A stretch of DNA of 64,000 nucleotides from an uncultured Ignavibacteriaceae bacterium (GTDB taxonomy: Bacteria > Bacteroidota > Ignavibacteria > UBA10030). Under the pieces are notes generated by a model. It was not told where the DNA came from and searched no databases. It worked only from the letters and a program-made list of their open reading frames with translations. The stretch covers positions 314 through 64,313 of the forward strand of contig CAZOMY010000006.1 in NCBI GenBank assembly GCA_964581115.1. Direction: 5' to 3'. Positions 1 to 64,000 of the stretch are shown here, one piece after another; positions within the stretch are counted from its first letter, which is position 1, and every line of letters starts with the position of its first letter. The translations under genes and the position numbers were made by a program.

Positions 1-179
1 AATGGCCATTCCACTTGGAATCCGGATCGCCCATTAGCAAACTGAATCATTGGACGGAATACCCATAGAAAAAGGATCCTGCAGGCATTGACTCGAATCC
101 GACATTTGTGTTCATTATTATCGATAAAGTAAACGTTAAAATCACGTTGAAAGACTGCTAGATCGAATTGAGGCAAGAC

Positions 180-1442
180 ATGATCTCTAAGACACCATCA
201 CTGGGACGCTTTTCGCTAGGAATCGGCGATCGCTTCGGAATGGAAGCACCCGCACAGCTTCGCGCACTGCAGAAGGCGCTTGGTCAAGGGGTCGAGGTCA
301 CTCCGGTCTGGAACAAGTCGAACCGTGAGCACACGATCATCGGTACCGAACCGTCGACGGTACGTGCCGCGGCCGACGATGCCGTCAAGTCAGCAGGATG
401 GAAACTGCCTCACTTCGTCGATGCCGACCATATCGGGCTCAAAACGGTCGACCGCTTCATGGCGGCCAGCGATTTCTTTACCATCGATGTCGCCGAAGCC
501 ATCGGAACGCCCGCTCAAGATGCGGCGGTCGACCAGTGGGTCGACATGATCCGTCCGACGCTGAAGCAGGCATCGCATCCCGATCTCAACGGTGACCTTG
601 ATATTACGCCCGAGCAGCTCCGGACGTTCGGAAAGAAATACTCCGCCGCCATCAAGGAGGCGGGTGCCATCTATCGCTACATCCTCAAGGCCAAAGGGGC
701 GACGCCCTTCATCACGGAGGTCTCGGTTGATGAGGCGAACGACCCGCAGCGGCCGTACGAGCTCTATCTGTTCCTGGCCGGGTTGGCGCAAGAAGGGGTC
801 CGCGTCAACACCGTGGCGCCGAAGTTCACGGGTCAGTTCCTGAAAGGCATTGACTACGTCGGCAATATTGCCGCGTTCACAAAGGAGTTCAAGAACGACC
901 TGGCCGTCATTGCCGTGGCGGTCGAGCAGTTCGGCCTTCCGGCAGACCTGAAGCTCAGCGTTCATTCCGGCAGCGACAAGTTCTCCTTGTACCCGATCAT
1001 GGCACAGCTTGTTCGAAGATCGGGAGGTGGTCTGCATCTGAAGACGGCGGGCACGACCTGGCTTGAAGAGGTCATCGGTCTGGCAAGAAGCCCCAAAGGG
1101 CTCGACATCGCCAAACGTATCTACCGTGGCGCGTTCGACAGGTATGACGAACTGCAGAAGCCATACGCGACGGTCATCGACATCGACCGGGCCAAGTTGC
1201 CATCTCCTGCGACGGTTGACGGATGGACATCATCTGAGTATGTGTCGGCCCTCGAGCATGACCAAAAGAACCCGAAATACAGCATCCATGTCCGACAGCT
1301 CGTTCATATCGCCTTTCGCATCGCGGCGGAGATGGGGGACGAGTACCGTCAGGCCCTCCGCGATCACCGCGCCGTCATTGAAGAGGGCGTCGCAAAGAAC
1401 CTGTACGACCGCCATGTACGTCCGCTGTTCATCGAACGATGA
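180..1442 (+). CDS. Putative tagaturonate/fructuronate epimerase-like TIM-barrel sugar-acid epimerase (UxaE-family-like)
   Basis: ORF 168-1442. ATG at 180 is preceded by GAGG 6 nt upstream (the track start at 168 is a TTG). 420 aa, no signal peptide. The N-terminal FSLGIGDRFG motif and protein size resemble Thermotoga-type UxaE. First gene of a block with exuT, uxaC and kduI. The family call is from memory of motifs only; the CDS itself is solid. Confidence 0.45.
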   Translation: MISKTPSLGRFSLGIGDRFGMEAPAQLRALQKALGQGVEVTPVWNKSNREHTIIGTEPSTVRAAADDAVKSAGWKLPHFVDADHIGLKTVDRFMAASDFFTIDVAEAIGTPAQDAAVDQWVDMIRPTLKQASHPDLNGDLDITPEQLRTFGKKYSAAIKEAGAIYRYILKAKGATPFITEVSVDEANDPQRPYELYLFLAGLAQEGVRVNTVAPKFTGQFLKGIDYVGNIAAFTKEFKNDLAVIAVAVEQFGLPADLKLSVHSGSDKFSLYPIMAQLVRRSGGGLHLKTAGTTWLEEVIGLARSPKGLDIAKRIYRGAFDRYDELQKPYATVIDIDRAKLPSPATVDGWTSSEYVSALEHDQKNPKYSIHVRQLVHIAFRIAAEMGDEYRQALRDHRAVIEEGVAKNLYDRHVRPLFIER

Positions 1443-1649
1443 CCTGTCGTCGCGTCGAATACCGATCATGTACACTCACTGTCGTCGTTCCAGCGCCCGG
1501 CACCACGTCGGGCGTTGGGCTTTGAACGCTGCTGTCTCCTCATGACCGGACCTCGCATGTCCCGCACGGTCGCCGTTCAGGATCTTGCGCTCGTCCTGAG
1601 GCCATTCGCGTCTTCGTCCTCCATGATCAATGGTCGACGGCTGTGCGTG

Positions 1650-2531
1650 ATGACAACTGTCGTTCTCACGACATGGATACTCGGCTCCGGATGTGCCGGA
1701 GCCGGAGCGACCCATGACGTGCCCGCCGTCACTGACGTGCGATTCGTAGAGCCCCGTGAGGACCTGGCGTGGGAGAATGACCGTATCGCGTTCCGTGTCT
1801 ACGGACCGGCGCTGGCGGCCGAAGTGAGCAACGGCATCGATGTTTGGTCGAAGCGCGTCTCGTACCCCGTGATCGAGAAATGGTATGCCGGCGACGCGGC
1901 GACGGGACCGGCCAAGCGCTCCTACCATGTCGATCACGGCGAAGGGGCCGATTTCTTCTCGGTCGGCCGAACGTTGGGGTGCGGAGGTTCATCCATCCGC
2001 GACGGGGACTCGCTGATCCAGCCTGGCGTCTTTGCGTCGTACCGCATCATGTCGACGGGGCCGAAGCTCGCTGAGTTCGAGTTGACCTATCCGCCCGTCA
2101 TGTTCCGTGGAAGAGCCGTTCGGGAAAGCCGCCGCGTGGCATTACCGGCTGGCGATCATCTTAATCGGATCGACGTGACATACTCCGTCGAAGGCGATCC
2201 CATCGATGTTCCGTTCGCCATTGGACTGGTGAAGCGCAAAGGCGTCCTCGTCACGCGCAATCCGGCGGACCATTCCATCAGTATCTGGGGACCGATGAAC
2301 GACGATCCGGTCAATGGCGAGTTGGGGATGGGGGCGGTGCTTCCGGGGTCGGCCTTTCGCAAGATCAGCGAAGATGCGACGCATGTGTTGTTGCACGGTG
2401 AGATCAGGTCGGGAGTACCTGTGACCTACTATGCCGGAGCCGGCTGGACAAGAAACGGTCGGATCTCAGTCAAAGCTGATTGGGAATCGATCCTTCGAAG
2501 GACATCAGAGTCTTTCGAATCGCACCCCTAG
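1650..2531 (+). CDS. DUF4861-family lipoprotein (pectin/hexuronate locus-associated)
   Basis: ORF 1515-2531. Internal ATG at 1650 gives MTTVVLTTWILGSGCAGAG, a lipoprotein signal with lipobox Cys. Composition and length are typical of DUF4861 proteins found next to kduI/kduD/uxa genes in Bacteroidota. Confidence 0.55.
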   Translation: MTTVVLTTWILGSGCAGAGATHDVPAVTDVRFVEPREDLAWENDRIAFRVYGPALAAEVSNGIDVWSKRVSYPVIEKWYAGDAATGPAKRSYHVDHGEGADFFSVGRTLGCGGSSIRDGDSLIQPGVFASYRIMSTGPKLAEFELTYPPVMFRGRAVRESRRVALPAGDHLNRIDVTYSVEGDPIDVPFAIGLVKRKGVLVTRNPADHSISIWGPMNDDPVNGELGMGAVLPGSAFRKISEDATHVLLHGEIRSGVPVTYYAGAGWTRNGRISVKADWESILRRTSESFESHP

Positions 2532-2706
2532 GGATTCCGAAAGCCGAATAAGATCTGTGCTTGAGACACGCCAATGTTTCATTGCTCGGCCTGGCCTCAG
2601 CTGAAATCTACTTGCTTCTGAGCCAAAAAGGCCGAAGATTAGGCCTACGTTATCGTTTAAGTAAGAAGTCAATTGTGAAGTCAGATGTTATCGAAAGGAT
2701 GCCCCA

Positions 2707-3981
2707 ATGGAGACCACTGCTCCAAAGATCGGCCGATACCGATGGGTCATCGTCTCACTCCTCTTCTTCGCCACCACCATCAACTATATCGACCGACAGG
2801 TCCTCGGCATCCTCGCGCCGGTCCTCCAAAAGGAGATCGGGTGGAGTGAGATCGAGTACGGGTATATCGTAACGGCATTCCAGCTTGCGTATGCCATAGG
2901 GCTGTTGTTCGCCGGGCGATTGATCGACCGCATTGGCACGAAACTCGGCTTCGCGATCGCTATCGTGGTGTGGAGCGTCGCCGCCATGGGTCACGCGCTG
3001 GCCAAGACGGTGATCGGATTCGGGGCGGCGCGCTTCGCGCTCGGCGTGGGCGAGGCGGCGAACTTCCCGGCGGCGATCAAGGCGACGGCGGAGTGGTTCC
3101 CCAAGAAGGAGCGCGCGTTGGCGACCGGCATCTTCAATTCCGGCGCGAATGTCGGCGCCGTCTTCGCGCCGTTGGTGGTGCCCTGGTTGACGATCGAGTA
3201 CGGCTGGCAGATGGCCTTCATCGTGACCGGTGCGCTCGGTTTCATCTGGCTTGTCTTCTGGTGGCTCGAGTACGAAAGGCCTGAAGTGAGCAAGAAGCTG
3301 GGCCAGCCGGAACTTGAGTACATTCTGAGCGATCCCCCCGAGCCGAGCGTCGCCCAGATCCCCTGGAGGTCGCTCCTTGGCTATCGCCAGACGTGGGCGT
3401 TCATCCTCGGCAAGTTCCTTACCGATCCTATCTGGTGGTTCTATCTCTACTGGCTTCCGAAGTTCCTTAACACGAAATACGACCTCAACATCGCCCAGCT
3501 CGGCCTGCCTCTCATCGTCATATACATGATGACGACGGTCGGCAGCATCGGTGGAGGATGGCTTTCGTCTCGGTTCATTTCGAGCGGGATGGCCATCAAC
3601 AAGGCGCGCAAGCTCGTGATGCTGATCTGTGCGTTGTGCATCGTTCCCATCATGGGTGCGGCGGAGGTTGGCCTGTGGGTCGCCGTTGGACTCATTGCCG
3701 TCGCCGCAGCGGCACACCAGGGCTGGTCGGCGAACATCTTCACGACGGCCTCCGACATGTTCCCGAAGAACGCCGTCGGCTCGGTGGTCGGACTTGGCGG
3801 AATGGCGGGAGCGGTCGGCGGCATGATCCTCGCCACGACGGCCGGCTACATCCTCGAGTTCACCGGCAGTTATTTCATCCTGTTCATCATCTCCGGCTCG
3901 GCGTACCTTCTTGCGCTGGCCATCTTCCATTGGCTTGTGCCCCGCATCGAACCGGTCACGATCACGATTACAGCATCCTGA
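2707..3981 (+). CDS. exuT: MFS transporter, hexuronate transporter ExuT-like (ACS family)
   Basis: 424 aa with about 12 TM segments. The N-terminal motif YRWVIVSLLFFATTINYIDRQVLGILAP and GEAANFPAAIKATAEWFPKKERALATG are characteristic of ExuT / hexuronate and anion:cation symporters. AT-richer promoter region upstream (2532-2706). Confidence 0.8.
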   Translation: METTAPKIGRYRWVIVSLLFFATTINYIDRQVLGILAPVLQKEIGWSEIEYGYIVTAFQLAYAIGLLFAGRLIDRIGTKLGFAIAIVVWSVAAMGHALAKTVIGFGAARFALGVGEAANFPAAIKATAEWFPKKERALATGIFNSGANVGAVFAPLVVPWLTIEYGWQMAFIVTGALGFIWLVFWWLEYERPEVSKKLGQPELEYILSDPPEPSVAQIPWRSLLGYRQTWAFILGKFLTDPIWWFYLYWLPKFLNTKYDLNIAQLGLPLIVIYMMTTVGSIGGGWLSSRFISSGMAINKARKLVMLICALCIVPIMGAAEVGLWVAVGLIAVAAAAHQGWSANIFTTASDMFPKNAVGSVVGLGGMAGAVGGMILATTAGYILEFTGSYFILFIISGSAYLLALAIFHWLVPRIEPVTITITAS

Positions 3982-3990
3982 GGCGATCTC

Positions 3991-4824
3991 ATGACGCTCA
4001 AAGAGTTGTCTGCATCGTATGACCTCTCGGGCATGGCGGCCTTCGTCACGGGAGGCACGGGCGTTCTGTGCAGCGAGATCGCGGTGGCGATGGGGGGATG
4101 CGGCGCGTCGGTGGCCTTGCTGGCCCGCGACCTGAAGAAGGCCGAGCCCGTGGCCGAGCGCGTCCGGATGGCCGGCGGCAAAGCCCTGATCGTTCAAGGA
4201 GACGTGACCGATCCGGCTCAGGTGAAGGAGGCGGTCGACGAAGTCCTCTCGGCGTGGGGAAGGATCGATGCGCTCGTAAACGGGGCTGGCGGGAACGATC
4301 CGAAGGCGACGACAAATCCGTCGCAATCGTTCTTCGATCTGATGCCCGAGGCCATCCGTGGCGTGTTCGACCTCAATATCATGGGGACGATCATTCCGTC
4401 GCAGGTCGTCGGTAAGCACATGGCTTCGCGAAAGCAAGGGATCATTCTCAACGTCTCGTCGATGAGCGCTTTCAGTCCGCTGACGCGGGTCATGGCCTAT
4501 TCCGCGGCCAAGGCCGGGGTCAACAACTTCACGGAGTGGCTGGCGGTGCACATGGCGCAGGAGTACTCGCCGGCCATCCGCGTCAACGCCATCGCCCCCG
4601 GGTTCTTCCTGACCGACCAGAACCGATTCCTCCTGACGGACAAGGAATCCGGCAAGCTGACGGAGCGCGGCCGGAAGATCCTCGATCATACGCCCATGAA
4701 ACGCTTCGGCGAGCCGGCGGACCTGCTCGGTGCATCGCTGTGGCTGCTGTCGCCGCTGTCAAACTTCGTCACGGGCGTCACGGTGCCGGTGGATGGCGGC
4801 TTCGCGGCGTACAGTGGGGTCTGA
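3991..4824 (+). CDS. SDR-family oxidoreductase, UxuB-type (putative D-mannonate/fructuronate oxidoreductase); KduD not excluded
   Basis: 277 aa. Rossmann motif TGGTGVLCSEIA and the YSAAK catalytic motif (MAYSAAKAGV). The GGNDPKATT insertion is typical of Bacteroidota UxuB-type SDRs. Lies 10 nt after exuT. Confidence 0.7.
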   Translation: MTLKELSASYDLSGMAAFVTGGTGVLCSEIAVAMGGCGASVALLARDLKKAEPVAERVRMAGGKALIVQGDVTDPAQVKEAVDEVLSAWGRIDALVNGAGGNDPKATTNPSQSFFDLMPEAIRGVFDLNIMGTIIPSQVVGKHMASRKQGIILNVSSMSAFSPLTRVMAYSAAKAGVNNFTEWLAVHMAQEYSPAIRVNAIAPGFFLTDQNRFLLTDKESGKLTERGRKILDHTPMKRFGEPADLLGASLWLLSPLSNFVTGVTVPVDGGFAAYSGV

Positions 4825-4965
4825 TGATCGTTTCACGCGGCGGCCGCTGTGGAAGCGGCGATCGCGGCGGAAGCAATAGGATCCTTTTCAATTTTCTCCT
4901 CATCATAGACGTTGCGTTCGCGGCACCCGCCGCGTGCGCTGCGCGAAACAACTAACTGAAAGAAC

Positions 4966-6417
4966 ATGGCTTCGGCTGATATCGGTCTCGTCGGTCTCGC
5001 CGTGATGGGCGAGAACCTCGTCCTCAACATGGAAAGTAAAGGGTTCACCGTGGCCGTCTACAACCGGACGGTTGAAAAGGTGGACCAATTCATGAATGGC
5101 CGCGGCAAGGGAAAGAGATTCGTCGCCGCCCACTCGATCGCGGAGCTGGTGGCGGCGCTCAAGCGACCCCGCAAGGTGATGCTGATGGTCAAAGCGGGCA
5201 AGCCGGTCGATGAGTTTATCGAGTTGCTCCGGCCGCATCTGGAGCCGGGTGATATCATCATCGACGGTGGCAACAGCCACTTCCCCGACACGATCCGCCG
5301 GACGAAGGCGTTGGAACAGGGCGGTCTTCTCTACATCGGCACCGGAGTCTCCGGTGGCGAAGAGGGGGCGCTCCTCGGTCCCTCGATCATGCCGGGCGGT
5401 TCGGAGGCGGCCTGGCCGCACGTGAAGCCCATCTTCCAGGCGATCGCCGCGAAGGTGGCCGACGGTACACCGTGTTGCGACTGGGTTGGAGCCGACGGCG
5501 CCGGTCATTTCGTCAAGATGGTCCACAACGGCATCGAGTACGGCGATATGCAGCTCATCGCCGAATCGTATTTCATGATGAAGGAACTGCTCGGACTCTC
5601 GGCCGACGAGATGCACGCTGTTTTCGCCGAGTGGAACAAGGGGGAGCTCGACAGTTACCTGATCGAGATCACGCGCGACATCCTCGGCACGAAGGACGCC
5701 GACGGTTCGCCGCTCGTGGAGAGGATCCTCGACACGGCCGGACAGAAGGGGACCGGGAAGTGGACAGGTGTCGCGGCGCTCGACCTCGGCATTCCGCTGA
5801 CGCTGATCGGCGAGGCGGTCTTCGCCCGCTGCTTGTCGGCGATGAAAGAAGAGCGGGTGAAGGCTTCGAAGATCCTTTCCGGACCCGCGCCGCAGTTCAA
5901 GGGCGACCGGAAAGCTTTTGTGGCCGACCTCGAGAAGGCGCTCTACGCGTCAAAGCTCGTTTCGTACGCGCAGGGCTATATGCTGATGCAAGAGGCCGCC
6001 AAGGAGCATGGATGGAAGCTCAACTACGGCGGTATCGCCCTCCTCTGGCGCGGCGGATGCATCATCCGGTCGGCCTTCCTGGGCAAGATCAAGGAGGCGT
6101 TCGATCGGCAGTCCGACCTGAGCAATCTTCTGTTCGACCCGTTCTTCCAGAAGAAAATGGCCGACGCGCAGGCTGCGTGGCGGCGCGTCGTGTCGACGGC
6201 CGTGGAGAACGGATTGTGGATCCCGGCGCACGCAACGGCGCTCGCGTTCTACGACGGGCTCCGCAATGGACGGTTGCCGGCGAACCTGTTGCAGGCCCAG
6301 CGCGACTACTTTGGAGCGCATCAGTACGAGCGCACCGACGAGCCGCGCGGGAAGTTCTTCCACACGAACTGGACCGGCCGCGGCGGCGCGACGGCGTCGT
6401 CAACGTATACTGTTTAG
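4966..6417 (+). CDS. gnd: 6-phosphogluconate dehydrogenase, decarboxylating
   Basis: 483 aa. N-terminal ADIGLVGLAVMGENLVLNMESKGFTVAVYNRT is the canonical Gnd NADP-binding region, with full-length similarity to Gnd. Confidence 0.95.
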   Translation: MASADIGLVGLAVMGENLVLNMESKGFTVAVYNRTVEKVDQFMNGRGKGKRFVAAHSIAELVAALKRPRKVMLMVKAGKPVDEFIELLRPHLEPGDIIIDGGNSHFPDTIRRTKALEQGGLLYIGTGVSGGEEGALLGPSIMPGGSEAAWPHVKPIFQAIAAKVADGTPCCDWVGADGAGHFVKMVHNGIEYGDMQLIAESYFMMKELLGLSADEMHAVFAEWNKGELDSYLIEITRDILGTKDADGSPLVERILDTAGQKGTGKWTGVAALDLGIPLTLIGEAVFARCLSAMKEERVKASKILSGPAPQFKGDRKAFVADLEKALYASKLVSYAQGYMLMQEAAKEHGWKLNYGGIALLWRGGCIIRSAFLGKIKEAFDRQSDLSNLLFDPFFQKKMADAQAAWRRVVSTAVENGLWIPAHATALAFYDGLRNGRLPANLLQAQRDYFGAHQYERTDEPRGKFFHTNWTGRGGATASSTYTV

Positions 6418-6538
6418 AAGCGAACTCACGCAATGTCGCTAAGGCGCAAGGACAATGTCTCTTTCCGCCTGGAACTCTTCGTTGCGCCATTGCGTCGTGG
6501 CGTGATGTCTTCGTCCTAAGGATGCGGCAGGACCTCTT

Positions 6539-7690
6539 GTGAAGCTAGTCATCGTTGCTGACCAGAACATTCCATTCGTCGCGGAGATGTACGCCGGAGT
6601 GGCTGACCTGCGCTCCGTCGACGGCCATGCGATCACGCCGGCGGCTGTGCGGGATGCGGACATTCTCCTCGTCCGATCGGTGACGCCGGTGACGCGAGAG
6701 TTGCTCGACGGAAGTCGCGTTCGGTTTGTGGGAACGGCGACGATCGGCCACGATCATGTCGACCGGGTCTATCTGGACGAGCGCGGCATCGCCTTTGTCA
6801 GCGCTCCCGGCAGCAACGCCAACTCGGTCTCGGAATATGTGACCGCGGCCCTCCTCGAAGCGGCCGATCGGTTGGGTTGGACGCTGAGAGGCAAGACGAT
6901 CGGGGTCATCGGCGTCGGAAACGTCGGCCGTCGCGTGGTGCAGAAGGCCGAGGCCCTTGGACTGAAGGTCCTGAAGAATGACCCTCCCGTACAACGAGCG
7001 ACGGGAGACGCGTCGTACGTCACGCTCGACGAAGCTCTGACCGCCGATATCGTCACGTGCCACGTGCCGCTCACGCGCACGGGTGAGGACGCGACGCATC
7101 ATCTGATCAACGCCGAGCGCATGTTGCGAATGCGGCCGGGTGCGCTTCTGCTGAACTCATCGCGGGGAGCTGTCGTCGACGGCTCGGCACTCAAGGCGAA
7201 TATTCGCTCGGGACGCTTGTCGGCGATCCTGGATGTCTGGGAAGGGGAACCGAAGATCGACGCAGAACTCCTCGAAGAGGTGCTGGTCGGAACGCCTCAC
7301 ATCGCGGGTTATTCAACGGAGGGCAAGACGAACGGCTCGATCATGCTCTACGAGGCCGTGTGCCGGTATCTGGGCATTTCGGCGACGTGGAGTGTCGACG
7401 GGAAACTGCCGCCCCCCGAACATGCGTCGATCGTCCCGGAGGGGAGCGACGACGAATCCCGACTGCGTTCGGTGATCCGTAAGGCGTATCCGATCATACG
7501 AGACGACGCCCGGCTTCGCGAGATGCTGACGATGGATCCCGACAAGCGCGCCGAACATTTCAAGCGGCTCCGTTCGCACTATCCGGTCCGCCGCGAATTC
7601 CCAGCTGTTGAAGTCATCATCGGACACAACCGTCCGCCTCTTTCCGGCGTGCTGCACAGACTGGGTTTCAAGGTCGTGAGCGTCCCGTGA
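6539..7690 (+). CDS. pdxB: Erythronate-4-phosphate dehydrogenase
   Basis: 383 aa, GTG start. Aligns along its length with E. coli PdxB (VRSVTPV, FVGTATIGHDHVD, GVIGVGNVGRR, LDVWEGEP, HIAGYS). It includes the PdxB-specific C-terminal dimerisation domain (FKRLRSHYPVRREF). Confidence 0.85.
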   Translation: MKLVIVADQNIPFVAEMYAGVADLRSVDGHAITPAAVRDADILLVRSVTPVTRELLDGSRVRFVGTATIGHDHVDRVYLDERGIAFVSAPGSNANSVSEYVTAALLEAADRLGWTLRGKTIGVIGVGNVGRRVVQKAEALGLKVLKNDPPVQRATGDASYVTLDEALTADIVTCHVPLTRTGEDATHHLINAERMLRMRPGALLLNSSRGAVVDGSALKANIRSGRLSAILDVWEGEPKIDAELLEEVLVGTPHIAGYSTEGKTNGSIMLYEAVCRYLGISATWSVDGKLPPPEHASIVPEGSDDESRLRSVIRKAYPIIRDDARLREMLTMDPDKRAEHFKRLRSHYPVRREFPAVEVIIGHNRPPLSGVLHRLGFKVVSVP

Positions 7691-7694
7691 GCTC

Positions 7695-9020
7695 ATGCCG
7701 TCGAATGATCTCTCAACTTCATTCATTTTCTTTGCGTTCTTTGCGGCAATCACCTTCCCCATGATCGGCACCGGCTCACCCGATAACCTCCTCACGGACG
7801 ACCAGGTCCGCGACATCTGCGCCTCGTTCGTCGATGCGCACCAGCTGGCCGGCAAACGCGTGCTCGGGATCATTCCCGATCATACGCGATCGGCGCCGAT
7901 CGATCTGATGTTCCGAACGCTCTACGACCTCCTCGGCCGCGGCAACGGTGCATTCGACCTCCTCATTGCGCTCGGCACGCATCCGCCCATGTCAGAAAGC
8001 GCGATCGACAAGCGGCTCGGTCTTGCTCCGGGAGAGCGGGCATCGAAGTTCGGCCGAACGAAGGTCGTCAATCACGCATGGGACGACCCTGCTCAGCTGC
8101 GGAGGATCGGGTCCTTCAGCGGCGATCGGATCGCGGAGTTGAGCGAAGGTCTTCTGCGCGAATCGGTCGACATCACGATCAACAAGCTGGTCTTCGACTA
8201 TGACGTCGTGCTCATCATCGGCCCGACGTTTCCGCACGAGGTCGTCGGCTTCTCGGGAGGCAACAAGTATCTCTTCCCCGGCATATCAGGCCGGGAGATC
8301 ATCGACCTGTTCCACTGGCTCGGAGCGCTCATCACGAACCCGCGCATCATCGGCAAGAAGTGGACGCCCGTGCGGGCCGTGGTCGACGCATCAGCGGCGC
8401 TCCTCTCGGTTCCGCGGCTCTGCCTCAGCATGGTCGTGGACCGGCACGAACTGGCGGGTCTCTACGGGGGAACGCCGGAGGAAGCGTGGTCGGCCGCCGC
8501 CGACCTCTCCGATCGTATCCACATCGTCTATAAGGACCGTGCGTACTCGAGCGTTCTATCGTGCGCTCCGACGATGTACGACGAATTGTGGGTGGGGGGC
8601 AAATGCGCCTACAAGCTGGAGCCGGTGGTCGCCGACGGTGGCGAGCTGATCATCTATGCCCCGCACATCGACGAGATCTCGGTCACGCACGGCACGCTCA
8701 TTCGAAAGATCGGCTACCACGTGCGCGACTATTTCACGGCGCAGGCCGACCGTTTCGCCGGCATCCCGAAAGGCGTGCTGGCCCATTCCACGCATGTCAA
8801 GGGCATCGGATCCTACCGCGACGGACACGAAGAGCCTCGCATCCGCGTGACGCTTGCCACCGGCATCCCGGAGGAGGTCTGTCGAGCCATCAATCTTGGC
8901 TATCGCGACCCGCAATCGATCGACCCGATCGCGTGGATGGCGAAGGAAGAGCAGGGTTTCCTGCACGTGCCGAAGGCCGGAGAGATCCTCTACCGTCTGA
9001 CGAACGACCCATTTCACTGA
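7695..9020 (+). CDS. LarA-family protein (nickel-pincer-dependent lactate racemase-like 2-hydroxyacid racemase/epimerase; DUF2088)
   Basis: 441 aa. LarA motifs are conserved: PDHTRS (SDHTRP in LarA), ALGTHPPMSESA (ATGFHRPSTHEE), and GFSGGNKYLFPGISG (GFSGGRKSVLPGIAS, containing the NPN-tethering Lys). The N-terminal 22 aa are low-complexity, so the true start may be ATG at 7761 (MIGTGSP). Confidence 0.75.
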   Translation: MPSNDLSTSFIFFAFFAAITFPMIGTGSPDNLLTDDQVRDICASFVDAHQLAGKRVLGIIPDHTRSAPIDLMFRTLYDLLGRGNGAFDLLIALGTHPPMSESAIDKRLGLAPGERASKFGRTKVVNHAWDDPAQLRRIGSFSGDRIAELSEGLLRESVDITINKLVFDYDVVLIIGPTFPHEVVGFSGGNKYLFPGISGREIIDLFHWLGALITNPRIIGKKWTPVRAVVDASAALLSVPRLCLSMVVDRHELAGLYGGTPEEAWSAAADLSDRIHIVYKDRAYSSVLSCAPTMYDELWVGGKCAYKLEPVVADGGELIIYAPHIDEISVTHGTLIRKIGYHVRDYFTAQADRFAGIPKGVLAHSTHVKGIGSYRDGHEEPRIRVTLATGIPEEVCRAINLGYRDPQSIDPIAWMAKEEQGFLHVPKAGEILYRLTNDPFH

Positions 9021-9032
9021 TCAGGAGTCACC

Positions 9033-10115
9033 ATGGCGTCAACGTTTTCCATCCCCACAACCGGAGAGCTCGACCTCGTCAGTCTCGGCGCGCTCGTTCA
9101 TCGGCTTGACCCCGGCGTCATCCCGTTCCGGAAGGCGACGCACTGTGCCATTCATGTCAGCGGCGGCGAGTTCAACGTGGCTGCCAACCTGGCCGACTGC
9201 TTCCGGTTGAAGACGGGGATCGTAACGGCGATGGTAGACTATCCGATCGGCGACCTCATTGCGGAGCGTGTGCGGGCGATGGGTGTCCGACCGTTCTACA
9301 AGCGGTACGTGCACAATGGCGTGAACGGACCGAATATGGCAACAGTCTACAGCGATCAGGGATTCGGCGTGCGGGCGCCGGTCGTCTTCTACAATCGTTC
9401 AAACGAAGCCGCCGCACTGCTGAAGCCGGGCGACATCGACTGGAAAGAGGTCTTTGCGGGTGGCGTGCGGTGGTTCCACAGCGGCGGCATCTTTGCGGCC
9501 CTCTCGGCGACGACGGGCGAACTGATCGTGGAAGGGATGAAGGCAGCCAAGGCGGCGGGGGCCGTGACGAGTTTCGACCTGAATTTTCGAGCAAAGCTTT
9601 GGAACATTTGGGGAGGCGAAAAGAAGGCCGTGGAGGTCGTTGCCCGCATCGTAGAGCACGTCGACGTTCTCGTCGGCAACGAAGAGGACCTGCAGAAGGG
9701 CCTCGGCATCCCCGGCCCTGAGGTGGCCGCGAAGTCTGAACTCGATCCCTCGGCCTTCCTGGCGATGATGGACTCGGTCGTTAAGAAGTATCCGAAGGTC
9801 AAAGCGGTCGCAACGACCCTCCGCGAGGTCCACAGCACGAATCGCCATCGCTGGAGCGCCGTGGCGTGGGTCGAAGGGAAGGCCTATCGGGCACCGACCT
9901 GCGATCTGGACGTCATCGATCGCGTGGGCGGCGGTGACGGCTTCGCGGCGGGATTCATCTACGGCTTGCTCGCTGGCGAGTCGCCCGAGACGGCCATCAA
10001 GCTGGGCTGGGCACACGGCGCGCTCCTGACGACGTTCCCCGGCGACACGACGATGGCGACCGTCGAGCAGGTCAAGGCGTTCGCGGCGGGCGGCTCGGCG
10101 AGAATTCAGCGGTGA
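9033..10115 (+). CDS. PfkB-family sugar kinase, 2-dehydro-3-deoxygluconokinase (KdgK)-like
   Basis: 360 aa. Ribokinase/PfkB fold with the C-terminal signature DRVGGGDGFAAGFIYGLL. Lies between the larA-like gene and kduI. Substrate not determinable from sequence. Confidence 0.7.
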   Translation: MASTFSIPTTGELDLVSLGALVHRLDPGVIPFRKATHCAIHVSGGEFNVAANLADCFRLKTGIVTAMVDYPIGDLIAERVRAMGVRPFYKRYVHNGVNGPNMATVYSDQGFGVRAPVVFYNRSNEAAALLKPGDIDWKEVFAGGVRWFHSGGIFAALSATTGELIVEGMKAAKAAGAVTSFDLNFRAKLWNIWGGEKKAVEVVARIVEHVDVLVGNEEDLQKGLGIPGPEVAAKSELDPSAFLAMMDSVVKKYPKVKAVATTLREVHSTNRHRWSAVAWVEGKAYRAPTCDLDVIDRVGGGDGFAAGFIYGLLAGESPETAIKLGWAHGALLTTFPGDTTMATVEQVKAFAAGGSARIQR

Positions 10116-10221
10116 GAATTTTGCACCGCAATGACGCAGCGGCGCGAAGGCAAATGATCAAATCACGTTGCGCCTTCGCGTCTCTGCGGTGTATATCTTC
10201 TCTTTCGATCGAGGTGCTTTC

Positions 10222-11055
10222 ATGGAAGTCCGCTTTCTCCCCGACCCCGCGACCACGCGTCGCATGACCACCCAGGAGCTGCGCGAGCGGTTCGTGTTCG
10301 ACCGTATCGCCGTCCCGGGCGAGATCCGCACGGTCTACGTCGACGCTGACCGGTCGATCATCGGCTTTGCGATCCCGACCACGGCGCCCCTCGATCTCAC
10401 GGCCAGCCGAACGGAGATGGCGGCCGATCATTTTCTCGAGCGCCGTGAGATGGGCATCGTCAACGTCGGGGGTGCCGGCGTTGTGATCGCCGACGGGAAG
10501 GAATTCGTCCTTGCAAAACGCGACATGGTCTACCTTGGTCGCGGCACGAAGGCGGTGTCGTTCAAGAGCGCCAACGGCTCGAATCCGGCGGCGTTCTTTT
10601 TCGTCTCGTATCCCGCACATCGGGAGTATCCATCGCGACTGATGACGTTCGCCGAATCCGCCGCCACGCCGCTCGGCACGCCGAGAGACGCAAACAAGCG
10701 GACCATTCACAAGTACATTCACGAAGCCGGCATTCCCAGTTGCCAATTGGTGATGGGGATGACGGTGCTGGAAGAGGGGAGTGTCTGGAACACGATGCCG
10801 GCGCATACGCATCTGCGCAGGTCGGAGGTCTACATGTACTTCGACGTCCCTGAAGACGGGATGGTCGTTCACTTGATGGGCGAGCCGACGGAGACGCGTC
10901 ACGTCATCCTCCATAACCGCCAGGCCGTGATCTCGCCTGTCTGGTCCATTCATGCGGGCGCCGCGACGCAGGCCTATTCCTTTATCTGGGCCATGGGCGG
11001 AGAGAACCAGGCGTTCGATGATATGGATAAAGTTGCCGTGAGAGATCTGAAGTAG
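10222..11055 (+). CDS. kduI: 5-dehydro-4-deoxy-D-glucuronate isomerase
   Basis: ORF 10168-11055; ATG at 10222 (MEVRFLP). Strong full-length similarity to E. coli KduI (FLERRELGVINIGGAG, NLWNTMPCHTHERRMEVY, NEQAVISPSWSIHSG, ENQVFDDMDHVAVKDL). Confidence 0.9.
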   Translation: MEVRFLPDPATTRRMTTQELRERFVFDRIAVPGEIRTVYVDADRSIIGFAIPTTAPLDLTASRTEMAADHFLERREMGIVNVGGAGVVIADGKEFVLAKRDMVYLGRGTKAVSFKSANGSNPAAFFFVSYPAHREYPSRLMTFAESAATPLGTPRDANKRTIHKYIHEAGIPSCQLVMGMTVLEEGSVWNTMPAHTHLRRSEVYMYFDVPEDGMVVHLMGEPTETRHVILHNRQAVISPVWSIHAGAATQAYSFIWAMGGENQAFDDMDKVAVRDLK

Positions 11056-11239
11056 TAAGCAGTAAGCAGGTACAGTCAGGTTGTAGGCAGGCTGAGGTCC
11101 AATGACAAAGAACAAATGATCTTTCTTCTCGGGCTTCTGTCTGACCGTACCTGATGGTTTCTGAATACTGCCTGCTCCCATTCGCCTTCACGAGATTTCT
11201 CTTGTCTATTCAGCGCACCTGACAGCCCCGGGAGCCACC

Positions 11240-12658
11240 ATGGCCACCAAGAAACTCACCCTGCACCGCGACCGCTACCTCGACGCCAACCCGGCCGTGC
11301 GCAAGATCGCGCGCGAACTCTATCATTCCGTCAAGAAACTGCCGATCATCAGCCCGCATGGGCACGTCGACCCGGCCCTCTTCTCAAAGAACAAGCCTTT
11401 CCCGGATCCGGCGCAACTGTTCATCGTGCCGGACCATTATATCTTCCGGATGCTCCACGCGCAGGGGATCCCTCTCGAGCGCATGGGCGTGCCGACTCGC
11501 GATGGCTCGCCGACGGAGACCGACGGCCGCAAGATCTGGCAACTCTTCGCTGAGAACTATCACCTGTTCCGGGGTACGCCGTCGGGGGCATGGCTCGATG
11601 CCGAACTGGTCGATGTGCTTGGAGTGAAGGAGAAGCTGAACGGCAAGAACGCCCAGAGGATCTACGACTTCATCCAAGCAAAGCTCGAGACCAAGGAGTT
11701 CCGTCCGCGCGCCCTGTTCCAGCGTTTCAATATTGAGGTGCTGGCAACGACCGACGCCGCGACGGATACGCTTGACCATCACATAGCGATGCGTGCATCC
11801 GGTTGGAAGGGGCGCGTCATTCCCACTTTCCGACCAGACGGCCTGACGAACCTGCTCGATGCGGCTTGGAGCGCGAACGTAAAGCGCTTGGGCGAGCTGG
11901 TCGGGCATGAGATCACGACCATGCGTGCGTTCATCGCTGCCCTCGAGTCGCGCCGCGTCTTCTTCAAGTCGATGGGGGCCGTGGCTACCGATCATGGAGT
12001 GCAGAGTCCATACGTGCATCAGCTGTCGGAGCGGGAGGCCGACGACATTCTCGGAAGGGCGTTGAAAGGACTGGCCACCGCTCAGGATGCGGCCCAATTC
12101 ACGGCGCACATGCTGATGGAGATGGCACGCATGAGCAGCGAGGACGGCCTCGTCATGCAGCTCCATGCCGGCGCTCTGCGCAATCACCATACGGGCATCT
12201 TCCGGCGGTTCGGTCCCGACAAGGGCTTCGACATTCCAGCTCCGACGGAGTACGTGTCGAACCTTCGCGAGCTGACGGAGAAGTTCGGCAATCACCCGAG
12301 CTTGAAGATTATCCTCTTCACCCTCGACGAGACGACGTATGCGCGCGAACTCGCCCCGCTCGCGGGGGTCTATCCGGCCCTCTTGGTCGGTCCGGCCTGG
12401 TGGTTTCACGACAGCATCGAGGGGATGGTCCGCTACCGCGCGAACATCATGGAGACGGCCGGTCTCTATAACACCGCCGGATTCAATGACGACACGCGGG
12501 CGTTCTTGTCGATCCCGGCCCGGCACGACCTCTCCCGTCGCATGGATGCGAATTGGGTTGCTTCCCTCATGGCCCGGCATCTCGTGAGCAAGTCCGAAGG
12601 CCTCGAGATGATGTATGAGCTGGCGAACGGATTGGTGAAGAAGGCGTACGGATTATAG
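11240..12658 (+). CDS. uxaC: Glucuronate isomerase
   Basis: 472 aa. The N-terminal LPIISPHGHVDPALF and overall length match UxaC. A 184-bp AT-richer leader with repeats lies upstream. Confidence 0.95.
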   Translation: MATKKLTLHRDRYLDANPAVRKIARELYHSVKKLPIISPHGHVDPALFSKNKPFPDPAQLFIVPDHYIFRMLHAQGIPLERMGVPTRDGSPTETDGRKIWQLFAENYHLFRGTPSGAWLDAELVDVLGVKEKLNGKNAQRIYDFIQAKLETKEFRPRALFQRFNIEVLATTDAATDTLDHHIAMRASGWKGRVIPTFRPDGLTNLLDAAWSANVKRLGELVGHEITTMRAFIAALESRRVFFKSMGAVATDHGVQSPYVHQLSEREADDILGRALKGLATAQDAAQFTAHMLMEMARMSSEDGLVMQLHAGALRNHHTGIFRRFGPDKGFDIPAPTEYVSNLRELTEKFGNHPSLKIILFTLDETTYARELAPLAGVYPALLVGPAWWFHDSIEGMVRYRANIMETAGLYNTAGFNDDTRAFLSIPARHDLSRRMDANWVASLMARHLVSKSEGLEMMYELANGLVKKAYGL

Positions 12659-12719
12659 AAAGGGACGACGTCACGAGGGAGGAATGGAGAGATGGAGTGA
12701 CGGAGTTCACGTGAAGAGA

Positions 12720-12750
12720 CCAGCGCCTGTTGGCTTTCGACGGGCGCTGG
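12720..12750 (+). terminator. Putative intrinsic terminator after uxaC
   Basis: GC hairpin CCAGCGCC-(15 nt)-GGCGCTGG about 60 nt after the uxaC stop, followed by a short T-containing tract. Weak U-run. Confidence 0.3.
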
Positions 12751-12831
12751 CGTTCAATGCATGGGCGAAGGGCGCATCTGCAGTGAAAATGCCGCATATT
12801 CTCGGCATCACTCCGAACGCATGAGGATCCC

Positions 12832-13917
12832 ATGCAGATCGGTATCGTAGGCCTTCCGTTCTCCGGCAAATCAACGCTCTTCCAGACGCTCACCCGAACG
12901 CATCTCGATCCGTCCGCCCTCGCGAAAGCAGAGGCCCATCACGCGGTCGTCCGCGTCCCGGACGAGCGGATCGCCAGACTCTCGGCCCTGTTCAAACCCA
13001 AGAGTACCGTCCTTGCGGCGATCGAGTTCGTCGATGTCGTAGGCCTCAAGAAAGGGGAGACTGGTTCGACGCAGTTCACGACGAACTTCCTCGGCAACGT
13101 CAAGAACAACGATGCGCTCATCCAGGTCGTCCGGACCTTTGCCGAGCCCTCCGTCCCTCATCCGGATGGTTCGATCGATCCGCTCCGCGACGTCGCTACG
13201 TTCCACACCGAATTCTTGCTGGCCGACATGGCCATTCTCGAGAATCGGGTGGAGCGTATCAAGAAGCAGCTGGGAAAGCATCAAGACGACCATCTCAAGC
13301 GTGAGTTGCCCCTGCTCGAAAAGTGCCGTCAGCTGCTTGAACAGGAGCGTCCCCTGCGTGACGTCGAATGGACGAAAGAGGAGCTCCACCTTCTGAAGAC
13401 CTATCAGTTGTTGACGCTGAAGCCGATGCTGATCGCCCTGAATGGCGACGAGTCACAGCTCAAAGGCATGGACGCCACGGTCAAGGCCGTTGCGGCGAAG
13501 TTCGCCGGCCGCCACACACGCGTCCTGGCCTTCTTCGGCAAGGTCGAACAGGAGATGTCCGAACTGGACGAAGCCGATGCCTCGGCGTTCATGCAGGAGT
13601 ATGGCATCTCGGAATCAGCCCTCACGGCCATCATTCGAGAATCGTACGACCTTCTCGGACTGCGCTCGTTCTTCACCGTCGGCGAGGATGAATGCAGGGC
13701 CTGGACGATCCGGGAGGGGATGACCGCGCAAGAAGCGGCGGGGGTGATCCATACCGACTTCTTCCAGAAGTTCATCCGCGCCGAAGTGGTCCACTACGAT
13801 CATTTCATCGCCGCGGACGGCTCATTCGCCAAGGCCAAGGAGACCGGTCATTGGCGGCTTGAAGGGAAGGAATACGTGGTGAAAGACGGGGACATTCTGT
13901 CGATCAGGCATAACTGA
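12832..13917 (+). CDS. ychF: Ribosome-binding ATPase YchF (Obg-family GTPase/ATPase with C-terminal TGS domain)
   Basis: 361 aa. P-loop GIVGLPFSGKSTLF. C-terminal TGS-like segment GKEYVVKDGDILSIRHN. Confidence 0.9.
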   Translation: MQIGIVGLPFSGKSTLFQTLTRTHLDPSALAKAEAHHAVVRVPDERIARLSALFKPKSTVLAAIEFVDVVGLKKGETGSTQFTTNFLGNVKNNDALIQVVRTFAEPSVPHPDGSIDPLRDVATFHTEFLLADMAILENRVERIKKQLGKHQDDHLKRELPLLEKCRQLLEQERPLRDVEWTKEELHLLKTYQLLTLKPMLIALNGDESQLKGMDATVKAVAAKFAGRHTRVLAFFGKVEQEMSELDEADASAFMQEYGISESALTAIIRESYDLLGLRSFFTVGEDECRAWTIREGMTAQEAAGVIHTDFFQKFIRAEVVHYDHFIAADGSFAKAKETGHWRLEGKEYVVKDGDILSIRHN

Positions 13918-14038
13918 GGACAGAGGACAAAGGCACTGATTGCTGATCACTAACCATTGGCTCCTGATGGCCGCCCAGTGATCATTGGTCACTGACCAGT
14001 TCTGGGACTGCCGTCTTCGCAACTTCAGAAGGAACCGT

Positions 14039-14734
14039 ATGGGTTCTTTTGCTGATTATCTCTCCATGTTGCCCGACTATGTCATCCGGTCGGTATTCGC
14101 GCTCGTGTGTGGCGGGCTGATCGGGCTCGAACGGGAACGGCGCGGCAAACCGGCAGGGCTTCGGACGAACATCCTCATCTGTATCGGCTCGGCAATGTAC
14201 ATGATCGTCGGGGATCTCATCTCGTACAGGTCGGAGGTTGCGAGCGACCCTGCCCGGATCGCGGCCCAAGTGGTGACGGGAATCGGTTTCATCGGTGCCG
14301 GGACCATCATTCAATCCCGCGGCACGATCACCGGCCTGACGAGCGCGGCGGTCACCTGGTGTGTCGCCGCTATTGGCATCACGATCGGCGCGGGACATAC
14401 CCTGTTGGCCGTCTATTTCACTCTTCTGATCCTATTCGTCCTGTCCATCTTGGCGCACTTCGAGCGACGACTGCTCGGGACGTGTGTCTATGCGAAGTGT
14501 GCGGTGGAGCTTGAGGACAAGGACGGACTGGCGTGGGCGCGCGTGAACGAAGTGTTGCGCGAGCATGACGTGCCGGCGGAACACTACGAGATCCTGAAAA
14601 AAGGGAAGCACATCCTGCTGAATATCACCTACTGCGAGCGACATGCATCGCACAACAGGTTCCTGTTCGACCTTTGGGCGTCGCCGGGCATCCGCGACGT
14701 GCAGAGCGATCTGCCGTTGAAGAGTTTCAAGTAA
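14039..14734 (+). CDS. mgtC: MgtC/SapB family membrane protein
   Basis: ORF 13985-14734; ATG at 14039 (MGSFADYLS). Motifs CGGLIGLERE and GLRTNILICIGSAMYM and the VTGIGFIGAGTII transmembrane domain are typical of MgtC. Confidence 0.8.
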   Translation: MGSFADYLSMLPDYVIRSVFALVCGGLIGLERERRGKPAGLRTNILICIGSAMYMIVGDLISYRSEVASDPARIAAQVVTGIGFIGAGTIIQSRGTITGLTSAAVTWCVAAIGITIGAGHTLLAVYFTLLILFVLSILAHFERRLLGTCVYAKCAVELEDKDGLAWARVNEVLREHDVPAEHYEILKKGKHILLNITYCERHASHNRFLFDLWASPGIRDVQSDLPLKSFK

Positions 14735-16011
14735 TGAAATGGGCTCCTTGTGTTCTTTGTGGCTGCAATCCCCTAACCCCGGAAGCACGATTGACGACAT
14801 TCTCCCTCGATCTCATCCAGACGCTCGCGCTTGCGGCCGTCGTACTCATCCTCGGCTACTCCATTCGCAAGCGCATCGGGGTCCTCGATCGTTACAATAT
14901 CCCGGCTCCCGTCGTAGGCGGATTCCTGTTCGCCGGGCTTGCGCTGACGCTCCGCTCCTCCGGCACTGCTGCCTTCGCCTTCGATACAACACTGCAGTCT
15001 CCCCTCATGATCGCCTTCTTTACGACGATCGGCCTTGGGGCCAATGTGCGCCTGTTGAAGATCGGCGGCCCGCAGGTCTTCCTGTTCTGGCTCCTTGCTT
15101 CAGTCCTCGCTGTCGTCCAGGGCGGCGTCGGCGTCGCTTTGGCAAAGGCCATGGGCGTTGATCCGTTCCTCGGCATCATCGCCGGATCGATGACCATGAC
15201 CGGGGGGCACGGCACGGGTGCGGCCTTCGGAAAGTTGATGGAGGACCAATACGCGTTCACGGGCGCGGTGACGCTTGCGATGGCGGCGGCAACCTTCGGC
15301 CTTGTATCGGGGGGCATCATCGGCGGACCAGTGGCGACCCGCCTGATCCAGAAATGGCATCCCCATCATCAGCGGTCGTCCGCCAAAGCGCCGTTGACGA
15401 TCACGCCGGACGACGAGGTCGTGTTGAAGGAGCGGGCACCGGCCGAAGAAGGCCTGGCCTTCCGGCTCTTGCGGACGATCGGGACCATTTTGATCGCGAT
15501 GTCGGTCGGTTCGCTCCTGAGTTCGTGGCTCGGGCAATACATGACCTTGCCGGCCTACATCGGCTCGATGATCGTGGCGGCGATCATGTGCAACCTGGCG
15601 CCGCTCGTCCAGATGCCCCTGGACAGCCGCATGATCGAAGATCTCGGCATGGTGGCCTTATCGCTCTTTCTCACGATGGCGTTGATGTCGCTCAGACTGT
15701 GGGAACTGCTCGACCTGGCGGTCCCGCTTTTGGTCATTCTTTCGGTCCAGGTCGTCCTGATGGCGGCCTATGCCACTTGGGTGGTCTTTCGATTCATGGG
15801 CAAGGACTATGACGCGGCCGTGATGGCCGGAGGTCACTGCGGCTTCGGCCTCGGCGCTACTCCCAATGCCGTGGCGAACATGGAGGCGATCACAGAACGA
15901 TACGGTCCTGCGCCGCGTGCATTTCTCGTGGTTCCGATGGTCGGGGCGTTCTTCATCGACTTCACGAACGCTATCATCATCACAACCTATATCAACCTCG
16001 TCGCACCGTAG
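14734..16011 (+). CDS. gltS: Sodium/glutamate symporter GltS
   Basis: Aligns end to end with E. coli GltS (GSMTMTGGHGTGAA, AGGHCGFGLGATPNAVANMEAITERYGP, FLVVPMVGAFFIDF). The ATG at 14734 overlaps the mgtC stop (TAATG). The Cys-rich N-terminal 19 aa look non-native, so the true start may be TTG about 14791. Confidence 0.9.
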   Translation: MKWAPCVLCGCNPLTPEARLTTFSLDLIQTLALAAVVLILGYSIRKRIGVLDRYNIPAPVVGGFLFAGLALTLRSSGTAAFAFDTTLQSPLMIAFFTTIGLGANVRLLKIGGPQVFLFWLLASVLAVVQGGVGVALAKAMGVDPFLGIIAGSMTMTGGHGTGAAFGKLMEDQYAFTGAVTLAMAAATFGLVSGGIIGGPVATRLIQKWHPHHQRSSAKAPLTITPDDEVVLKERAPAEEGLAFRLLRTIGTILIAMSVGSLLSSWLGQYMTLPAYIGSMIVAAIMCNLAPLVQMPLDSRMIEDLGMVALSLFLTMALMSLRLWELLDLAVPLLVILSVQVVLMAAYATWVVFRFMGKDYDAAVMAGGHCGFGLGATPNAVANMEAITERYGPAPRAFLVVPMVGAFFIDFTNAIIITTYINLVAP

Positions 16012-16025
16012 GGGATCGAAGCACT

Positions 16026-16127
16026 TCACAGAGTTCCACAGAGGTTACACAGAGATCCACCGAGGGAAAGTAGGTGGAAGAGATGTTTTTCTCTGTGGAA
16101 CTCTGTGATTCTCTGTGGATCTCTGTG
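16026..16127. repeat. Long imperfect inverted repeat built from CACAGAG motifs
   Basis: Left arm CACAGAGTTCCACAGAGGTTACACAGAGATCCAC (16026-16059). Its near reverse complement CTCTGTGGAACTCTGTGATTCTCTGTGGATCTCTGTG is at 16089-16127. Forms a stem of about 35 bp immediately after the gltS stop. Confidence 0.6.
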
Positions 16128-16154
16128 TCACGTCCTTTGTTCAAGAAAAAAGAG

Positions 16155-16220
16155 GACGCCCGCCGGAACATTGGAAATTGTCGATTGACAATTTGAAATT
16201 CCCAATGGTTCCAGCGGGCG
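16155..16220. terminator. Bidirectional terminator-like long hairpin between convergent gltS and the MCP gene
   Basis: ACGCCCGCCGGAAC...GTTCCAGCGGGCGT flanks the perfect inner palindrome GAAATTGTCGATTGACAATTTGAAATTC, giving a stem of about 30 bp. The A-run upstream (AAGAAAAAAGAGG) provides a U-tract for the minus-strand MCP transcript. Confidence 0.5.
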
Positions 16221-16296
16221 TTGTTGCGGAAAGCCGGGAAGGCTGGTGAGGCGCGGCTGTGCGAGGCGCGCGCCGGTCCGTCCCGGCAGGGGGAGA

Positions 16297-17949
16297 TCAG
16301 GCCTTCGGCCGCGCGGCCGCAGGATGTTTCACGAGGACGCCGTTCTCACGCACGGCATACGTCGACCGTGACCCTCCGGACGACCGGCCGGAGGGAGCCG
16401 GCTTGGCCGTGCCAGACGGTCCAATGTTCGACCGAAGCTGGAACCGGTCGACGAGCTGCTGCAGCTGCTCGGTCAATCGGTTGAGATCCTCGGCCGTGCG
16501 GGCGATCTCTTGCGTACCGGCCGCCGTCTGCTGCGTGACGCTGGTGATGGCTTCGACGCTCTTGCTGATCATCTGGCTGCTGCCGGCCTGCTGTTCGCTG
16601 GCGCTCGCAATGTGCGTGACCATATCGGTGAGATGCTGTGAGATGTCGACGATCTCGCGGAGCGACGCGCCGGCCCGATCGGCAAGGGCGATGCCTTGGT
16701 CGACCTCTTTCGTGGCCTCTTCCATTGTGCGCACGGCTCCCTTCGTGTCGGCCTGGATGCGCTCGATCATGGCGGCGATCTCTTTCGTTGCCGTGGCGGT
16801 CTTCTCGGCCAATCGGCGGACCTCGTCGGCCACCACCGCAAAGCCGCGCCCCTGCTCTCCGGCACGGGCGGCCTCGATGGCTGCATTGAGGGCCAGCAGA
16901 TTGGTCTGGTCGGCGATGTCGTCGATGACGCTGATGATCTCGCCGATCTGATTGCTCGAGGCGCCGAGATTGCTGACGGTGGAAGCCGATTGCCGGACGA
17001 CTTCCGCAATGCTCTTCATGCCCGAGACCGTCTCGTTCACGACGGTCCCGCCCTGTTCGGCGGCGGCTTTCGCCCGCTTCGCTGTTTCAGCGGCCGCGGC
17101 CGCGTTCTTGGTGTTCGTGCCGATCGTCGCGGCCATCTGAATTACGGCGCCGGCGACCTCGGTGGCTTGTGCCGTCTGCTCATGCGCTCCCGCCGCCATT
17201 TCCTCGGTGCTCGAGCTGATCTCCGCGCTGGCGCTGGCGACAGCCGTGGCCGATTCAGAGACCTGCAGTAATGTCTCCCGGATCGACACGACGAATCGGT
17301 CGAATGAATTCTGCATCTGGCCCACCTCATCCAGCCGACCGCTTGCAAAGCGCGTGTTGAGGTCGGCATTGTCAATGCTGGCCCGGATGGCGTTGAGGTC
17401 GCCGATCAGCGAACGTGCCACGACGACGACGATCGTGATGCCGGCCGCTGCGATCACAAGGTTGATCAGGAGGGAGACGATGATCTGCGCATTGATGCCC
17501 GCCATGATCGGGGCCAGCGAGACGCCGACGTAGGCCGACCCGAGTGTCCGGTTCTTGTAGACGATCGGAGCGCCGGCGACCGTGACATCGCCCAACTGAT
17601 ACGTCACGTTGCTGCTCGTTCGATGATCGACTTTGACATTGAACGGATTGTGCTCGACGATCGGATTCCCCTGTTCGTCGTAGATCAAGACGAGCGTGAC
17701 GGTGCTGTCGGACCGTGCCCAAGCAAAAGCGGTCTGAACGAGCTCGAAATTGCTGTCGCTCAACCCCGCTCCGATGGAGAACGAAAGCATCTCGGTCAGC
17801 AGGTGCGCTCGTTGCCGCGCCGATTCGTATCCGGCCGCGCGTTGATTGAGTGGATAGTAGATCGCGGCGAACAGAATGATCGCTACCATCGGCAGGATGA
17901 AAAGTGCGATAAGACGCGCCTGCAGAGATCTCTGGAAGAGCTGCTTCAT
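16297..17949 (-). CDS. Methyl-accepting chemotaxis protein (TM plus HAMP plus MCP signalling domain)
   Basis: 550 aa. N-terminal TM helix. C-terminal MCP signalling domain with [34 protein letters not shown]. No che genes adjacent. Confidence 0.85.
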
Positions 17950-18218
17950 GGCCGGTGCCTCGAAACGGTGATGAGCATGACTGATTTCGTGGATGTAATG
18001 TACACGGAGCCGGCTCCGGGCTGTATCAGGAACGGCGTGATTTGAGGGTAGGAATTGTCCTACCTCCGATGCGCGGTTGGTGAGGCGGCCTCGATGCGGC
18101 TACCGCGATGGGCTGATTTCGGGCCAAAACGGGCTGTTCGGCCGTTGACCAACCCACTTGCACTTTCAAAGACGAAGCCCTACGGTTGAACATCGACGCA
18201 CGATATCGCGAGCCCGAA

Positions 18219-19418
18219 ATGAAGATCCTGATCGCCGACGCATTTCCGCCACGCGCCCTGACGCGCCTCTCGGAATTGGGCTGCGACGTTGACTACCGTC
18301 CCAAACTCACGTCTGATGAGCTCGCCGGTGCGGTCGGCGACGCATCCATCCTGATCGTCCGCTCGACGGAGGTCCCGAAGGCGTGCATCGACGCCGGACG
18401 CATGCTCAGCCTCATCATCCGCGCGGGGGCCGGCGTCAACACGATCGACATCAAGGCGGCGAACGCCCGGGGCATCTACGTGTCGAACTGTCCGGGCAAG
18501 AACGCCATCGCGGTCGCCGAGTTGACCATGGGACTGCTCCTAGCCGTCGACCGACGGATCCCGGACAACGTTGCCGACCTGCGGGCCGGACGATGGAACA
18601 AAGGGGAATATTCGAAAGCGGAAGGGCTGTGCGGAAAGACCATGGGCATCGTCGGAGCGGGCCAGATCGGACGCGAGGTCGTGGTGCGCGCCAGGGCCTT
18701 CGGACTCAAGGTCGTGGTCTGGTCGAGGTCGATCACGGCGGAAGAGGCGGAACGCCTCGGCGTGTCGCGTGCGACGTCGTTGGAGGATCTGCTGGCCCGT
18801 TGCGACATCATCTCGCTGCACGTCGCGTTGACGCCCGAGACCCGCGGGATGATCAGTCGGGAGGCGGTGGCGAGAATGAAGCCGGGCACGATCCTGCTGA
18901 ATGCGGCGCGTGCCGAAGTGGTTGATGAGGCGGCGGTGCTCGAGGCGGTCGAAGCCGGTCGCTTGCGCTACGGAACAGACGTTTTCTCCGGCGAGCCGGA
19001 GGAGAAATCAGGACCGTTCGTGAGCCGACTGGCGCAACTGCCGGGCGTGGTCGGCACCCACCACATCGGTGCGTCGACGGAGCAGGCGCAGGACGCGGTG
19101 GCCGATGAGGTGGTACGGATCGTCGACCGCTACCGACGGTTCGGTGAGGTTCTCAACTGGGTCAACCGCCAGCGTACGTCCGCGGCAACATGGCAGCTCG
19201 TCGTCAGGCACTACGACCGACCAGGCGTGCTGGCCAACGTGCTGTCGGAACTGAAGACGGCCGGCATCAACGTGCAGGAAGTGGAGAACGTGGTGTTTGA
19301 AGGGGCGCTGACCGCCTGCTGTACGTTGCGCCTCAACGCACGTCCGGCGCCGGGCGTCATGGACGCTATAGCGGCAAGGAGGGACGAAGTGATCAGCGTG
19401 CTGCTCAGCCCGTTGTGA
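18219..19418 (+). CDS. D-isomer-specific 2-hydroxyacid dehydrogenase, D-3-phosphoglycerate dehydrogenase (SerA)-like with C-terminal ACT-like domain
   Basis: ORF 18186-19418; ATG at 18219 (MKILIADA). NAD-binding GIVGAGQIGREV. Catalytic region ILLNAARAEVVDEAA and HIGASTEQAQ. The C-terminal roughly 80 aa are ACT-like (VVRHYDRPGVLANVLSELKTAGINV). Confidence 0.8.
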   Translation: MKILIADAFPPRALTRLSELGCDVDYRPKLTSDELAGAVGDASILIVRSTEVPKACIDAGRMLSLIIRAGAGVNTIDIKAANARGIYVSNCPGKNAIAVAELTMGLLLAVDRRIPDNVADLRAGRWNKGEYSKAEGLCGKTMGIVGAGQIGREVVVRARAFGLKVVVWSRSITAEEAERLGVSRATSLEDLLARCDIISLHVALTPETRGMISREAVARMKPGTILLNAARAEVVDEAAVLEAVEAGRLRYGTDVFSGEPEEKSGPFVSRLAQLPGVVGTHHIGASTEQAQDAVADEVVRIVDRYRRFGEVLNWVNRQRTSAATWQLVVRHYDRPGVLANVLSELKTAGINVQEVENVVFEGALTACCTLRLNARPAPGVMDAIAARRDEVISVLLSPL

Positions 19419-21186
19419 ACAGGTCAGCCGTCGTTGACGGCGACCCGGCAGGATCCAACGGAAGGGAGAGCGTGAACGTCGCTCCCCCGTTGACGATGGA
19501 GTGCGCGCTGATGTCTCCGCCGTGACGCTCGAGGATGCGCCGCACGATGGCGAGACCGATGCCCGTACCCTCGAATTCCTCCCCCGTGTGCAGGCGCTGG
19601 AAGAGCCCGAAGAGCTTCGAGGCGTACTGCATGTCAAACCCCGCCCCGTTGTCCTCCACTTCGATCGTACACCATCCTTCCTTCGACGGACCAGGACCGA
19701 CCCGAATGCGAGCCACCTCGCAGCGTCGCGTGAACTTCAGCGCGTTCCCCAGCAGGTTCACGATCACTTGACGCATCAATCCCTCGTCGGCTGTCACCGT
19801 CGGAAGGTCCCCGACGGTCCACTCCACCTTCCTACCGAGCGTCTCGGGTTCAAGTTCGTCGATGACGCTGCGCGTCAGCGTCACGAGATCCACGGGCTGG
19901 CGCTGCACCTGCGATCGATTGACCCTTGACAGGCTGAGCAGATCGTCGATGAGGGCGGCCATGCGACGCGCCGATCGTTCAATGGTTTCGATGTACCGGT
20001 GCGGACCGTCTCCCAGCCGGGCACCCGTTTCGTCGCGAAGCATGGCCAGGTAGCCCAGCACGTGCCGCAACGGAGCGCGGAGGTCATGCGATACGGAATA
20101 CGCAAATGCCTCCAGTTCTTCGTTCGCTGCCGTCAGCGCGCGCGTGCGGTCCTGCACCCGCGCCTCGAGCTTCACGTTGAGCTCCTTCACCGCCTCTTCC
20201 GCGCGGATACGCTCGGAGATGTCGATCACGATGGCCGTCACCGACTGCAACGTTCCGTCACGGACGAGAGGACTGAAATGCAGTTCATACCAACGCTGGC
20301 CGTCGGCTCCGAGCCGGAGCGCCCGGCAGCTGGAGGGCGCTCGACGTTCGAGACAGCGCTCGAAGGTCAGCATGACGTCGCCGGCTGTTACGGGTTCGAA
20401 GAATGAGACCACGGGTCGGCCTGCTTCGTCAAAGGCGTTCCGTTGGCGCCCGTCGGCCCGCTCGACGATTCCCGTGGGTCGAATGGTGAGGATGGCCCCG
20501 GGAAGGTTCTCCACGAGGCAGCGCCACCGTGATTCTGACTCGACCAGCTCTGCCGAACGGGCCAACAGTTCCTGCCGATGTCTCAGCAACTCTTCGCGTT
20601 GTTGCGAGAGCCGCTCAAGCGTTCGATGCAGGTTGTGCGACAGAATGGTTCCGGCCAGAGTGGCGATGCCGATGATGAGGATGACGGCGATGACCTCGAC
20701 CCAGGTGATCTCGGGATCCTTCAAGGCCTGATACCAGCCCAGCGTTTCCGCCAAGGGAATCGACGTAGCGATCGCAATGGTCAGCAACGCGATCGCGATG
20801 AAGGCCCGCCCCTGCAACAAGAGTGCAGCCGTCATGACCACGATGGGATACAAGAGAAAGGCGATGTCGCGGACCCCGCCACCGTTCACGGTCAGAAAGG
20901 TCGTCACGCCCAGCAGTGAGCCGAGGAGGACGGCACTGGCCGTTGTCGGGTGGCCGCGCCGCGCCAACCAAAGCCCTCCGCCAAGAACTGTCGCCGCGGC
21001 GATCAGGGCCAACGTCCGTTCGCGGCCGATGAGCGAATGCATGACGACGGCAGCCAGGAGCGCCGCGCCGATGAGAACCACGAATGCGGCCTGGAGCGGC
21101 TTGGAGTTCTCGTGGCCGTCAGGGGAGGTGGAAAGGGGTCGAGATAACGATGCTTCGCCCAACATGCCGTTCTGCTCGTACCGCAT
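19405..21186 (-). CDS. Sensor histidine kinase (multi-TM N-terminal sensor, PAS, HisKA, HATPase_c); orphan
   Basis: 593 aa. The N-terminal about 190 aa hold several TM helices. H-box SVSHDLRAPLRHV. G-boxes DNGAGFD and GTGIGLAIVRRILERHGG. No response regulator in the window. The 3' end overlaps the serA-like stop convergently by 14 nt. Confidence 0.85.
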   Translation of the reverse strand: MRYEQNGMLGEASLSRPLSTSPDGHENSKPLQAAFVVLIGAALLAAVVMHSLIGRERTLALIAAATVLGGGLWLARRGHPTTASAVLLGSLLGVTTFLTVNGGGVRDIAFLLYPIVVMTAALLLQGRAFIAIALLTIAIATSIPLAETLGWYQALKDPEITWVEVIAVILIIGIATLAGTILSHNLHRTLERLSQQREELLRHRQELLARSAELVESESRWRCLVENLPGAILTIRPTGIVERADGRQRNAFDEAGRPVVSFFEPVTAGDVMLTFERCLERRAPSSCRALRLGADGQRWYELHFSPLVRDGTLQSVTAIVIDISERIRAEEAVKELNVKLEARVQDRTRALTAANEELEAFAYSVSHDLRAPLRHVLGYLAMLRDETGARLGDGPHRYIETIERSARRMAALIDDLLSLSRVNRSQVQRQPVDLVTLTRSVIDELEPETLGRKVEWTVGDLPTVTADEGLMRQVIVNLLGNALKFTRRCEVARIRVGPGPSKEGWCTIEVEDNGAGFDMQYASKLFGLFQRLHTGEEFEGTGIGLAIVRRILERHGGDISAHSIVNGGATFTLSLPLDPAGSPSTTADLFTTG

Positions 21187-21474
21187 CTTGCAACAGATTC
21201 TGGATAGGAGATCGCACTAGAATAGTCAATGGACAATGAACGCGCAAGGTGGGCGTTCTTACCGTGTTGCAATGGTCGACCGATTCGCACGATTGACAAC
21301 GGGTGGGGCGGACACGTTGCTTCTCAACGGTTTTTGTCGGAAGATTCATTCAAGACCGCGCTTGCCCAGCGCCGGCGCCGGCCTGCTCTCCACCCCACAC
21401 GTCGCGTTCCCCGCCGCCGGCAACCTGCATCGTGACCGGCGGTCCGGGGTCGTCGCCACCCCATCGAGGATTGC

Positions 21475-21717
21475 ATGGAAAGGTCTGAGATCCAGCAGCG
21501 TGTCCGCAGCGTCGTGGCATCCGTCCTGAACATCGACCCCAACGAGATCACCCCTGCCTCCAATTTTGTCTTCGACCTGGGCGCCGATTCGATGAAGAGC
21601 GTTGAACTCATCGCCGGATTCGAGGAGGAGTTCAACATCGAGATGGACGAGGACAAGGCCCGCGAAGTCCAGACCGTCGAAGGGGCGGTCGACTTCATCG
21701 CGCAATACCTGCGCTGA
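21475..21717 (+). CDS. Acyl carrier protein-like (phosphopantetheine attachment site)
   Basis: 80 aa, acidic, four-helix ACP pattern. DLGADSMKSVEL matches the ACP D-S-L phosphopantetheinylation motif. Lies 27 nt upstream of the acyl-CoA synthetase gene. Confidence 0.7.
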   Translation: MERSEIQQRVRSVVASVLNIDPNEITPASNFVFDLGADSMKSVELIAGFEEEFNIEMDEDKAREVQTVEGAVDFIAQYLR

Positions 21718-21744
21718 CCCTGACCCTTCATTGCCGGAGGCACC

Positions 21745-23877
21745 ATGTCCGATCCTGTCGGCAGGGGCCCGGAACGTCTGGACCCCATCATTGCGCCGCG
21801 CTCGGTCGCGGTCGTCGGCACAACGCGCGTTGCCGGTACCGTTCCGTACGATCTCTTCGCCAATCTGTTGCGCGACCGCTTTGAGGGGACGCTGTACCCG
21901 GTGAGCCCCAAGGAACGCTCCATCGCGGGCGTCAAGGCCTACAAGTACGTGCTGGATATTCCCGATCCCGTCGATCTGGCCGTCATTGTCTTTCCGAGCA
22001 GCGTCGTCAACCTGGCGCTCGAGCAGTGCGGGCAGAAGGGGATCAAAGGGGTCGTCATCATCAGCGCCGGGTTCAGGGAGGTCGGTCCCGCCGGCGCAAA
22101 GCGCGAAGAGGAGATCAAGCAGATCGCGGCCAAGTACGGGATCTCATTCATCGGCCCCAACTGCCTCGGCCTCATCAACACCGATCCGTGTGTCAGATTG
22201 AATGCGTCGTTCGCGCGACGCATGCCGCGCGAAGGGTCGATCGGCTTCTTGTCGCAGAGTGGGGCGCTCTGCACGGCGGTGCTCGACTATGCCCACGCCA
22301 AGAACATCGGCTTCTCGAAGTTCATCTCGTTCGGGAACAAGGCCGACGTCAGCGACATCGACCTGATGATGTACCTGAAAGACGACCCGGCGACGAAGGT
22401 CATCCTGATGTATCTGGAGGAAATGACCGCCGGTGCGCGGTTCGTCGAAGCGGCCCGCCGCGTCATCCATGAAGCGGGCAAGCCAGTCCTGGTCTTGAAA
22501 TCAGGCCGGACGACGGAAGGTGCGTCGGCGGCGGCGTCGCACACCGGTTCGCTGGCCGCCAGCGACGAGATCGTCGACGCGGCGCTGATGCAGGCCGGCG
22601 TCATCCGATGCACGACGATCGAGGAGATGTTCAACAACGCCATTGCGCTCGCCTACCAACCCCTTCCGAAGGGGCGTCGGGTAGCGATCATAACGAATGC
22701 CGGCGGACCGGGGGTGCTGACGACCGATGCGGCGATCCACGAAGGACTGCAGCTGGCCGGATTTTCGGAGGCCACGCGCGAGATCTTCAAGCGCTCGCTG
22801 CCGGTGACGGCCAACATGAAGAACCCGGTCGACGTCATTGGCGATGCGCGCGCCGACCGCTATCGCGTGGCGCTCGGGGCCGCCCTCGCCGACCAGAACG
22901 TCGACGGTGCTCTCGTCATCCTTACGCCGCAATCGATGACCGACATCGATACGATCGCGACCGAGGTCTGCAATGTCGCGGGGGGCTTCGACAAGCCGAC
23001 CTACGCGTCGTTCATGGGCGAGACCGACGTCGCCTCGGGCATCGCGATCCTCCAGAGTCGCAACATCCCTCACTACATCCTGCCGGAATCGATGTGCCGC
23101 GCGTTCGCGCGGGCTGACGACTTCCGCTACGAGCGCGACCATCCGCACGCGCCGGTACCGGTCTTTGACGACGTTGACACGGCGAAGGCGAATGCCATTC
23201 TGGAAGCGGCGAGGTCCGCCGGCAGAAACTACCTGCCGCAATCGGAGGCGTTCGAGGTGCTCGCGGCCTACGGATTGCCGACGCTCGCCGGCCGGATCGC
23301 GACGTCGGCCAACGAAGCGGCACAGATCGCGCTCGAGGTCGGCTTTCCCATCGCCCTCAAGGTCGAATCGGACGACATCATCCACAAATGGGATGTCGGC
23401 GGCGTACTGCTAAATGTCGCCTCGGCGGACGAAGCGGCGAAGGGCTACGAGGCCGTGGTCGCGAACGCCGCCGCCGCGATGCCGAAGGCCCGCCTGAAGG
23501 GCGTCTACGTCCAGCGGATGTCGGGCACGGGCGAAGAGGTCATCCTCGGCGTCAAGCGCGACCCGGCGTTCGGTCCGGTGGTCCTGTTCGGCCTCGGAGG
23601 CATCTTCGTCGAGGTCTTCCGCGACGTCAGCTTCCGCATCGCGCCGCTTCCGCCGGATGTTGTGCGCGATATGATGCAGCGCATCAAGGCGTATCGACTG
23701 CTCACCGGGGCTCGCGGACGTCCCGTGCGCGACGTCGATGCTGTGGCTCAGTGCCTCCAGCGCCTGTCGCAGCTGGCGGTTGAATGTCCGCTGATCCGCG
23801 AACTCGATATCAATCCGCTCATCGTCGGGAACGCCGGCCAGGGCTGCTCCGTGGCCGACGCCCGGATCCTACTCTGA
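21745..23877 (+). CDS. ADP-forming acyl-CoA synthetase (NDP-forming; fused alpha/beta: CoA-binding, succinyl-CoA-ligase-like and ATP-grasp domains)
   Basis: 710 aa. N-terminal CoA-binding Rossmann [19 protein letters not shown]. Central ligase-CoA domain [23 protein letters not shown] with the phospho-His region. C-terminal ATP-grasp ([21 protein letters not shown]). No GNAT domain, so it is not Pat-type. Confidence 0.75.
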
Positions 23878-23896
23878 CCCATCGGAGGTTCCAACC

Positions 23897-24703
23897 ATGC
23901 GCATCATCATTCACGACAGCTACGATGCCCTCAGCAAATGGACCGCGCACTACATCGCGTCCAAGATCAACGCGTTCAAACCGACAAAGGACCGGCCCTA
24001 CGTGCTCGGCCTCCCGACGGGCTCATCCCCCATCGGAACGTATCAGAACCTCGTCAGCCTGCACCAACAGGGAAAGGTCTCGTTCAAGAACGTCATCACC
24101 TTCAACATGGACGAGTATGTCGGCCTGCCCGAGGATCATCCCGAGAGCTATCACTACTTCATGTGGCACCATCTGTTCAGCCACATCGATATCCCGCACG
24201 AAAACGTCAACATCCTCAACGGCAACGCGAAGGACCTCGAGAAGGAGTGCTCGGACTACGAGGAGCGCATCCGCAAGACCGGCGGCATCCATCTCTTCCT
24301 CGGCGGCATCGGGCCGGACGGACACATCGCCTTCAACGAACCGGGCTCGTCATTGTCGTCTCGCACGCGTATCAAGACGCTGACGATGGATACCCGCATC
24401 GCCAACTCGCGCTTCTTCGGCAACGACCCGAACAAGGTCCCCAAGACGGCCCTGACGGTCGGCGTAGGGACGGTCATGGACGCACAGGAGGTCGTCATCA
24501 TCGTGTCGGGCCACTCAAAGGCCCGCGCCTTGCAGAAGGTGGTGGAAGAAGGAGTGAATCACATGTGGACGGTGTCTCAGCTTCAGCTGCACCGCCACGG
24601 CATCATCGTCTGCGACGAGGCGTCGACCTACGAGCTCAAGGTCGGCACGGTCAAGTACTTCAAGGATATCGAAGGCGATAACTTGAGGATCGCCGACCTG
24701 TAG
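23897..24703 (+). CDS. nagB: Glucosamine-6-phosphate deaminase
   Basis: 268 aa. Canonical NagB motifs [18 protein letters not shown] and [21 protein letters not shown]. Confidence 0.9.
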
Positions 24704-24715
24704 AGGAGCATCTCC

Positions 24716-26701
24716 ATGACCTTTCGATCGTTGACAGCCGACGAGGTCCGGCGGCTCGAACAGCAGGGATGTCGTGCGGAGTCGTGGCAACGCGTGACGG
24801 TTCATCCCGACATCGCCGTCGACCGGGTCTGCGGCGTCGAATTCCGCGGCGACGTCCGGCTGGGAGACAATCGCGGTTCGGTCCTGGTGGAAGGCGTCGA
24901 GCTTCCGAGCGGTGTGTCATCGGCGATCCTGGCCGATGTTGAGGTCGGCGACGGTGTGCGCATCGACCGCATCGGATCGGTCGTCTCGAACGTGACGATC
25001 GGACCCGGGTGCGTCATTCAGGACGTGGCGGCAATCACCGCCGAGCCGGGTGCGGCTTGCGGCATCGGGACCGAGCTCGAAACGGTCAACGAAGGGGGAG
25101 GTCGTGTCGTTCGATTGACGCCGTCTCTGTCGGCGCAATCGGCGTATCTACAGGCTTTCCGTCTGCATGACCAGGCGGCGGCCGGCGCCATCGCCTCGTG
25201 CGTGGCAAGAACCGTCGACGAAGCGAAGAAAACGAAGGTCGTCGTCGAAGCGGGTGCCCAGCTCCTCCATTGCGGCCCGATCCGAAACGTGCGGATCGGC
25301 CCCAAGGCGATCCTCCGCGGCGTTGCTGCGCTCGAAGATGGCACGATCCTGAGCTGTCCGGAACATCCGACGATCCTTGGGGAGGGCGTCAGCGCGAAGC
25401 ACTTCATCATCGCCGAGGGGGCTGCCGTCGGGTCCGGTGTCATTCTCGATAAGGCGTTCGTCGGGCAGGCGGTGAAGCTTGGCAAGCAGTTCTCGGCTGA
25501 GAACAGCCTCTTCTTTGCCAACAGCGAAGGATTCCATGGCGAGGCCGTTTCGATGTTCGGCGGGCCGTACACCGTCACCCACCACAAGTCCACCCTCCTG
25601 ATTGCGGCGCAGTTCTCCTTCTACAATGCCGGTTCGGGGACGAACCAAAGCAACCATATGTACAAACTGGGCCCGGTGCATCAGGGGGTGTTCGAGCGTG
25701 GTTGCAAGACCGGGTCGTTCTCGTACGTCCTGCATGAGACGCACGTCGGGGCCTTCAGCGTCATCATCGGCAAGCACTATACGAACATCAACACCCCCGA
25801 CCTGCCGTTCGCGTACATCCACGAATCCGAAGGCGAGTCTCAGATCGTTCCTGGCATGAACCTCTTCTCGGTCGGGACGGTGCGTGACGGAGAGAAGTGG
25901 CCGAAGCGCGACGGCCGCAAGGCGCCGGTCAAGCGTGACCGGATCGTGTTCGACGTGTTCTCGCCGTACACGGTCGAGAAGATGCGGCGGGGACGAGACC
26001 TCCTGTTGAAGCTGCACGAAAGCACGCCAAAGGAAAAGCACTCGGTGGCGGTGGGGGGGGTGATCGTGAAGCGACTGTTGCTGCGACGATGCGCAAAGTA
26101 CTACTCGAACGCCATCGCTCGCTATTTGAATGGAGCTGTCCTGGCGCGCATCGAGGCGGCCGCGGCTGCGACGTCGTGGATGGAGGTGCGGAAGGCCCTC
26201 GGGGCACCGTCGTCGTTGAAGGAGCCGTTCGTCTGGACCGACGTTGCCGGACTCCTCATACCGGTGGAGCGTCTGCGGGGATTGGAAGCGCGCTTGGCCG
26301 GCGGAACGATCACCGGCGAAGCGGGGCTCGAGGCCGCGTTTGACGAGATCGCCGCGTCGTACCGCTCCGACGAGTGGGAATATGTCGCCGCGGCGTTCGA
26401 GTCCGAATACCGGGTCCGTCCGGAATCGATGACGAAAGAGCAGGCGCTGGAAACCGCAAAGGGGTATTTCGACGCCGCGTCGTCTCTGCTTGGAATGATC
26501 CTTGAGGATTCGAAGCGCGAATTCGATGCGTTCGCGCGCATCAGCTATGGACTCGGGATGACCGAGGAGGAACGTGCACAGGAATTCGCTTCTGTCCGTG
26601 GCAGCGCCGAGACGAATGGCGTTGTGCAGAAGCTGGTGAAGGAAAAGGCAGAGCTGGAGGCCAGGAAGGCAACGCTGGTGGCGATGATCGATCGGTTGTA
26701 G
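24716..26701 (+). CDS. DUF4954-family protein with N-terminal left-handed beta-helix (hexapeptide-repeat-like) region
   Basis: 661 aa. The N-terminal roughly 300 aa have imperfect hexapeptide-like repeats (GVEFRGDVRLGDNRGSVLVEGVELPSGVSSAILADVEVGDGVRI...). The nagB-DUF4954 pairing is conserved in Bacteroidota. Function unknown. Confidence 0.6.
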   Translation: MTFRSLTADEVRRLEQQGCRAESWQRVTVHPDIAVDRVCGVEFRGDVRLGDNRGSVLVEGVELPSGVSSAILADVEVGDGVRIDRIGSVVSNVTIGPGCVIQDVAAITAEPGAACGIGTELETVNEGGGRVVRLTPSLSAQSAYLQAFRLHDQAAAGAIASCVARTVDEAKKTKVVVEAGAQLLHCGPIRNVRIGPKAILRGVAALEDGTILSCPEHPTILGEGVSAKHFIIAEGAAVGSGVILDKAFVGQAVKLGKQFSAENSLFFANSEGFHGEAVSMFGGPYTVTHHKSTLLIAAQFSFYNAGSGTNQSNHMYKLGPVHQGVFERGCKTGSFSYVLHETHVGAFSVIIGKHYTNINTPDLPFAYIHESEGESQIVPGMNLFSVGTVRDGEKWPKRDGRKAPVKRDRIVFDVFSPYTVEKMRRGRDLLLKLHESTPKEKHSVAVGGVIVKRLLLRRCAKYYSNAIARYLNGAVLARIEAAAAATSWMEVRKALGAPSSLKEPFVWTDVAGLLIPVERLRGLEARLAGGTITGEAGLEAAFDEIAASYRSDEWEYVAAAFESEYRVRPESMTKEQALETAKGYFDAASSLLGMILEDSKREFDAFARISYGLGMTEEERAQEFASVRGSAETNGVVQKLVKEKAELEARKATLVAMIDRL

Positions 26702-26841
26702 CTATTGCGAGCATCGCCAGAGTCGCCAGTGGTTTCGGATCTTGCATTTTCTGCGTTCGGCGCCCTTGGCGCTTCATTGCTTTCCTTCGGTCTTGGCGTT
26801 CTTGGCGGTCAGATTCGGGATTTCTCGAGCGACGTTCAATG

Positions 26842-27597
26842 TCAGAAGTTCGTCACCACCGCATGCTTGTCATAGAACGCGGCGATCAGGCTGGCCGCTT
26901 CGGCGGGGTCGTCGGTCACCGAGAAGAGCTCCAGGTCCTGAGGTGAGATCATTCCTGCCGGCAGAACCGTCCCTTTGATCCACTCGAGCAGTCCGCTCCA
27001 GTAGGCCTTTCCCATCAGCACGACGGGGAAGGCCTTCGTCTTTCTGGTCTGGATGAGCGTGATCGCCTCGAAGAATTCGTCGAGGGTCCCGAATCCTCCC
27101 GGCAACACGACGAAGCCATGTGCGTACTTGACGAACATGACCTTTCGAACGAAGAAGTGCCGAAACACGGCCACGCGTCCGCGGTCGATGTAGTCATTCG
27201 TCCGCTGCTCGTGCGGAAGGTCGATCGTGACGGCGGCTGACGCTCCCTTCGCACGTTGCGCGCCTTTGTTCCCCGCCTCCATGATACCGGGCCCTCCCCC
27301 CGTGAGAATGTTGAAACCGCGCTGGACGAGTTCCTCTGCAACCCGCACTCCCAATTCGTAGTCGGGCGATCCGGGCGGCGTGCGCGCCGACCCGAAAATG
27401 GAGACGAGCCGCTCCTGCCGCGACATCACAGTGAAGCCCTCGACGAATTCCGACATGACGCGGAAGATCCGCCACATGTCATCCTGCGCGGCGATGAGTT
27501 GGCGAAGCTGAAGGTCCTGCACGGCGTCGTGCTGGGTACGGGACATGTCGGCCATGGGATGTCTTGAAGGAAGTGCTTTTCGATGGGCAACAGTCAT
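26842..27597 (-). CDS. LOG-family (TIGR00730) Rossmann-fold nucleotide-binding protein / cytokinin riboside 5'-monophosphate phosphoribohydrolase-like
   Basis: 251 aa. Motifs VSIFGSARTP, LTGGGPGIMEAGNKGA and PGGFGTLDEFFE are diagnostic of the LOG family. The start may be the internal ATG at 27558. Confidence 0.8.
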   Translation of the reverse strand: MTVAHRKALPSRHPMADMSRTQHDAVQDLQLRQLIAAQDDMWRIFRVMSEFVEGFTVMSRQERLVSIFGSARTPPGSPDYELGVRVAEELVQRGFNILTGGGPGIMEAGNKGAQRAKGASAAVTIDLPHEQRTNDYIDRGRVAVFRHFFVRKVMFVKYAHGFVVLPGGFGTLDEFFEAITLIQTRKTKAFPVVLMGKAYWSGLLEWIKGTVLPAGMISPQDLELFSVTDDPAEAASLIAAFYDKHAVVTNF

Positions 27598-27686
27598 GGA
27601 TCACAGACATCGCGGAGCGGTTGCCAGCATTGACCACATGCATGCTGCAGGCAGTCTCCCTGTGCGAGGCGCTGGTGGGACAGTAC

Positions 27687-28499
27687 CTACATGAACCAGC
27701 GTCGCTCATTGTGGACCGCATCGCCAAAAGATCGGATGAAGTCCATCTCCTCCGACGACAGAGGTCCGCGGTTCAGCGCCTCGAGGTTCTCATGCAACTG
27801 CCGCAGGTTCCGCGGCGCGCTCAGACACACGTCGACGTGAGCATTGGAGAGGACGAATCGATACGCTTCGCCGGCCGTCGGTATCCGGCCGTCGCGAGGC
27901 CACGTTCCGGGACGCCGCAGAAGTGCGGTCCATCGGGTGGCCGTGTAGCTGATCACTCCAACCCCGTGTGCGCCGACATGCGGAAAGATCTCCAGCTCCG
28001 CTCCACGATGAGCGGCATTGTACCGGATCATCAATATATCAAGAGCGCCTGATGCGGCCAACTGTCCGGCAAAGCGCCGGTCGTGGCACGAAATGGCCAC
28101 GGCCCGTACGCGCCCGTCCTCCTTGAGTCGGACGAGCTGATCCAGAAGCGAAGGCGGAAAGTCCTCCGGCTTCATAACGCCCAGGAAATGAAAGACATCG
28201 ATGCGGTCGGTCCGAAACTGACGCAGCCTCTTTTCCATCGTCGCTCGAAAGTTCTGCCGCGTCCAGATGTAACTATAGGCGCCCGTGCCCAGGATGATGT
28301 GTTGCTTCAGCGACGAGGGGAGGTCACGAAAGAACGTGACAAGTTGCCGGTCGAGGCCGAATCCGAAGAAGTAGTTGACGCCGGAATCCAAAGCGTGGAC
28401 CAGGGCTTTGCGGCCGGGCAAGTAGCTGGCAGCGATACCAAGCCGGAAGACCTGGCGGCCTGTCCGGCCGAGCGTGGCGTGCGTGAAGTCGCGGACCAT
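27687..28499 (-). CDS. Aldo/keto reductase family oxidoreductase
   Basis: 270 aa. AKR TIM-barrel pattern (LGRTGRQVFRLGIA, NYFFGFG, RIDVFHFLGV). Same strand and close spacing as the flanking LOG and dCMP deaminase genes. Confidence 0.65.
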   Translation of the reverse strand: MVRDFTHATLGRTGRQVFRLGIAASYLPGRKALVHALDSGVNYFFGFGLDRQLVTFFRDLPSSLKQHIILGTGAYSYIWTRQNFRATMEKRLRQFRTDRIDVFHFLGVMKPEDFPPSLLDQLVRLKEDGRVRAVAISCHDRRFAGQLAASGALDILMIRYNAAHRGAELEIFPHVGAHGVGVISYTATRWTALLRRPGTWPRDGRIPTAGEAYRFVLSNAHVDVCLSAPRNLRQLHENLEALNRGPLSSEEMDFIRSFGDAVHNERRWFM

Positions 28500-28515
28500 G
28501 AGGGTCCCCCGATGC

Positions 28516-28950
28516 TCAGCCCTTGGCGCCCATGAAGATCAGGGAGATATCGGCCTGACGGGCGTATTCGGTGATGCGCTCATCACGGTAGAACTCTCTG
28601 TAATAGATGGTCTTGATACCGCTGTTGGCAACCAACTTGAAGCAGGTAAGGCAGGGGGAGTGGGTGACATAGAGCTCGGACCCGTCGATCCTGACACCGT
28701 TGCGCGCGGCCTGGGCGACGGCATTGGCCTCGGCATGTACCGTACGGACGCAATGTCCGTTTTCCAGGTCATGGCCCAGGTCGTCGCAATGAGGCGTTCC
28801 GGGCAGACTGCCGTTGTAGCCGGTGGAGAGGATCGTCCGGTCTCGTACGATGACAGCGCCGACGTGGCGGCGGTCGCAGGTGCTGCGCGTCGCGACCTGT
28901 TCGGCGATCTTCATGAAGTAGTCCATCCAACCGATGCGGCGATCTGGCAT
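28516..28950 (-). CDS. dCMP deaminase (ComEB-type cytidine/deoxycytidylate deaminase)
   Basis: ORF 28516-29040; ATG at 28950 (MPDRRIGWMDYFM). Zinc-binding motifs HAEANA and PCLTCFKL. Confidence 0.85.
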   Translation of the reverse strand: MPDRRIGWMDYFMKIAEQVATRSTCDRRHVGAVIVRDRTILSTGYNGSLPGTPHCDDLGHDLENGHCVRTVHAEANAVAQAARNGVRIDGSELYVTHSPCLTCFKLVANSGIKTIYYREFYRDERITEYARQADISLIFMGAKG

Positions 28951-29066
28951 GGCATTCCCCTGATGTGGTGCCCGGAACTTAGCCACAAAAAGGTAAAAAG
29001 GCACAAATTGATTTTGCCGTTCCCGATGGGTACCATGCATGCGTCATTTCCTACGGAGAGGGACCT

Positions 29067-29519
29067 GTGGAACAATGGATCGATCCTGAACTTGCATGGT
29101 TTCTCGTTGGTCTGTTGCTGTTGCTTGCTGAACTCGTGACGCCGGGCTTCGTGGTGATCTTCTTTGGCGTGGGCGCCTGGGTCACGGCCCTGCTGATCGC
29201 GTTCGGCCTCCTGCCGTCCTTCAATGCACAGCTGCTCAGCTTCATGCTGGCCTCGGTCGCCTCGTTGTTGTTGTTCCGCAAGAAAGGGAGGTCGCTCTTC
29301 GAGGGCCGTCGAGCCGGCGGCTACGGCGCCAATGATGCGGTCGATTCAGTGGTCGGCGAAAAGGCCTACGTCGTGGCCGATATCGCGCCGAACGCTCCGG
29401 GCAAGGTCGAATTCAACGGCTCGCACTGGCAGGCCGAGGCCGGTGTGGCGATCGCCAAGGGAACGACCGTCGCCATCGTCGAGCGCCGTAACCTCACACT
29501 GATCGTCAAACCCCTGTAG
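29067..29519 (+). CDS. NfeD-family membrane protein (short YuaF/YbbJ-like; partner of SPFH protein)
   Basis: 150 aa. Two or three N-terminal TM helices plus a C-terminal OB-fold beta domain (GKVEFNGSHWQAEAGVAIAKGTTVAIVERRNLTLIVKP). Immediately upstream of the SPFH gene. Confidence 0.7.
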   Translation: MEQWIDPELAWFLVGLLLLLAELVTPGFVVIFFGVGAWVTALLIAFGLLPSFNAQLLSFMLASVASLLLFRKKGRSLFEGRRAGGYGANDAVDSVVGEKAYVVADIAPNAPGKVEFNGSHWQAEAGVAIAKGTTVAIVERRNLTLIVKPL

Positions 29520-29636
29520 GACCATCGCCGACCCATCCGACGCATTCTGCCGAATCGTTGCGCCGTGGCTTGTCTGCGCAACGAAGTCAGCGTCGGCGGA
29601 GGCGTCGCACGGTGAGGCACATCGCAGAGGATCCCT

Positions 29637-30584
29637 ATGGAACCCGTCGAGACCTTCATTCTCCTGGGCCTGGTATTCTTTCTCTTCATCGTTCTCCTTC
29701 GCAGTCTGCGGGTGGTGCCGCAGAGAACGAACTACATTGTCGAGCGACTGGGCAAATACCACGCGACGCTCGATGCCGGCCTTCATTTTCTGATCCCTTT
29801 TATCGATCGGATCGCCTACCGACACTCGCTCAAAGAGATGGCCATTGACGTGCCGCCGCAGGACTGCATCACGAAGGACAACATCCAGGTCGAAGTGGAT
29901 GGTGTTCTGTATTTTCAGATCATCGACCCGGTCAAGGCTTCCTACGGCATCAACGATTATGCCTACGGTTCGATCCAGCTGGCGCAGACGACGATGCGCA
30001 GCGAGATCGGCCGGATCGAGCTTGATCGGACGTTCGAGGAGCGCGAGGCGATCAATCACGCGATCGTCAACGTCATCGACAAGGCCTCGGGTCCGTGGGG
30101 CCTTAAAGTGACACGCTACGAGATCAAGAACATCGTCCCGCCGTCGAGCATCAAGGATGCCATGGAAAAGCAAATGCGGGCCGAGCGCGAGAAGCGTGCG
30201 CTCATTGCCGAATCGGAAGGCGACCGGCAGGCGAAGATCAACCGGGCCGACGGCGATAAGCAGGACGCGATCCTTCGGTCCGAAGGCGAAAAGATGAAGC
30301 GCATCAACGAGGCCGAAGGTCGGGCGCAGGAGATCGAGCGGGTTGCAATGGCGACGGCGAAGGGCATCCGCGAGATCGCAGCGGCCATCAGCGACAAGGG
30401 CGGCATGGACGCGGTCAACCTCCGGATCGCCGAGCAATATCTGGGCGAGTTCGGCAAGCTGGCGAAGACGAATAATACGATGATCTTGCCGTCGAACCTG
30501 GGCGACGTCGCGTCGATGGTCGCCACGGTCGGCAAGGTGTTCCAGTCAACCACCGAGAAGCCGGAGGAAGGGAAGAAGAAATAG
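29637..30584 (+). CDS. SPFH/band-7 (stomatin/prohibitin-like, QmcA/YbbK-type) protein
   Basis: 315 aa. N-terminal TM helix. SPFH core VVPQRTNYIVERLGKYHATLDAGLHFLIPFIDRI. C-terminal coiled coil rich in E/K/R/A. Confidence 0.85.
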   Translation: MEPVETFILLGLVFFLFIVLLRSLRVVPQRTNYIVERLGKYHATLDAGLHFLIPFIDRIAYRHSLKEMAIDVPPQDCITKDNIQVEVDGVLYFQIIDPVKASYGINDYAYGSIQLAQTTMRSEIGRIELDRTFEEREAINHAIVNVIDKASGPWGLKVTRYEIKNIVPPSSIKDAMEKQMRAEREKRALIAESEGDRQAKINRADGDKQDAILRSEGEKMKRINEAEGRAQEIERVAMATAKGIREIAAAISDKGGMDAVNLRIAEQYLGEFGKLAKTNNTMILPSNLGDVASMVATVGKVFQSTTEKPEEGKKK

Positions 30585-30620
30585 CGCGGCAGCATGAACT
30601 TCGCGCAAAGGCGAGATCGT

Positions 30621-30645
30621 CGCAGAATCGACTTCTGCGATGGCC
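30621..30645 (+). terminator. Putative intrinsic terminator after the SPFH gene
   Basis: Hairpin CGCAGAATCGACTTCTGCG (7-bp stem) 36 nt after the stop, followed by GGCCACTTTTTC (T-run). Confidence 0.4.
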
Positions 30646-30820
30646 ACTTTTTCAAATCCGTGTTCACTTTGAGGTCTCGAAGCGGGAACACGGATGACAC
30701 GGAAAAAGGAATGATGGTCACAGATACCATTGCTTGATCAGTGATCATCCTTTTCTTCAGTGTTCATCCGTGTTCGCTTTGAAGTCCAACGTTGTTCGAC
30801 AATCGGAGGCAGAGAATGCC

Positions 30821-32365
30821 ATGAAGAAGCTCGCACTCGCGTTGATGCTGGCGATCGTGGCTCCGCTGTATGCCCAGCAGCCCCCGCCGGGCATCGACGC
30901 ATACGTCGAGAAGGTCATGTCAACCTTCCAGGTGCCGGGCGTCGCCGTGACCATCGTCAAGGATGGCAAGGTCGTGCTGGCGAAGGGCTACGGCGTCAAG
31001 AAGTTGGGAGCGGCTGACAAGGTCGACGACCAAACGTTGTTCGCCATCGCATCGAACTCCAAGGTCTTCACGGCGACCGCGCTGGGACTGTTGGTAGAAG
31101 AGGGGAAGGTCGAGTGGGATGCCCCCGTCATTCGCTATCTGCCGTGGTTCCGACTGTCCGATCCGTACGTGACGAAAGAGTTGACCGTCCGCGATCTCCT
31201 CGTGCACCGTAGCGGTCTCGGTCTCGGGGCTGGCGACCTGCTGTGGTGGCCGCCGTCGACGTATGACCGCGAAGAGATCGCTCGCCGGTTGCAGTACATC
31301 CCGCTTGCGACCAGCTTCAGGTCGGAGTATGCTTATGACAACGTCCTCTATCTCGTCGCCGGACTCGTGATCGAGAAGATCAGCGGCATGAGCTGGGAGG
31401 AGTTCATCACGAAGCGCATTCTGGAGCCGGTCGGCATGACGGGCAGCAGGCCGGGTCATTCAGACATTGAAAAGGTTGCGAACGCCGCCTCGCCGCATGC
31501 TGAAGTGGAGGGAAAGGTGCGACCCGTGGCTCCGTTCACGAGCGACAACACCAATCCCGCCGGCGGCGTCGTAACGAACGCTCGGGACATTGCCAAATGG
31601 ATGCAGGTCAATCTGGATTCCGGACGCATCTCCCAGGACCGCCGGCTTTACAAGCCGACGTTGACTCGCGAGTTGCAGGCCGTGGTCACGCCGCTGCGGG
31701 CAGGACCGGCTCCGGCTTCGCTCGCCCCCTTGGGAGCGAACTTCCGCGGCTACGGGCTCGGACTGTTCCTGAGTGACTATCGCGGACTCAAATTGGTGAC
31801 ACACACGGGAGGGCTGCCCGGCTTCGTCTCCAAAGTGACGCTGATCCCGCAGAAGCGGCTGGGCGTTGCGATTCTCACGAATCAGGAAAGCGGCGAGGCG
31901 TTCATGGCGCTGACGCATCATATCCTGGACCACTATCTCGGGGCCAACGATACCGAATGGTTGCAGGGCTTCAAGGACATGAGGGACGAACAGAACAAGC
32001 GGATGGCGGACGCAGAGAAGAAGGTCGAAGCCGAACGAGCCAAGGCGGGGCCATCGTTGTCATTGGAGAAGTACGCCGGAACCTATCGTGATGCTTGGTA
32101 TGGGGATGTTGTGATCGAAGTCAAAGAGGAGAAAGGGACTATCCGGTTCGCGCGCACGCCGTCTCTGGTCGGAGACCTCGAGCACTGGCAGTACGACACT
32201 TTCATTGCTCGTTGGCACGACCGCGAGTTGCGGGCCGATGCGTTCGTGACCTTCTCGCTGGAACCGGACGGAAGCATCCGCGACGTGCGCATGAAGGCCG
32301 TCTCGCCGGCGACGGATTTCAGCTTCGACTTTCAGGATCTCCTGCTGAAACCAGTGAAACCGTAG
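30821..32365 (+). CDS. Beta-lactamase-fold serine hydrolase (class C/PBP-like) with C-terminal DUF3471-like lipocalin domain; signal peptide
   Basis: ORF 30734-32365; ATG at 30821 gives the signal peptide MKKLALALMLAIVAPLYAQ. The nucleophile motif S-x-x-K is FAIASNSKVFTA. The C-terminal roughly 110 aa form a beta-rich extension. Confidence 0.75.
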   Translation: MKKLALALMLAIVAPLYAQQPPPGIDAYVEKVMSTFQVPGVAVTIVKDGKVVLAKGYGVKKLGAADKVDDQTLFAIASNSKVFTATALGLLVEEGKVEWDAPVIRYLPWFRLSDPYVTKELTVRDLLVHRSGLGLGAGDLLWWPPSTYDREEIARRLQYIPLATSFRSEYAYDNVLYLVAGLVIEKISGMSWEEFITKRILEPVGMTGSRPGHSDIEKVANAASPHAEVEGKVRPVAPFTSDNTNPAGGVVTNARDIAKWMQVNLDSGRISQDRRLYKPTLTRELQAVVTPLRAGPAPASLAPLGANFRGYGLGLFLSDYRGLKLVTHTGGLPGFVSKVTLIPQKRLGVAILTNQESGEAFMALTHHILDHYLGANDTEWLQGFKDMRDEQNKRMADAEKKVEAERAKAGPSLSLEKYAGTYRDAWYGDVVIEVKEEKGTIRFARTPSLVGDLEHWQYDTFIARWHDRELRADAFVTFSLEPDGSIRDVRMKAVSPATDFSFDFQDLLLKPVKP

Positions 32366-32420
32366 ATCTTCGGCAAATCCGAATTTCGAAACTCGAAACA
32401 AGTCCAGATCTCGAAGCACG

Positions 32421-32459
32421 AAGGGCGCGGGTGGATCAACAAGACCTCCCGCGCCCTTT
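32421..32459. terminator. Bidirectional GC-rich hairpin terminator embedded in a longer inverted repeat
   Basis: AAGGGCGCGGG-(loop)-CCCGCGCCCTTT with flanking T/A runs. The extended arms GAAACAAGTCCAGATCTCGAAGCA (32395-) and TGCTTGAAGATTCGAACTTGTTTC (-32491) are near reverse complements. Serves the convergent serine-hydrolase (+) and acyl-CoA ligase (-) genes. A second hairpin, GCCCTCGGCCGAGCCGAGGGC, lies at about 32560-32580. Confidence 0.5.
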
Positions 32460-32751
32460 GAATTTCATGCTTGAAGATTCGAACTTGTTTCACTTTTGGT
32501 ATCCAGCAGGGTGCTGAAAAACCCGCTGGAGGTCAGAACCGTAACCGCCAAGCGCGCCAAGCCCGCCCTCGGCCGAGCCGAGGGCGAGGCCGGGGATCGC
32601 CAAGTCGATCGGGGAAAATGAATTGAAATGAACGCGTCTTCCTGGCGAACATGGCTCGCATATGATCATCTCTGACTTGGCGTCATGCCTGCCCGCCGGT
32701 CAGGCGGGGCGGTAATCGTTTTTCCGCAACCTGCTAGTATTTCTCATTTCT

Positions 32752-34674
32752 TCAGGCACCACCTTCGAACAGTCTCCTCACGATCGTCCGATTCTGGTGA
32801 TTGCACACGTCCTTCCCCTCGGGCGTGAACAAGAAGTCCATCCGGTTCTTGTAGAACTCCGTGATGCGTCCGCGCACCATCTTGAGCGTGCTGTTCAGCA
32901 TGCGGTTCTGCTCGGTGAAACCTTCGCCCAGCACAGCAAGAGCGGACGGTAGCCACCGTTCGGGGAACTGGCCGGCGTATCGTCCGCCGCCCTTGTAGGC
33001 CTTGACCTGATCTTCCAGGAGCCGCAGCACCGCGTCTTGCCCTGCCGCCGTTTGCGGGTCCAAGTGCCTGCTCTTCAGCCAGTTGCCGATGGCTTCTTTG
33101 TTGGGCACCACCAGCGCTACCGTGTAGAGCGAGTGGTCGTTGTACAGCATCACCTGGTCGATGTACGGCGAGTGCGCCACGATCGTTTCTTCGATCCCTT
33201 CCGGGCTGTACTTCTCGCCGTCCGAGCTGATCATAACGCTCTTTTCACGACCCAGGACGAAGAGGAACCCATCCTCATCCACGTACCCGATGTCGCCCGT
33301 ATACAGCCATCCATCTTTCAACACTTCCTTCGTCGCCCGATCGTTGTTCCAATATCCCTTCATAACATTCTCACCCTTCACGACGATCTGCCCCTTCTGC
33401 CCGGTCGGGACGGGCTGGTCCTGTTCGTCCAGAATGCGCAATTCAAGACGCGGCAGGATCTTTCCCGACGAACCGAGCTTGTGCGAAGCCGGAGTGTTGG
33501 CGGAGATGACCGGAGCGGCTTCCGTCAATCCATATCCTTGGTACATCGGCAGCCCGATGGCATAGAAGAAACGTTGGAGCTCGATGTCGAGCACCGCGGC
33601 GCCGCCGATAAAGTAGTCGAGGCGGCCGCCGAAGGCCTGCCGGATCTTCTTGAAAAGGAGGGCGTCGTACATCTTGTACTCCAGCCGGTCCTTCACCGTG
33701 GCCCCCCAGCCCCGATTCCACCCCTCTTTATTATATGCGTAGGCGACGGCCAGCGCCCGGCGGAACAACTTCTCGATCACCGGGCCCTTCTCGGAGATCC
33801 CTTTTTCAATGTTCTTCCGGAAGTTCTTGGCCAGAGCCGGTACGCTGAGCAGGAATGTCGGCCGGGTTTCTTTGATGTTCACCGGAATGTTGCGAAGCGT
33901 TTCCATCGGCGTCTTTCCCACCTGTACGGAAGACATGCTGGCGCCGATACTCATGAGCAGATAGACACCCGCGGTGTGCGCAAACGAGTGGTCCCACGGC
34001 AGGATCAGCAAAGAAGTGTACCACGGCGGCTGCGGCAAATGGTCCGAGCATTGCTTGACGTTGGCCGTGTAGTTCCGGTGCGTCAGCATCACCCCCTTCG
34101 GGTCGGCGGTGGTGCCCGAGGTGTAGCAGATGGTGGCCACGTCGCTCTCCTGAACCGCCTGCCAGCGACGCTCGAACTCGCTCCGGTGGCGCTTGAGGAA
34201 CTCTGTCCCGCGCCTCAGCACCTCGTCCATCGTGATCTCATCAGGATGTGGCTTTTCAGAGGCATCCAATAGGATCGTTTCCTCCAGGTCGGGAAGGTCG
34301 CGCTTGATCGTGTCGAGCTTCCGAGCTTGGTTCCCCGAGACGATCACCATGCGGCAGCCCGAATGGGCCAGGCGGAACTTGATCTCCGAAGGTTCTTCGA
34401 TCTTGATCGAGAGCGGCACGTTGATCCCCCCGGCGTACAGGATGCCAAGCTCGGACACGACCCAATCGTTGCGTCCTTCCGAGATGAGTCCCACACGGTC
34501 GCCGGGCTGTATCCCCATACTCATCAATCCTGCAGCAGCGGCATGGACGCGCTCCTGGATTTGGCGGTATGTGAACGGTTGGTACCGGCCGTCGCGTTTC
34601 TCCCACATCAGAACGCTGTCGCCGAACTTCTGAACACCGGTTTCGAGGAGCCAGGGAAGCGTGCGGGGGTTCAT
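32752..34674 (-). CDS. Long-chain fatty acid--CoA ligase (AMP-dependent synthetase/ligase, FAA1-like)
   Basis: 640 aa. AMP-binding motifs ICYTSGTTADPKGVMLTHRN, YGLTE and WLYTGDIGYVDEDGFLFVLGREK. Long eukaryote-like type. Confidence 0.85.
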   Translation of the reverse strand: MNPRTLPWLLETGVQKFGDSVLMWEKRDGRYQPFTYRQIQERVHAAAAGLMSMGIQPGDRVGLISEGRNDWVVSELGILYAGGINVPLSIKIEEPSEIKFRLAHSGCRMVIVSGNQARKLDTIKRDLPDLEETILLDASEKPHPDEITMDEVLRRGTEFLKRHRSEFERRWQAVQESDVATICYTSGTTADPKGVMLTHRNYTANVKQCSDHLPQPPWYTSLLILPWDHSFAHTAGVYLLMSIGASMSSVQVGKTPMETLRNIPVNIKETRPTFLLSVPALAKNFRKNIEKGISEKGPVIEKLFRRALAVAYAYNKEGWNRGWGATVKDRLEYKMYDALLFKKIRQAFGGRLDYFIGGAAVLDIELQRFFYAIGLPMYQGYGLTEAAPVISANTPASHKLGSSGKILPRLELRILDEQDQPVPTGQKGQIVVKGENVMKGYWNNDRATKEVLKDGWLYTGDIGYVDEDGFLFVLGREKSVMISSDGEKYSPEGIEETIVAHSPYIDQVMLYNDHSLYTVALVVPNKEAIGNWLKSRHLDPQTAAGQDAVLRLLEDQVKAYKGGGRYAGQFPERWLPSALAVLGEGFTEQNRMLNSTLKMVRGRITEFYKNRMDFLFTPEGKDVCNHQNRTIVRRLFEGGA

Positions 34675-34900
34675 GGGGGATTCCTAGTGTTGATGAACGT
34701 GGACGGAGTGTCCTTTCAACTGCCGTGCCACAATGGCGGCACGGAACGACCGGGATTCTGAAGGGTCTTTGTGCTCAGCCGCGGAGCGATGCATTCATTC
34801 TCTGTTCTGAGAGGACGAGTTCCAAGATTCGACAAGACCACGACCAGGATCGGAGATCGTCGGCTTGACATTCGGAGAGTACAACCGTACATACTCAGCC

Positions 34901-37159
34901 ATGATGAACCTACGACGATGTCTCCTTCGACCGCTGACGATGACTTCGGCGGTCCTGACGCTTGTCAACGCACAGCCGCAAACCGCAACGCCGTTCCGTT
35001 CGACGCCGGTGATCGAACGGCGCGTTGACTCGCTCCTTTCACTGATGACGCTGGAGGAGAAGCTCGGCCAGCTGAATCAGCGATCGGCTCGTTGGAATAC
35101 CGGACCTGGAAGGATGGACGCAGACTCGACCATGCGTGCCTCTCTGCGCCGCGGGGAGATCGGGTCGTTCTTCAACATCACGGGTGCTGGGGCGACCACG
35201 GAGGTTCAGCGGATCGCGGTCGAGGAGACCCGACTTCGCATTCCGCTCATCTTCGGACTTGATGTCATCCACGGCTATCGAACGATCTTTCCCATACCCT
35301 TGGCGGAGGCGGCGACGTTCGATCCCACCCTGATTGAAGAGGCTTCGCGTGTGGCTGCCGTTGAAGCGACGGCGGCGGGCGTGCACTGGACATTTGCGCC
35401 AATGGTTGACATTGCCCGGGATCCGCGATGGGGTCGGATCGCCGAAGGTGCCGGAGAGGATCCCTTTGTGGGCCGTCAGATGGCCGCCGCCCGCGTTCGC
35501 GGATTCCAGGGTCCTTCATTCAACGATCGGACGTCCCTCCTGGCGTGTGCAAAGCATTATGCGGCGTATGGCGGCGCCGAGGGGGGGCGCGACTACAACA
35601 CCGTCGATGTTTCCGAGCGAACGCTCCGGGATGTCTATCTACCGCCGTTCAAAGCCGCCGTCGATGCGGGCGCAGGTACGTTGATGGCTGCGTTCAACGA
35701 GATCGGCGGCGTGCCCAGCTCTGCGAATCCGTACCTGCTCCATCAGGTACTCCGGCGCGAGTGGGGGTTTCAAGGATTCGTCGTCAGCGACTGGACATCG
35801 GTGAATGAGCTTGTGTTGCACGGCGCGGTTTCCGATCGCACCGAGGCCGGCATCGCAGCGCTGCGGTCGGGCGTCGACATGGACATGGAGTCGAAGATCT
35901 ACGCGGATGAGCTGGTCGCCGCCGGACAGTCGGGGGCGTTGTCCGTCGCCGTCGTCGACGAGGCGGTCCGACGCGTTCTCCGGGTCAAGTTCGCGAAGGG
36001 ACTGTTCGAGGATCCATACCGCGGGACCTCCGTTTCCGCTGAACGGGCGGCCATGGTGACCCCTGCTCATCGGGCGCTCGCGCGACGCGTCGCACAGCGG
36101 TCGATCGTGCTGCTGAAGAATGAGCGCGGAACCCTGCCGTTGCGGACCGACCTTCGATCGATCGCGGTGATCGGACCGTTGGCGGCGAGCACATCCGACC
36201 CGCTCGGGTGCTGGGCCGGACTGGGCGACACGACAGACGTGGTCAGTCTGTTGGAAGGGATCAAGCGGACGGTCGGCGGTAGGACCAAGGTCCGCTACGA
36301 ACGGGGATGCGAGGTCGAAGACGTATCGACGAAGGGATTTCCAAAGGCGTTGGCTGCCGCGCGGGCGTCGGAGGTGGTCGTGCTGGCCTTGGGCGAATCG
36401 CGCAACATGAGCGGCGAGGCATCGAATCGATCGTCCCTTGACCTGCCGGGCGTTCAGCAACAGCTGTTGGAACAGGTTGTCTCCGTCGGCAAGCCGGTGG
36501 TCCTGGTACTTATGAACGGGCGGCCACTCTCCGTCACCTGGGCGGCGGAACATGTGCCGGCCATCGTCGAAGGTTGGTTTGGCGGCATCGAGGCGGGGAA
36601 CGCGCTGGCCGACGTGCTCTTCGGCGCGGTCAACCCCAGTGGACGCCTGCCGGTATCCGTGCCCCGTTCGGTCGGGCAGGTCCCGTGCTATTACAATCAC
36701 AAGAACACGGGCCGCCCGCCATCCCAGGATCATTACACATCCAAGTATCTTGATCTGCCGGCCTCGCCGCTGTATCCGTTCGGATTCGGATTGTCATACA
36801 CCTCCTTCCGATACGGAACCGTGGAACTCTCTTCGCCGTCGGTCGGCTGGAATGACACCCTGTGGGTATCGGTGAGCGTGACGAATGCGGGGACAAGGTC
36901 GGGGGAGGAGGTCGTACAGCTGTACATCCGTGATCGGGTGGGAAGCGTCACGCGACCGGTGAAAGAGCTCAAGGGTTTTCTGCGAATCAGCCTTGCCCAA
37001 GGAGCGACGACGACGGTGCGATTCGCTCTGACGGCGGACGACCTGGCGTTCTGGAATGCCGAGATGCATTTCACGGCCGAGCCGGGTTGGTTCGACGTGA
37101 TGGTCGGAGGCAATTCCGTCGACACGCAGAGCGCGGCCTTTGAGCTCCGGCGTCGCTGA
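34901..37159 (+). CDS. Glycoside hydrolase family 3 beta-glucosidase (BglX-like), secreted/periplasmic
   Basis: ORF 34865-37159; ATG-ATG at 34901 gives a signal peptide (MMNLRRCLLRPLTMTSAVLTLVNAQP). GH3 motifs GLDVIHGYRTIFPIPLAEAATFDP and GFQGFVVSDW (nucleophile Asp region). C-terminal FnIII-like domain. Confidence 0.9.
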   Translation: MMNLRRCLLRPLTMTSAVLTLVNAQPQTATPFRSTPVIERRVDSLLSLMTLEEKLGQLNQRSARWNTGPGRMDADSTMRASLRRGEIGSFFNITGAGATTEVQRIAVEETRLRIPLIFGLDVIHGYRTIFPIPLAEAATFDPTLIEEASRVAAVEATAAGVHWTFAPMVDIARDPRWGRIAEGAGEDPFVGRQMAAARVRGFQGPSFNDRTSLLACAKHYAAYGGAEGGRDYNTVDVSERTLRDVYLPPFKAAVDAGAGTLMAAFNEIGGVPSSANPYLLHQVLRREWGFQGFVVSDWTSVNELVLHGAVSDRTEAGIAALRSGVDMDMESKIYADELVAAGQSGALSVAVVDEAVRRVLRVKFAKGLFEDPYRGTSVSAERAAMVTPAHRALARRVAQRSIVLLKNERGTLPLRTDLRSIAVIGPLAASTSDPLGCWAGLGDTTDVVSLLEGIKRTVGGRTKVRYERGCEVEDVSTKGFPKALAAARASEVVVLALGESRNMSGEASNRSSLDLPGVQQQLLEQVVSVGKPVVLVLMNGRPLSVTWAAEHVPAIVEGWFGGIEAGNALADVLFGAVNPSGRLPVSVPRSVGQVPCYYNHKNTGRPPSQDHYTSKYLDLPASPLYPFGFGLSYTSFRYGTVELSSPSVGWNDTLWVSVSVTNAGTRSGEEVVQLYIRDRVGSVTRPVKELKGFLRISLAQGATTTVRFALTADDLAFWNAEMHFTAEPGWFDVMVGGNSVDTQSAAFELRRR

Positions 37160-37218
37160 ATCGGCTCATTGTCCCGGCCTGGCGGGTAGGCGACCGGTCG
37201 GGTGATCGTCGGGGGGGC

Positions 37219-37274
37219 TTGACAAGAACCCCGAAAAGTCCTAATTTGCCGCCGTCAAATGTAAACGTTTACAT
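37219..37274 (+). promoter_or_regulatory. Sigma70-like promoter (TTGACA-17 bp-TAATTT) with a perfect 16-bp LacI-family operator palindrome ATGTAAACGTTTACAT
   Basis: TTGACA at 37219-37224. TAATTT at 37242-37247 (17-bp spacer). Perfect palindrome at 37259-37274 matching the LacI-family consensus (TGTAAACGTTTACA). It sits at or just downstream of the predicted +1, 34 nt before the lacI-family start. Confidence 0.5.
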
Positions 37275-37307
37275 CACCAACGGTATGGACCGGCGCAGGG
37301 ACGGCCG

Positions 37308-38360
37308 ATGCGATCTACGATCAAGGATGTCGCCGAGCAGGCGAAGGTTTCGATCGCCACCGTTTCGCGGGCCTTCAACGAAGAGGGGAAGGTCCGCGAG
37401 GGAACGCGACAGCGCATCCTCGCCGTGGCGCAGAAGCTGAAGTACACGCCCAACGCCGCGGCACGCAATCTCATCATGAACCGGACCGAGGCGATCGGAT
37501 TGCTGTTGCCCGACCTCCACGGCGAGTTCTTTTCGGAGATCATTCGCGGCGCCGACGAGGCGGCCCAGGAGCGCCGCCACCATCTGATCGTCTCCAGCTC
37601 GCACAACGACCGCTCCGAGATCGAGGCGGCCCTCCGCTTCATGCGAGGGCGCGTCGACGGACTCGTGATCATGTCTCCCCAGATCGAGTCCGACTTGCTT
37701 CTGGCGAACCTCTCGAAGTCCCTGCCCGTCGTCCTCCTCAACTGCCGGCTTGAGAACACGGTTTACGACACGATCACGGTCGACGGCTACGGCGGGTCGC
37801 GCGACATGGTCGGATATCTCATTTCGCAAGGCCACCGGCGGATCGCGATCATCAAAGGCGGCGATAACAACTTTGAGGCCCTGGAACGTCTCCGCGGATA
37901 TCGCGCGGCACTCATTGCGGCCGGCATCCGTCCGGAGCGGCAATTGGAACTCTCGGGCGATTTCACCGAGGCTTCCGGCTACGATGCGGCTCGCCGTCTT
38001 CTGGCGATGCACCCGCATCCGACGGCCGTGTTCGCATCCAATGACTCCATGGCCATCGGAGCCATTGGCGCGTTCCACGAACATGGCATCCGGATCCCTC
38101 AGCAGGTCTCGATGTGCGGGTTCGATGATATTCCGATCGCGAAGTACATCCGCCCGGCCTTGTCAAGCGTCCATGTGCCGATCCACGATATGGGTCGCAT
38201 GGCCGTGAACCGGCTGTTGGACCGGGTCGAAAAAAGGATGCGAAAGCATCCGGCGCACATTCTTGTCCCGACGGGACTCGCCGTTCGCGCCTCCATCCGC
38301 CGGCTGTCGGGATCCGGCGTGCGGGCTTCCACGGTGCGGGCAACGACATCGAAGAAGTAA
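37308..38360 (+). CDS. LacI-family transcriptional regulator
   Basis: 350 aa. N-terminal HTH (TIKDVAEQAKVSIATVSRAFN). Periplasmic-binding-protein-like sugar-binding core with C-terminal FDDIPIAKYIRPALSSVHVP. Confidence 0.9.
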   Translation: MRSTIKDVAEQAKVSIATVSRAFNEEGKVREGTRQRILAVAQKLKYTPNAAARNLIMNRTEAIGLLLPDLHGEFFSEIIRGADEAAQERRHHLIVSSSHNDRSEIEAALRFMRGRVDGLVIMSPQIESDLLLANLSKSLPVVLLNCRLENTVYDTITVDGYGGSRDMVGYLISQGHRRIAIIKGGDNNFEALERLRGYRAALIAAGIRPERQLELSGDFTEASGYDAARRLLAMHPHPTAVFASNDSMAIGAIGAFHEHGIRIPQQVSMCGFDDIPIAKYIRPALSSVHVPIHDMGRMAVNRLLDRVEKRMRKHPAHILVPTGLAVRASIRRLSGSGVRASTVRATTSKK

Positions 38361-38422
38361 TCGCCACGACCATCACGGCAGTATCGTACGCATTCACTCA
38401 CCCCACTCATAGGAGGCATGGT

Positions 38423-40384
38423 ATGAATCTCCGTTCACACCTGACGCTGCTGGTTGTCTTGACGGCTGTGCTGACCGCCGCCGTGCTGGGCCAGCCGGTC
38501 CGGAAAGACGCCGTCTGGGCCCGAACGGTCCCGGCCGGTACGATCACGCTCGACGGCATGTTGAATGAAGCCGCGTGGGCGACGGCCGAGTCGGTCGAGG
38601 TCCGATGGGGCAACGTTCACACGGCGCACGAACCGGGCAGCGGCTATCGGGTCGAGCAAGGTACGTCGACCCCGACCGACCCGACGAATGCCATGATCAA
38701 GTTCCTCGTGTCGAGCGACAACAAGATGTACGTCGCCGTCTGGGCGAAGGACAGCTCGATCGGCGGCGGATTGTTCAACAAGTTCGACGGTCTCCTGATG
38801 AACATCCGCGACCGTTCAAAGCCGGACCGCCCCGTTCCGCCGTTTGAGTACTTCTATGGATGGGTGACGGAAGGATGGGCCGACCCGACGACGGGCAATG
38901 TCGGCGCCTCTCCCGGCTTCTTCGGATGGGCCGGCGGGAAGCGGACCGATTCGACCGGCGGAGTGAAAAACGCCGACATCTGGGATGCCGTCACCAAGGT
39001 CTACGGAGTCTCCAACAGCGACACGCTGGCCAACGGCACGCTGACGAGGGATACCGCGTGGGTCACGGAGCTGATGTTCAACCTCACCTTGCGCGGATAC
39101 GACGTCACGCAGCCGAGCGGAGACATCGTGATGTACAACATCTCCATCTACGACGCCGACTGGCAGTGGCCGCTCGACACGGTCAAGTTCGCGGGCAATC
39201 GTACCTGGCTCCAGGGTCCGTGGGGCAATGGCAACGGGCACAATCACCTCCGCATCTTCGCCCGTCCGACGGTCACGCCGACATCGGGCGCCGTACCGGC
39301 CGTGAACCCGGATTTCGTGATCCCGCAAGCAAGCGCCAATCCGACGATCGACGGCAACCTGAGCGACGCCGTCTGGTCGCAGTTCGGCTCGGAGCGTACG
39401 TTGAAGATCAAGTACGGCGATAACGCGCTGCGGAGTTCATACAAGTACACCATGCCCTATCGCAGCGGACAGTACCAGCCGTCCGTGTACGGCGCCAAGC
39501 CCGACGTGCTGGATCCTGCTGAAGCCGACGTCAAGATGTTCTTCAACGGCGACACGCTCTACATCGGAGTCGACGTGAAGGACAACGTCGTCCAATACCG
39601 GCCGGAGTTTGACCGTCAGGACGGCTTCCGGCTGATGATCAAGGACCGGACAAAGCGTGTCGACGGTGAGTACCACCTTGAAGGCTACGAGCTCTACGTT
39701 CGGGTCGATACGAGCGCGAAGGGCTATGCGCTCGACGGTTTTGCGGCGGTGCTCGACGCGGATACCTTCTCCACAACCGCGATGCGGGGAAGCAAGATCC
39801 GCCTGGCCCTGAAGTCCGGGACGACGGTCGATACGGTCGCCGCGACGAATGACAATGGCTACTCCATCGAGATGAAGATCAACCTGCGGGCGCTCGGGTA
39901 TGCCGCAGGCCGCGGCGACGGCATCGTCTATTTCGGCGCTCTGGTGAACGACGGCGATACCTTCGGCAACACCGGCATTCCGCCGTACGGCAATCGTGTC
40001 TGGTACGCGCAAGAAGGCTCCTGGCCTGATGGCCCCGCCTTTGCGTACATGAATCCCAGCGCCACGACGGATGTGGCGGAAGGAGGCACGGCCGTTCCGG
40101 GTGAATTCCGTCTCTACGGCTCGTACCCGAACCCGTTCAACCCTGAAGCAAAGATCGAATTCGCGATTCCAATGCGGTCGAACGTGAGGGTCAACGTGTA
40201 TGACCTGCTTGGACGCATGGTTGACAGTCAGACGCTGACGATGTTGTCGGCCGGGCGCCATGCCCATCTGTTCAACGGCGCTTCGTTGGCTTCGGGTGTC
40301 TACTTCTACCAGGTCCAGTTGCTCGACCTGACGACGAACAACGTCCTCGACATGAAGTCGGGACGGATGCTTCTCGTGAAGTGA
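38423..40384 (+). CDS. Secreted protein with N-terminal CBM9/DOMON-like carbohydrate-binding-like domain and type-A T9SS C-terminal sorting domain
   Basis: 653 aa. Signal peptide MNLRSHLTLLVVLTAVLTAAVLGQP. N-terminal TLDGMLNEAAWATAESVEV is CBM9-like. The C-terminal roughly 90 aa are a classic T9SS CTD (YPNPFNPEAKIEFAIP...VNVYDLLGRMV...GVYFYQVQL). No catalytic motif recognised. Confidence 0.55.
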   Translation: MNLRSHLTLLVVLTAVLTAAVLGQPVRKDAVWARTVPAGTITLDGMLNEAAWATAESVEVRWGNVHTAHEPGSGYRVEQGTSTPTDPTNAMIKFLVSSDNKMYVAVWAKDSSIGGGLFNKFDGLLMNIRDRSKPDRPVPPFEYFYGWVTEGWADPTTGNVGASPGFFGWAGGKRTDSTGGVKNADIWDAVTKVYGVSNSDTLANGTLTRDTAWVTELMFNLTLRGYDVTQPSGDIVMYNISIYDADWQWPLDTVKFAGNRTWLQGPWGNGNGHNHLRIFARPTVTPTSGAVPAVNPDFVIPQASANPTIDGNLSDAVWSQFGSERTLKIKYGDNALRSSYKYTMPYRSGQYQPSVYGAKPDVLDPAEADVKMFFNGDTLYIGVDVKDNVVQYRPEFDRQDGFRLMIKDRTKRVDGEYHLEGYELYVRVDTSAKGYALDGFAAVLDADTFSTTAMRGSKIRLALKSGTTVDTVAATNDNGYSIEMKINLRALGYAAGRGDGIVYFGALVNDGDTFGNTGIPPYGNRVWYAQEGSWPDGPAFAYMNPSATTDVAEGGTAVPGEFRLYGSYPNPFNPEAKIEFAIPMRSNVRVNVYDLLGRMVDSQTLTMLSAGRHAHLFNGASLASGVYFYQVQLLDLTTNNVLDMKSGRMLLVK

Positions 40385-40398
40385 TCGAAGGACCGGGA

Positions 40399-40424
40399 TC
40401 CCTCCCGGCCCCGGTCGGAGGGGG
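40399..40424 (+). terminator. Weak hairpin after the T9SS CBM-like gene
   Basis: CCCTCCCGG-CCCCGGTC-GGAGGGGG stem-loop 15 nt after the stop. No clear U-tract. Confidence 0.25.
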
Positions 40425-40490
40425 CGCCACCACGGCGCTCCCTCCAACGCCGGGGATGCCACGTACCACTCCTCTGCCTCGAGGTGCCTC

Positions 40491-43154
40491 ATGCTCACGG
40501 CTCGCCGACCGTGTCCCTCGCCATTCTTCCTGTCCGCCGTCGTGGCGGTCCTCTTCCTCGGTGCCCCCGCCGCACACGCAGAGACGCGCGGCAAGCTCAC
40601 CGGAACGATCACCGATGCCCGGACGCGAGAGCCGCTCATCGGCGTGAACATCGTGCTCGCCGGCACCGCCATGGGCGCGGCCACGGATCCCGATGGCGTC
40701 TTCCTGATCTTGAACGTGCCCGCCGGAACCTACGAAGTGCGCATCAGCAGCATCGGCTACAGCACCCGCGTGGTACGGGATGTCCGGATCAACGCCGGGC
40801 AGACGACCACGCTGAACGAGGCCCTGACGGAAGAGGTGGTGCAGGGACAGGAAGTGATCGTCGTCGCGACGCGCCCCGTCGTGGACACGCGCCAGACGAG
40901 CGCGGTGAGCATTCTCGACCGGAAGGATATCAGTGCGCTTCCCGTTCAGGAGCTCAACGATATTGTCAACCTGCAGGCCGGCGTCGTCGACGGGCACTTC
41001 CGCGGCGGTCGGGTGGGCGAGGTGCAGTATCAGGTGGACGGCGTTTCGATCAACAACCCCTATGACAACTCCGCCAGCATTCGCATCGATAAATCCATCC
41101 TGCAGGAAGTGCAGGTCGTGAGCGGCACCTTCGACGCTGAATACGGCCAGGCCATGAGCGGCGTCGTGAATGCGGTACTCCGCAGCGGCTCCACCGACCG
41201 CTTTGAGTACAGCGTGGAAATGTTCGGAGGCGACTATACGGGGAGCGTCTCACGCTTTCCCCATATCGACCGGATCAGTCCCGCGGCCATCCAAAGCTAC
41301 CAGTTCAGCCTCAGCGGCCCGACGCCGCTTCCTTCGACGACGTTCCTGCTCAGTGTGCGACGCTACACCGATGACGGATACCTCTACGGTCAACGCCGGT
41401 TCTCGCCGTTCGATACCTCACGGCCCGGGGAAGGGGCGTTCTATCCGACCGGCGACAACGCCCTCGTGCCGATGAGCTTCTTCCGCGAATGGTCGGGTCA
41501 GGCGAAGATCGCCACGAGGATCTCGGGCGACATGCAGCTCAGCTATCAAGCGGTCTTCAACCGGAGCGAGCGCGGGTCCTACAGCTACGGCTGGCGTCTC
41601 AATCCCGACGGCCTCAAACAGCCCCGCAGCCTCGCGCTGGTCCATGGGCTTGACTGGACGCACACTCTTTCGCAAACGATGTTCTACACCTTCAGCCTGA
41701 GGCAGAACTACTTCGACTACAAGGATGTCAAGTACGATGACATCAACGATCCACGCTACTACACCGCCAAAGGTCCCGTCTCCGATGCCAACTATGAGTA
41801 CGGCGCCGTCATCCAGGGCGTTGATCTCGGCAGGTTCATGCAGCGGACGGATTCGTACGTTGCCAAGGGAAGCCTCACCTGGCAGGCTACTCGTATCCAT
41901 CTCCTGAAGGCGGGCTTTGAAGCGCAGGGAGCCGCCATTCAGTTCGGTCCTCCGGGGATCCTCATCGCCAGCACGAATGCGCAGGGCGTGCAGGTGATCA
42001 CGCCGTTCGTCAACCATCCCGAGCAGCCTCGCATTGTGTCGAACCATCCCCTGTGGTTCTCGTCGTTCGTCCAGGACAAGATGGAGTTCACCGACTTACT
42101 TGTGCGCGCCGGCGCCCGGCTTGAATTGTTCCATGCCCGGACGACCATCCCCGGCGATCTTGCGAATCCCGCGAACGCCATCCCCGGCGCTCCGGTCAAG
42201 GTGCCCGTCGGCACAACCATCAAGGCGTCGTTGGCGCCGCGACTCGGGATCTCCTATCCCATCACCGATCTGGCATCCGTGTTCTTCTCGTACGGCCACT
42301 TCTATCAGTATCCCGCGCTGAGCAATCTGTTCGCGAACAACGACTATTCCGTCCTGCGGAATCTGCAGGCGGGCGGCATCAGCTATGGGGTCATGGGCAA
42401 TCCCGACCTCCGTCCCGAACGGACCACGCAATACGAATTCGGATACAAAGGGGCGCTGACCGAGGCCTTCGGACTCGACGTGAGCGTCTACTACAAAGAT
42501 ATCAGGGACCTGTTGGGCGTCGAGTTCGTTTCGACTTACACAGCGGCCGAATACGCGCGGTTCACGAACGTTGATTTCGGGAACGTGGCCGGAGCAACGC
42601 TGGCGCTTGACTATCGGGCCGGCATCCTGAGCGCTTCGCTGGACTACACGTTTCAGACGGCCCTCGGAAACTCGTCCGATCCGCGCGAGACGGCGACTCG
42701 CGCGGCCGCCGGAGAGGACCCGCGGCCGCGTGTGGTGCCGCTGGGTTGGGATCAGCGCCACACGCTCAACGCCGTCCTCGGCCTGAGCGAAGCGGGAAGC
42801 TATTCCGCCACCGTCATCGCCCGTTTCCAGAGCGGCCAGCCCTATACGCCCGTTCTAACGGCCGGGTTCGGCGGAGACATTGAGACGAATTCAGGCAAGA
42901 AATCGGCGTCGGTGATCGTTGACATGCGCACGGAGAAACAGCTTGACCTCTTCGGAGTGCGCTTGACCGTTTTCAGCCGAATCCAGAATCTGTTCGGCGC
43001 CACCTTTTCGAACGGGTTCATCTTTGCCAGCACCGGGTCGCCCGACTACAGCCTCGTTCCCGCGGTCGATCGCAACACCCTGGCCGACCCCAGCCGCTTC
43101 TACGCTCCCCGGCGGATCGAGATCGGTCTTTCCTTCGGCGGTTCTTCGGAGTGA
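40491..43154 (+). CDS. TonB-dependent outer-membrane receptor with N-terminal carboxypeptidase-regulatory-like (CarbopepD_reg) domain; no SusD partner
   Basis: 887 aa. Signal peptide. GKLTGTITDARTREPLIGVNIVL and VPAGTYEVRISSIGY form the CarbopepD_reg domain. Plug domain (DRKDISALPVQELNDIVNLQAGV). 22-strand barrel with a C-terminal aromatic-rich end. The next gene starts 4 nt later. Confidence 0.85.
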   Translation: MLTARRPCPSPFFLSAVVAVLFLGAPAAHAETRGKLTGTITDARTREPLIGVNIVLAGTAMGAATDPDGVFLILNVPAGTYEVRISSIGYSTRVVRDVRINAGQTTTLNEALTEEVVQGQEVIVVATRPVVDTRQTSAVSILDRKDISALPVQELNDIVNLQAGVVDGHFRGGRVGEVQYQVDGVSINNPYDNSASIRIDKSILQEVQVVSGTFDAEYGQAMSGVVNAVLRSGSTDRFEYSVEMFGGDYTGSVSRFPHIDRISPAAIQSYQFSLSGPTPLPSTTFLLSVRRYTDDGYLYGQRRFSPFDTSRPGEGAFYPTGDNALVPMSFFREWSGQAKIATRISGDMQLSYQAVFNRSERGSYSYGWRLNPDGLKQPRSLALVHGLDWTHTLSQTMFYTFSLRQNYFDYKDVKYDDINDPRYYTAKGPVSDANYEYGAVIQGVDLGRFMQRTDSYVAKGSLTWQATRIHLLKAGFEAQGAAIQFGPPGILIASTNAQGVQVITPFVNHPEQPRIVSNHPLWFSSFVQDKMEFTDLLVRAGARLELFHARTTIPGDLANPANAIPGAPVKVPVGTTIKASLAPRLGISYPITDLASVFFSYGHFYQYPALSNLFANNDYSVLRNLQAGGISYGVMGNPDLRPERTTQYEFGYKGALTEAFGLDVSVYYKDIRDLLGVEFVSTYTAAEYARFTNVDFGNVAGATLALDYRAGILSASLDYTFQTALGNSSDPRETATRAAAGEDPRPRVVPLGWDQRHTLNAVLGLSEAGSYSATVIARFQSGQPYTPVLTAGFGGDIETNSGKKSASVIVDMRTEKQLDLFGVRLTVFSRIQNLFGATFSNGFIFASTGSPDYSLVPAVDRNTLADPSRFYAPRRIEIGLSFGGSSE

Positions 43155-43158
43155 CGCT

Positions 43159-46100
43159 ATGAGAACAACACCCCTTGCTCCCTTGTTGTTTGCGTCGCTG
43201 CTGGCCGGTATCCCGGCGGTTGCGCAGTATCGTCCTGTTGTTCCCAAGAGCCTCAGGGGCAATCTTCAGGCGGAACGACTGGGTGTGCACGATGCCAACA
43301 ATATCCGCACATACTTCTACAACTATGGGATGGTCGGCGACTATCCTCCTGATCCGATCGGAGTGGACCTCAGCGTCTTCCACTCGATGGAGGTTCCCAA
43401 GGGGAGCGGACTGAACTACTCCGACGGGGCCACGCCGTATGTGCTGGCGCGTGTTCCGCTCAATGGCGGCGCCGGACAGAAAGAGCTCATGCTGACCGGC
43501 TACCGTGAACGGCAGGCCTCGGAGCCCTTTGGGCGGTGGGTCATGCGTCTGGAGCCACGACCGGGCTACTTCCAGGAAGACCCCACCATCAATCGCGGTC
43601 GGTCTCCGGCGCTCAGCAACGACGCCCGAACGTGGCCCGACCAGTGGCCCGATCGACTTGCCGATCCCGACGATCCGGGATGGTCCGGGTCGTGGAACGG
43701 CTACTTCGGCAAGCGCGCGGCAGCCGATCAAGAGAGCTTCTTCGTCGTCGACGACGATTACTACACAGCGCTCGATTTCTTTCCCGACAGTCGCGATAAC
43801 ACGCGCCGGGGTCTGGGAATGATGATGGAGGTCCGCGGCTTTCAGTGGGCCAACCCCCAGGCGGGCAATGTTGTCTTCTACCACTACGATGTCGTGAACG
43901 AAGGAACCACCGATTACAACGACAACCTCCTGTTCGGCATCTACATGGATTCCGGAGTCGGAGGGTCGTCCATCTCGTGCGACGGTATCGCCGAATCCGA
44001 CGACGATAACGCGTTCTTCGATCGGTCGCTCGGCTTGAACCTGACGTACACCTGGGATTCCAGGGGCCATGGCGTCGGCTTGTCGAGCACCTGCCTGCGC
44101 ACGGGGTATCTGGGATACGCCTACCTTGAGACGCCCGGCAATCCCTTCGACCTCCGCGACAACGACCTCGACGGTATCACCGATGAGAAGCGCGACGGGG
44201 GGCCCGGCACGCTCATCCAGGGCATGTCGAACATCCGCGCCCACGCCCAGGCCAACTATGACTTTGCCGAATTCGAAGCCTACGGCGGCACACTCGAGAA
44301 TCGTCCCGCCTACAACACGGAGTATTGGTGGACCGGCGACGAGGATATGGATTGGGTCGCGGAGTTCGATGATACGGGCGGCGATGGAGTGTTCGGCACC
44401 AATGACACCGGAGAGGAGGACGGCATCCCGACCGCTGGGGAGGCGAATTTCGATCAGAAAGACATTGAGGAATCTGACCAGATCGGCCTGACCGGATTCA
44501 AGATGAATCGCATCCGAGCCGGTGAAGGAAGCCCGACGACGGAGACCGACGGCATCATCTTCTTCGATGATGGCGTCAAGAACTGGCCCAAGCGGCTCTA
44601 CGACCAATTCACCGACCCGACGGAGAGCAATCGATTCGACCCGCCGCTGGCGCTCAATTACAATATCGGCTTCCTGTTCACCTCGGGGACCTTCCGCCTG
44701 CCGGCGGGGAAACAGGAGCGATTCAGTCTGGCCTTGGCCTATGGCGTTGGATTGGCCGAGCTCCGAACGACCGTCCGGATCGTTCAGCGCATCTACACGT
44801 CGAACTACCAGTTCGTCGTCCCTCCCAAACTGCCTGTGCTCACGGCCGAGTCCGGGGACCGACTCGTCAAGTTGACATGGAGCGACGTTTCCGAGCGAAG
44901 CGCCGACCCGGTCACCCGGAAAATGGACTTCGAAGGATACCGGGTCTATCGCGCCACGGACCCGATCTTCATGGACACGAAGACGATCTCGAACGCCCGC
45001 GGGACCGACAGGATGCCGTTCGGATCCCCTCTCATTCAATTCGACCTGAAGAATGAACACGAGGGATACTCTTCGATCACCGTCGACGGGGTGGCGTATT
45101 ACCTCGGCGCGAACACCGGCGTGCCGCACACCTTCATCGACACGACGGTGACGAACGGCGTAACCTACTACTATGCGGTCTGTGCGTATGACCACGGAGA
45201 TGAGGAGCTGGGCTACTACCCGTCGGAGAACGCGATCAACATCTCCCGGACGCCTCGCGGCGGCACGATCCTTCCCCAGAACGTCGTGGAGGTCCGTCCG
45301 AATCCGCGGGCGCTTGGCTTCTCTGCCGGTTCGACGACGGATGTTGCACGTGTTGCCGGCTCGGGCGAAGGGACGGTCGCGGTACGGGTGGTCAACTCGA
45401 ACGATGTCCCTGACGGGCGGCGACTGCAGATCCGGATGCTGACTTCGGCGCCGGAGAACATCCATGCAGACTACTACCAGATGGTCGACAGCATATCGGG
45501 TACGGTCTATATCGAGCGCGGCACCGACTTTGCCGCAACGGGCAACGGTCCCGTGGGAGCGGGCATCTTGCCCCTGGTGAGCACGATCGATACGCCCACG
45601 CCTGATTCGGCGCGTTCCGGCTTCTCCCCGGGCGCTCAAACGAACGTGCGGCTGACCTTCGCCTACATGCCGGTGCTCCCGGTCAATCGACGCCGGGCGG
45701 GTTACCCGAACGACCTTCGATTCGAGTTCTCCAGTGCCGTTGTGGACACCTCGATACCGCTCAGCTTCATTCTGCCGGCCCGGCCGATCAAGTTCCGTGT
45801 CTGGGCGTTGACCCCCGGCGGTTCGCTGCCGTTGAAGGTGGTGTTCCGCGACGGCTCGGGGAGCGCCGACAGCACGTTGAGCTCCCCGAATGATATCTGT
45901 TATGTCGCCACGCCGAACCCGACGGGTGATTCGCTCATGGCAACCTGGAATGTGAAGGTCGATACGGCCGGAGTCCCCGGCTCGATCGTACCCCCGCAAC
46001 CCGGCGATGTCTACAACCTCCTGCTGAGAATGCCGTTTGTCGACGGGGAGGTCTTCTCCTTCTCGACCTCGGGTCAGCGGATCGATCACCAGAGAGCGGC

Positions 46101-46422
46101 CTCAGAAGGGGCCTTCGAACCTTACGTCGTGCCGAATCCTTACGTCGCGGCAGCGATCTTTGAGCCGGAACGGTTCGCCGTCTCCGGCCGCGGGGTTCGG
46201 CGGCTCGAATTCCGCGGTCTGCCCTCGACGTGCACGATCCGCATCTACACTATACGCGGGGAGCTTGTCGAAACGCTGCGGCACGAGGACTCCCTTGACG
46301 GATACGTCGCCTGGAACCTTCGGACGAAGGACAACCTGGATGTGGCGCCGGGGCTCTACCTGTACCACGTCGATGCCGGACCGTTGGGGACGAAGGTCGG
46401 CAAGTTCTCCATCATCAAATAA
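43159..46422 (+). CDS. Large secreted cell-surface protein (FN3-like domain) with type-A T9SS C-terminal sorting domain
   Basis: ORF 43024-46422; ATG at 43159 gives the signal peptide MRTTPLAPLLFASLLAGIPAVAQ. Acidic D-rich calcium-binding-like stretches (DNDLDGITDEKRDGG, DDTGGDGVFGTNDTGEEDG). FN3-like region KLTWSDVSERS...YRVYRATD. The C-terminal roughly 90 aa are a T9SS CTD (VPNPY...IRIYTIRGELV...PGLYLYHV...KFSIIK). Confidence 0.6.
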   Translation: MRTTPLAPLLFASLLAGIPAVAQYRPVVPKSLRGNLQAERLGVHDANNIRTYFYNYGMVGDYPPDPIGVDLSVFHSMEVPKGSGLNYSDGATPYVLARVPLNGGAGQKELMLTGYRERQASEPFGRWVMRLEPRPGYFQEDPTINRGRSPALSNDARTWPDQWPDRLADPDDPGWSGSWNGYFGKRAAADQESFFVVDDDYYTALDFFPDSRDNTRRGLGMMMEVRGFQWANPQAGNVVFYHYDVVNEGTTDYNDNLLFGIYMDSGVGGSSISCDGIAESDDDNAFFDRSLGLNLTYTWDSRGHGVGLSSTCLRTGYLGYAYLETPGNPFDLRDNDLDGITDEKRDGGPGTLIQGMSNIRAHAQANYDFAEFEAYGGTLENRPAYNTEYWWTGDEDMDWVAEFDDTGGDGVFGTNDTGEEDGIPTAGEANFDQKDIEESDQIGLTGFKMNRIRAGEGSPTTETDGIIFFDDGVKNWPKRLYDQFTDPTESNRFDPPLALNYNIGFLFTSGTFRLPAGKQERFSLALAYGVGLAELRTTVRIVQRIYTSNYQFVVPPKLPVLTAESGDRLVKLTWSDVSERSADPVTRKMDFEGYRVYRATDPIFMDTKTISNARGTDRMPFGSPLIQFDLKNEHEGYSSITVDGVAYYLGANTGVPHTFIDTTVTNGVTYYYAVCAYDHGDEELGYYPSENAINISRTPRGGTILPQNVVEVRPNPRALGFSAGSTTDVARVAGSGEGTVAVRVVNSNDVPDGRRLQIRMLTSAPENIHADYYQMVDSISGTVYIERGTDFAATGNGPVGAGILPLVSTIDTPTPDSARSGFSPGAQTNVRLTFAYMPVLPVNRRRAGYPNDLRFEFSSAVVDTSIPLSFILPARPIKFRVWALTPGGSLPLKVVFRDGSGSADSTLSSPNDICYVATPNPTGDSLMATWNVKVDTAGVPGSIVPPQPGDVYNLLLRMPFVDGEVFSFSTSGQRIDHQRAASEGAFEPYVVPNPYVAAAIFEPERFAVSGRGVRRLEFRGLPSTCTIRIYTIRGELVETLRHEDSLDGYVAWNLRTKDNLDVAPGLYLYHVDAGPLGTKVGKFSIIK

Positions 46423-46437
46423 GCGGGGAGGACCACC

Positions 46438-47448
46438 ATGCGATCACATCGACCCTTCGTGATGGTGTCCATGACGCTGTTCGCCATGAGCGTCGCCGCG
46501 GCGCAGACGAACGTTGCGACGACGATCGGCCAGTTCCTGTTGATCGAGCCGAGCGCACGCATCAGCGCCATGGGCAATGCCGGTTCGACGTTCACGGACG
46601 AACCGATGGCGGCGTATTACAATCCGGCCTCGCTCGGGAATCTGCCGACGGCTTCCGCTCAGTTCACGCACGCACCGTGGCTGGGAGGCATCACGTACAA
46701 CTATGCGCTGGCGACGGTGCCGATGGGGACCTCGGCGCTGATGCTGAGCGTGACGTCGCTGCGCTCAGGCGACATCGCCGTGCGAACGGTCCAACAACCC
46801 CTTGGAACCGGCGAGTACTATACCGTCTCGAACATCTCGTTCGGCCTTGGATATGGGCTCCGGGTGACCGATCGGATTGCCGCCGGCGTTCAGGTGTCGT
46901 ATCTTCAGGAAACGATCTGGCACAGCAGCGTAAGCGCCATGGCCGTCAATCTCGGTACTCAGTACCGATTGACGGACGGCGGGGTGACCATCGGAGCCAG
47001 CCTCTCGAACTTCGGCACGCGCGACCAGTACCGTGGGAGAGACCTCCGGGTCCGATACGACCTTGACCCGGAGACGTACGGCGGGAACAGCGCTTTGCCG
47101 GCGGAGCTCTACACCGACCCTTACGGATTGCCGATCCTGTTCCGCGTCGGTCTGTCGCTTCCTGTTTCCGTGGCCGAGGATCACCGGCTGTTGTTCGTTC
47201 TTGACGCGCAGCATCCCAACAACAACACCGAAAGCATCAGCTTCGGCGGCGAGTACACGTACGCCGGCCTGTTTGCCGTTCGAGCCGGCTACCAGAATCT
47301 TTTCGAGCAGGATTCGGAGGTCGGCCTGACGGCCGGCGCCGGCCTGCTGGTCGAAGCGCTCGGCAGCGACCTGAGAATGGACTACGCTTGGACGGAGTTC
47401 GGCCGTCTCGGACACGTCCAACGCATCACGATCGGCTTCTCGTTCTGA
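46438..47448 (+). CDS. PorV/PorQ-family (UPF0164-like) outer-membrane beta-barrel protein
   Basis: 336 aa. Signal peptide. The N-terminal ARISAMGNAGSTFTDEPMAAYYNPASL matches the PorV/PorQ signature (ARA.GMGGAF.A.ADDA.A.YWNPAGL). Alternating beta-strand pattern. C-terminal ITIGFSF is a beta-barrel signal ending in Phe. Confidence 0.5.
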   Translation: MRSHRPFVMVSMTLFAMSVAAAQTNVATTIGQFLLIEPSARISAMGNAGSTFTDEPMAAYYNPASLGNLPTASAQFTHAPWLGGITYNYALATVPMGTSALMLSVTSLRSGDIAVRTVQQPLGTGEYYTVSNISFGLGYGLRVTDRIAAGVQVSYLQETIWHSSVSAMAVNLGTQYRLTDGGVTIGASLSNFGTRDQYRGRDLRVRYDLDPETYGGNSALPAELYTDPYGLPILFRVGLSLPVSVAEDHRLLFVLDAQHPNNNTESISFGGEYTYAGLFAVRAGYQNLFEQDSEVGLTAGAGLLVEALGSDLRMDYAWTEFGRLGHVQRITIGFSF

Positions 47449-47480
47449 CCGGTGCAGCCGGTCGCACACTACCGCAGACC

Positions 47481-49898
47481 ATGGCCTCCGATACTCCCGC
47501 ATCTTTCCCGTTCGACAACGGGCTCGGCCGTTTTGGTGATGACGGCTGGACCTACCGCATCGCAACTCCGCGCACTCCGCGTCCCTGGGTCAACGTGGTC
47601 AGCAACGGCACATTCGGGTTTGTGATCTCTCAAGCGGGCGGCGGCTACAGCTGGCGGGAGAACGCACAACTCAACCGGATCACCCGCTGGGAACAGGACC
47701 TCATCAAGGATGAGTGGGGAAAATTCCTTTACCTGCGCGATGCCGACGAGGGCCATGCCTGGTCGGCGGCATGGAAGCCGATGTGCGTCGAGCCGGAAAC
47801 CTATGCCTGTACGCACGGTGTCGGATGGTCGCGGATCGATTCGCGTACGAACGACATCGATTCGTCGTGGACGATGTTCGTTCCGGTCGATGCGCCCGTC
47901 GAGGTCTGGATCGTCCGATTGACGAACCGCTCAGCGAAGATGCGCCGATTGCAGCTCCTGACCTATTTTGAGTGGAATCTCGGAGCGGCCCCCGACTGGC
48001 ACCGCGAGTTCCACCGCTCGTTCATCGAGACCTCATACGACGAAAAGCTTGGAGCGCTGTTCGCGACCAAGCGGCTGTGGGAAGTGCCTTCGGACAAGGG
48101 ACACTGGAACCGGAATTGGGAGTACGTCGCCTTCCATGGCTGCTCGCTTCCGCCGGTGTCCTACGACGCCGACAAGGAATCCTTCCTCGGCATGTATCGC
48201 GATCTCCGCTCGCCGCGGGCAGTGGAGGAGGGGACGCTGGGGCGGAACACGGGGAACTGGCTGGATGCGATCGCCAGCCTGCAGAATGAGGTGACGCTGG
48301 AGCCCGGTGCCGATGTGACGCTCGTGTATACCGTGGGGGCAACGACCTCACGTCGAGAGGCGTCGAAGATCTTGAAAGCCTATAGCGATCCCGAGGTCGC
48401 CCAAGCGTCTCTGAAACGTGTCACGGAACGATGGCGCTCCCTGCTTGGGCGCTTCGCCGTCGAAACGCCGGACGCATCGATGAATACCATGCTCTCACCG
48501 TGGTTGCAGTACCAGGCGATCTCAGGCCGGTTGGAGGGTCGAACCGCTTACTACCAGGTGGGCGGCGCCTACGGATTTCGCGACCAGTTGCAGGACAGTC
48601 AGATCTTCCTTCCGCTCGAACCCGCGCGAACGGCCCAGCAGATACGTCTGCATGCGCGTCACCAGTACAAGGACGGGACGGTCTACCATTGGTGGCACCC
48701 GCTCTCGGAAACGGGTCTTCCCACCGACATGACCGATGATCTCTTGTGGTTGCCGTACCTCGTTGCGCAGTATCTCGACGAAACCGACGACCGATCACTG
48801 CTCAAGGCCCGGGAGCCCTTCCTCGATGAGCCACGGGGCGCCACGATCTATGATCACTCGACCAGGGCTATCGACCGCGTGCTCAAACGGATGAGCCGGC
48901 GCGGTCTTCCGCTGATCGGTGCCGGCGATTGGAACGACGGTCTGAGCGCCGTTGGACTGAAATGGAAGGGCGAATCGATCTGGCTGGGCCAGTTCCTGTA
49001 CGCCGTCCTCACCGCTTTTGCGCCGATCGCAGACCGGGCGCGTGACAGCGCGCGGGCGCGTCGTTACCGCTCGGCGGCCTCTCGGCTGAAGCGGAATCTC
49101 AACCGTCACGGCTGGGACGGCGAATACTACTATGGAGCGACCAAGGACGACGGCGAACGGCTGGGAAGCGCCCGGAACCGCCAAGGGAGGGTGTGGCTGA
49201 ACACGCAAACGTGGGCGATCCTGGCCGATGTGGCCGATCCCAAACGGGCACGGCAGGTCTTCGACATCGTCGAACAGAAGCTTGAGGGAAAGAACGGCAC
49301 GTTACTGCTGACCCCTGCGTACTCCGTGCCCGATCCGGACATAGGATACCTCACCCGTTACGCCGCCGGCATGCGGGAGAATGGGGGTGTGTACACGCAC
49401 GCCGCCACATGGTCGATCCTCGCGGCGGCACGACTGGGCCGCGCTGAAGCGGCCTATCGTCTCTTCCGGAAGATCAATCCCATCCTGCTCGGTTCGAACC
49501 CCCGGGAGTACTGCGCAGAGCCCTACGTGACCCCGGGAAATATCGAGGGACCCGATTCACGATTCTACGGAAAAGGAGGATGGACGTGGTACACCGGTTC
49601 TGCCGCCTGGCTCTTCAGAGCCGGCGTGGAAGGGATCCTCGGCGTCAAGGCGGTTCGAGGTGAACTCGCCGTCGAACCCTGCATCCCTGCTGCCTGGAAG
49701 CAGTATCGCGTTCAAAGGACCTTCCGTGGCGCCGTCTACCGCATCCTGGTGCAGAACCCTGACGGACGCTCGGAGGGGATTCAGCAGGCGTCGGTGGACG
49801 GCAAGCCGCTCACGATCACGCCGGGACAGCGCGCCGTCACCCTGCCGAGGGCGCGCCCCGGATCGACGGTGGATGTCACGATCGTCATTGGACAGTGA
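47481..49898 (+). CDS. Glycoside hydrolase family 94 glycoside phosphorylase (cellobiose/chitobiose/beta-1,2-oligoglucan phosphorylase family), cytoplasmic
   Basis: ORF 47388-49898; ATG at 47481 (MASDTPASFPF). No signal peptide. GH94 architecture with N-terminal beta-sandwich and (alpha/alpha)6 catalytic domain carrying GAGDWNDGL (catalytic Asp region) and YGFRDQLQDSQ. Specificity cannot be assigned from sequence. Confidence 0.75.
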   Translation: MASDTPASFPFDNGLGRFGDDGWTYRIATPRTPRPWVNVVSNGTFGFVISQAGGGYSWRENAQLNRITRWEQDLIKDEWGKFLYLRDADEGHAWSAAWKPMCVEPETYACTHGVGWSRIDSRTNDIDSSWTMFVPVDAPVEVWIVRLTNRSAKMRRLQLLTYFEWNLGAAPDWHREFHRSFIETSYDEKLGALFATKRLWEVPSDKGHWNRNWEYVAFHGCSLPPVSYDADKESFLGMYRDLRSPRAVEEGTLGRNTGNWLDAIASLQNEVTLEPGADVTLVYTVGATTSRREASKILKAYSDPEVAQASLKRVTERWRSLLGRFAVETPDASMNTMLSPWLQYQAISGRLEGRTAYYQVGGAYGFRDQLQDSQIFLPLEPARTAQQIRLHARHQYKDGTVYHWWHPLSETGLPTDMTDDLLWLPYLVAQYLDETDDRSLLKAREPFLDEPRGATIYDHSTRAIDRVLKRMSRRGLPLIGAGDWNDGLSAVGLKWKGESIWLGQFLYAVLTAFAPIADRARDSARARRYRSAASRLKRNLNRHGWDGEYYYGATKDDGERLGSARNRQGRVWLNTQTWAILADVADPKRARQVFDIVEQKLEGKNGTLLLTPAYSVPDPDIGYLTRYAAGMRENGGVYTHAATWSILAAARLGRAEAAYRLFRKINPILLGSNPREYCAEPYVTPGNIEGPDSRFYGKGGWTWYTGSAAWLFRAGVEGILGVKAVRGELAVEPCIPAAWKQYRVQRTFRGAVYRILVQNPDGRSEGIQQASVDGKPLTITPGQRAVTLPRARPGSTVDVTIVIGQ

Positions 49899-49906
49899 GG
49901 GGGGAC

Positions 49907-51253
49907 ATGCGTTCCGTCTGCTTTGCGCTCATCGCCCTTGTCATCGTTGAACCTTCGTCGGCACAACCGCTGGCGTCGATCTCCAGGGACGACAGCCTGT
50001 TTCTGAGGATGCTGCAACGGGAGTCGTTCAAGTTCTTCTGGCATGAGGCCGATCCGTCCACCGGTCTCATCAAGGACCGATCGGCGGACTGGTCGCCCAG
50101 CAGTATCGCCGCGGTCGGATTCGGCCTGACGTCGATCTGCATTGCCGTCGATAATGGCTGGCTTACACGCGCTGAAGCGCGGGACCGAGTGTTGACCACC
50201 GTGCGAACCTTCTGGAACGGACGGCAGGGTCCCGAACAGGAAGGAACGATCGGCTACAAGGGCTTCTTCTATCACTTCATCGACTTGAAGACAGGGAACC
50301 GCGTCTGGAACTGCGAACTGTCGACGGTCGATACAGGGCTGTTGCTCCTGGGGATGCTCGACGCGAAGGCCTACTTCAGCCTCGCTCATCCTGACGAACG
50401 GGAGATCCGTTCCCTCGTGGATTCCATCTACCGACGCATTGACTGGGCTTGGGTCTCGCAACCCGACCCGTCGATCGGCAAGGTGGATTCGACGATCGGC
50501 AACGGATGGTTTCCGGAACGGGGATTCATCCGATGGAGTTGGCAGGGCTATAACGAAGGGCTGTTCCTTTACATCCTGGCGCTCGGGAGCCCCGAGGGGG
50601 CTCTTCCGCGGCATTACTACGACGGATGGCTGAAGACCTACCGCACCGAGACGTGGTATGGGATGTCATTCTTTGCATTCCCGCCGCTGTTCGGCCATCA
50701 CTACGGCCACTGCTGGATCGACTTCCGCAACATTCGGGATGCGAAGAACCGGGAGTCAGGATGGGACTACTTCGAGAACTCCCGTCGCGCGACGCTGGCG
50801 AATCGCGCCTACTGCGCGGAGAATCCACTCGGTCATAAGGGCTACAGCGACAGTCTCTGGGGGCTGACAGCGTGCGACGGACCCGATCTGCCCCCGACGA
50901 AGGGGTATTTCGCCCGCGGAGCCCCCGATCCTGAGATCGATGATGGCACGATCGCTCCGACGGCGGCTGGAGGTTCGATACCGTTCACGCCGCATGAATC
51001 CATCGTTGCTCTAAAGCACATGTACCGGCTCCTGTGCAGCGGCCACGACCGGCGACTGTGGGGACCCTATGGCATGCGCGATGCCTTCAACCTGAGCGTG
51101 AACTGGGTCGCTGCCGACTACCTGGGTATCGATCAGGGACCGATCGTCATCATGATCGAGAATTTCTTCACGCAGAGTGTCTGGAAGCGTTTCAGCGCCA
51201 TCCGGGAAGTGCGGCGCGGACTGGAGCGGGCTGGTTATCGATCGGCGCCGTAA
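49907..51253 (+). CDS. DUF3131 / GH144-like (alpha/alpha)6 glycoside hydrolase ('glucoamylase family protein'), periplasmic
   Basis: ORF 49895-51253; ATG at 49907 is preceded by GAGGGGGG. Signal peptide MRSVCFALIALVIVEPSSAQP. 57% identical paralogue of the next gene. Size and composition fit the DUF3131 family (characterised members are endo-beta-1,2-glucanases). Family call from memory. Confidence 0.5.
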   Translation: MRSVCFALIALVIVEPSSAQPLASISRDDSLFLRMLQRESFKFFWHEADPSTGLIKDRSADWSPSSIAAVGFGLTSICIAVDNGWLTRAEARDRVLTTVRTFWNGRQGPEQEGTIGYKGFFYHFIDLKTGNRVWNCELSTVDTGLLLLGMLDAKAYFSLAHPDEREIRSLVDSIYRRIDWAWVSQPDPSIGKVDSTIGNGWFPERGFIRWSWQGYNEGLFLYILALGSPEGALPRHYYDGWLKTYRTETWYGMSFFAFPPLFGHHYGHCWIDFRNIRDAKNRESGWDYFENSRRATLANRAYCAENPLGHKGYSDSLWGLTACDGPDLPPTKGYFARGAPDPEIDDGTIAPTAAGGSIPFTPHESIVALKHMYRLLCSGHDRRLWGPYGMRDAFNLSVNWVAADYLGIDQGPIVIMIENFFTQSVWKRFSAIREVRRGLERAGYRSAP

Positions 51254-51326
51254 TGGCGCCCGCGCGGCAAGACTCGACGAGGCGCGGCTGAACGAAGGCC
51301 GCGCTTCGCTGTTCTGAAAGGACACG

Positions 51327-52970
51327 ATGATGCTTCGACAGATGGTGCCGTTGCTACGAGGCCTGGCGTTGTCGGTGGGATATGTCGTGCTGAGCTGGAT
51401 GCACGCCGATCTCTACGCGCAGCCGCTGGCCGCGATCAGCGCTGAAGACAGCACATTCTTGCGAATGGTGCAGCGTAAAGCGTTCGATTTTTTCTGGATC
51501 GAGGCTAACCCTTCGAACGGTCTTATCCGAGACCGCAGTCAGAGCGGATCGCCGAGCAGCATCGCCTCGGTCGGATTCGGCCTGTCGAGCATCTGTGTCG
51601 CCTCCGACTACGGCTGGGTGAGCCGTGCCGCCGCGGCCGACCGGGTGCGGACGACCTTACGCACGTTCTGGAATGGACCGCAAGGCTACGCGGCCCAAGG
51701 CATGATCGGGCGCCTCGGCTTCTTCTATCATTTCCTCAAGATGGACACGGCGGTGCGGGATTGGAACTGTGAGCTCTCGTCCATCGATACAGCGCTATTG
51801 CTGGCCGGCATCATCCATGCACAGCAGTACTTCGACGGGACCGATCCGGTCGAACAGGAGGTCCGCGCTCTGGCCGATTCGATATATCGGCGCGCCGACT
51901 TTGAGCGCTTCCGGAATTTCGGCACCACGCTGAACATGGGTTGGCATCCTGAGACCGGATGGCTCAACGCCTGGTGGGTCGGCTACAACGAAGCAATGAT
52001 CCTCTACATCCTCGGTCTTGGCTCGCCGACGCATCCGATCACGCCCGACCTGTGGGACAATTGGACGGGCGGCTATCATTTCGCGTCGTACTACGGCCAG
52101 ACCTACGTCGTGTTCCCGCCGCTCTTCGGACATCAATACTCTCACTGTTGGGTCGACTTCCGAGGCATCCGTGACGCCAAGATGGCCTCGTACGGGCTGG
52201 ACTATTTTGAGAACTCACGACGGGCGACCTTGGCGCAGCAGGCGTACTGTACGGCGAACCCGCTTGGACATGCCGCCTACAGCGACAGCATCTGGGGCAT
52301 TACGGCCTGCGACGGACCATCGGTCCTGGGCGGCTACAAGGCACGCGGCGCGCCGCCGGCTGAGAACGACGACGGCACGCTGGCTCCGACCGCCGCCGGG
52401 GGATCGATCGCCTTCACGCCCGAAGCGTCTCTGCGTGCGCTGAAGACGATGTACCGACAATACTGCGCGGGTCCCGAAACGCGGCTGTGGGGACCGTATG
52501 GTTTTCGCGACGCGTTCAACCCGAAACTCGATTGGTTCGACCTTGACTACATCGGCATCGACCAGGGGCCGATCGTGCTGATGATCGAGAATCTCTTCAC
52601 GCAGAAGGTCTGGTCAACCTTCATGTCGAGCCCGTACATCCAGACCGGATTGCAGCGTGCAGGATTCACCCCCGTCACGAATGCCCACGACGAGGGCGCG
52701 GTGCCGGAGAGGTTCCGGCTGGAGCAGAACTATCCGAATCCATTCAATCCTCAAACCACGGTTCGCTTCGAGCTTTCGGAAGCAGCCGACGTGCGCCTCG
52801 AGGTGTTCGACCTGTTGGGCCGCAGCATCCGAACGATGGATCTCGGCCGCCGCAACCCGGGTTCGCATCTGGAATTTCTGAACGGTGCAGACATGACCTC
52901 GGGCGTGTACCTGTATCGATTGATCGCGGGCCGTTATCAAGCGACCCGGACAATGGTACTGGCGCGATGA
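51327..52970 (+). CDS. DUF3131 / GH144-like (alpha/alpha)6 glycoside hydrolase with type-A T9SS C-terminal sorting domain (cell-surface/secreted)
   Basis: 547 aa. Signal peptide. The catalytic region is paralogous to 49907-51253 (FFWIEANPSNGLIRDRS, WNCELSSIDTALL, HCWVDFRGIRDAK, GPIVLMIEN). The C-terminal roughly 85 aa are a T9SS CTD (YPNPFNPQTTVRFEL...VFDLLGRSI...GVYLYRLIAG). Confidence 0.5.
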   Translation: MMLRQMVPLLRGLALSVGYVVLSWMHADLYAQPLAAISAEDSTFLRMVQRKAFDFFWIEANPSNGLIRDRSQSGSPSSIASVGFGLSSICVASDYGWVSRAAAADRVRTTLRTFWNGPQGYAAQGMIGRLGFFYHFLKMDTAVRDWNCELSSIDTALLLAGIIHAQQYFDGTDPVEQEVRALADSIYRRADFERFRNFGTTLNMGWHPETGWLNAWWVGYNEAMILYILGLGSPTHPITPDLWDNWTGGYHFASYYGQTYVVFPPLFGHQYSHCWVDFRGIRDAKMASYGLDYFENSRRATLAQQAYCTANPLGHAAYSDSIWGITACDGPSVLGGYKARGAPPAENDDGTLAPTAAGGSIAFTPEASLRALKTMYRQYCAGPETRLWGPYGFRDAFNPKLDWFDLDYIGIDQGPIVLMIENLFTQKVWSTFMSSPYIQTGLQRAGFTPVTNAHDEGAVPERFRLEQNYPNPFNPQTTVRFELSEAADVRLEVFDLLGRSIRTMDLGRRNPGSHLEFLNGADMTSGVYLYRLIAGRYQATRTMVLAR

Positions 52971-55606
52971 ATCCTGTCAGCGTCTCGATCGGGAGCGGCG
53001 GGCCTCGGACGACGATCGGGCTGACGGGCCGCTGGCAACTGGCCTTGTGCCACACCGAAGAGCCTCCGGCCACGTTCGACCATCAGATCGACGTTCCCTC
53101 CGTCGTAGACTGTGCGGAACCAGGCCTCCATGGCCGACAGGCTCCATACTACTGGTACGCCCGCGATCTGCAGATCGAGCCACTGCCTCCCGATACCCAG
53201 ATCTGGTTGCGCATCGAACAGGCGCAATTCGGCACGTCGGTGTGGGTTGACGACCGGTGGGCCGGATCGTCGGATGCCTGCATGACCTCTCAAGAGTACC
53301 GCATCGATCCGCTGTTTCGGAACGGTGAACACCGCTTGGCGGTTCGTGTCGGCGCGCGAACGACACTGCCTCCGGAAAGCGCCGCCGGCCGAGACCAAGA
53401 GAAGGAGGTTTACACCCCCGGCATCTGGGGCGATGTCTCGCTGATCCTGACCGGGCCTGCGCACCTCCGGGACATCCTCCTGTTGCCCGATCTGGCGGGT
53501 GCCAGTGTCACGGCAAAAGTGTGGGTGATCGATGCCGGACAGCCCGCCGATCGACTGCAGGTTCATGTCGCTGTCAACGACCCGGATGGACGTCCAGCGT
53601 CGATGACCGCGCATGCCGTCCTTGTTCGTGACGAAGATGATTGCCGCTTTTTCGAGGTCCGCATCCCGTTGACGGCTCCTCGCGCATGGTCGCCGGAGGA
53701 TCCAGCCCTGTATACCGCCCATGTCTCGGTGTCCGTCGACGGCGTGCCTGCCGACGCCGGCGCTGTTCGATTCGGCATGCGCGACTTTCGCATCGTCGGA
53801 CGCGAGTTCCATCTTAACGGCAGGCCGCGATATCTGCGCGGCGGCAATATCGCCTTTCATCGGTTCCTGTCGGACCCTGAGCGTCGAAAGCTCCCGTGGA
53901 CGATGGAGTGGGTGCGGAGGCTGCTCATTGACATTCCGCTGGAACATCACTTCAACTTCTTTCGATTTCACCTTGGCCCTGCGTATCATCGTTGGTACGA
54001 CCTTGCCGATGAGCATGGCATGCTGCTCCAGGACGAGTGGCCGTTCTGGAACGCGACAGGGTCGAATGCTGCGATCGCGCGTGAGTTCCGTCAGTGGATC
54101 AAAGACCACGGGAACCATCCGAGCATTGTCATCTGGGATCCGCTGAACGAGTCGACGGACGACAGCTTGATCCACGATGTGGTCCCGTTACTGCGGGAGC
54201 TCGACCCGACGCGTCCGTGGGAAGCGGTCGATTTTGTCGAGCAGCATCCCTACATCTACTCCCTGGGAATGACCCTGAATCACCGTCCGTTCGGCTACGC
54301 GAAGGCTCTGCCCGAACTCGAACGATCCTGCGTTCCCGTTGTCGTCAACGAGTTCCTGTGGTGGTGGTTCGATGCTTCGTGGTCTCCGACCATCTTGATG
54401 AAGGAGGTTGTCGAACGCTGGTTGGGGCGAGGAGCGGATACGGGCGCGATCATCCGTCGGCAGGCCTATCTCGCGGAGGAATTGGTCGGCCTATTTCGCA
54501 GGATGCGATGCGCGGCCATCCAGCCGTTCGTCTATCTCAGCAACAATGAGGGGCCCACGGCACATTGGTTCGAAGGCCCCATCGGGGATCTGCGTCCCAA
54601 ACCGGTGCTCGCGGCGCTCAAGAATGCGTTCGCGCCCTTCGGCCTGAGCATCGACCATCCCGACCGACATCGGGAGACCAGCGAGGCGACCAGCCTGCTC
54701 GTTCACGTCTTCAACGACACCTCACAGGTACGGCACGGCGACGTGACGGCGAGCCTGCAGGCCGCCGACGGGAGCGAAGATGCCATGGATCCAGTGCCCG
54801 TGCGGGTGCCGCCCGGCGGTCGAGCGACGGTTCATCTGTCGTTGACGATGCCGGCAACCCCGGGGACGACGACCGTACGGTGCGAATTAATGGAAGGGGT
54901 CCACGTCGTCGCCACCGCGCAGCGGGTCATCCATGTACTGGCAAGGCAGGCGCGGCGACCCGTACCCCTTCGGCCGGCGGTCATTCTCGACCCGGGGGGA
55001 GAGATCCTGGAGTTCCTCGAGCGGCAGGGGACGGACGTGAGGCCATGGGAGGGACCACCTTGGCCTGAAGAAGCTGTGTTCTTCGTCGGGAGTTTCGGCC
55101 TGGGACACCGTGCCTATCGAGATCGGATCGACGCAATCGGCAGCCGGGTGAATGATGGGGCCACGCTCGTTGTGCAGGAACCGGAATTCCGCGTCGTCGA
55201 GCCGACAGAGTTACAGGTCCTCCCAGGTCTGCACCTTCATGTGTCGCGCCGAAACGACATCGACAAAGGCGGTTATGATTCGTACGTCTTTCCGGAAGAC
55301 CCCGCTCATACTTTGTGGCGTGAGCTTCGACCGGAGCATTTTCAATGGTTCAACGGCGGGGTCGGCGGCGAGATCGTCTCTGAGTACTCGGTGGAGCCTT
55401 CGCTTCCATCGGTGCGCTTGGCCTCATGCGGACTTGGATTGCGCGTCCCAGCCGTGTTCGAGGTGCCCGTGGGACGCGGGCGGGTTGTCGTGTCGCGGAT
55501 CCAGGTTCGGGGGCGGTTGCGCCGCAGCGAACATTCGACGGACCCGTTCGCCCGGAGATACGACCCCGTCGCGGCGCAATATCTCCTCAATCTTCTTTCC
55601 TTGTGA
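52967..55606 (+). CDS. Glycoside hydrolase family 2-like (clan GH-A) enzyme, cytoplasmic
   Basis: 879 aa, no signal peptide. The start ATG overlaps the previous stop (ATGA). N-terminal sugar-binding jelly-roll (LTGRWQLAL). Acid/base motif WDPLNEST (W-x-x-x-N-E) in a TIM barrel. C-terminal beta-sandwich domains. Confidence 0.55.
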   Translation: MNPVSVSIGSGGPRTTIGLTGRWQLALCHTEEPPATFDHQIDVPSVVDCAEPGLHGRQAPYYWYARDLQIEPLPPDTQIWLRIEQAQFGTSVWVDDRWAGSSDACMTSQEYRIDPLFRNGEHRLAVRVGARTTLPPESAAGRDQEKEVYTPGIWGDVSLILTGPAHLRDILLLPDLAGASVTAKVWVIDAGQPADRLQVHVAVNDPDGRPASMTAHAVLVRDEDDCRFFEVRIPLTAPRAWSPEDPALYTAHVSVSVDGVPADAGAVRFGMRDFRIVGREFHLNGRPRYLRGGNIAFHRFLSDPERRKLPWTMEWVRRLLIDIPLEHHFNFFRFHLGPAYHRWYDLADEHGMLLQDEWPFWNATGSNAAIAREFRQWIKDHGNHPSIVIWDPLNESTDDSLIHDVVPLLRELDPTRPWEAVDFVEQHPYIYSLGMTLNHRPFGYAKALPELERSCVPVVVNEFLWWWFDASWSPTILMKEVVERWLGRGADTGAIIRRQAYLAEELVGLFRRMRCAAIQPFVYLSNNEGPTAHWFEGPIGDLRPKPVLAALKNAFAPFGLSIDHPDRHRETSEATSLLVHVFNDTSQVRHGDVTASLQAADGSEDAMDPVPVRVPPGGRATVHLSLTMPATPGTTTVRCELMEGVHVVATAQRVIHVLARQARRPVPLRPAVILDPGGEILEFLERQGTDVRPWEGPPWPEEAVFFVGSFGLGHRAYRDRIDAIGSRVNDGATLVVQEPEFRVVEPTELQVLPGLHLHVSRRNDIDKGGYDSYVFPEDPAHTLWRELRPEHFQWFNGGVGGEIVSEYSVEPSLPSVRLASCGLGLRVPAVFEVPVGRGRVVVSRIQVRGRLRRSEHSTDPFARRYDPVAAQYLLNLLSL

Positions 55607-56886
55607 ACGTGCGCCTGGCTCAACTGACCGTTGTCGCCGCTTTCTTGGGCCTTTCCTGCGTTTCGGAGGAAGGCGGGCCCGTCGTTGTGCGCTTCTGGGG
55701 GATGGGGAACGAGGGCGAAATGGTGCGAAAACTCATTCCGGAGTTCGAGCGGAGGCATCCGCAGATCCGCGTGGTGGTTCAGCAGATACCGTGGACCGCA
55801 GCCCATGAGAAGCTGTTGACCGCGTTCGCCGGCGAGTCGACGCCGGATGTCTGCCAACTGGGGAACACCTGGATCCCGGAGTTCGGTGTTCTGAACGCCC
55901 TGGAACCCCTCGACCAATGGGTCGCCGCATCGTCCGTCGTTCAACCCCACGACTACTTTGAAGGCGTCGTTCAGATGAATGTCCTCGACTCGACGCTGCT
56001 CGGCATTCCGTGGTACGTCGACACGCGCGTTCTCTACTATCGCCGGGACCTTCTGGCCGAAGCCGGGGCCGATTCGGCGCCGGCGACGTGGGACGGGATG
56101 CTTCGATTGTGCGACCGCATGAAGCGGCGGGCTGAGAAGGCTGGGCGCACCCACTTTCCCTTTTTCCTTCCGACCAATGAGTGGGTGCCGGCCATCATCC
56201 TCGGCACGCAGGCGGGCGGCTCGTTCCTGGCGGACGGCTCGACAAGAGGCAATTTCGGCGGTCCGGAATTCAGGCGCGCCTTTGAGTTGCTGGAGACGTT
56301 CTATCGCCGCGGCTATTCGCCTCCCGGGCAATCGCTCATCACCAACATGTACCACGCCTTCGACGACGGGTTGATCGCGATGTACATCACCGGTCCGTGG
56401 AATATCGGCGAGTTCACCCGCCGGATCCCGGCGGACCGGCAGCACATTTGGATGACTGCTCCGCTGCCCTCCATGGACGACCGAACTCCGGGGGCCTCCT
56501 TGCCGCTCGGCACGAGCCTGGTGATGTTCCGCGGATCGAAGCACAAAGATGAAGCTTGGAAGCTGATCGAGTTCCTCGCCTCGACCGAACAATCCATCGA
56601 GTTCTATCGCATCACGGGCAATCTCCCTCCTCGGCGCTCTGCCTGGTCAGATACCTCACTCGCGAATAACCGCTACGTGCAGGCCTTTTACCGGCAGCTA
56701 CAGCGCGTCGACCCGTTGCCGCCGGTTCCGGAATGGGAACAGATCGTCATCCGCCTTCAATCCTACGTGGAGTTCGTTGCCACCGGTGCGATGACCGTCG
56801 ATGCGGCCGTACCCTCCTTTGACCATGACGTCGACCGGATGCTCGAAAAGCGACGGTGGCTGGCGTCGCAGGAGGGAAGGCCGTGA
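55603..56886 (+). CDS. ABC transporter extracellular solute-binding protein (family 1, sugar/oligosaccharide)
   Basis: ORF 55426-56886. GTG at 55603 overlaps the GH2 stop (GTGA) and gives a signal/lipoprotein-like N-terminus VNVRLAQLTVVAAFLGLSC. SBP_bac_1 features (VVRFWGMG, WTAAHEKL, IPWYVDTRVLYYRRDL). Confidence 0.8.
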   Translation: MNVRLAQLTVVAAFLGLSCVSEEGGPVVVRFWGMGNEGEMVRKLIPEFERRHPQIRVVVQQIPWTAAHEKLLTAFAGESTPDVCQLGNTWIPEFGVLNALEPLDQWVAASSVVQPHDYFEGVVQMNVLDSTLLGIPWYVDTRVLYYRRDLLAEAGADSAPATWDGMLRLCDRMKRRAEKAGRTHFPFFLPTNEWVPAIILGTQAGGSFLADGSTRGNFGGPEFRRAFELLETFYRRGYSPPGQSLITNMYHAFDDGLIAMYITGPWNIGEFTRRIPADRQHIWMTAPLPSMDDRTPGASLPLGTSLVMFRGSKHKDEAWKLIEFLASTEQSIEFYRITGNLPPRRSAWSDTSLANNRYVQAFYRQLQRVDPLPPVPEWEQIVIRLQSYVEFVATGAMTVDAAVPSFDHDVDRMLEKRRWLASQEGRP

Positions 56887-57782
56887 GCTTGCGACTTCAG
56901 GACCGGCGGAAGCAGGCGATCGCCGCCTGGCTGTTTCTGGCCCCGGCGCTTGCCGTCCTGGCCGCGTTCTTTGTCCTTCCCGTGGCGGCCGCGTTTGTCA
57001 TGAGTTTCACCGACTTCGACATCTACGGACTGGGTGACCTGTCGACGGTGCGATTCATCGGCATTGACAATTACGTGCGCATCCTCGACACACCCCTGTT
57101 CTGGACGGCACTTTCGAATACCTTCTACTTCGTCGTCGTCGGCGCTCCGCTTTCGGTCGGCGTCTCTCTGGCGGTTGCGCTCATGGTGAATGCCAGAATG
57201 GCGCGGTTCAAAGGTGTCTTCCGTACGATCTACTTCCTGCCGGTGGTCACCAGCCTGGTGGCCGTCGCGATCGTATGGCGGTACCTCTACCATCCGGCTC
57301 ATGGGCTTCTCAATCATGCTCTGGGCTGGCTTGGCATCGGTCCGGTGGATTGGCTCGGCGATCCGGCGGTGGCCATGCCGGCGATCATTGTGCTGGCGGT
57401 CTGGAAGAACTTCGGCTACAACATGTTGATCTTCGTCGCCGGCCTGTCCAGCATTCCGGAGGATCTCTACGAAGCGGCCCACATCGACGGCGCTTCGGGC
57501 TGGAGACAGTTCATTGACATCACCCTGCCCATGCTGACGCCGACCACGGTCTTCGTGGTCATGATCACGCTCATCGGCTACTTTCAGCTGTTCGCGGAGC
57601 CGTACGTCATGACACAAGGGGGGCCGCTGAACGCAACCCTGAGTGTCGTCCTCATGATGTACGAGCAGGGATTCCGCTGGTGGAACATGGGATACGCGGC
57701 TGCGATCGCCTTCGTCCTGTTCGCCATCATCCTCTTCTTCACGGTCGTTCAGATGTTCGTCCAGCGGAAGGTCGAATCGTGA
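56883..57782 (+). CDS. ABC transporter permease (MalF/UgpA-like, sugar)
   Basis: ORF 56856-57782. GTG at 56883 overlaps the SBP stop. 6 TM helices. The EAA-loop region is EAAHIDGASGWRQFIDITLP. Confidence 0.85.
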   Translation: MSLRLQDRRKQAIAAWLFLAPALAVLAAFFVLPVAAAFVMSFTDFDIYGLGDLSTVRFIGIDNYVRILDTPLFWTALSNTFYFVVVGAPLSVGVSLAVALMVNARMARFKGVFRTIYFLPVVTSLVAVAIVWRYLYHPAHGLLNHALGWLGIGPVDWLGDPAVAMPAIIVLAVWKNFGYNMLIFVAGLSSIPEDLYEAAHIDGASGWRQFIDITLPMLTPTTVFVVMITLIGYFQLFAEPYVMTQGGPLNATLSVVLMMYEQGFRWWNMGYAAAIAFVLFAIILFFTVVQMFVQRKVES

Positions 57783-58600
57783 GCCGGCCCGCTCATCGCG
57801 CACTTCTGCACACTGCACTGATGCTGGTTGCGCTTCTGACCATGACGCCGACGGTCTGGATGGTGGCGGCGTCATTCATGCAGTCCGGAGAGGCAAGCGG
57901 AACGCCGCCGCCGTTCCTGCCGGCGCGTCCGACCTTGGAGCACTATGCAGCGCTCACCGAGCGGATGCAGATGCCGACATACTTCTTCAACAGCTTGCTG
58001 ATCGCGTCGGTCGTGACGTTGGTCTCGCTCGTCGTCAATTCGATGGCCGGATTCGCCTTTGCCAAATACCGCTTTGAAGGTCGGGACCGGCTGTTCAGGG
58101 CTCTCTTGAGCGGGATGGTGGTGCCGGCGCAGGTGACGATGCTCCCGCTGTTCCTGATGATGAAGAAACTCGGTCTGGTGAATACCTACCTCGGTGCCAT
58201 GATCCCGGGGCTTGCCAGCATCTTCGGTATCTTCCTTCTCCGGCAGTTCGTCCGGTCGGTGCCCGACAGCCTGCTGGAGGCTGCCCGTATGGACGGCGCC
58301 GGCGAGTTCAGGATCTACCGCACGATCATCCTTCCGCTCTGCAAGCCCATCCTCCTGACGCTCGCCCTGTTCACCTTCATGGGCATGTGGAACGACTTTA
58401 TGTGGCCCCTCATCATCATGACCGATGACGCTCGATACACCCTGCCCGTGGCGCTGGCCAACCTCATGGGCGAACACGTCTTGGACTTGGAGCTGATGAT
58501 GGCCGGCTCGGTCATCACGGTCCTGCCTGTGGTCATCTTGTTTCTTGCCTTCCAACGCCACTACGTTCGCGGGATCATGCTCGGCGGCGTCAAGGAATGA
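57779..58600 (+). CDS. ABC transporter permease (MalG/UgpE-like, sugar)
   Basis: ORF 57680-58600. GTG at 57779 overlaps the previous stop. 6 TM helices. EAA motif LEAARMDGAGEFRIYRTIILP. No ATPase gene follows. Confidence 0.85.
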   Translation: MSRPAHRALLHTALMLVALLTMTPTVWMVAASFMQSGEASGTPPPFLPARPTLEHYAALTERMQMPTYFFNSLLIASVVTLVSLVVNSMAGFAFAKYRFEGRDRLFRALLSGMVVPAQVTMLPLFLMMKKLGLVNTYLGAMIPGLASIFGIFLLRQFVRSVPDSLLEAARMDGAGEFRIYRTIILPLCKPILLTLALFTFMGMWNDFMWPLIIMTDDARYTLPVALANLMGEHVLDLELMMAGSVITVLPVVILFLAFQRHYVRGIMLGGVKE

Positions 58601-58656
58601 GGCTCTGTCCGGAGGATCCCTGTTTGCTTGATCCGATCACCCAACCTGAGTCCGCT

Positions 58657-61600
58657 ATGAGAAGCATAAGCCTGTTTCTTGCAGTGTTCCTCGCAGCTTC
58701 AAGCGTCCCCGCGCGTGCGCAGTTGATCTATGCAGGTCTGGAGGCAGACGGCGATACCACCGTGTGGCGTGCCTTCCGATCTACAGGGGTGACGAGCGAA
58801 CGGTGCTCCGACGAGGGGCGCGAAGGTCCCGGCTTGCGGATTGATGTGAAGTTCCCTAAGGGCTCCGGCTATGGAGGGGTCTTCCGTACAGTCGAAATCC
58901 CGGTCGTGACCGACTTTCAGATCGTCTTCTGGCTCCGCGCAACGGTGCCGGTGAACAACTTTGAGATCAAGGTCAGCGACGATACCCTTGGCGAGAACAT
59001 CTGGTGGGTGAACCATCGGATGTACGCATATCCTGCAGGATGGAAAAAGCTCGTCGTCAAACGTCGCCACCTCAGCTTCGCCTGGGGACCGCGTCCGGCC
59101 GCGGCGCCGACGGTCCTGCGTCGCCTGGAGTTTGTGGTCACCGCGGGCTCGGGGGGCGAAGGAAGCATCTGGATCGACGACATTTCGATCGAAGAGGTAC
59201 CGCCGATACCCGACCCACTCCCACGGCCGAAAGCCTCGGCATCGAGCGGCGCGCCATCGGCCCGGGCGGCCCTGATTGGGATCGCTGGATCGTGGGACCC
59301 CGGCACGAAGGACAGTGCGTGGTGGCAGGTCGACTGGGGGTACCGGAGGGAGTTCGGCGGCGTCGAACTCGAGTGGGAGGCGGGGCAGACGCCGATCTCG
59401 TACGACCTTTTGACCTCAAATGACGGACGAGCGTTCGAGTCCGTTCGACGGGTCGAACGTGGTGGCGGAGGACGTCGCCTGGTGTTCACGCCCGAGTCCG
59501 AAGGTCGATTCCTTCGCGTGCATGTGCGAAACAACACGGGGGCCCGCCTTCCGAAACTGGCCTCTGTGGATGTCGTATCCTCAGAATCATTGTCGACCCG
59601 GAACGACTACGTCAGCCGACTGGCGCGTCAGCATCGGCGGGGTCTCTTCCCGCGGGGCTTCTTGAAGGAGATGTCATACTGGACCGTCGTCGGCGTTGCA
59701 GACGGACGGCAAGAAGGATTGATCGATGAGGACGGCGCATTCGAAGTGGATAAGCAAGCCTTCTCCCTCGAGCCGTTCGTCTCCCTCGAGCCGACGAAGC
59801 GCTTGATCACCTGGGCTGACGGAGCGTCCGACCAGTCGCTCGAGTCGGGTCGCTTGCCGATCCCGACCGTCAAGCGCAGGGCATCGGACATCGACCTCGA
59901 GATCACGCTTCTTGCTACGGGAACTCCCGAAGCAGCATCGCTGGCGGCTCGATACACGCTGAGGAACCGATCAGCATTGCCGATGCGAGGGACGCTCTGG
60001 CTGGCCGTTCGTCCGTACCAGGTCAACCCTCCTTCGCAATGGCTCAACTTCGACGGAGGAGCGACCTCGATCCGTTCCATCAGGTTCGACGGCACCTCGG
60101 CCGACGTTGACGGGCGTCTCGTACGAGTCTCGGGCATTCCCACGTTCGGAGCCTCGTCGATCGATGAGGATGAAGTGACGGTGCAATTGGCCGCGGGTGT
60201 GGGGCCACGACGGGCGTCCGTTGACGATCCGACCGGATTTGCGTCGGGTGCTTTTGGATGGCCGTTCGCTCTCGCGCCCGATGAATCGTTGGTCTGCGTT
60301 GCGGCCGTTCCATGGACCGATCGCAGTCCCTGGGCGGACCGCCCTCCCACTGTCGAGGAATTTGCCGCCGCGCTCGAACGTGAGCGCAGCCACTGGCGCG
60401 CTCGGACGGAATGGATCCGCTGGACGGTGCCTCCTTCGGCGAGGCGCGTGTTCGACGTGGTGCAAGCGACGCTTGGCTATATTCTCGTCAACAAGGATGG
60501 ATTCGGAATCCAGCCCGGGTCACGGTCATACGAGCGCTCGTGGATGCGCGATGGCACCATGACGTCCGACGCTCTCCTCAAGTTCGGCTTGACCGAGCCA
60601 TCGAAGGCGTTCATCGCCTGGATCGCGCCGTTTCAGTATGAGTCGGGCATGGTCCCATGTGTTGTCGACTCGCGCGGCCCCGACCCGGTGCCGGAACATG
60701 ACAGCAACGGGCAGCTGATCTTCGGGATCATGGAGGTCTTCCGATTCACACGCGACACCGTCTTCCTGCGACAGCACTTCCACCATATCGTCCGGGCGGT
60801 GGACTTCATTCAATCGCTCCGTGCCCTTCGGATGACGCCGGTGTTTCGCGATGGCAACTCGGAACAACGAGCCTTCTACGGCCTTGTGACAGAATCGATC
60901 AGCCACGAGGGATACTCGGCAAAGCCGATGCACTCCTACTGGGACAATTTCTTTACGCTGCGGGGACTCAAAGATGCTGCCGAAGCGGCGAAGGTTCTGG
61001 GTGATGATGTACGGACGGTGACCTTCGACAGCCTGTCGCAGGCGTTTCGCGTTGACCTGTACCGATCGATTGAACAGGCGATGAAAAACCGGGGGATCGA
61101 CTTCATTCCAGGGTGCGTCGAGCTTGGCGACTTTGATCCAACATCGACTTCGATCGCACTCTATCCGGGAGGCGAGTTTCGAGCGGTGCCTCAAGAGCCG
61201 TTGCGCAGGACCTTCGACCGGTACTTCGACTGGTTCATGCAGCGAGCCCGGGGTGAGATCAGCTGGGATGCCTACACGCCCTACGAAGTGCGCAACATCG
61301 GCACCTATGTGTATCTCGGGCAGAAGGACCGGGCCCACACGCTGCTCGATTGGTTCCTGCGCGATCAGCGTCCGTCCGGCTGGAATCACTGGGCCGAGGT
61401 GGTGACGCCGCATGCGCGAACGCCCCGGTTCATCGGCGACATGCCGCATACATGGGTCGGCTCCGACTTCTTGAACGCGGTGCGGGCCATGTTCGTGTAC
61501 GAACGCGATGACGATGGCGCCATCATCGTCGGCGCGGGCTTGCGCGATGCATGGGTGGAGGAAGGCATTGGCGTCCAGAACCTTCCCACCCATGCCGGCC

Positions 61601-61812
61601 CCATAACGCTCGACGTTCGTACGCCCGCAGAGCGCATCGTGGTCGCCCGTTTGGACGGCCAGATCGACCCGGCCAAGCATCCGATCCTCCTGTCGACCGG
61701 ACTCCTCACCGCAACGCTCCGCGGTGCTTCGGTGAATCGGGTCAAGGCGATTCCGGTCGATGGCTACCTGCGCATCGACCGACTTCCGGCCACCGTCGAA
61801 TTGGCATACTGA
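58657..61812 (+). CDS. Large secreted glycoside-hydrolase-like protein: N-terminal discoidin/CBM-like beta-sandwich domains plus C-terminal (alpha/alpha)6-barrel with GH15-like W-x-R-D motif
   Basis: ORF 58597-61812; ATG at 58657 gives the signal peptide MRSISLFLAVFLAASSVPARAQ. Two jelly-roll-like regions (IWIDDISIEE, FLRVHVRNN). The C-terminal roughly 550 aa carry ERSWMRDGTMTSDALLKFG (compare GH15 Y-x-W-x-RD), the helix-rich HFHHIVRAVDFIQSL and PHTWVGSDFLNAV. Confidence 0.45.
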   Translation: MRSISLFLAVFLAASSVPARAQLIYAGLEADGDTTVWRAFRSTGVTSERCSDEGREGPGLRIDVKFPKGSGYGGVFRTVEIPVVTDFQIVFWLRATVPVNNFEIKVSDDTLGENIWWVNHRMYAYPAGWKKLVVKRRHLSFAWGPRPAAAPTVLRRLEFVVTAGSGGEGSIWIDDISIEEVPPIPDPLPRPKASASSGAPSARAALIGIAGSWDPGTKDSAWWQVDWGYRREFGGVELEWEAGQTPISYDLLTSNDGRAFESVRRVERGGGGRRLVFTPESEGRFLRVHVRNNTGARLPKLASVDVVSSESLSTRNDYVSRLARQHRRGLFPRGFLKEMSYWTVVGVADGRQEGLIDEDGAFEVDKQAFSLEPFVSLEPTKRLITWADGASDQSLESGRLPIPTVKRRASDIDLEITLLATGTPEAASLAARYTLRNRSALPMRGTLWLAVRPYQVNPPSQWLNFDGGATSIRSIRFDGTSADVDGRLVRVSGIPTFGASSIDEDEVTVQLAAGVGPRRASVDDPTGFASGAFGWPFALAPDESLVCVAAVPWTDRSPWADRPPTVEEFAAALERERSHWRARTEWIRWTVPPSARRVFDVVQATLGYILVNKDGFGIQPGSRSYERSWMRDGTMTSDALLKFGLTEPSKAFIAWIAPFQYESGMVPCVVDSRGPDPVPEHDSNGQLIFGIMEVFRFTRDTVFLRQHFHHIVRAVDFIQSLRALRMTPVFRDGNSEQRAFYGLVTESISHEGYSAKPMHSYWDNFFTLRGLKDAAEAAKVLGDDVRTVTFDSLSQAFRVDLYRSIEQAMKNRGIDFIPGCVELGDFDPTSTSIALYPGGEFRAVPQEPLRRTFDRYFDWFMQRARGEISWDAYTPYEVRNIGTYVYLGQKDRAHTLLDWFLRDQRPSGWNHWAEVVTPHARTPRFIGDMPHTWVGSDFLNAVRAMFVYERDDDGAIIVGAGLRDAWVEEGIGVQNLPTHAGPITLDVRTPAERIVVARLDGQIDPAKHPILLSTGLLTATLRGASVNRVKAIPVDGYLRIDRLPATVELAY

Positions 61813-61814
61813 TC

Positions 61815-63659
61815 GTGCGAACGACCGGACCATGGTTGTTTCTTGCCCTCGTGGCGACGACCCTGCCAGTCGACGCACAAGAGGGTCGGATGGACACGTT
61901 GGCGATGATCGATGACCAGCCGGTGACCTCCCGCGACCTGTTCGAACGACTCCAACTGATGCCGTTCGAGGGCCGGATCGGAAACGTCGACATCGAAACG
62001 GCCAAGAAGCGGGCGGTGGCCTCGATCGTTGCCGAGCGCTTGTTGGCATCGACGATCGATGACGCTCCAGCGACCGAACGATGGCGTATGGGGTCCATGC
62101 GTTCAGTGCTGGAACGATTGTTCGTGCGGGATGCGCTGTTCCTGGATGAGGTGCGAGCAAAAGCCCGGGTGACGGAGGCCGACGTGAGCGCCGCACTGGC
62201 TCGGTACGGGGTGAAGCGCCGAATTGCCGTCGCTCGCTTGACCGATACCTCGTCCGCCTCGTCTCTTCGACTTCGATGGGAACAGGCGCGTGATCGAGGG
62301 GACGCCGGTCCGTCGCTGGTCCGCCTTCTACCGTCCCCACCGGATACGGTGGCGATCACGTTCGGGGCGATCGATCAGCCGCTCGAGGATGCTGCCTTTG
62401 CGCTTCGTCGTCCCCTGGACCTCTCCGTGCCGGTGGTTTCATCGCTCTTCGGTCCCGTTGCCGTGGCCTACGTTGACGAGCACGCCGATGCCGCCGCTCA
62501 ACGACTGTCCATGTCCGACCGGCGTGCAGCGGTCCGAAAGGTTCTCCAGGAGCGACGGGAGACCGAGCGTGTGCGTATCTTCACCGACAGCCTTCTGCGC
62601 GGTCACACGATGACGCTGGACTCGGTACTCGCCACGTCGATCGCTGTACGGATGCGCCAGATGATGCTCGAGGACACCCTTGCCCGCAGCGTGCCCGGAG
62701 GGTGGCGTCCCATGCCCGAGGATGTCTATCGGCTCATGCGAGAGCGATCAGAAGCCCTGACCCGGTCGTTCGTTCGCGGGTCGTTCGGCGAGGTGCCGCT
62801 GGGTGTCTTTCTCGAGTCGCTCCTGCACTACGATTTCGTCATTCCTTCCCTCCGACCGGCGTCGTTTGCAGTGTCATTTGCTCACATCGTGCGGACAGTC
62901 GTCGAGGCGGAGGTGGTGGCGTTGGAGGCATATCGGCGAGGACTTCAACATCGGGCCGAAGTGCGGCGTGACATCGCCCTTTGGATGGCGCATTGGCGGG
63001 CACGCTGGGCGGAGTATGCGATCGCTGAAACGGTAAGCATTCGCAAGGCCGATGCGGTGTTTTCGCTCTGGCGCTATCACACCTCACTTGCCGAGAATTC
63101 CTGCGTCCTGGACGTGCGCGAGATCCTTCGTCCGGATTCCATCAGCTCTGAGCGCATTGCGCAAGAGCTCCGTAGAGGTGCTCCCTTCGACTCGCTGGCC
63201 CGGCAATGGTCGACGCACGTAGCGTGGCGCTCGAACGGAGGTCGTTCAGGCCGCTTTCGATTCCGTGAGCACCCGGACGTGGCGTCTCGGGTCATGGATC
63301 TCGAGATCGGCGAGTGGAAGGGCCCCGTCCGAACGAGCGGGGGATTCTCGTTGATCCAACTTCTGGAGCGCTCTTGGGACAGCAGCCGGGAGACCGTTGA
63401 TTCACTGCTGGAGCGTGAAGCGCGGCGCGTACGGTTGGCCCGTCAACAGGCCGCTGTCGACGCTGCCGTAGCCGACCTGGCATCTCAACGAAGGGTGTGG
63501 ATCGATGAGGACCGCATCAAAGGTGTGGAGATCCAGCCGGTCAACATGATCACCCGGCGGATCATTGGGTTCGGAGGGCGGATCAATGCGGCCCCTGTTC
63601 TCTCTCCAAACTGGGGGTGGGTCGATCGTTGGAAGCAGGGGCGGGTTGCCGTTCCCTGA
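61815..63659 (+). CDS. Secreted PpiC/parvulin-type peptidyl-prolyl isomerase domain protein (SurA-like chaperone?)
   Basis: ORF 61551-63659. GTG at 61815 directly follows the previous stop and gives a signal peptide (VRTTGPWLFLALVATTLPVDAQ). The C-terminal region SNGGRSGRFRFREHPDVASRVMDLEIGEWKGPVRTSGGFSLIQLLE resembles the parvulin fold. The rest is Ala/Arg-rich helical. Confidence 0.45.
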   Translation: MRTTGPWLFLALVATTLPVDAQEGRMDTLAMIDDQPVTSRDLFERLQLMPFEGRIGNVDIETAKKRAVASIVAERLLASTIDDAPATERWRMGSMRSVLERLFVRDALFLDEVRAKARVTEADVSAALARYGVKRRIAVARLTDTSSASSLRLRWEQARDRGDAGPSLVRLLPSPPDTVAITFGAIDQPLEDAAFALRRPLDLSVPVVSSLFGPVAVAYVDEHADAAAQRLSMSDRRAAVRKVLQERRETERVRIFTDSLLRGHTMTLDSVLATSIAVRMRQMMLEDTLARSVPGGWRPMPEDVYRLMRERSEALTRSFVRGSFGEVPLGVFLESLLHYDFVIPSLRPASFAVSFAHIVRTVVEAEVVALEAYRRGLQHRAEVRRDIALWMAHWRARWAEYAIAETVSIRKADAVFSLWRYHTSLAENSCVLDVREILRPDSISSERIAQELRRGAPFDSLARQWSTHVAWRSNGGRSGRFRFREHPDVASRVMDLEIGEWKGPVRTSGGFSLIQLLERSWDSSRETVDSLLEREARRVRLARQQAAVDAAVADLASQRRVWIDEDRIKGVEIQPVNMITRRIIGFGGRINAAPVLSPNWGWVDRWKQGRVAVP

Positions 63660-63730
63660 ACCAGCATGTTCCGGCTTTCGCGTGAGCACAATCTCTCTAT
63701 ATTAGAGGGTCAGACCATCAGACTCACGCC

Positions 63731-64000
63731 ATGACGCTTTTCGACGCCATCCTTCTCGGTATCGTTCAGGGCCTGACCGAGTTCCTGCCGATCAGCAGCA
63801 CGGCGCACCTGACGCTGGGCGGCCGTGCGCTTGACCTGATCGATGCCGCGCATCCTGAACGATGGACCGCCTTCATCGCGGTCATTCAGCTTGGGACCCT
63901 CGTCGCCATTCTCATCTATTTCGCGAAGGATCTTGCGGCGATCGTTCGCGGCTTCGTAGTCGGCGGTCGTCGGTATCTGTCGGACCGGTCGCAGGGGTTG
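63731..64000 (+). CDS. uppP: Undecaprenyl-diphosphatase (UppP/BacA), 5' partial at window edge
   Basis: MTLFDAILLGIVQGLTEFLPISSTAHL is the canonical UppP N-terminus. The ORF runs off the end of the window. Confidence 0.8.
   Translation, partial: MTLFDAILLGIVQGLTEFLPISSTAHLTLGGRALDLIDAAHPERWTAFIAVIQLGTLVAILIYFAKDLAAIVRGFVVGGRRYLSDRSQGL

Follow-up and report, generated by a model that had tools for sequence, protein, structure and literature searches.

The window analysed here, 64,000 nucleotides of contig CAZOMY010000006.1 from an uncultured Ignavibacteriaceae bacterium, carries near its beginning a cluster of genes that all lie on one strand, in the order UxaE, DUF4861, MFS, UxuB-type SDR, Gnd, PdxB, LarA homologue, PfkB, KduI, and UxaC (Table 1). 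Pfam and NCBIfam matches for the neighbours agree with the earlier note, in which the LarA homologue was placed between pdxB and a PfkB kinase gene and downstream of the SDR gene and gnd. The PdxB product carries DUF3410, a domain that is specific to PdxB. In the case of KduI, the CDS is called at 277 aa on contig L083, which bears PfkB and PdxB proteins 100% identical to those of the window. A promoter and terminator scan of positions 1–14000 gave fewer matches than shuffled controls and found no intergenic terminator on the + strand, so that the operon boundaries are not informed by it.

Table 1. Genes of the hexuronate cluster, with positions in the 64,000-nucleotide window and the matches on which each assignment is based.
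Feature	Position	Strand	Basis
UxaE, tagaturonate/fructuronate epimerase	168..1442	+	Pfam PF16257, E=4.9e-54
DUF4861 / BT3233-like polysaccharide-utilisation protein	1515..2531	+	Pfam DUF4861 E=5.7e-59; NCBIfam BT_3233_fam 241 bits, under cutoff 320
MFS transporter, presumed hexuronate importer (substrate from context)	2707..3981	+	Pfam MFS_1 E=2.3e-65
UxuB-type SDR, fructuronate reductase / D-mannonate oxidoreductase	3991..4824	+	NCBIfam PRK08277 361 bits (cutoff 281)
Gnd, decarboxylating NADP-dependent 6-phosphogluconate dehydrogenase	4966..6417	+	TIGR00873 765 bits (cutoff 427)
PdxB-family 4-phosphoerythronate dehydrogenase	6539..7690	+	NCBIfam PRK00257 429 bits (cutoff 434); DUF3410; PDB 2O4C E=4e-89
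LarA homologue, GntE clade group 19, predicted NPN-dependent D-mannonate/D-gluconate 2-epimerase	7695..9020, probable start 7761	+	Lar_N, 4NAR, tree, signature
PfkB kinase, diverged KdgK paralogue, predicted hexonate (gluconate) 6-kinase	9033..10115	+	Pfam PfkB; PDB 2AFB 163 bits
KduI, 5-dehydro-4-deoxy-D-glucuronate isomerase	10222..11055, ORF opens 10168	+	NCBIfam PRK00924 396 bits (cutoff 250), aligned from ORF residue 19
UxaC, glucuronate/galacturonate isomerase	11240..12658	+	NCBIfam PRK02925 533 bits (cutoff 387)

The translated ORF of the LarA homologue gives a 441 aa product. Because homologue alignments reach just residues 23–441 of this form, and a relative with 88% identity, from GCA_025490975.1, is annotated as 419 aa, the true start is probably Met23, which would mean that the product has 419 aa and that translation probably skips the leading 22 hydrophobic codons. 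The matching JGI contig annotates the 441 aa form, and an exact-sequence look-up with the 419 aa product found no match.

The product is a member of the LarA superfamily (DUF2088/COG3875), with the catalytic and NPN-binding residues all intact. It matches Lar_N (Pfam PF09861, E=1.5e-19) and, by phmmer, has a full-length match to PDB 4NAR (E=4e-65), while its matches to the lactate and malate racemases have E values of about 1e-7. An AlphaFold model was made from a 16-sequence alignment and has pLDDT below 50 at residues 258–408, in the C-terminal half; its best Foldseek match is 4NAR (5.5e-29) and 17 out of 17 significant matches are LarA-family structures. The LarA motifs described as conserved in the earlier note are present, these being D-HTR, GTH, PHEVVGFSGGNK, a His at K+16, and ELWVGGK, and the residues quoted do not vary among the 16 sequences of the family alignment. 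In the numbering of the 419 aa form, the NPN-binding residues R75, K184, and H200 of LarA correspond to R43, K169, and H185, and the catalytic residues D72, H108, H174, and K298 to D40, H74, H159, and K281, with every one of them invariant across the 16 sequences. In LarA itself K184 is the covalent tether of the NPN and H200 is a ligand of the nickel. The lactate racemase LarA of Lactiplantibacillus plantarum (PDB 5HUQ) has the same fold, the NPN-tethering Lys, the Ni-ligand His, and the catalytic His pair with Asp, Arg, and Lys, although its similarity to the window protein is marginal (phmmer E=2.7e-4) and the window gene, unlike larA, has no lar operon context.

Since fold and catalytic residues are common to the whole superfamily, a racemase of lactate, malate, or another small 2-hydroxyacid could have come to lie in a sugar-acid cluster by chance, but this is extremely improbable. 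The scores against the NCBIfam models for lactate racemase (NF033504, 57.7 bits, cutoff 460), malate racemase (NF052593, 75.7 bits, cutoff 500), and LarAH10, also a malate racemase (NF052595, 49.0 bits, cutoff 462, with 540 also given), are all far under the cutoffs. The pocket loop is E-V where lactate racemase has F-F, and at the positions of LarA W358 and T359 the H/Q and K of malate racemases are replaced by A and H. By blastp and a neighbour-joining tree, the protein is placed in the GntE clade, within group 19 of Desguin et al., and it is not a lactate or malate racemase.

The window protein is 57% identical to the group 19 member Plabr_2258 of Rubinisphaera brasiliensis, 45% to GntE1, 35% to GntE2, and 26–32% to group 18, with Nostoc, Roseiflexus, and Planctomycete members of group 19 at 53–57%. 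Cultured bacteria with a homologue in group 19 include, besides R. brasiliensis, Planctopirus limnophila (Plim_2304) and Roseiflexus. A 20-residue logo has been published for group 19 (PMC7583248), and the corresponding signature of the window protein, D R H H E V K H V W V G K G L A S T H K, is the same as that of Plabr_2258 at 19 positions and as that of GntE1 at 16. The E, V, A, and H described as GntE specificity residues (PMC11770544), at the positions of LarA F175, F176, W358, and T359, are all present in the window protein, E160 and V161 falling within PHEVVGFSGGNK and A341 and H342 within LAHSTH (419 aa numbering). The top NCBIfam match is to the group 18 model NF052594 (NPN_18_hexonate, titled 'nickel-dependent putative hexonate epimerase'), yet at 173.9 bits it is well under the cutoff of 500, and membership of group 18 is excluded by the tree, the signature, and the identity given above; the GFSGGNK of the window protein is GMANYNK in group 18.

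The member of group 19 that has been characterised is GntE1 (LarAH19, 'G2E2') of Corynebacterium glutamicum, for which Desguin et al. demonstrated NPN-dependent D-mannonate/D-gluconate 2-epimerase activity. The motifs PHEVVGFSGGNKY, HWxGALIT, and AHSTH are shared by GntE1 and the window protein. The window protein belongs, however, to a subclade separate from GntE1, with Planctomycete, Bacteroidota, Verrucomicrobiota, and other members, in which W-V-G-K is found ahead of the catalytic Lys rather than the W-T-A-K of GntE1, the residues at positions 278 and 280 being V and G instead of T and A. In GntE2 (LarAH20, TM0442), the characterised D-gluconate 2-epimerase of Thermotoga maritima whose structure is 4NAR (PMC7583248), the residue preceding the catalytic Lys is a Gly, as in the window protein, while the loop is E-S rather than E-V and the protein falls in group 20.

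It is a counter-point to a mannonate epimerase at this locus that the Km for D-mannonate of GntE1, the sole characterised member of group 19, is as high as 120 mM. On the basis of this high Km and of differences in the logo, Desguin et al. doubted that mannonate is the native substrate and suggested that group 19 may instead act on a mannonate isomer or on an aldaric acid. An NPN-dependent epimerase of another sugar acid, be it a hexonate isomer, a uronate, or an aldarate such as glucarate/mannarate, would also be compatible with the V and G at positions 278 and 280. Such a substrate is nevertheless quite improbable here, as the tight association with gnd and gluconokinase genes that is seen repeatedly requires a product convertible to 6-phosphogluconate, and glucarate and galactarate dehydratase genes are not recurrent among the neighbours at 80 related loci.

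The earlier note had no larB, larC, or larE near the LarA homologue, and this holds for the whole window, where none of the three was found among the sizeable ORFs. Nor do they recur among the neighbours within 10 kb at the 80 related loci. Taken by itself, this might indicate a genome lacking larBCE, in which the protein would have no working cofactor and be a relic or have a function without NPN. This is very improbable. None of the NPN-binding or catalytic residues varies across phyla, and the family retains 55–67% identity over very deep divergences, which together point to strong purifying selection. Accessory lar genes are missing from the contexts published for groups 18 and 20 as well, even though GntE2 depends on NPN, and larBCE is found without larA in about 15% of genomes, so that these genes are commonly unlinked. 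We infer that NPN is supplied by larBCE genes located elsewhere in the genome.

UxuA, Eda/KdgA, KduD, and a GntK-type kinase are likewise missing from the sizeable ORFs of the window, and six-frame tblastn of the window with UxuA, Eda, KduD, GntK, and FGGY queries gave no match. The absence of uxuA and kdgA from the window, which the earlier note had mentioned beside its proposed bypass of UxuA/KdgA, is confirmed. Little can be concluded from it, because at related loci this module is accompanied by UxuA (L090) or by KduD and Eda along with a KdgK-like kinase (L085); the GntE route is a parallel branch and not necessarily a replacement.

Neighbours were surveyed at the 80 loci, from many phyla, and in a wider set of 88 non-redundant sequences made up of these loci, loci found through look-ups with PfkB and PdxB, and the window. 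The neighbours were clustered with a GC3 filter against antisense ORFs of high-GC loci, and cross-checked by tblastn. An SDR gene immediately precedes the LarA homologue at 47–50 of the 80 loci (~60%), Gnd is within 10 kb at 25–28 (~30%), UxaE is nearby at 14, and UxaC at 10–11. Compact units of SDR, LarA homologue, Gnd, and PfkB are present at three loci (L087, L088, and L091). Relatives of the LarA homologue are present in at least 596 species, from phyla of soils and sediments that include Bacteroidota, Verrucomicrobiota, Planctomycetota, Acidobacteriota, and Myxococcota. The context published for group 19 is LarB/LarE (33%) and LacI, as against SDR, Gnd, and kinase in the window, whereas the gene families of the window are those of the published group 18 context (SDR 36%, 6PGDH 32%, ribokinase-family kinase 16%, MFS, UxaC, and KduI).

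Four types of kinase accompany the module in the 88-sequence set, GntK/IdnK (3 loci), FGGY (3), the PfkB type of the window (15), and a PFK-like type (9), and these are mutually exclusive, with never two in one locus. Two of the four are recognised gluconokinase families. At six loci a true gluconokinase of the GntK/IdnK type (TIGR01313, 180 bits, cutoff 114) or a gene resembling FGGY gluconokinases is no more than 6 kb away from the LarA gene; in the Verrucomicrobia the adjoining kinase is of the GntK/IdnK type. The PFK-like type resembles PPi-phosphofructokinase and is found in other phyla, always paired with a HAD-family hydrolase.

The top PDB match of the window PfkB is T. maritima KdgK (2AFB), with no more than 163 bits, and its best matches among KDG-kinase-type NCBIfam models reach 253, 127, and 78 bits where the cutoffs are 700, 440, and 400. 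The second PfkB of L085, beside KduD and Eda, fits the KDG kinases better (239 bits to 2AFB). Over 120 cluster representatives share 81% identity or more with the window PfkB, nearly all of them 360 aa long, and a PfkB of this type is beside gnd in every context sampled, including a Gnd-PfkB pair (L089) that lacks a LarA gene within 8 kb. The window kinase is a diverged KdgK paralogue, linked to gnd, with the predicted role of a gluconokinase. As a counter-point to this role, the kinase is of the KdgK family, which is no known gluconokinase family, and it adjoins KduI.

The order of phosphorylation and epimerisation may also be the reverse, the PfkB being a D-mannonate 6-kinase and the LarA homologue a 6-phosphomannonate/6-phosphogluconate 2-epimerase. 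This is the order in the pathway described in 2020 for Lactobacillus suebicus, which has the same entry as the window (UxaC, UxaE, UxuB) and the same exit through 6-phosphogluconate and Gnd, and in which the net conversion of hexuronate to ribulose-5-phosphate is redox-neutral. Extracts of L. suebicus did not epimerise free mannonate, but with ATP converted mannonate to 6-phosphomannonate and then 6-phosphogluconate, and a homologue of TM0442 is abundant in its proteome. The very poor Km of GntE1 for free mannonate would fit with this order, as would the gap of only 12 bp between the LarA homologue and PfkB genes in the window, and since KDG and mannonate share their C4–C6 configuration a kinase derived from KdgK could plausibly accept mannonate. 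That the kinase acts first is still rather unlikely. The Gnd-PfkB pair at L089 fits a kinase that makes 6-phosphogluconate directly, the Verrucomicrobia kinase is of the GntK/IdnK type and E. coli GntK is reported not to use mannonate, and GntE1, GntE2, and LarAH15 are all active on the free acids.

The LarA homologue is reasonably likely, on the evidence of its sequence and context, to be an NPN-dependent 2-epimerase of the GntE clade that converts D-mannonate to D-gluconate and feeds the kinase and then Gnd. In this pathway UxaC and UxaE would convert glucuronate and galacturonate to fructuronate, which the UxuB-type SDR would reduce to D-mannonate. The LarA homologue would then invert C2 of this hexonate by way of a transient 2-keto intermediate, with the hydride held on the Lys-tethered NPN and two His acting as acid and base, to give D-gluconate. 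The gnd-linked PfkB would phosphorylate gluconate to 6-phosphogluconate, and Gnd would release ribulose-5-phosphate and CO2. The shunt from fructuronate through mannonate, gluconate, and 6-phosphogluconate to ribulose-5-phosphate that the earlier note predicted is supported computationally, by the clade, the signature, and the SDR, gnd, and gluconokinase neighbours. It is not new, being the GntE route already described for Thermotoga. According to PMC7583248 and PMC6978723, Rodionova et al. put the route forward for T. maritima in 2012, and the epimerase step was validated in 2020 (PMC7583248). The logic is the same in both organisms (UxaE, SDR fructuronate reductase, LarA-type epimerase, kinase, Gnd), but the kinase is an FGGY gluconokinase in Thermotoga (COG1070, 86% association) and a KdgK-derived PfkB in the window, where there are also PdxB and KduI, which are outside the published group 20 context.

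PdxB is a recurrent neighbour of the module. At 8–9 of the 80 loci, from at least six phyla, its gene immediately precedes that of the LarA homologue, and the same holds for L085 and L093. A paralogue dedicated to the module is unlikely, given that homologues of PdxB fall quickly to about 50% identity, as for a vertically inherited housekeeping gene, and that only one of three randomly sampled distant homologues is in the module. 4-Phosphoerythronate is a known inhibitor of 6-phosphogluconate dehydrogenase, and since all of the carbon of the pathway would pass through Gnd, PdxB and the HAD-family hydrolase might form a guard that removes this inhibitor. A joint reading, decidedly unlikely as a whole, would combine this guard with a kinase slot filled by unrecognised hexonate kinases (the KdgK-derived PfkB, or the PPi-PFK-like protein with its HAD partner) and with group 19 as the 6-phosphomannonate 2-epimerase of the pathway of Valk et al., which would explain the Km of GntE1 for free mannonate.

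Judged from the sequence data, the gene is most likely one for a nickel-cofactor enzyme that brings uronic acids derived from plants into the pentose phosphate pathway. To our knowledge, studies of the route have so far been confined to Thermotoga, one Lactobacillus, Corynebacterium, and an oomycete. Should the assignment hold, the redox-neutral route by which the uronates of pectin and hemicellulose enter the pentose phosphate pathway would be widespread, and the supply of nickel and NPN would be a hidden requirement for uronate catabolism in the bacteria that carry it. It would also correct the routine labels of "lactate racemase" for such LarA homologues and "2-dehydro-3-deoxygluconokinase" for the PfkB. 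The conversion of galacturonate to pentose phosphate was highlighted for engineering by Valk et al., and the compact operons of SDR, epimerase, Gnd, and kinase would be ready-made parts for this purpose.

The earlier note placed a LarA-family gene at 7695-9020, and the open reading frame is indeed present there on the forward strand, with a translation of 441 aa that carries the Pfam LarA N-terminal domain (E=1.5e-19). In a sequence search of solved structures it aligns over its full length with PDB 4NAR (E=4e-65), while the structures of lactate and malate racemases match far more weakly, at about 1e-7 to 1e-4. Its relatives in the databases are 415-430 aa, with alignments that span residues 23-441 only, and an 88% identical relative at NCBI is annotated with 419 aa, which would suggest that the start has been over-extended and that the true start is probably Met23 (nt 7761), with the 22 preceding codons untranslated. 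These codons (7695-7760, MPSNDLSTSFIFFAFFAAITFP) are hydrophobic, start 5 nt past the pdxB stop and are matched by no homologue. The 441-aa form is annotated in the matching JGI contig, L083, the PfkB and PdxB proteins of which are 100% identical to those of the window. Among relatives, the closest are MAGs of uncultured organisms (GCA_025490975.1) and metagenome contigs from JGI.

The genes around the LarA homologue are all on the forward strand with short gaps between them, and lie in the arrangement that had been described from the sequence. Every sizeable ORF of the 64-kb window was annotated, and UxuA, Eda, KduD, GntK, FGGY, PFK-like and HAD-like proteins from related loci served as queries in a six-frame tblastn of the window. 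Among the sizeable ORFs there is no larB, larC, larE, uxuA, eda/kdgA, kduD or canonical gluconokinase, and tblastn likewise found no uxuA, eda, kduD or gluconokinase. That no lar biosynthesis genes are nearby therefore holds as claimed; larBCE are often located apart from larA, and unlinked lar genes are normal for the LarA homologue groups 18 and 20.

Features of the window, listed from the hexuronate cluster onwards
Feature	Position	Strand	Remarks
UxaE	168-1442	+	before DUF4861 protein
DUF4861 protein		+	after UxaE
MFS transporter		+	after DUF4861 protein
UxuB-type SDR		+	NCBIfam D-mannonate oxidoreductase, 361 bits, cutoff 281
Gnd		+	TIGR00873, 765 bits
PdxB	6539-7690	+	429 bits, cutoff 434; PdxB-specific DUF3410 domain
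LarA homologue	7695-9020	+	between PdxB and PfkB kinase
PfkB kinase	9033-10115	+	after LarA homologue
KduI		+	396 bits; after PfkB kinase
UxaC		+	533 bits; after KduI
Gene row	21745-26701	+	ADP-forming acyl-CoA synthetase-like protein (CoA_binding, Succ_CoA_lig, ATP-grasp_5), then Glucosamine_iso/6-phosphogluconolactonase-family protein and 661-aa DUF4954+DUF6819 hexapeptide-repeat protein
Probable beta-glucan utilisation locus	34865-55606	+	GH3, LacI regulator, CBM9 protein with T9SS sorting tail, TonB-dependent receptor, PorV-like protein, GH94 phosphorylase, GH2, two PF10091 'glucoamylase' proteins (one with T9SS tail); ABC sugar transporter follows
TonB-dependent receptor	40491-43154	+	within the preceding locus
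1132-aa ORF	43024-46422	+	no Pfam match; also within the probable beta-glucan locus
Por_Secre_tail (T9SS C-terminal sorting) domains and PorV-like gene	38423-40384, 51327-52970, 46438-47448		point to the FCB group

Judged by its gene content, the stretch at 34865-55606 probably serves beta-glucan utilisation, and the combination of GH94 with PF10091 would suggest beta-1,2-glucan.

Reference sequences with group labels, and the columns of the signature, were taken from the supplement of PMC7583248; with these sequences, both blastp and a neighbour-joining tree put the LarA homologue inside Desguin's group 19 ("G2E2"). Its identity is 57% with Plabr_2258, 54-56% with members from Nostoc and Roseiflexus and 45% with the characterised GntE1 of Corynebacterium glutamicum, also of group 19; with GntE2 it is 35%, and with group 18 it is 26-32%. 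The top NCBIfam match, "NPN_18_hexonate" (group 18), was rejected, its 174 bits being well short of the 500-bit cutoff, and the models for lactate and malate racemases give 49-76 bits (cutoffs 460-500). The alignment recovers the published 20-position reference signatures except for the final group 18 position, which is a gap; the signature here (D R H H E V K H V W V G K G L A S T H K) is shared with Plabr_2258 at 19 positions. The NPN-binding R43, K169 and H185 and the catalytic D40, H74, H159 and K281 are invariant across the family alignment, in keeping with the motif conservation noticed before, and the GntE diagnostic E, V, A and H (defined in PMC11770544) are present. Only the N-terminal domain of the AlphaFold model is confident; all 17 significant Foldseek matches are LarA-family structures, with 4NAR at the top (5.5e-29). 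This best solved-structure match is TM0442 of Thermotoga maritima (GntE2, LarAH20), for which NPN-dependent D-gluconate/D-mannonate 2-epimerase activity has been demonstrated (PMC7583248). The expectation of a sugar-acid epimerase rather than a lactate or malate racemase is supported by the phylogeny.

At least 596 genomes among the GTDB species representatives carry a relative. The 80 best-matching loci, 54-67% identical to the LarA homologue, span many phyla (Bacteroidota, Myxococcota, Calditrichota, Fidelibacterota, Ignavibacteria, Acidobacteriota, KSB1, Armatimonadota, Verrucomicrobiota, Planctomycetota, Hydrogenedentota, Elusimicrobia and others). Neighbours in these 80 were counted in two ways, with tblastn and through de novo clusters of adjacent ORFs: an SDR lay immediately upstream in 47-50, and Gnd (25-28), UxaE (14) and UxaC (10-11) lay within 10 kb; where at least 5 kb was available on both sides (n=34), 65% have the SDR and 32% Gnd within 5 kb. 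The published context of the sister group 18 (PMC7583248, Table S1) consists of the same gene families as in the window: SDR, 6PGDH, ribokinase-family kinase, MFS, UxaC and KduI.

Four unrelated kinase types adjoin the LarA gene, and no locus has two of them. In 88 non-redundant sequences, a set biased to the window-type PfkB by loci fetched through PfkB and PdxB look-ups, there are 15 loci with this PfkB, 9 with a PPi-phosphofructokinase-like protein, 3 with a GntK/IdnK-type gluconokinase (TIGR01313, 180 bits, cutoff 114) and 3 with an FGGY protein that scores best against a gluconokinase model. The PFK-like protein (NCBIfam PRK14072, 378 bits; 72-82% identity between phyla) is downstream of the LarA homologue in L004, L009, L015, L017, L028, L041, L042, L057 and L093, always with a 295-aa HAD-family partner that has no NCBIfam match. 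Since two of the four types are recognised gluconokinase families, the most economical reading is that the common step acts on gluconate or a close hexonate.

The window PfkB is annotated as KdgK (2-dehydro-3-deoxygluconokinase), with T. maritima KdgK (2AFB) as its top structure match. Its conservation is unusual: across phyla, over 120 cluster representatives show 81% identity or more, almost all with a length of exactly 360 aa, and the gene is beside or near gnd in every sampled context (including L085 and L087-L091). These are compact SDR-LarAH-Gnd-PfkB units in L087, L088 and L091, UxaC-UxaE-PfkB-LarAH-Gnd with UxuA alongside in L090, and a group of Gnd, PfkB and a hydrolase in L089, where no LarA gene lies within 8 kb. 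Locus L085 has two PfkB genes, 43% identical to each other, of which the LarAH-adjacent one outscores the window type on all KDG-kinase references (2AFB, 239 versus 163 bits; KDG_KDGal_kin, 210 versus 125 bits). Because this more KdgK-like paralogue sits with bona fide KduD and Eda, and the window-type copy abuts gnd, we infer that the window PfkB is probably a diverged KdgK paralogue, a hexonate (gluconate) 6-kinase of a so far unrecognised subfamily.

The gene immediately before the LarA homologue encodes a genuine PdxB-family 4-phosphoerythronate dehydrogenase in loci of six or more phyla (the window, L002, L014, L016, L041, L042, L055, L056, L057, L085 and L093). In L093 an AAA_21/SMC_N ATPase and DUF4276 gene pair (L093 7182-8986) separates the two, resembling a small insertion of mobile or defence type that breaks the module. 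Identity among PdxB homologues falls quickly to about 50%, and only one of three distant homologues sampled at random is inside the module, as would be expected of a housekeeping gene under vertical inheritance. Inhibition of 6-phosphogluconate dehydrogenase by 4-phosphoerythronate has been published (PMC6449344, PMC12445079), so PdxB may, speculatively, protect Gnd.

In the proposed pathway, UxaC and UxaE would convert glucuronate and galacturonate to fructuronate, which the SDR would reduce to D-mannonate; the LarA homologue would epimerise this at C2, by proton-coupled hydride transfer to the Lys-tethered NPN, to D-gluconate, to be phosphorylated by PfkB to 6-phosphogluconate and converted by Gnd to ribulose-5-P. 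Alternatively the kinase could act first, with 6-phosphomannonate being epimerised, as in L. suebicus extracts, which phosphorylate mannonate before epimerisation; the Km of GntE1 for free mannonate, 120 mM, points the same way, but the Gnd-PfkB pair without LarA in L089, like the GntK-type neighbours, speaks for the epimerase acting first. With the epimerase first, this is the shunt of the earlier note, which is supported but is not new: Rodionova et al. (2012), cited through PMC7583248 and PMC6978723, had already put forward this route for T. maritima, the epimerase step was confirmed experimentally in 2020 (PMC7583248), and LarAH15 followed in 2024 as another GntE. The note also had the shunt bypassing UxuA and KdgA. 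Their absence from the window does not imply that the classical route is missing, because both routes are found together in L090 and L085.

The shunt proposed for this locus is the route already described in T. maritima, and the core finding would be no surprise to a specialist. Of more interest, though still tentative, are the PfkB subfamily linked to gnd, the variant with a PFK-like kinase and a HAD protein, and the repeated presence of PdxB as a neighbour.

Follow-up and report, generated by a model that had tools for sequence, protein, structure and literature searches.

Organization of the locus

Why should a lone ACP gene lie beside a gene for an ADP-forming acyl-CoA synthetase (ACD), followed by genes for NagB and a DUF4954 protein? 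The question is raised by positions 21475-26701 of a 64,000-nt stretch of DNA from an uncultured Ignavibacteriaceae bacterium, referred to here as the window. The four ORFs of the original prediction were all recovered in the window at the positions it had given, arranged head to tail on the + strand (Table 1), and the 27-nt gap that it had placed between ACP and ACD is exact (stop 21717, start 21745). Upstream, the cassette is separated from a divergent histidine-kinase gene by an intergenic region that presumably holds its promoter or regulatory elements; a search of this region detected neither a sigma-70 consensus site nor an Rfam family. Downstream, a terminator-like hairpin lies 58 nt past the DUF4954 stop, but as such sites in the region do not exceed their number in shuffled sequences, it is merely suggestive. 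No PPTase gene is present within the cassette.

Table 1. Features of the cassette and its immediate surroundings (window coordinates).
Feature	Position	Strand	Basis
PAS/HisKA histidine-kinase gene, divergent from the ACP gene	19405-21186	-	
Intergenic, presumed promoter/regulatory region of the cassette	21187..21474	.	
ACP, AcpP-like, 80 aa	21475-21717	+	PF00550, TIGR00517
ACD, fused alpha-beta ADP-forming acetyl/acyl-CoA synthetase, 710 aa, without GNAT	21745-23877	+	Pfam domains
NagB, glucosamine-6-phosphate deaminase, E. coli-like 266-268 aa type	23897-24703	+	TIGR00502
DUF4954+DUF6819 protein, 661 aa	24716-26701	+	PF16314, PF20683
Weak terminator-like hairpin (suggestive)	26759..26783	+	

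Conservation and modularity of the cassette

We found that 64 of the 166 related loci retain the colinear ACP-ACD-NagB-DUF4954 order, and that 10 further loci possess ACP-ACD-DUF4954 with no NagB in between. Median intergenic gaps in the conserved cassettes are short (42-58 nt), which together with these counts rules out a chance neighbourhood; the adjacency is far beyond chance. Carriers belong to at least 8 phyla, including Gemmatimonadota, Bacteroidota/Ignavibacteria, Calditrichota, Spirochaetota, Sumerlaeota, Marinimicrobia and KSB1, and beyond the cassette genes no neighbour is widely conserved across the 166 loci. Of 44 well-flanked ACD loci, 41 have the ACP gene next to that of ACD, and an ACP is genomically associated with 72% of DUF4954 loci. 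In 21 of 25 DUF4954-anchored loci, NagB lies no more than 5 kb from DUF4954. The ACP-ACD and NagB-DUF4954 pairings anticipated by the original prediction are thus strongly upheld in relatives. A literature search yielded no functional account of DUF4954 or of the ACP-ACD-NagB-DUF4954 combination, and the four-gene cassette is previously undescribed.

The pairings are also separable. NagB-DUF4954 without ACP or ACD corresponds to a distinct DUF4954 clade, which indicates that the four genes make up two coupled modules and not a single obligate unit, and ACD-ACP stands alone in some Planctomycetota (L074, L079, L080). That each pair occurs by itself favours a reading in which the two are chemically independent and merely co-regulated, NagB and DUF4954 serving amino sugars and ACP with ACD (or Pta-AckA) serving acetate. 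DUF4954 would then either deacetylate by hydrolysis or accompany NagB as a regulatory or non-catalytic left-handed beta-helix partner, and acetyl-ACP would feed another sink, e.g., priming of fatty-acid synthesis. We consider this unlikely, as co-regulation alone rarely keeps such tight colinearity over so broad a phylogenetic range, and the 10 loci that join ACP-ACD to DUF4954 without an intervening NagB also speak against it.

The carrier protein

The 80-aa protein with an intact DSM site proposed earlier was confirmed as an ACP by matches to PF00550 (E=1e-14, score 54.8 vs a cutoff of 20.8) and TIGR00517 (83 bits vs a cutoff of 70.45). Ser39 of its G-A-D-S39-M motif is the predicted phosphopantetheine attachment site, and this serine is conserved across 79 cassette ACPs, which share a consensus of their own, F-x-F-DLGA(D/E)S-x-x-S-x-EL...FEEEF-x-IEMDE. 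Two such ACPs can be encoded within single Planctomycete loci. The window protein scores below the specific AcpP equivalog cutoffs (NF002151, 81 vs 92; NF002149, 76 vs 106), no fab gene was detected near the ACP gene in the 166 loci, and the conserved neighbours include neither fab nor pks genes; the claim that this ACP is paired with an ACD rather than with fab or pks genes therefore holds. Given the lack of fab neighbours and the sub-cutoff equivalog scores, it was not assigned as the housekeeping AcpP of type II fatty-acid synthesis.

These observations bear on the view that the ACP is an ordinary AcpP from which DUF4954, as an LpxA/LpxD-like transferase, moves a long-chain acyl group onto an amino sugar, ACD being unrelated. 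The match to the general AcpP model TIGR00517 agrees with it, as do the LpxD and LpxA structures among the fold matches of DUF4954 (see below), and LpxD and NodA/NodF offer precedents for N-acylating glucosamine in an acyl-ACP-dependent manner. Nonetheless, the missing fab genes, the equivalog scores, the signature proper to cassette ACPs and their pairing in Planctomycete loci all oppose it, and the gene replacements described below make it very improbable.

The acyl-CoA synthetase and NagB

As for ACD, CoA_binding, Succ_CoA_lig, Ligase_CoA_2 and ATP-grasp_5 were all found above Pfam cutoffs and a GNAT domain was not matched by Pfam, in agreement with the predicted 710-aa NDP-forming synthetase devoid of GNAT. 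H266 (ASHTGS) and H547 (HKWD) do not vary among 20 aligned sequences, and we take them to be the catalytic histidines by the mechanism of Ca. Korarchaeum ACD1. Among solved structures, the ADP-forming 4-hydroxybutyrate-CoA ligase 8wzu is the nearest (574 bits), compared with 345 bits for the Pat-type 9isq and 298 + 197 bits for the alpha and beta subunits of 4xyl; the protein stays under every NCBIfam equivalog cutoff, including those of the acetate-specific ACD models (TIGR02717, 532 vs 567; NF045493, 681 vs 1300). Pat-type acetyltransferases contain a region homologous to ACD, yet add a GNAT domain; the absence of this domain and the retention of the histidines identify the cassette protein as a synthetase-type enzyme and rule out a Pat-type protein lysine acetyltransferase.

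The same five-domain architecture and both histidines are present in the ACDs of Pyrococcus, Ca. Korarchaeum and Entamoeba and in Nitrosopumilus 8wzu. However, no description of a characterised ACD includes an adjoining dedicated ACP, and the near-constant presence of one beside the cassette enzyme suggests that the thiol acceptor may be the ACP. Loading of a small acyl or aminoacyl group onto a dedicated carrier by an ATP-dependent ligase, for a purpose other than fatty-acid synthesis, is known from CitC/CitD of citrate lyase (acetate:HS-ACP ligase) and from DltA/DltC, the latter serving cell-envelope modification. In contrast to ACD, the CitC and DltA ligases are AMP-forming and of unrelated fold, the prosthetic group of CitD differs, and a link to NagB or to a left-handed beta-helix (LbH) transferase is absent from both systems.

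NagB was assigned by TIGR00502 (439 bits vs a cutoff of 237, covering residues 1-259 of 259), and cassette NagB proteins share 66-88% identity across phyla.

Gene replacements within the cassette

In 9-10 loci, ACD is replaced beside ACP-DUF4954-NagB by a phosphate acetyltransferase (Pta; TIGR00651, 325 bits vs a cutoff of 311) together with an acetate kinase (AckA; TIGR00016, 486 bits vs a cutoff of 293). Pta+AckA and ACD carry out the same net reaction of acetate, ATP and acetyl-thioester, so their alternation points to acetyl as the acyl group of the cassette (C2, or C3), which argues against a long-chain acyl-ACP substrate. In around nine loci, the sole acetyl-thioester enzyme is a Claisen-type HMGL-like enzyme (IPMS/homocitrate-synthase-like); such enzymes use up acetyl thioesters and do not make them. 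Among the DUF4954-anchored loci whose flanks extend 4 kb or more on each side, all 18 with ACP also encode ACD, Pta/AckA or the acetyl-CoA-type HMGL-like enzyme, and none of the seven lacking ACP does. ACP thus tracks the acetyl-thioester enzyme and not DUF4954 or NagB as such, a perfect co-variation that an ordinary AcpP would not lead one to expect.

In turn, the place of DUF4954 is taken in Planctomycetota and Elusimicrobia by TIGR03991 (alt_bact_glmU; 304 bits vs a cutoff of 225), a nucleotidyltransferase joined to an LbH acetyltransferase, with NagB, ACD and ACP still adjoining; one Calditrichia locus (L017) encodes both proteins. That two unrelated LbH families accompany ACP-ACD across distant phyla is difficult to reconcile with chemically independent modules, as is a gene order in which, for each of the three variants, the ACP has the acetyl enzyme on one side and DUF4954 on the other (the window order being ACP-ACD-NagB-DUF4954).

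DUF4954 fold and conserved core

The DUF4954 family pools around 2,600 clusters at 50% identity. The window protein matches PF16314 (E=1e-157, 525 bits) and, in its C-terminal part, DUF6819 (PF20683, 93 bits), a helical domain of 240 aa; Pfam also gave faint matches to Hexapep and to eIF2B- and GMPPA/B-type LbH. Its layout comprises an N-terminal cap, two LbH segments, an invariant His/Asn/Gly/Ser-rich core at ~250-400 and DUF6819. The AlphaFold model (pLDDT 82.5, pTM 0.82) contains beta-helix coils at ~38-135 and 175-250, and in a Foldseek search of the PDB its top 14 matches are all GlmU (E ~2e-4, low TM-scores), followed by LpxD and LpxA at ranks 15-37, including 4ihf/4ihg. The N-terminal LbH proposed earlier is hence retained in the model, which places DUF4954 in the GlmU-like LbH fold class. 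The proposed structural check also called for an active site, and none was seen in the model, as the most conserved part (residues 275-356) has pLDDT <50 in both AlphaFold runs.

HHalign detected a weak similarity to TIGR03991 proteins (E=3e-4, probability 38%), in which the invariant H290 and N304/G306/T309 fall in register with the TIGR03991 LbH His and N-x-G-x-x-T coil; in our own alignment, H290 presumably also corresponds to the catalytic His363 of E. coli GlmU. A bifunctional GlmU identity was rejected, since Pfam matched no N-terminal NTP_transferase domain in DUF4954. The LbH is common to GlmU, archaeal ST0452/MJ1101, TIGR03991 and DUF4954, and the latter two share the NagB partnership and the same cassette slot. 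Compared with GlmU, DUF4954 lacks the nucleotidyltransferase, carries the unique 250-400 core and helical DUF6819, and shows marginal sequence similarity; moreover, the GlmU donor is acetyl-CoA, whereas DUF4954 is genomically tied to an ACP. A carrier-protein donor, as proposed for DUF4954, is used by the LbH enzymes LpxA and LpxD and by NodA with NodF, and LpxD has a helical C-terminal domain behind its beta-helix that docks ACP (4ihf/4ihg), DUF6819 being likewise helical. Yet, these enzymes take long-chain acyl-ACP from fatty-acid synthesis to UDP-sugars or chito-oligosaccharides, whereas the cassette acyl group is probably acetyl from acetate and ATP, and the sugar would be a substrate or product of NagB. 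We propose DUF4954 as a candidate amino-sugar-phosphate acetyltransferase. The LbH domains of eIF2B and GMPPA/B are non-catalytic, and the invariant core, which is also rich in His/Glu/Asp, could bind metal; both points suit a regulatory or hydrolytic role in independent modules.

A proposed acetyl relay to amino sugars

The likeliest role of the cassette is to transfer acetyl groups between acetate and the phosphates of amino sugars. The coupling to amino-sugar acylation or deacylation suggested by the original prediction is reinforced by the TIGR03991 replacement and the GlmU fold matches, with acetyl now the probable acyl group; acyl shuttling between CoA and ACP may be part of it. More specifically, we tentatively favour, as a reading with a somewhat less than even chance, that acetate and ATP yield an acetyl-thioester on the dedicated ACP, from which DUF4954 N-acetylates NagB-linked glucosamine phosphate. 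Using its two conserved histidines, ACD would activate acetate at the expense of ATP and hand the acetyl group to a thiol, probably that of the phosphopantetheine arm on the ACP encoded beside it. This ACP would stand in for CoA as a private carrier bound to protein, and ACD or Pta would load it either directly or via acetyl-CoA. In the second module, NagB would interconvert fructose-6-P plus NH4+ and glucosamine-6-P, and DUF4954 would use the thioester to acetylate the amine of glucosamine-6-P (or of glucosamine-1-P). The product would be GlcNAc-phosphate, the precursor of UDP-GlcNAc.

Transfer of acetyl from thioester to amine is strongly downhill by textbook values, which favours this relay. 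Against it, given the ubiquity of acetyl-CoA, there is no obvious selective rationale for supplying acetyl through a dedicated ACP and ACD, and the E. coli-like NagB type is normally catabolic. Catabolic-looking neighbours occur in around 25 loci (NagB-LmbE fusions, PIG-L, ROK kinases/regulators, SIS, PFK and a GntR/UTRA regulator). We also counted against the relay these neighbours, the loci with only an HMGL-like enzyme, the low model confidence over the conserved DUF4954 core, the weak GlmU profile similarity and the occurrence of each module alone.

The same parts could run in reverse, as an energy- or carbon-conserving replacement of NagA in which DUF4954 strips GlcNAc-6-P of its N-acetyl group and passes this to the ACP thiol, and NagB pulls the reaction by removing GlcN-6-P. 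Acetyl-ACP would then yield ATP via ACD or Pta+AckA, or enter a condensation with a 2-oxo acid that the HMGL-like synthase would catalyse, and the ACP would insulate a low-potential acetyl pool from the highly acetylated CoA pool. This scheme accounts for all four genes and for the interchange of ACD, Pta+AckA and HMGL-like synthase, all of which consume acetyl thioesters in their usual direction; it also fits the E. coli-like NagB, the minority of loci with catabolic neighbours and regulators of the NagC/NagR type, and the occurrence of a NagA homologue in just one of the 166 loci. By our own estimate, GlcNAc-6-P+ADP+Pi -> Fru-6-P+NH4++acetate+ATP can turn slightly exergonic at low product levels. 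We nevertheless regard it as improbable: amide-to-thioester transfer is uphill by ~20-30 kJ/mol (textbook values), the very low GlcN-6-P and acetyl-ACP it needs are kinetically implausible for NagB, and we know of no LbH enzyme working from amide to thioester. The sugar-nucleotidyltransferase domain of the TIGR03991 replacement is anabolic, and Treponema pallidum, which is not known to use GlcNAc, keeps DUF4954.

Retention of the DUF4954 gene beside lgt in the minimal genome of T. pallidum (PMC6953169) fits a housekeeping envelope function. In 30 of 45 Bacteroidetes genera, a monofunctional GlcNAc-1-P uridylyltransferase is the only such enzyme and no glucosamine-phosphate acetyltransferase has been recognised (PMC4358021). 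The acetate-to-amino-sugar acetyl relay, if true, would fill this documented gap.

Conservation and composition of the cassette

We found that the positions first predicted for the four genes, which encode an acyl carrier protein (ACP), an ADP-forming acyl-CoA synthetase (ACD), NagB and a DUF4954 protein, are exact, all on the forward strand. The ACP is a PF00550 protein that clears the TIGR00517 threshold (83 bits against 70.45) and scores below the more specific AcpP equivalog cutoffs. Cassette ACPs share the signature F-x-F-DLGA(D/E)S-x-x-S-x-EL...FEEEF-x-IEMDE with the serine present in all; because this serine is intact and 52-86% identity is kept, a mis-called small ORF was rejected. The ACD, composed of CoA_binding, Succ_CoA_lig, Ligase_CoA_2 and ATP-grasp_5 domains, falls below every NCBIfam equivalog cutoff. 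Both of its catalytic histidines, H266 (ASHTGS) and H547 (HKWD), are retained and do not vary among 20 homologues 63-91% identical to the window protein; the nearest solved structure is 8wzu, an ADP-forming 4-hydroxybutyrate-CoA ligase. The family scan detected no GNAT domain in it, so a role as a Pat-like regulator was rejected as well. NagB passes TIGR00502 (439 against 237), while the DUF4954 protein carries a C-terminal DUF6819 domain and matches no NCBIfam family.

The cassette is flanked by unrelated genes (chemoreceptor, histidine kinase, LOG-family protein, aldo-keto reductase), with type IX secretion domains nearby. Contigs identical to that of the window are present in three JGI metagenomes and one SRA run. 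No Rfam family was found across the whole window, and the promoter and terminator scan returned no consensus promoter, no convincing terminator and nothing above shuffled expectation. Elsewhere, the window holds a polysaccharide-utilisation region, the gene content of which indicates an FCB-group host with type IX secretion, and a block that looks like hexuronate/pectin catabolism, where the adjacency of a Lar_N gene and a 2-hydroxyacid dehydrogenase gene is unusual.

Coordinates of the cassette genes and of associated features in the window and in related loci (L plus number denotes one of the 166 loci collected)
Feature	Location	Strand	Remarks
ACP	window 21475-21717	+	80 aa, GADS39M
ACD	window 21745-23877	+	710 aa; start 27 nt past ACP stop
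NagB	window 23897-24703	+	268 aa
DUF4954	window 24716-26701	+	661 aa
Hexuronate/pectin block	window 4966-12658		6-phosphogluconate dehydrogenase, 2-hydroxyacid dehydrogenase, LarA-like (Lar_N), PfkB kinase, KduI, UxaC
Polysaccharide-utilisation region	window 34865-56000		GH3, LacI regulator, CBM9/Por_Secre_tail protein, TonB-dependent receptor, PorV-like, GH94, two Glycoamylase-domain proteins, GH2
Paired ACPs, Planctomycete cassettes	L069:8176-8415 and 12119-12358; L077:6394-6624 and 10567-10803		
HMGL-like family	L069:8548-9942; L009:9210-10622; L087:5246-6649; L090:7251-8657		464-468 aa; not in window
AMP-binding (adenylate-forming) ligase and IspD-like nucleotidyltransferase fragments	L087:11541-13193		ligase gene looks frameshifted
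NagB-like/LmbE-like fusion	L016:1022-3376; L023:15993-18347; L104:12934-15288		770-784 aa; beside cassette in about 20 loci
Amidase_2-like protein	L137, L141, L142, L145, L148, L149; e.g. L145:6962-7570	-	about 200 aa; weak N-acetylmuramoyl-L-alanine amidase match
Second DUF4954 paralogue	L089:1871-3913 (-); L104:19516-21180; L106:18628-20679; L142:6861-8867		23-38% identity to window protein

An alignment of ACD homologues, scanned against one genome per GTDB species, yielded 80 loci, most of which keep all four genes colinear and on the same strand (tblastn with the four window proteins). Taxa with the cassette include Gemmatimonadota, Bacteroidota (Bacteroidales, Cytophagales, Balneolaceae), Ignavibacteria, Calditrichota, Spirochaetota, Sumerlaeota, Neomarinimicrobiota, KSB1 and one MAG labelled Planctomycetales; Omnitrophota loci possess the cassette genes without NagB. 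Colinear ACP-ACD-NagB-DUF4954 was found in 64 of 166 loci and ACP-ACD-DUF4954 in 10 more of the same collection, the median intergenic gaps in colinear cassettes being 42-58 nt. Of the 44 ACD-anchored loci flanked by 4 kb or more at each end, 41 encode ACP, 38 DUF4954 and 32 NagB. Clustering of all neighbouring ORFs revealed wide conservation for these four genes alone, with flanks varying by locus, and the wider Spirochaetota and Calditrichota neighbourhoods offered no consistent extra genes. A NagA homologue was present in a single locus out of 166.

As this first set had been picked via ACD, a DUF4954-anchored scan of metagenome contigs was added, using a DUF4954 alignment, and several homologues' loci were inspected directly. 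Within 5 kb of DUF4954, in the 25 loci flanked by 4 kb or more at each end, we detected NagB in 21, ACP in 18, ACD in 10, phosphotransacetylase (Pta) in seven, acetate kinase (AckA) in six and an HMGL-like enzyme in two. All 18 ACP-bearing loci encode ACD, Pta/AckA or the HMGL-like enzyme, and none of the seven ACP-less ones does (Fisher's exact p ~2e-6, although shared ancestry makes the loci non-independent). The ACP-less loci represent one DUF4954 clade, in which DUF4954-NagB has an Amidase_2-like gene divergently oriented upstream and a SurA-like PPIase gene downstream; these neighbours hint at a tie to cell-wall turnover. In some loci, a second, divergent DUF4954 paralogue lies near the cassette copy.

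We regard the cassette as real, widespread and without prior description in the literature searched, where we found no functional study of DUF4954 or of the cassette (also among reports on NagB/GlmS in Bacteroides), no paper tying an ADP-forming synthetase to an ACP, and none tying acetyl-ACP to glucosamine acetylation. The name DUF4954 came up in just two papers, neither of which deals with its function.

Modular replacement of cassette components

In nine loci (L112, L114, L117, L118, L122, L125, L127, L132 and L144), ACD is replaced by Pta and AckA, in the order Pta-AckA-ACP-(GntR/UTRA regulator)-DUF4954-NagB or Pta-AckA-DUF4954-NagB-ACP. Both enzymes are bona fide family members (PF01515 and PF00871; TIGR00651, 325 against 311; TIGR00016, 486 against 293). 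The net reaction of Pta plus AckA equals that of ACD, and the swap is a non-orthologous displacement that points to acetyl, or at most propionyl, as the acyl group. On the same ground, we rejected DUF4954 as an LpxD-like long-chain acyl transferase, and a model built on housekeeping AcpP and an LpxD-like enzyme, which fits the modular replacements less well, appears very improbable. The replacements also sit less well with a looser model of mere co-regulation, which we consider unlikely.

DUF4954 seems to be exchangeable too. Loci of Planctomycetota and of an Elusimicrobia MAG lack DUF4954 and instead combine NagB, ACD and one or two ACPs with a protein of the 'alternative bacterial GlmU' family TIGR03991 (NTP_transf_4 plus left-handed beta-helix; 304 bits against 225), as in L069 and L077, organized NagB-altGlmU-ACP-HMGL-ACD-ACP. 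In the Calditrichia locus L017, a full cassette is followed by a TIGR03991 gene. The two ACPs of each of the Planctomycete cassettes L069 and L077 are distinct, bear the attachment motif GAES rather than GADS, and are encoded one 3' of the GlmU-like gene and the other 3' of ACD.

The HMGL-like enzyme, which repeatedly adjoins the cassette ACP, is an IPMS/homocitrate-synthase-like DRE-TIM protein far below every equivalog cutoff (best NCBIfam 121 bits against 463), with 64-84% identity across phyla. Both it and ACD accompany the ACP in L009, L011, L012, L069 and L077, while it is the sole acetyl-thioester enzyme beside the ACP in L087, L090, L116, L131, L103, L155 and others. We know of no precedent for a Claisen-type DRE-TIM enzyme associated with an ACP. 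In the ACD-less L087 (HMGL-ACP-NagB-DUF4954 with ROK, PFK, PIG-L and SIS genes), ligase and nucleotidyltransferase fragments lie just downstream; the AMP-binding ligase could be an alternative loader of ACP or CoA.

Predicted structure of DUF4954

The AlphaFold model of DUF4954 (111 sequences; pLDDT 82.5, pTM 0.82) opens with a cap at the N-terminus, continues as two beta-helix segments and ends in a long C-terminal domain that is helical. Conservation peaks at residues about 250-400, where invariant residues include E262, N269, E271, H274, E276, H289, H290, N304, G306, S307, N310, S312, N313, H314, H322 and R328; C19, W24 and K353 are invariant in two alignments of database homologues. The only part not modelled, residues 275-356 (window 25538-25783; pLDDT 22-39, below 50 in both the 37- and 111-sequence runs), is the most conserved stretch, with many Gly, Ser, Asn and His residues, and is near-invariant over homologues 37-100% identical. 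Its folding may depend on oligomerisation or on a bound ligand or metal.

In Foldseek searches of the PDB, GlmU occupies ranks 1-14 (E 2e-4 to 2.6e-3, with low TM-scores), followed by LpxD, LpxA and other sugar N-acyltransferases. Single-sequence and profile searches of the PDB gave no more than marginal, generic left-handed beta-helix matches (eIF2B, ST0452, GlmU, gamma-carbonic anhydrase; all E > 0.008). Profile-profile alignment with TIGR03991 proteins (E = 3e-4, probability 38%) places H290 and N304/G306/T309 in register with the His and N-x-G-x-x-T coil of that family. In our own alignment with E. coli GlmU, H290 would fall at the catalytic His363. The likeness to GlmU, including the H290 register, provides a lead drawn from alignments and a predicted model.

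None of the 150 best representatives of the family contains an informative fusion of DUF4954 with ACP, NagB or a nucleotidyltransferase. The Pol-beta-type nucleotidyltransferase stretch of one database homologue (P0473) is probably a gene-calling fusion. In another (P0243, 832 aa), about 170 residues are duplicated exactly within the protein, probably through an assembly artefact and not as a real fusion.

A putative route for the acetyl group

The original prediction, acyl shuttling between CoA and ACP that is possibly coupled to amino-sugar acylation or deacylation via NagB/DUF4954, is supported in part; we narrow the acyl group to acetyl, divide the genes into two modules and propose a transferase resembling GlmU. 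We define the first module as ACP plus an acetyl-thioester enzyme (ACD, Pta and AckA, or HMGL-like) and the second as a left-handed beta-helix protein (DUF4954 or TIGR03991) plus NagB; the currency shared by these coupled modules would be the acetyl group. Acetate and ATP would yield an acetyl-thioester on the dedicated ACP, from which DUF4954 would pass the acetyl group to the amine of GlcN-6-P (or GlcN-1-P), and NagB could make the GlcN-6-P substrate from fructose-6-P and ammonium. We put forward this N-acetylation of glucosamine phosphate tentatively. It is favoured by thermodynamics, by the known chemistry of the fold, by the TIGR03991 swap, by the retention of DUF4954 in Treponema pallidum, where the gene adjoins lgt (PMC6953169), and by an enzymatic gap in Bacteroidetes. 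Capnocytophaga canimorsus has no glucosamine-phosphate acetyltransferase activity, and 30 of 45 Bacteroidetes genera encode no more than a monofunctional GlcNAc-1-P uridylyltransferase (Renzi et al., 2015, PMC4358021), which leaves an acetyltransferase gap in prototrophic members. Yet, a private ACP has no obvious rationale given the availability of acetyl-CoA, and the HMGL-like partner should use up acetyl thioesters, not produce them.

Both features, together with the absence of NagA, would be accounted for by the catabolic reverse, in which the N-acetyl group of amino sugars is processed without NagA and its energy is conserved. In this route, DUF4954 would shift the acetyl group of GlcNAc-6-P to the private ACP thiol, thermodynamically insulated from the acetyl-CoA pool, and ACD or Pta-AckA would convert acetyl-ACP to ATP, or the HMGL-like synthase would assimilate the acetyl. 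However, the amide-to-thioester transfer is uphill by ~20-30 kJ/mol, and we judge this route quite improbable. To our knowledge, substrate-level phosphorylation from an N-acetyl amide is not a known kind of reaction. A minority of loci carry catabolic-looking extras: PIG-L, SIS, ROK kinases/regulators, PFK and a fusion of an N-terminal NagB-like part with a C-terminal part bearing an LmbE/PIG-L-like 'HTAPHHDD' motif, a protein whose sole Pfam match is a weak one to Glucosamine_iso.

Implications

The components belong to known families, but combined they would represent a novel form of carrier-protein-dependent sugar acylation, or perhaps something less usual still. The cassette places DUF4954, a family of ~2,600 clusters at 50% identity found even in T. 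pallidum, in its first functional context, and does the same for an orphan ACP subfamily always accompanied by acetate-activating enzymes. If the ACP stands in for CoA with ACD or Pta, the cassette would encode the first 'acetyl-ACP synthetase' of the ADP-forming kind. The ATP-yielding reverse, if true, would amount to substrate-level phosphorylation from an N-acetyl amide and a new mode of energy conservation in sedimentary chitin/peptidoglycan breakdown. Should DUF4954 be the glucosamine-phosphate acetyltransferase, it would close the gap described in 2015 for Bacteroidetes, most of which have the monofunctional uridylyltransferase alone, would add to the making of envelope precursors a step that E. 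coli-type models lack, and could thereby offer spirochaetes and Bacteroidota as groups with a lineage-specific drug target.

What the first reader, a model, noticed from the sequence alone, without database searches (positions are those of the whole stretch)
34901..61812. Candidate beta-1,2-glucan (sophoro-oligosaccharide) utilisation system with a hybrid T9SS, SusD-less TonB receptor and ABC importer architecture
About 27 kb on one strand encodes a GH3 beta-glucosidase, a LacI regulator with its own operator, a T9SS-exported CBM-like protein, a TonB-dependent receptor, a 1132-aa T9SS cargo, a PorV-like barrel, a cytoplasmic GH94 phosphorylase, two paralogous DUF3131/GH144-like (alpha/alpha)6 enzymes, a cytoplasmic GH2-like enzyme, an SBP plus two permeases, and a 1071-aa discoidin-plus-(alpha/alpha)6 hydrolase. 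The characterised DUF3131/GH144 members are endo-beta-1,2-glucanases and sophorohydrolases. One GH94 clade is the 1,2-beta-oligoglucan phosphorylase, and GH3 enzymes finish sophorose. That combination predicts a complete route: surface depolymerisation, TonB uptake, periplasmic trimming, ABC import, then cytoplasmic phosphorolysis. The compartment signals fit the sequence. The GH144-like copy 51327-52970 has a T9SS CTD, the copy 49907-51253 has only a signal peptide, and GH94 and GH2 have no signal peptide. Such loci are known as SusC/SusD PULs in Bacteroidota or as ABC-only loci in Firmicutes. A T9SS-dependent, SusD-less TonB-plus-ABC hybrid for beta-1,2-glucan has, to my knowledge, not been described.
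Basis: partly seen in the sequence, partly recalled or inferred. Interest (0 to 1): 0.8.

Follow-up and report, generated by a model that had tools for sequence, protein, structure and literature searches.

The report
Beta-1,2-glucan locus with undescribed uptake module
This is a real gene cluster for eating beta-1,2-glucan, of a type already sketched in Ignavibacterium album. Its more interesting part is an undescribed three-protein outer-membrane set (TonB receptor, a roughly 1100-residue protein, a PorV-like barrel) that recurs in many nutrient-uptake loci of related uncultured phyla.

Summary
The gene calls hold up. Both PF10091 proteins are GH144, closest to the beta-1,2-glucanase XcSGL. 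The binding protein is second-closest to Lin1841, which binds sophoro-oligosaccharides. The GH3 resembles BT_3567. [quoted passage not shown]

A perfect 16-bp LacI operator lies at 37259-37274 and is conserved in related loci.

The locus is syntenic in dozens of uncultured Fibrobacterota-Chlorobiota-Bacteroidota (FCB)-group genomes, so a beta-1,2-glucan target is well supported by homology and context, not by assay.

The novelty claim is overstated. Kobayashi et al. 2022 (PMC8861115) described an Ignavibacterium album cluster with two GH144, this GH94 type, a TonB-dependent transporter and an ABC importer, and proposed the same route.

What appears undescribed is the outer-membrane module: CBM-CTD protein, non-SusC TonB receptor, a 1087-aa protein with no Pfam domain and a CTD-like tail, and a PorV/PorQ-family barrel.
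- Close relatives of the 1087-aa protein always sit with GH144 or GH94 (46/46 loci).
- Eight of eight distant relatives keep the receptor, ~1100-aa, PorV order next to other gene sets.

I read it as a SusC/SusD-like uptake module; its mechanism is inferred.

The parts
34901..37159 (+). GH3 beta-glucosidase with a signal-peptide-like N-terminus. Predicted periplasmic exo-glucosidase for sophoro-oligosaccharides.
   Evidence: Pfam PF00933, PF01915 and Fn3-like. PDB: 765 bits to JMB19063, 734 bits to 5xxl (BT_3567 by my recollection), 554 bits to Lin1840. It has its own TTGACA-17-TACATA site and no LacI palindrome.
37221..37274 (+). Promoter-like TTGACA-17-TAATTT followed by a perfect 16-bp LacI-type operator, ATGTAAACGTTTACAT, at 37259-37274.
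   Evidence: Sequence read. One exact and one three-mismatch match in the window, 0.02 matches expected within three mismatches. TGTAAACGTTTACA-like sites (up to 2 mismatches) occur 56 times in 39 of 161 related loci, mostly just upstream of the LacI or CBM-CTD gene. My estimate of the chance expectation is about 7.5.
37308..38360 (+). LacI-family repressor
   Evidence: PF00356, PF13377 and PF00532. Syntenic in related loci.
38423..40384 (+). 653-aa CBM9-like protein with a type-A T9SS C-terminal domain. Predicted surface glycan-binding protein.
   Evidence: CBM9_1 28.9 bits (cut-off 23.4), Por_Secre_tail 31.2 bits, TIGR04183 29.2 bits. Present upstream of the receptor in 44 of 44 metagenome loci with room for it.
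40491..43154 (+). TonB-dependent receptor with a SusC-like N-terminal CarboxypepD_reg domain; not a SusC-family member.
   Evidence: Plug, barrel and CarboxypepD_reg. TIGR04056 SusC/RagA scores 78 bits against a cut-off of 368. Directly upstream of the 1087-aa gene in 58 of 59 loci.
43159..46422 (+). 1087-aa conserved protein with no Pfam domain. The N-terminal ~550 aa are Asp/Gly/Trp-rich and highly conserved; then come Fn3/Ig-like beta-sandwiches and a CTD-like tail. Predicted surface partner of the receptor.
   Evidence: No Pfam or PDB match. More than 2243 homologues, all named hypothetical. 6766 representative clusters at E<=1e-3. AF2 mean pLDDT 60; only the C-terminal half is modelled. 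Tail aligns to type-A CTDs.
46438..47448 (+). PorV/PorQ-family outer-membrane barrel, a locus-specific paralogue. Predicted anchor or partner for the CTD-like tail of the 1087-aa protein.
   Evidence: NF033709 183.6 bits (cut-off 90). Below the PorV equivalog (69.7 against 250) and the PorQ equivalog (75.6 against 220). Follows the 1087-aa gene in 68 of 68 loci.
47481..49898 (+). GH94 phosphorylase, 805 aa, no signal peptide. Predicted cytoplasmic beta-1,2-oligoglucan phosphorylase of the Cgs-domain type.
   Evidence: PF17167 and PF06165. PDB: Cgs GH94 domain 549 bits, cellobiose phosphorylase 400, chitobiose phosphorylase 367, SOGP 5h3z 29. GDWNDG and GFRDQLQD motifs shared with Cgs.
49907..51253 (+). 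GH144 endo-beta-1,2-glucanase homologue with a signal peptide only. Predicted periplasmic.
   Evidence: PF10091 246.8 bits. XcSGL 8xul 353.6 bits, CpSGL 5gzh 172 bits. 58% identical to the next gene.
51327..52970 (+). GH144 endo-beta-1,2-glucanase homologue with a signal peptide and a type-A T9SS CTD. Predicted cell-surface or secreted.
   Evidence: PF10091 263.9 bits plus Por_Secre_tail. TIGR04183 31.9 bits. XcSGL 377 bits.
52967..55606 (+). GH2-like clan GH-A glycosidase, 879 aa, no signal peptide. Predicted cytoplasmic; the role is unknown, possibly sophorose hydrolysis or transglycosylation.
   Evidence: Three GH2 Pfam domains above their cut-offs. Best PDB hit only 67 bits. Invariant NE (E395) and NEF (E462) in 10 orthologues.
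55603..56886 (+). ABC substrate-binding protein with a lipobox-like LGLSC. The GTG start overlaps the GH2-like stop codon (GTGA).
   Evidence: SBP_bac_1. PDB: 3uor 396 bits, Lin1841 218 bits, next hit 118 bits. Start codon read.
56856..57782 (+). ABC permease 1
   Evidence: BPD_transp_1. 59-76% identical in related loci.
57779..58600 (+). ABC permease 2. The probable GTG start overlaps the stop codon of permease 1.
   Evidence: BPD_transp_1. Sequence read.
58597..61812 (+). 1071-aa protein with a signal peptide: N-terminal beta-sandwich, F5/8-type-C domain, beta-supersandwich, (alpha/alpha)6 barrel. Predicted periplasmic glycosidase of an uncharacterised family.
   Evidence: PF00754. AF2 pLDDT 85.7, pTM 0.85. 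Foldseek matches GH15, GH94, GH95, GH78 and GH116 folds at 10-13% identity. 1531 homologues, one of them fused to PF10091 (P0222). Recurs in GH144 loci.
61815..63659 (+). SurA-like PPIase with a signal peptide, starting 2 nt after the previous stop codon. Possibly co-transcribed.
   Evidence: Rotamase 32 bits. Start codon read. Homologues in L101 and L164, and a weak one in L167.

Best explanation
The region is a LacI-controlled operon-like array for using exogenous beta-1,2-glucan (linear or cyclic) in an uncultured FCB-group bacterium.

Proposed route (inferred from homology and compartment signals; nothing was assayed):
1. The CBM9-CTD protein and the CTD-bearing GH144 are exported by the type IX secretion system. 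At the cell surface they bind and cut the polymer.
2. Oligosaccharides cross the outer membrane through the TonB-dependent receptor. The receptor works with the 1087-aa protein, which I propose is held at the surface by the adjacent PorV/PorQ-family barrel through its CTD-like tail.
3. In the periplasm, the second GH144, the GH3 and the 1071-aa (alpha/alpha)6 protein trim the chains.
4. The Lin1841-type binding protein and two permeases import sophoro-oligosaccharides. The ATPase is encoded elsewhere.
5. In the cytoplasm, the Cgs-type GH94 phosphorolyses them to glucose-1-phosphate, and the GH2-like enzyme deals with the remaining disaccharide.

The receptor, ~1100-aa protein and PorV-like barrel form a generic, co-diverging module. 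Paralogous copies serve other loci, so I read it as the functional counterpart of SusC/SusD in lineages such as Ignavibacteria, Kryptoniota, Calditrichota and KSB1.
For: Substrate:
- Both GH144 copies are closest to XcSGL (354 and 377 bits), which is specific for beta-1,2-glucan (PMC12102758).
- The binding protein is in the Lin1841 family.
- The GH3 resembles 5xxl (BT_3567 by my recollection) and Lin1840.
- The GH94 is closest to the Cgs phosphorylase domain, which shortens beta-1,2-glucan chains when phosphate is present (PMC10901819).

Context:
- The whole gene order is syntenic in MAGs labelled Bacteroidota, Ignavibacteria, Kryptoniota and KSB1.
- GH94, GH144, the binding protein and the permeases are also linked in Kosmotogaceae, Phycisphaerae and Elusimicrobia.
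- In loci found through the 1087-aa protein alone, GH144 or GH94 is present in 46 of 46, the receptor in 58 of 59, the CBM9-CTD protein in 44 of 44 and PorV in 68 of 68.
- A GH144 fused to the 1071-aa family exists (P0222).

Regulation: the operator is conserved upstream of the LacI or CBM-CTD genes.

Module:
- Eight of eight distant family members keep the receptor, ~1100-aa, PorV order. Their neighbours are GH130/GH38, GH26/GH16, an MGH1-like GH, or phosphoesterases.
- The three proteins diverge in step: 33-36%, 31-37% and 33-41% identity to distant loci.
- The CTD-like tail aligns with genuine type-A CTDs.

The same overall route was proposed independently for the I. album cluster (PMC8861115).
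Against: - No enzyme or binding activity was measured.
- The GH94 clade has no characterised free-standing member, and its source annotation is 'cellobiose phosphorylase'.
- The fold of the N-terminal 550 residues of the 1087-aa protein could not be predicted (pLDDT below 50), so a binding or lid role is only a guess.
- Its tail is below the Pfam and NCBIfam CTD thresholds.
- No physical evidence links the receptor, the 1087-aa protein and the barrel.
- T9SS core genes are not in the window.
- The GH3 lacks the operator.
- Signal peptides were judged by eye.
Confidence: 0.7

Rival explanations
1. The locus targets a different beta-glucan (cellodextrins, laminarin or chitin oligomers). On this reading the GH94 is a cellobiose or chitobiose phosphorylase, as its source annotation says.
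For: The source names the GH94 'cellobiose phosphorylase'. It scores 400 bits to cellobiose phosphorylase and 367 bits to chitobiose phosphorylase. GH3 enzymes are broad beta-glucosidases.
Against: The GH94 scores 149 bits higher to the Cgs beta-1,2 phosphorylase domain and shares its GFRDQLQD motif rather than the GFRDSNQD of cellobiose phosphorylase. Two GH144 genes and a Lin1841-type binding protein are constant partners. No cellulase, laminarinase or chitinase family is in the locus.
Confidence: 0.08
2. The 1087-aa protein is a surface enzyme of a new family, for example one that opens or debranches the glycan, rather than a receptor partner. The PorV-like barrel is then only its secretion shuttle.
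For: The N-terminal half has many invariant Asp, Glu and Trp residues and an unknown fold. It carries a CTD-like tail, as secreted T9SS enzymes do.
Against: The family keeps about 31-37% identity and the same gene neighbours in loci for unrelated substrates: GH130/GH38, GH26/GH16 and phosphoesterases. That is unusual for a substrate-specific glycosidase. Within the GH144 loci it is more conserved (55-70%) than the glycosidases. The acidic motifs (DxDxDG type) look like calcium sites; this is my reading of the sequence.
Confidence: 0.15
3. The PorV-like barrel is a dedicated shuttle or anchor for all three CTD proteins of the locus (CBM9 protein, GH144b, 1087-aa protein). The receptor works alone, and its adjacency reflects co-regulation only.
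For: PorV-family proteins bind CTDs in the canonical T9SS (general knowledge). Three CTD or CTD-like proteins are encoded in the locus.
Against: The order receptor, ~1100-aa, barrel, with gaps of 4-30 nt, is invariant. The other CTD proteins vary or are absent (L169). The three proteins co-diverge.
Confidence: 0.15
4. The locus remodels the cell's own periplasmic beta-1,2-glucans (osmoregulated glucans) rather than scavenging external glycan.
For: GH144-clan and GH94 domains take part in endogenous cyclic glucan metabolism in Proteobacteria (PMC10901819).
Against: The locus has no glucan synthase. It does have a surface-targeted GH144, a CBM-CTD protein, a TonB receptor, an ABC importer and a sugar-responsive LacI repressor. 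All of these point to import.
Confidence: 0.03

Closest known systems
Ignavibacterium album GH144 ('SGL') gene cluster, IALB_1177-1187 (Kobayashi et al. 2022, PMC8861115)
   Same: Two GH144 genes, a GH94 of the Cgs C-terminal-domain type with no signal peptide, a TonB-dependent transporter, an ABC transporter with a Lin1841-like binding protein, and no SusD. The same proposed route: surface GH144, TonB transport, periplasmic GH144, ABC import, cytoplasmic GH94.
   Different: The I. album cluster carries the GH35 transglycosylase IaSGT. The window has a GH2-like enzyme and a 1071-aa (alpha/alpha)6 protein instead, and no GH35 hit. The paper shows the remaining genes as grey arrows ('prediction of functions is difficult'). 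In the passages I read it does not discuss T9SS, the ~1100-aa protein or the PorV-like barrel. I could not read the I. album DNA to confirm that the module is present there.
Bacteroidota SusC/SusD polysaccharide utilisation loci, including the GH144 loci of Chitinophaga pinensis, Parabacteroides distasonis and Bacteroides thetaiotaomicron
   Same: Co-regulated surface binding proteins, a surface endo-enzyme, a TonB-dependent importer with an N-terminal CarboxypepD_reg domain, and periplasmic exo-enzymes. The GH144 and GH3 content is the same.
   Different: There is no SusD, and the receptor fails the SusC model (78 bits against 368). Surface proteins use T9SS CTDs rather than lipid anchors. 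Inner-membrane uptake is by an ABC system, followed by cytoplasmic phosphorolysis. The receptor's constant partners are a ~1100-aa protein and a PorV-family barrel.
Listeria innocua and Lachnoclostridium phytofermentans SOGP loci (Lin1839-1841)
   Same: A Lin1841-type binding protein with two permeases, a GH3 beta-glucosidase and a GH94 phosphorylase for sophoro-oligosaccharides.
   Different: These are Gram-positive organisms with no outer-membrane stage. Their GH94 belongs to the long SOGP clade, to which the window's GH94 scores only 29 bits.
PorQ-PorZ and PorV-PorU pairs of the Porphyromonas gingivalis T9SS attachment complex
   Same: A PorV/PorQ-family barrel is encoded beside, and presumed to hold, a large surface protein that keeps a CTD-like C-terminal domain. 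There is weak similarity of the tail and fold to PorZ (NF052228 E=0.003; 5m11 at Foldseek rank 3).
   Different: The barrel fails the PorV and PorQ equivalog models. The pair is multiplied per locus, sits beside a TonB receptor, and is tied to nutrient loci rather than to the secretion machinery.
Proteobacterial CUT loci (TonB receptor, inner-membrane transporter, CAZymes and a regulator; Xanthomonas)
   Same: SusD-less TonB-dependent glycan uptake under a LacI-type regulator. XcSGL, the closest characterised GH144, and 3uor, the closest binding protein, both come from Xanthomonas. The CUT-locus concept is cited from my own knowledge.
   Different: CUT loci have no T9SS, no ~1100-aa partner and no PorV-like barrel.

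Membership tests
CAZy GH144 (endo-beta-1,2-glucanase / sophorohydrolase) | Sequence membership: PF10091 domain and significant similarity to characterised members (CpSGL, XcSGL, BDI_3064) | tested here: met
   PF10091 at 246.8 and 263.9 bits. 8xul 354 and 377 bits, 5z06 182-201 bits, 5gzh 172-180 bits.
CAZy GH144 (endo-beta-1,2-glucanase / sophorohydrolase) | Conserved general-acid Glu (E211 in CpSGL) and hydrolysis specific to beta-1,2-glucan | not tested
Activity cannot be tested with these tools.
CAZy GH94 phosphorylase | Supersandwich plus (alpha/alpha)6 catalytic domains, and the catalytic Asp in the DWND motif | tested here: met
   PF06165 at 269 bits and PF17167 at 368 bits. GDWNDG aligns with GDWNDG of Cgs and ADWNDC of cellobiose phosphorylase.
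1,2-beta-oligoglucan phosphorylase clade (Lin1839, Cphy_0694 / 5h3z) | Closest similarity to SOGP and a long (about 1080-1120 aa) architecture | tested here: not met
   29 bits to 5h3z against 549 bits to the Cgs GH94 domain. The protein is 805 aa long.
Cgs-type GH94 phosphorylase domain | [quoted passage not shown] | tested here: met
   8rf9 and 8rf0 at 549 bits over residues 8-765. This is 149 bits above the best cellobiose phosphorylase. Activity on sophoro-oligosaccharides is not testable here.
SusC/SusD polysaccharide utilisation locus | Adjacent SusC-family (TIGR04056) and SusD-family genes | tested here: not met
   TIGR04056 scores 78 bits against a cut-off of 368, with only the N-terminal domain matching. 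No SusD-family Pfam hit in any locus protein.
T9SS type-A CTD cargo | C-terminal TIGR04183 / PF18962 domain above the cut-off | tested here: met
   CBM9 protein 29.2 bits and GH144b 31.9 bits, cut-off 23.
T9SS type-A CTD cargo (1087-aa protein) | C-terminal TIGR04183 / PF18962 domain above the cut-off | tested here: inconclusive
   No Por_Secre_tail hit; FlgD_ig E=0.079. The tail aligns with the two genuine CTDs at 28-32% identity with the PNP, G.Y.Y and terminal Lys motifs, and has two insertions.
PorV/PorQ family outer-membrane barrel | NF033709 above the cut-off; the equivalog models distinguish true PorV and PorQ | tested here: met
   NF033709 scores 183.6 bits against a cut-off of 90. The PorV equivalog (69.7 against 250) and the PorQ equivalog (75.6 against 220) are not met, so it is a family member but a distinct paralogue.
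LacI-family repressor with a palindromic operator | HTH_LacI plus a periplasmic-binding-protein fold, and a cognate TGnAAnCGnTTnCA-type palindrome near its promoter | tested here: met
   Pfam. Perfect palindrome 34 nt upstream of the ATG, conserved in related loci. Binding is not testable.
CUT1-type sugar ABC importer | Binding protein, two permeases and an ATPase | tested here: not met
   The binding protein and two permeases are present. No ATPase gene is in the locus. This is common for the family, where a shared ATPase is encoded elsewhere; that point is from my own knowledge.
I. album-type GH144 cluster (PMC8861115) | GH35 transglycosylase IaSGT | tested here: not met
   No Glyco_hydro_35 hit among the locus proteins. 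A GH2-like clan GH-A enzyme is the cytoplasmic glycosidase here.
GH15-like / clan GH-L or GH-Q (alpha/alpha)6 enzymes (1071-aa protein) | Supersandwich plus (alpha/alpha)6 fold, and sequence membership of a named family | tested here: inconclusive
   The fold criterion is met: Foldseek probability 1.0 to GH15, GH94, GH95, GH78 and GH116 at 10-13% identity, TMq 0.33-0.45. No family model is met: TIGR01577 scores 16.6 bits against 820, and PF17389 appears only in some homologues.

The most novel reading that the evidence does not exclude
The TonB-dependent receptor, the ~1100-aa protein with no Pfam domain and the PorV/PorQ-family barrel form a previously unrecognised class of outer-membrane nutrient-import complex. 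A T9SS-exported partner, held by a dedicated PorV paralogue, plays the role that the SusD lipoprotein plays in Bacteroidia. This would be the general PUL architecture of Ignavibacteria, Kryptoniota, Calditrichota, KSB1 and related phyla. The family comprises 6766 clusters at 50% identity with E<=1e-3.
Probability: 0.4. Interest if true: 0.8.

Novelty: new variant of a known kind. Interest (0 to 1): 0.6.

Why it matters
Beta-1,2-glucans are symbiosis, virulence and osmoprotection molecules of Proteobacteria. This locus type is syntenic in MAGs from several FCB-group lineages and turned up repeatedly in metagenome contigs. That suggests beta-1,2-glucan consumers are common among uncultured bacteria, though I did not check which environments the contigs come from.

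The locus also supplies uncharacterised enzyme candidates:
- a free-standing Cgs-type GH94;
- a 1071-aa (alpha/alpha)6 family;
- a cytoplasmic GH2-like family.

More broadly, SusC/SusD is the only well-understood paradigm for TonB-dependent glycan capture in this superphylum. A conserved receptor, ~1100-aa protein and PorV-like trio serving many different loci gives a concrete, testable answer to how SusD-less relatives do the same job. It also links the type IX secretion system directly to nutrient import.

Tried and rejected
- **Fold of the 1087-aa protein.** AF2 with a 36-sequence alignment gave mean pLDDT 60, and the N-terminal 550 residues could not be modelled. Foldseek on that model returned only generic Fn3 strings. 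A profile search of the PDB found nothing, and Pfam on three fragments found nothing.
- **Source organism.** An exact look-up of the 1071-aa protein's contig failed. The taxon is therefore only bracketed by its nearest loci.
- **Literature searches for the module.** The queries were PorV + TonB + PUL + Ignavibacteria; PorV-like + TonB; PUL + Calditrichaeota + T9SS; and Ignavibacteria + SusC/D + T9SS. A search on beta-1,2-glucan PULs was also run. None gave a relevant description.
- **Generic versus glucan-specific role of the 1087-aa protein.** I first asked whether its high conservation meant a generic function. The nearest 80 metagenome relatives were all in GH144 loci. I therefore had to go to distant representatives to see other contexts.
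- **LacI operator upstream of the GH3.** None was found, even allowing 5 mismatches.
- **GH94 tree with reference sequences.** This was not possible offline, so placement rests on bit-score ranking and motifs.

Full report
**1. What is there**

From 34.9 to 63.7 kb the + strand carries a tight array of genes with short gaps or 4-nt GTGA overlaps:
- GH3 (34901-37159)
- a 148-nt gap holding a TTGACA-17-TAATTT site and a perfect 16-bp palindrome
- LacI (37308-38360)
- a CBM9-like protein with a type-A T9SS C-terminal domain (38423-40384)
- a TonB-dependent receptor (40491-43154)
- a 1087-aa protein (43159-46422)
- a PorV/PorQ-family barrel (46438-47448)
- GH94 (47481-49898)
- two GH144 genes (49907-51253 and 51327-52970)
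- a GH2-like enzyme (52967-55606)
- a binding protein and two permeases (55603-58600)
- a 1071-aa protein (58597-61812)
- a SurA-like PPIase (61815-63659)

The region upstream of 34.7 kb holds unrelated housekeeping genes.

**2. Substrate**

Both PF10091 proteins are GH144. Their best solved relative is XcSGL/XCC2207 (354 and 377 bits), followed by BDI_3064 and CpSGL. XcSGL is a beta-1,2-glucanase specific for beta-1,2-glucan (PMC12102758).

The binding protein's top two solved relatives are a Xanthomonas sugar-binding protein (396 bits) and Lin1841, the sophoro-oligosaccharide-binding protein (218 bits). Everything else scores 118 bits or less.

The GH3 scores 734 bits to 5xxl, which I identify from memory as BT_3567, and 554 bits to Lin1840.

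The GH94 has no signal peptide. Its ranking against solved structures is:
- Cgs GH94 domain: 549 bits
- cellobiose phosphorylase: 400 bits
- chitobiose phosphorylase: 367 bits
- cellobionic acid phosphorylase: 270 bits
- laminaribiose and cellodextrin phosphorylases: about 57 bits
- SOGP (5h3z): 29 bits

It shares GDWNDG and GFRDQLQD with Cgs. The Cgs domain shortens beta-1,2-glucan chains in the presence of phosphate (PMC10901819). So the GH94 is neither a cellobiose phosphorylase nor a Lin1839-type enzyme. It is a free-standing relative of the Cgs phosphorylase domain, whose activity is inferred.

**3. Context**

A scan of one genome per species with the GH94 returned 80 loci. A tblastn search with all the window's locus proteins shows the whole order in MAGs labelled Bacteroidota, Ignavibacteria, Kryptoniota and KSB1: LacI, CBM9-CTD, receptor, 1087-aa, PorV-like, GH94, two GH144, GH2-like, sometimes GH3, binding protein, two permeases, sometimes the 1071-aa protein. 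The nearest locus is only 70% identical in the GH94.

GH94, GH144, the binding protein and the permeases are also linked in Kosmotogaceae, Phycisphaerae and Elusimicrobia.

The LacI palindrome has one exact and one three-mismatch copy in the window, against 0.02 matches expected within three mismatches. Similar sites cluster upstream of the LacI or CBM-CTD genes in 39 related loci: 56 sites, against about 7.5 expected by my estimate. The GH3 has its own promoter-like site and no operator.

**4. Prior art**

Kobayashi et al. 2022 (PMC8861115) describe the Ignavibacterium album GH144 cluster. [quoted passage not shown] They propose surface GH144, TonB transport, periplasmic GH144, ABC import and cytoplasmic GH94.

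That paper marks other genes as hard to predict. In the passages I read it does not mention T9SS.

**5. The outer-membrane module**

The 1087-aa protein has no Pfam, NCBIfam or PDB match. It nevertheless has more than 2243 homologues, all named hypothetical, at 58-71% identity across KSB1, Calditrichota, Ignavibacteria, Eisenbacteria and Zhuqueibacterota.

AF2 modelled only the C-terminal half, as beta-sandwich domains plus a terminal sandwich. The tail aligns with the two genuine type-A CTDs of the locus.

The next gene is a PorV/PorQ-family barrel: NF033709 at 183.6 bits against a cut-off of 90, and below both equivalog models.

In 80 metagenome loci retrieved through the 1087-aa protein alone:
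- the receptor lies upstream in 58 of 59;
- the CBM9-CTD protein lies upstream in 44 of 44;
- the barrel lies downstream in 68 of 68;
- GH144 or GH94 is present in 46 of 46.

At this level of similarity the protein is thus a dedicated component of GH144 loci.

A full HMM search of 1.84 billion representative proteins shows a far larger family: 6766 clusters at E<=1e-3 and 904 at E<=1e-30. I looked up eight distant members. All eight keep the receptor, ~1100-aa protein, PorV order. In five of them a CTD-bearing protein (CBM or FG-GAP type where a domain was recognised) lies just upstream of the receptor, and a LacI gene lies upstream in three. Their neighbours are different gene sets:
- GH130 and GH38;
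- GH130 with an ABC system;
- GH26 and GH16;
- an MGH1-like GH;
- two-component regulators;
- in one case phosphoesterases and a kinase.

Against these loci the three proteins diverge together: 33-36%, 31-37% and 33-41% identity. The receptor fails the SusC model, and no SusD is present.

I infer a co-evolving three-protein uptake unit that stands in for SusC/SusD. The barrel would hold the CTD-like tail, as PorQ holds PorZ. This is inference; no interaction was shown. Four literature searches found no description of it.

**6. Other enzymes**

The 1071-aa protein gives a confident model (pLDDT 85.7). It has N-terminal sandwiches, a discoidin domain, a supersandwich and an (alpha/alpha)6 barrel. 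It resembles GH15, GH94, GH95, GH78 and GH116 structures at 10-13% identity.

It has a signal peptide and 1531 homologues, one of which is fused to GH144. It recurs in GH144 loci. It is probably a periplasmic glycosidase of an unnamed family.

The GH2-like protein keeps NE and NEF motifs in ten orthologues and is likely an active clan GH-A enzyme. In the cytoplasm it may handle sophorose.

The two GH144 copies are 58% identical. Each is closer to the other than to the second GH144 of related loci, which suggests a local duplication with loss of the CTD.

**7. Verdict**

The claimed architectural novelty was anticipated in 2022. The interesting residue is the generic receptor, ~1100-aa protein and PorV-like module, and three uncharacterised enzyme families tied to beta-1,2-glucan.

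Noticed in passing
window 61815-63659: A SurA-like PPIase gene with a signal peptide starts 2 nt after the stop codon of the 1071-aa gene. Homologues directly follow the PorV-like gene in L164 and close the GH144 locus in L101. It may be a dedicated periplasmic chaperone for the module.
   Followed up: partly
L168 1-23354: Two sets of the ~1100-aa protein with a PorV-like barrel lie in one locus. One set has its TonB receptor in view. The neighbours are a metallophosphatase, a GDPD phosphodiesterase and a PfkB kinase, with no CAZymes. The module may therefore not be restricted to glycans.
   Followed up: no
window 49907-52970: The two GH144 genes are 58% identical to each other but only 45-49% identical to the second GH144 of related loci. 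This suggests a lineage-specific duplication of the CTD-bearing copy, followed by loss of the CTD.
   Followed up: partly
window 34700-37159: The GH3 sits upstream of LacI with its own TTGACA-17-TACATA site and no operator. In related loci (L001, L006, L071) the GH3 lies inside the operon, between the GH2-like gene and the binding-protein gene.
   Followed up: partly
L081 15945-19502; L121, L137, L138, L148 and L159 near position 100-900 (minus strand): Some GH144 loci carry a different, longer GH94 (1185 aa in L081; 26-37% identical to the window's). It may be of the SOGP type. If so, two GH94 lineages were recruited to the same kind of locus.
   Followed up: no
protein P0222: A 1516-aa protein fuses a PF10091 (GH144) domain to the 1071-aa family. 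This is a gene-fusion link between that uncharacterised (alpha/alpha)6 family and beta-1,2-glucan.
   Followed up: no
window 52967-52970, 55603-55606, 57779-57782, 58597-58600: Four consecutive gene junctions have 4-nt overlaps. Two were read as GTGA (55603, 57779). The other two follow from the ORF coordinates, which list an ATG start for both downstream genes. This suggests translational coupling from GH144b through to the 1071-aa gene.
   Followed up: partly
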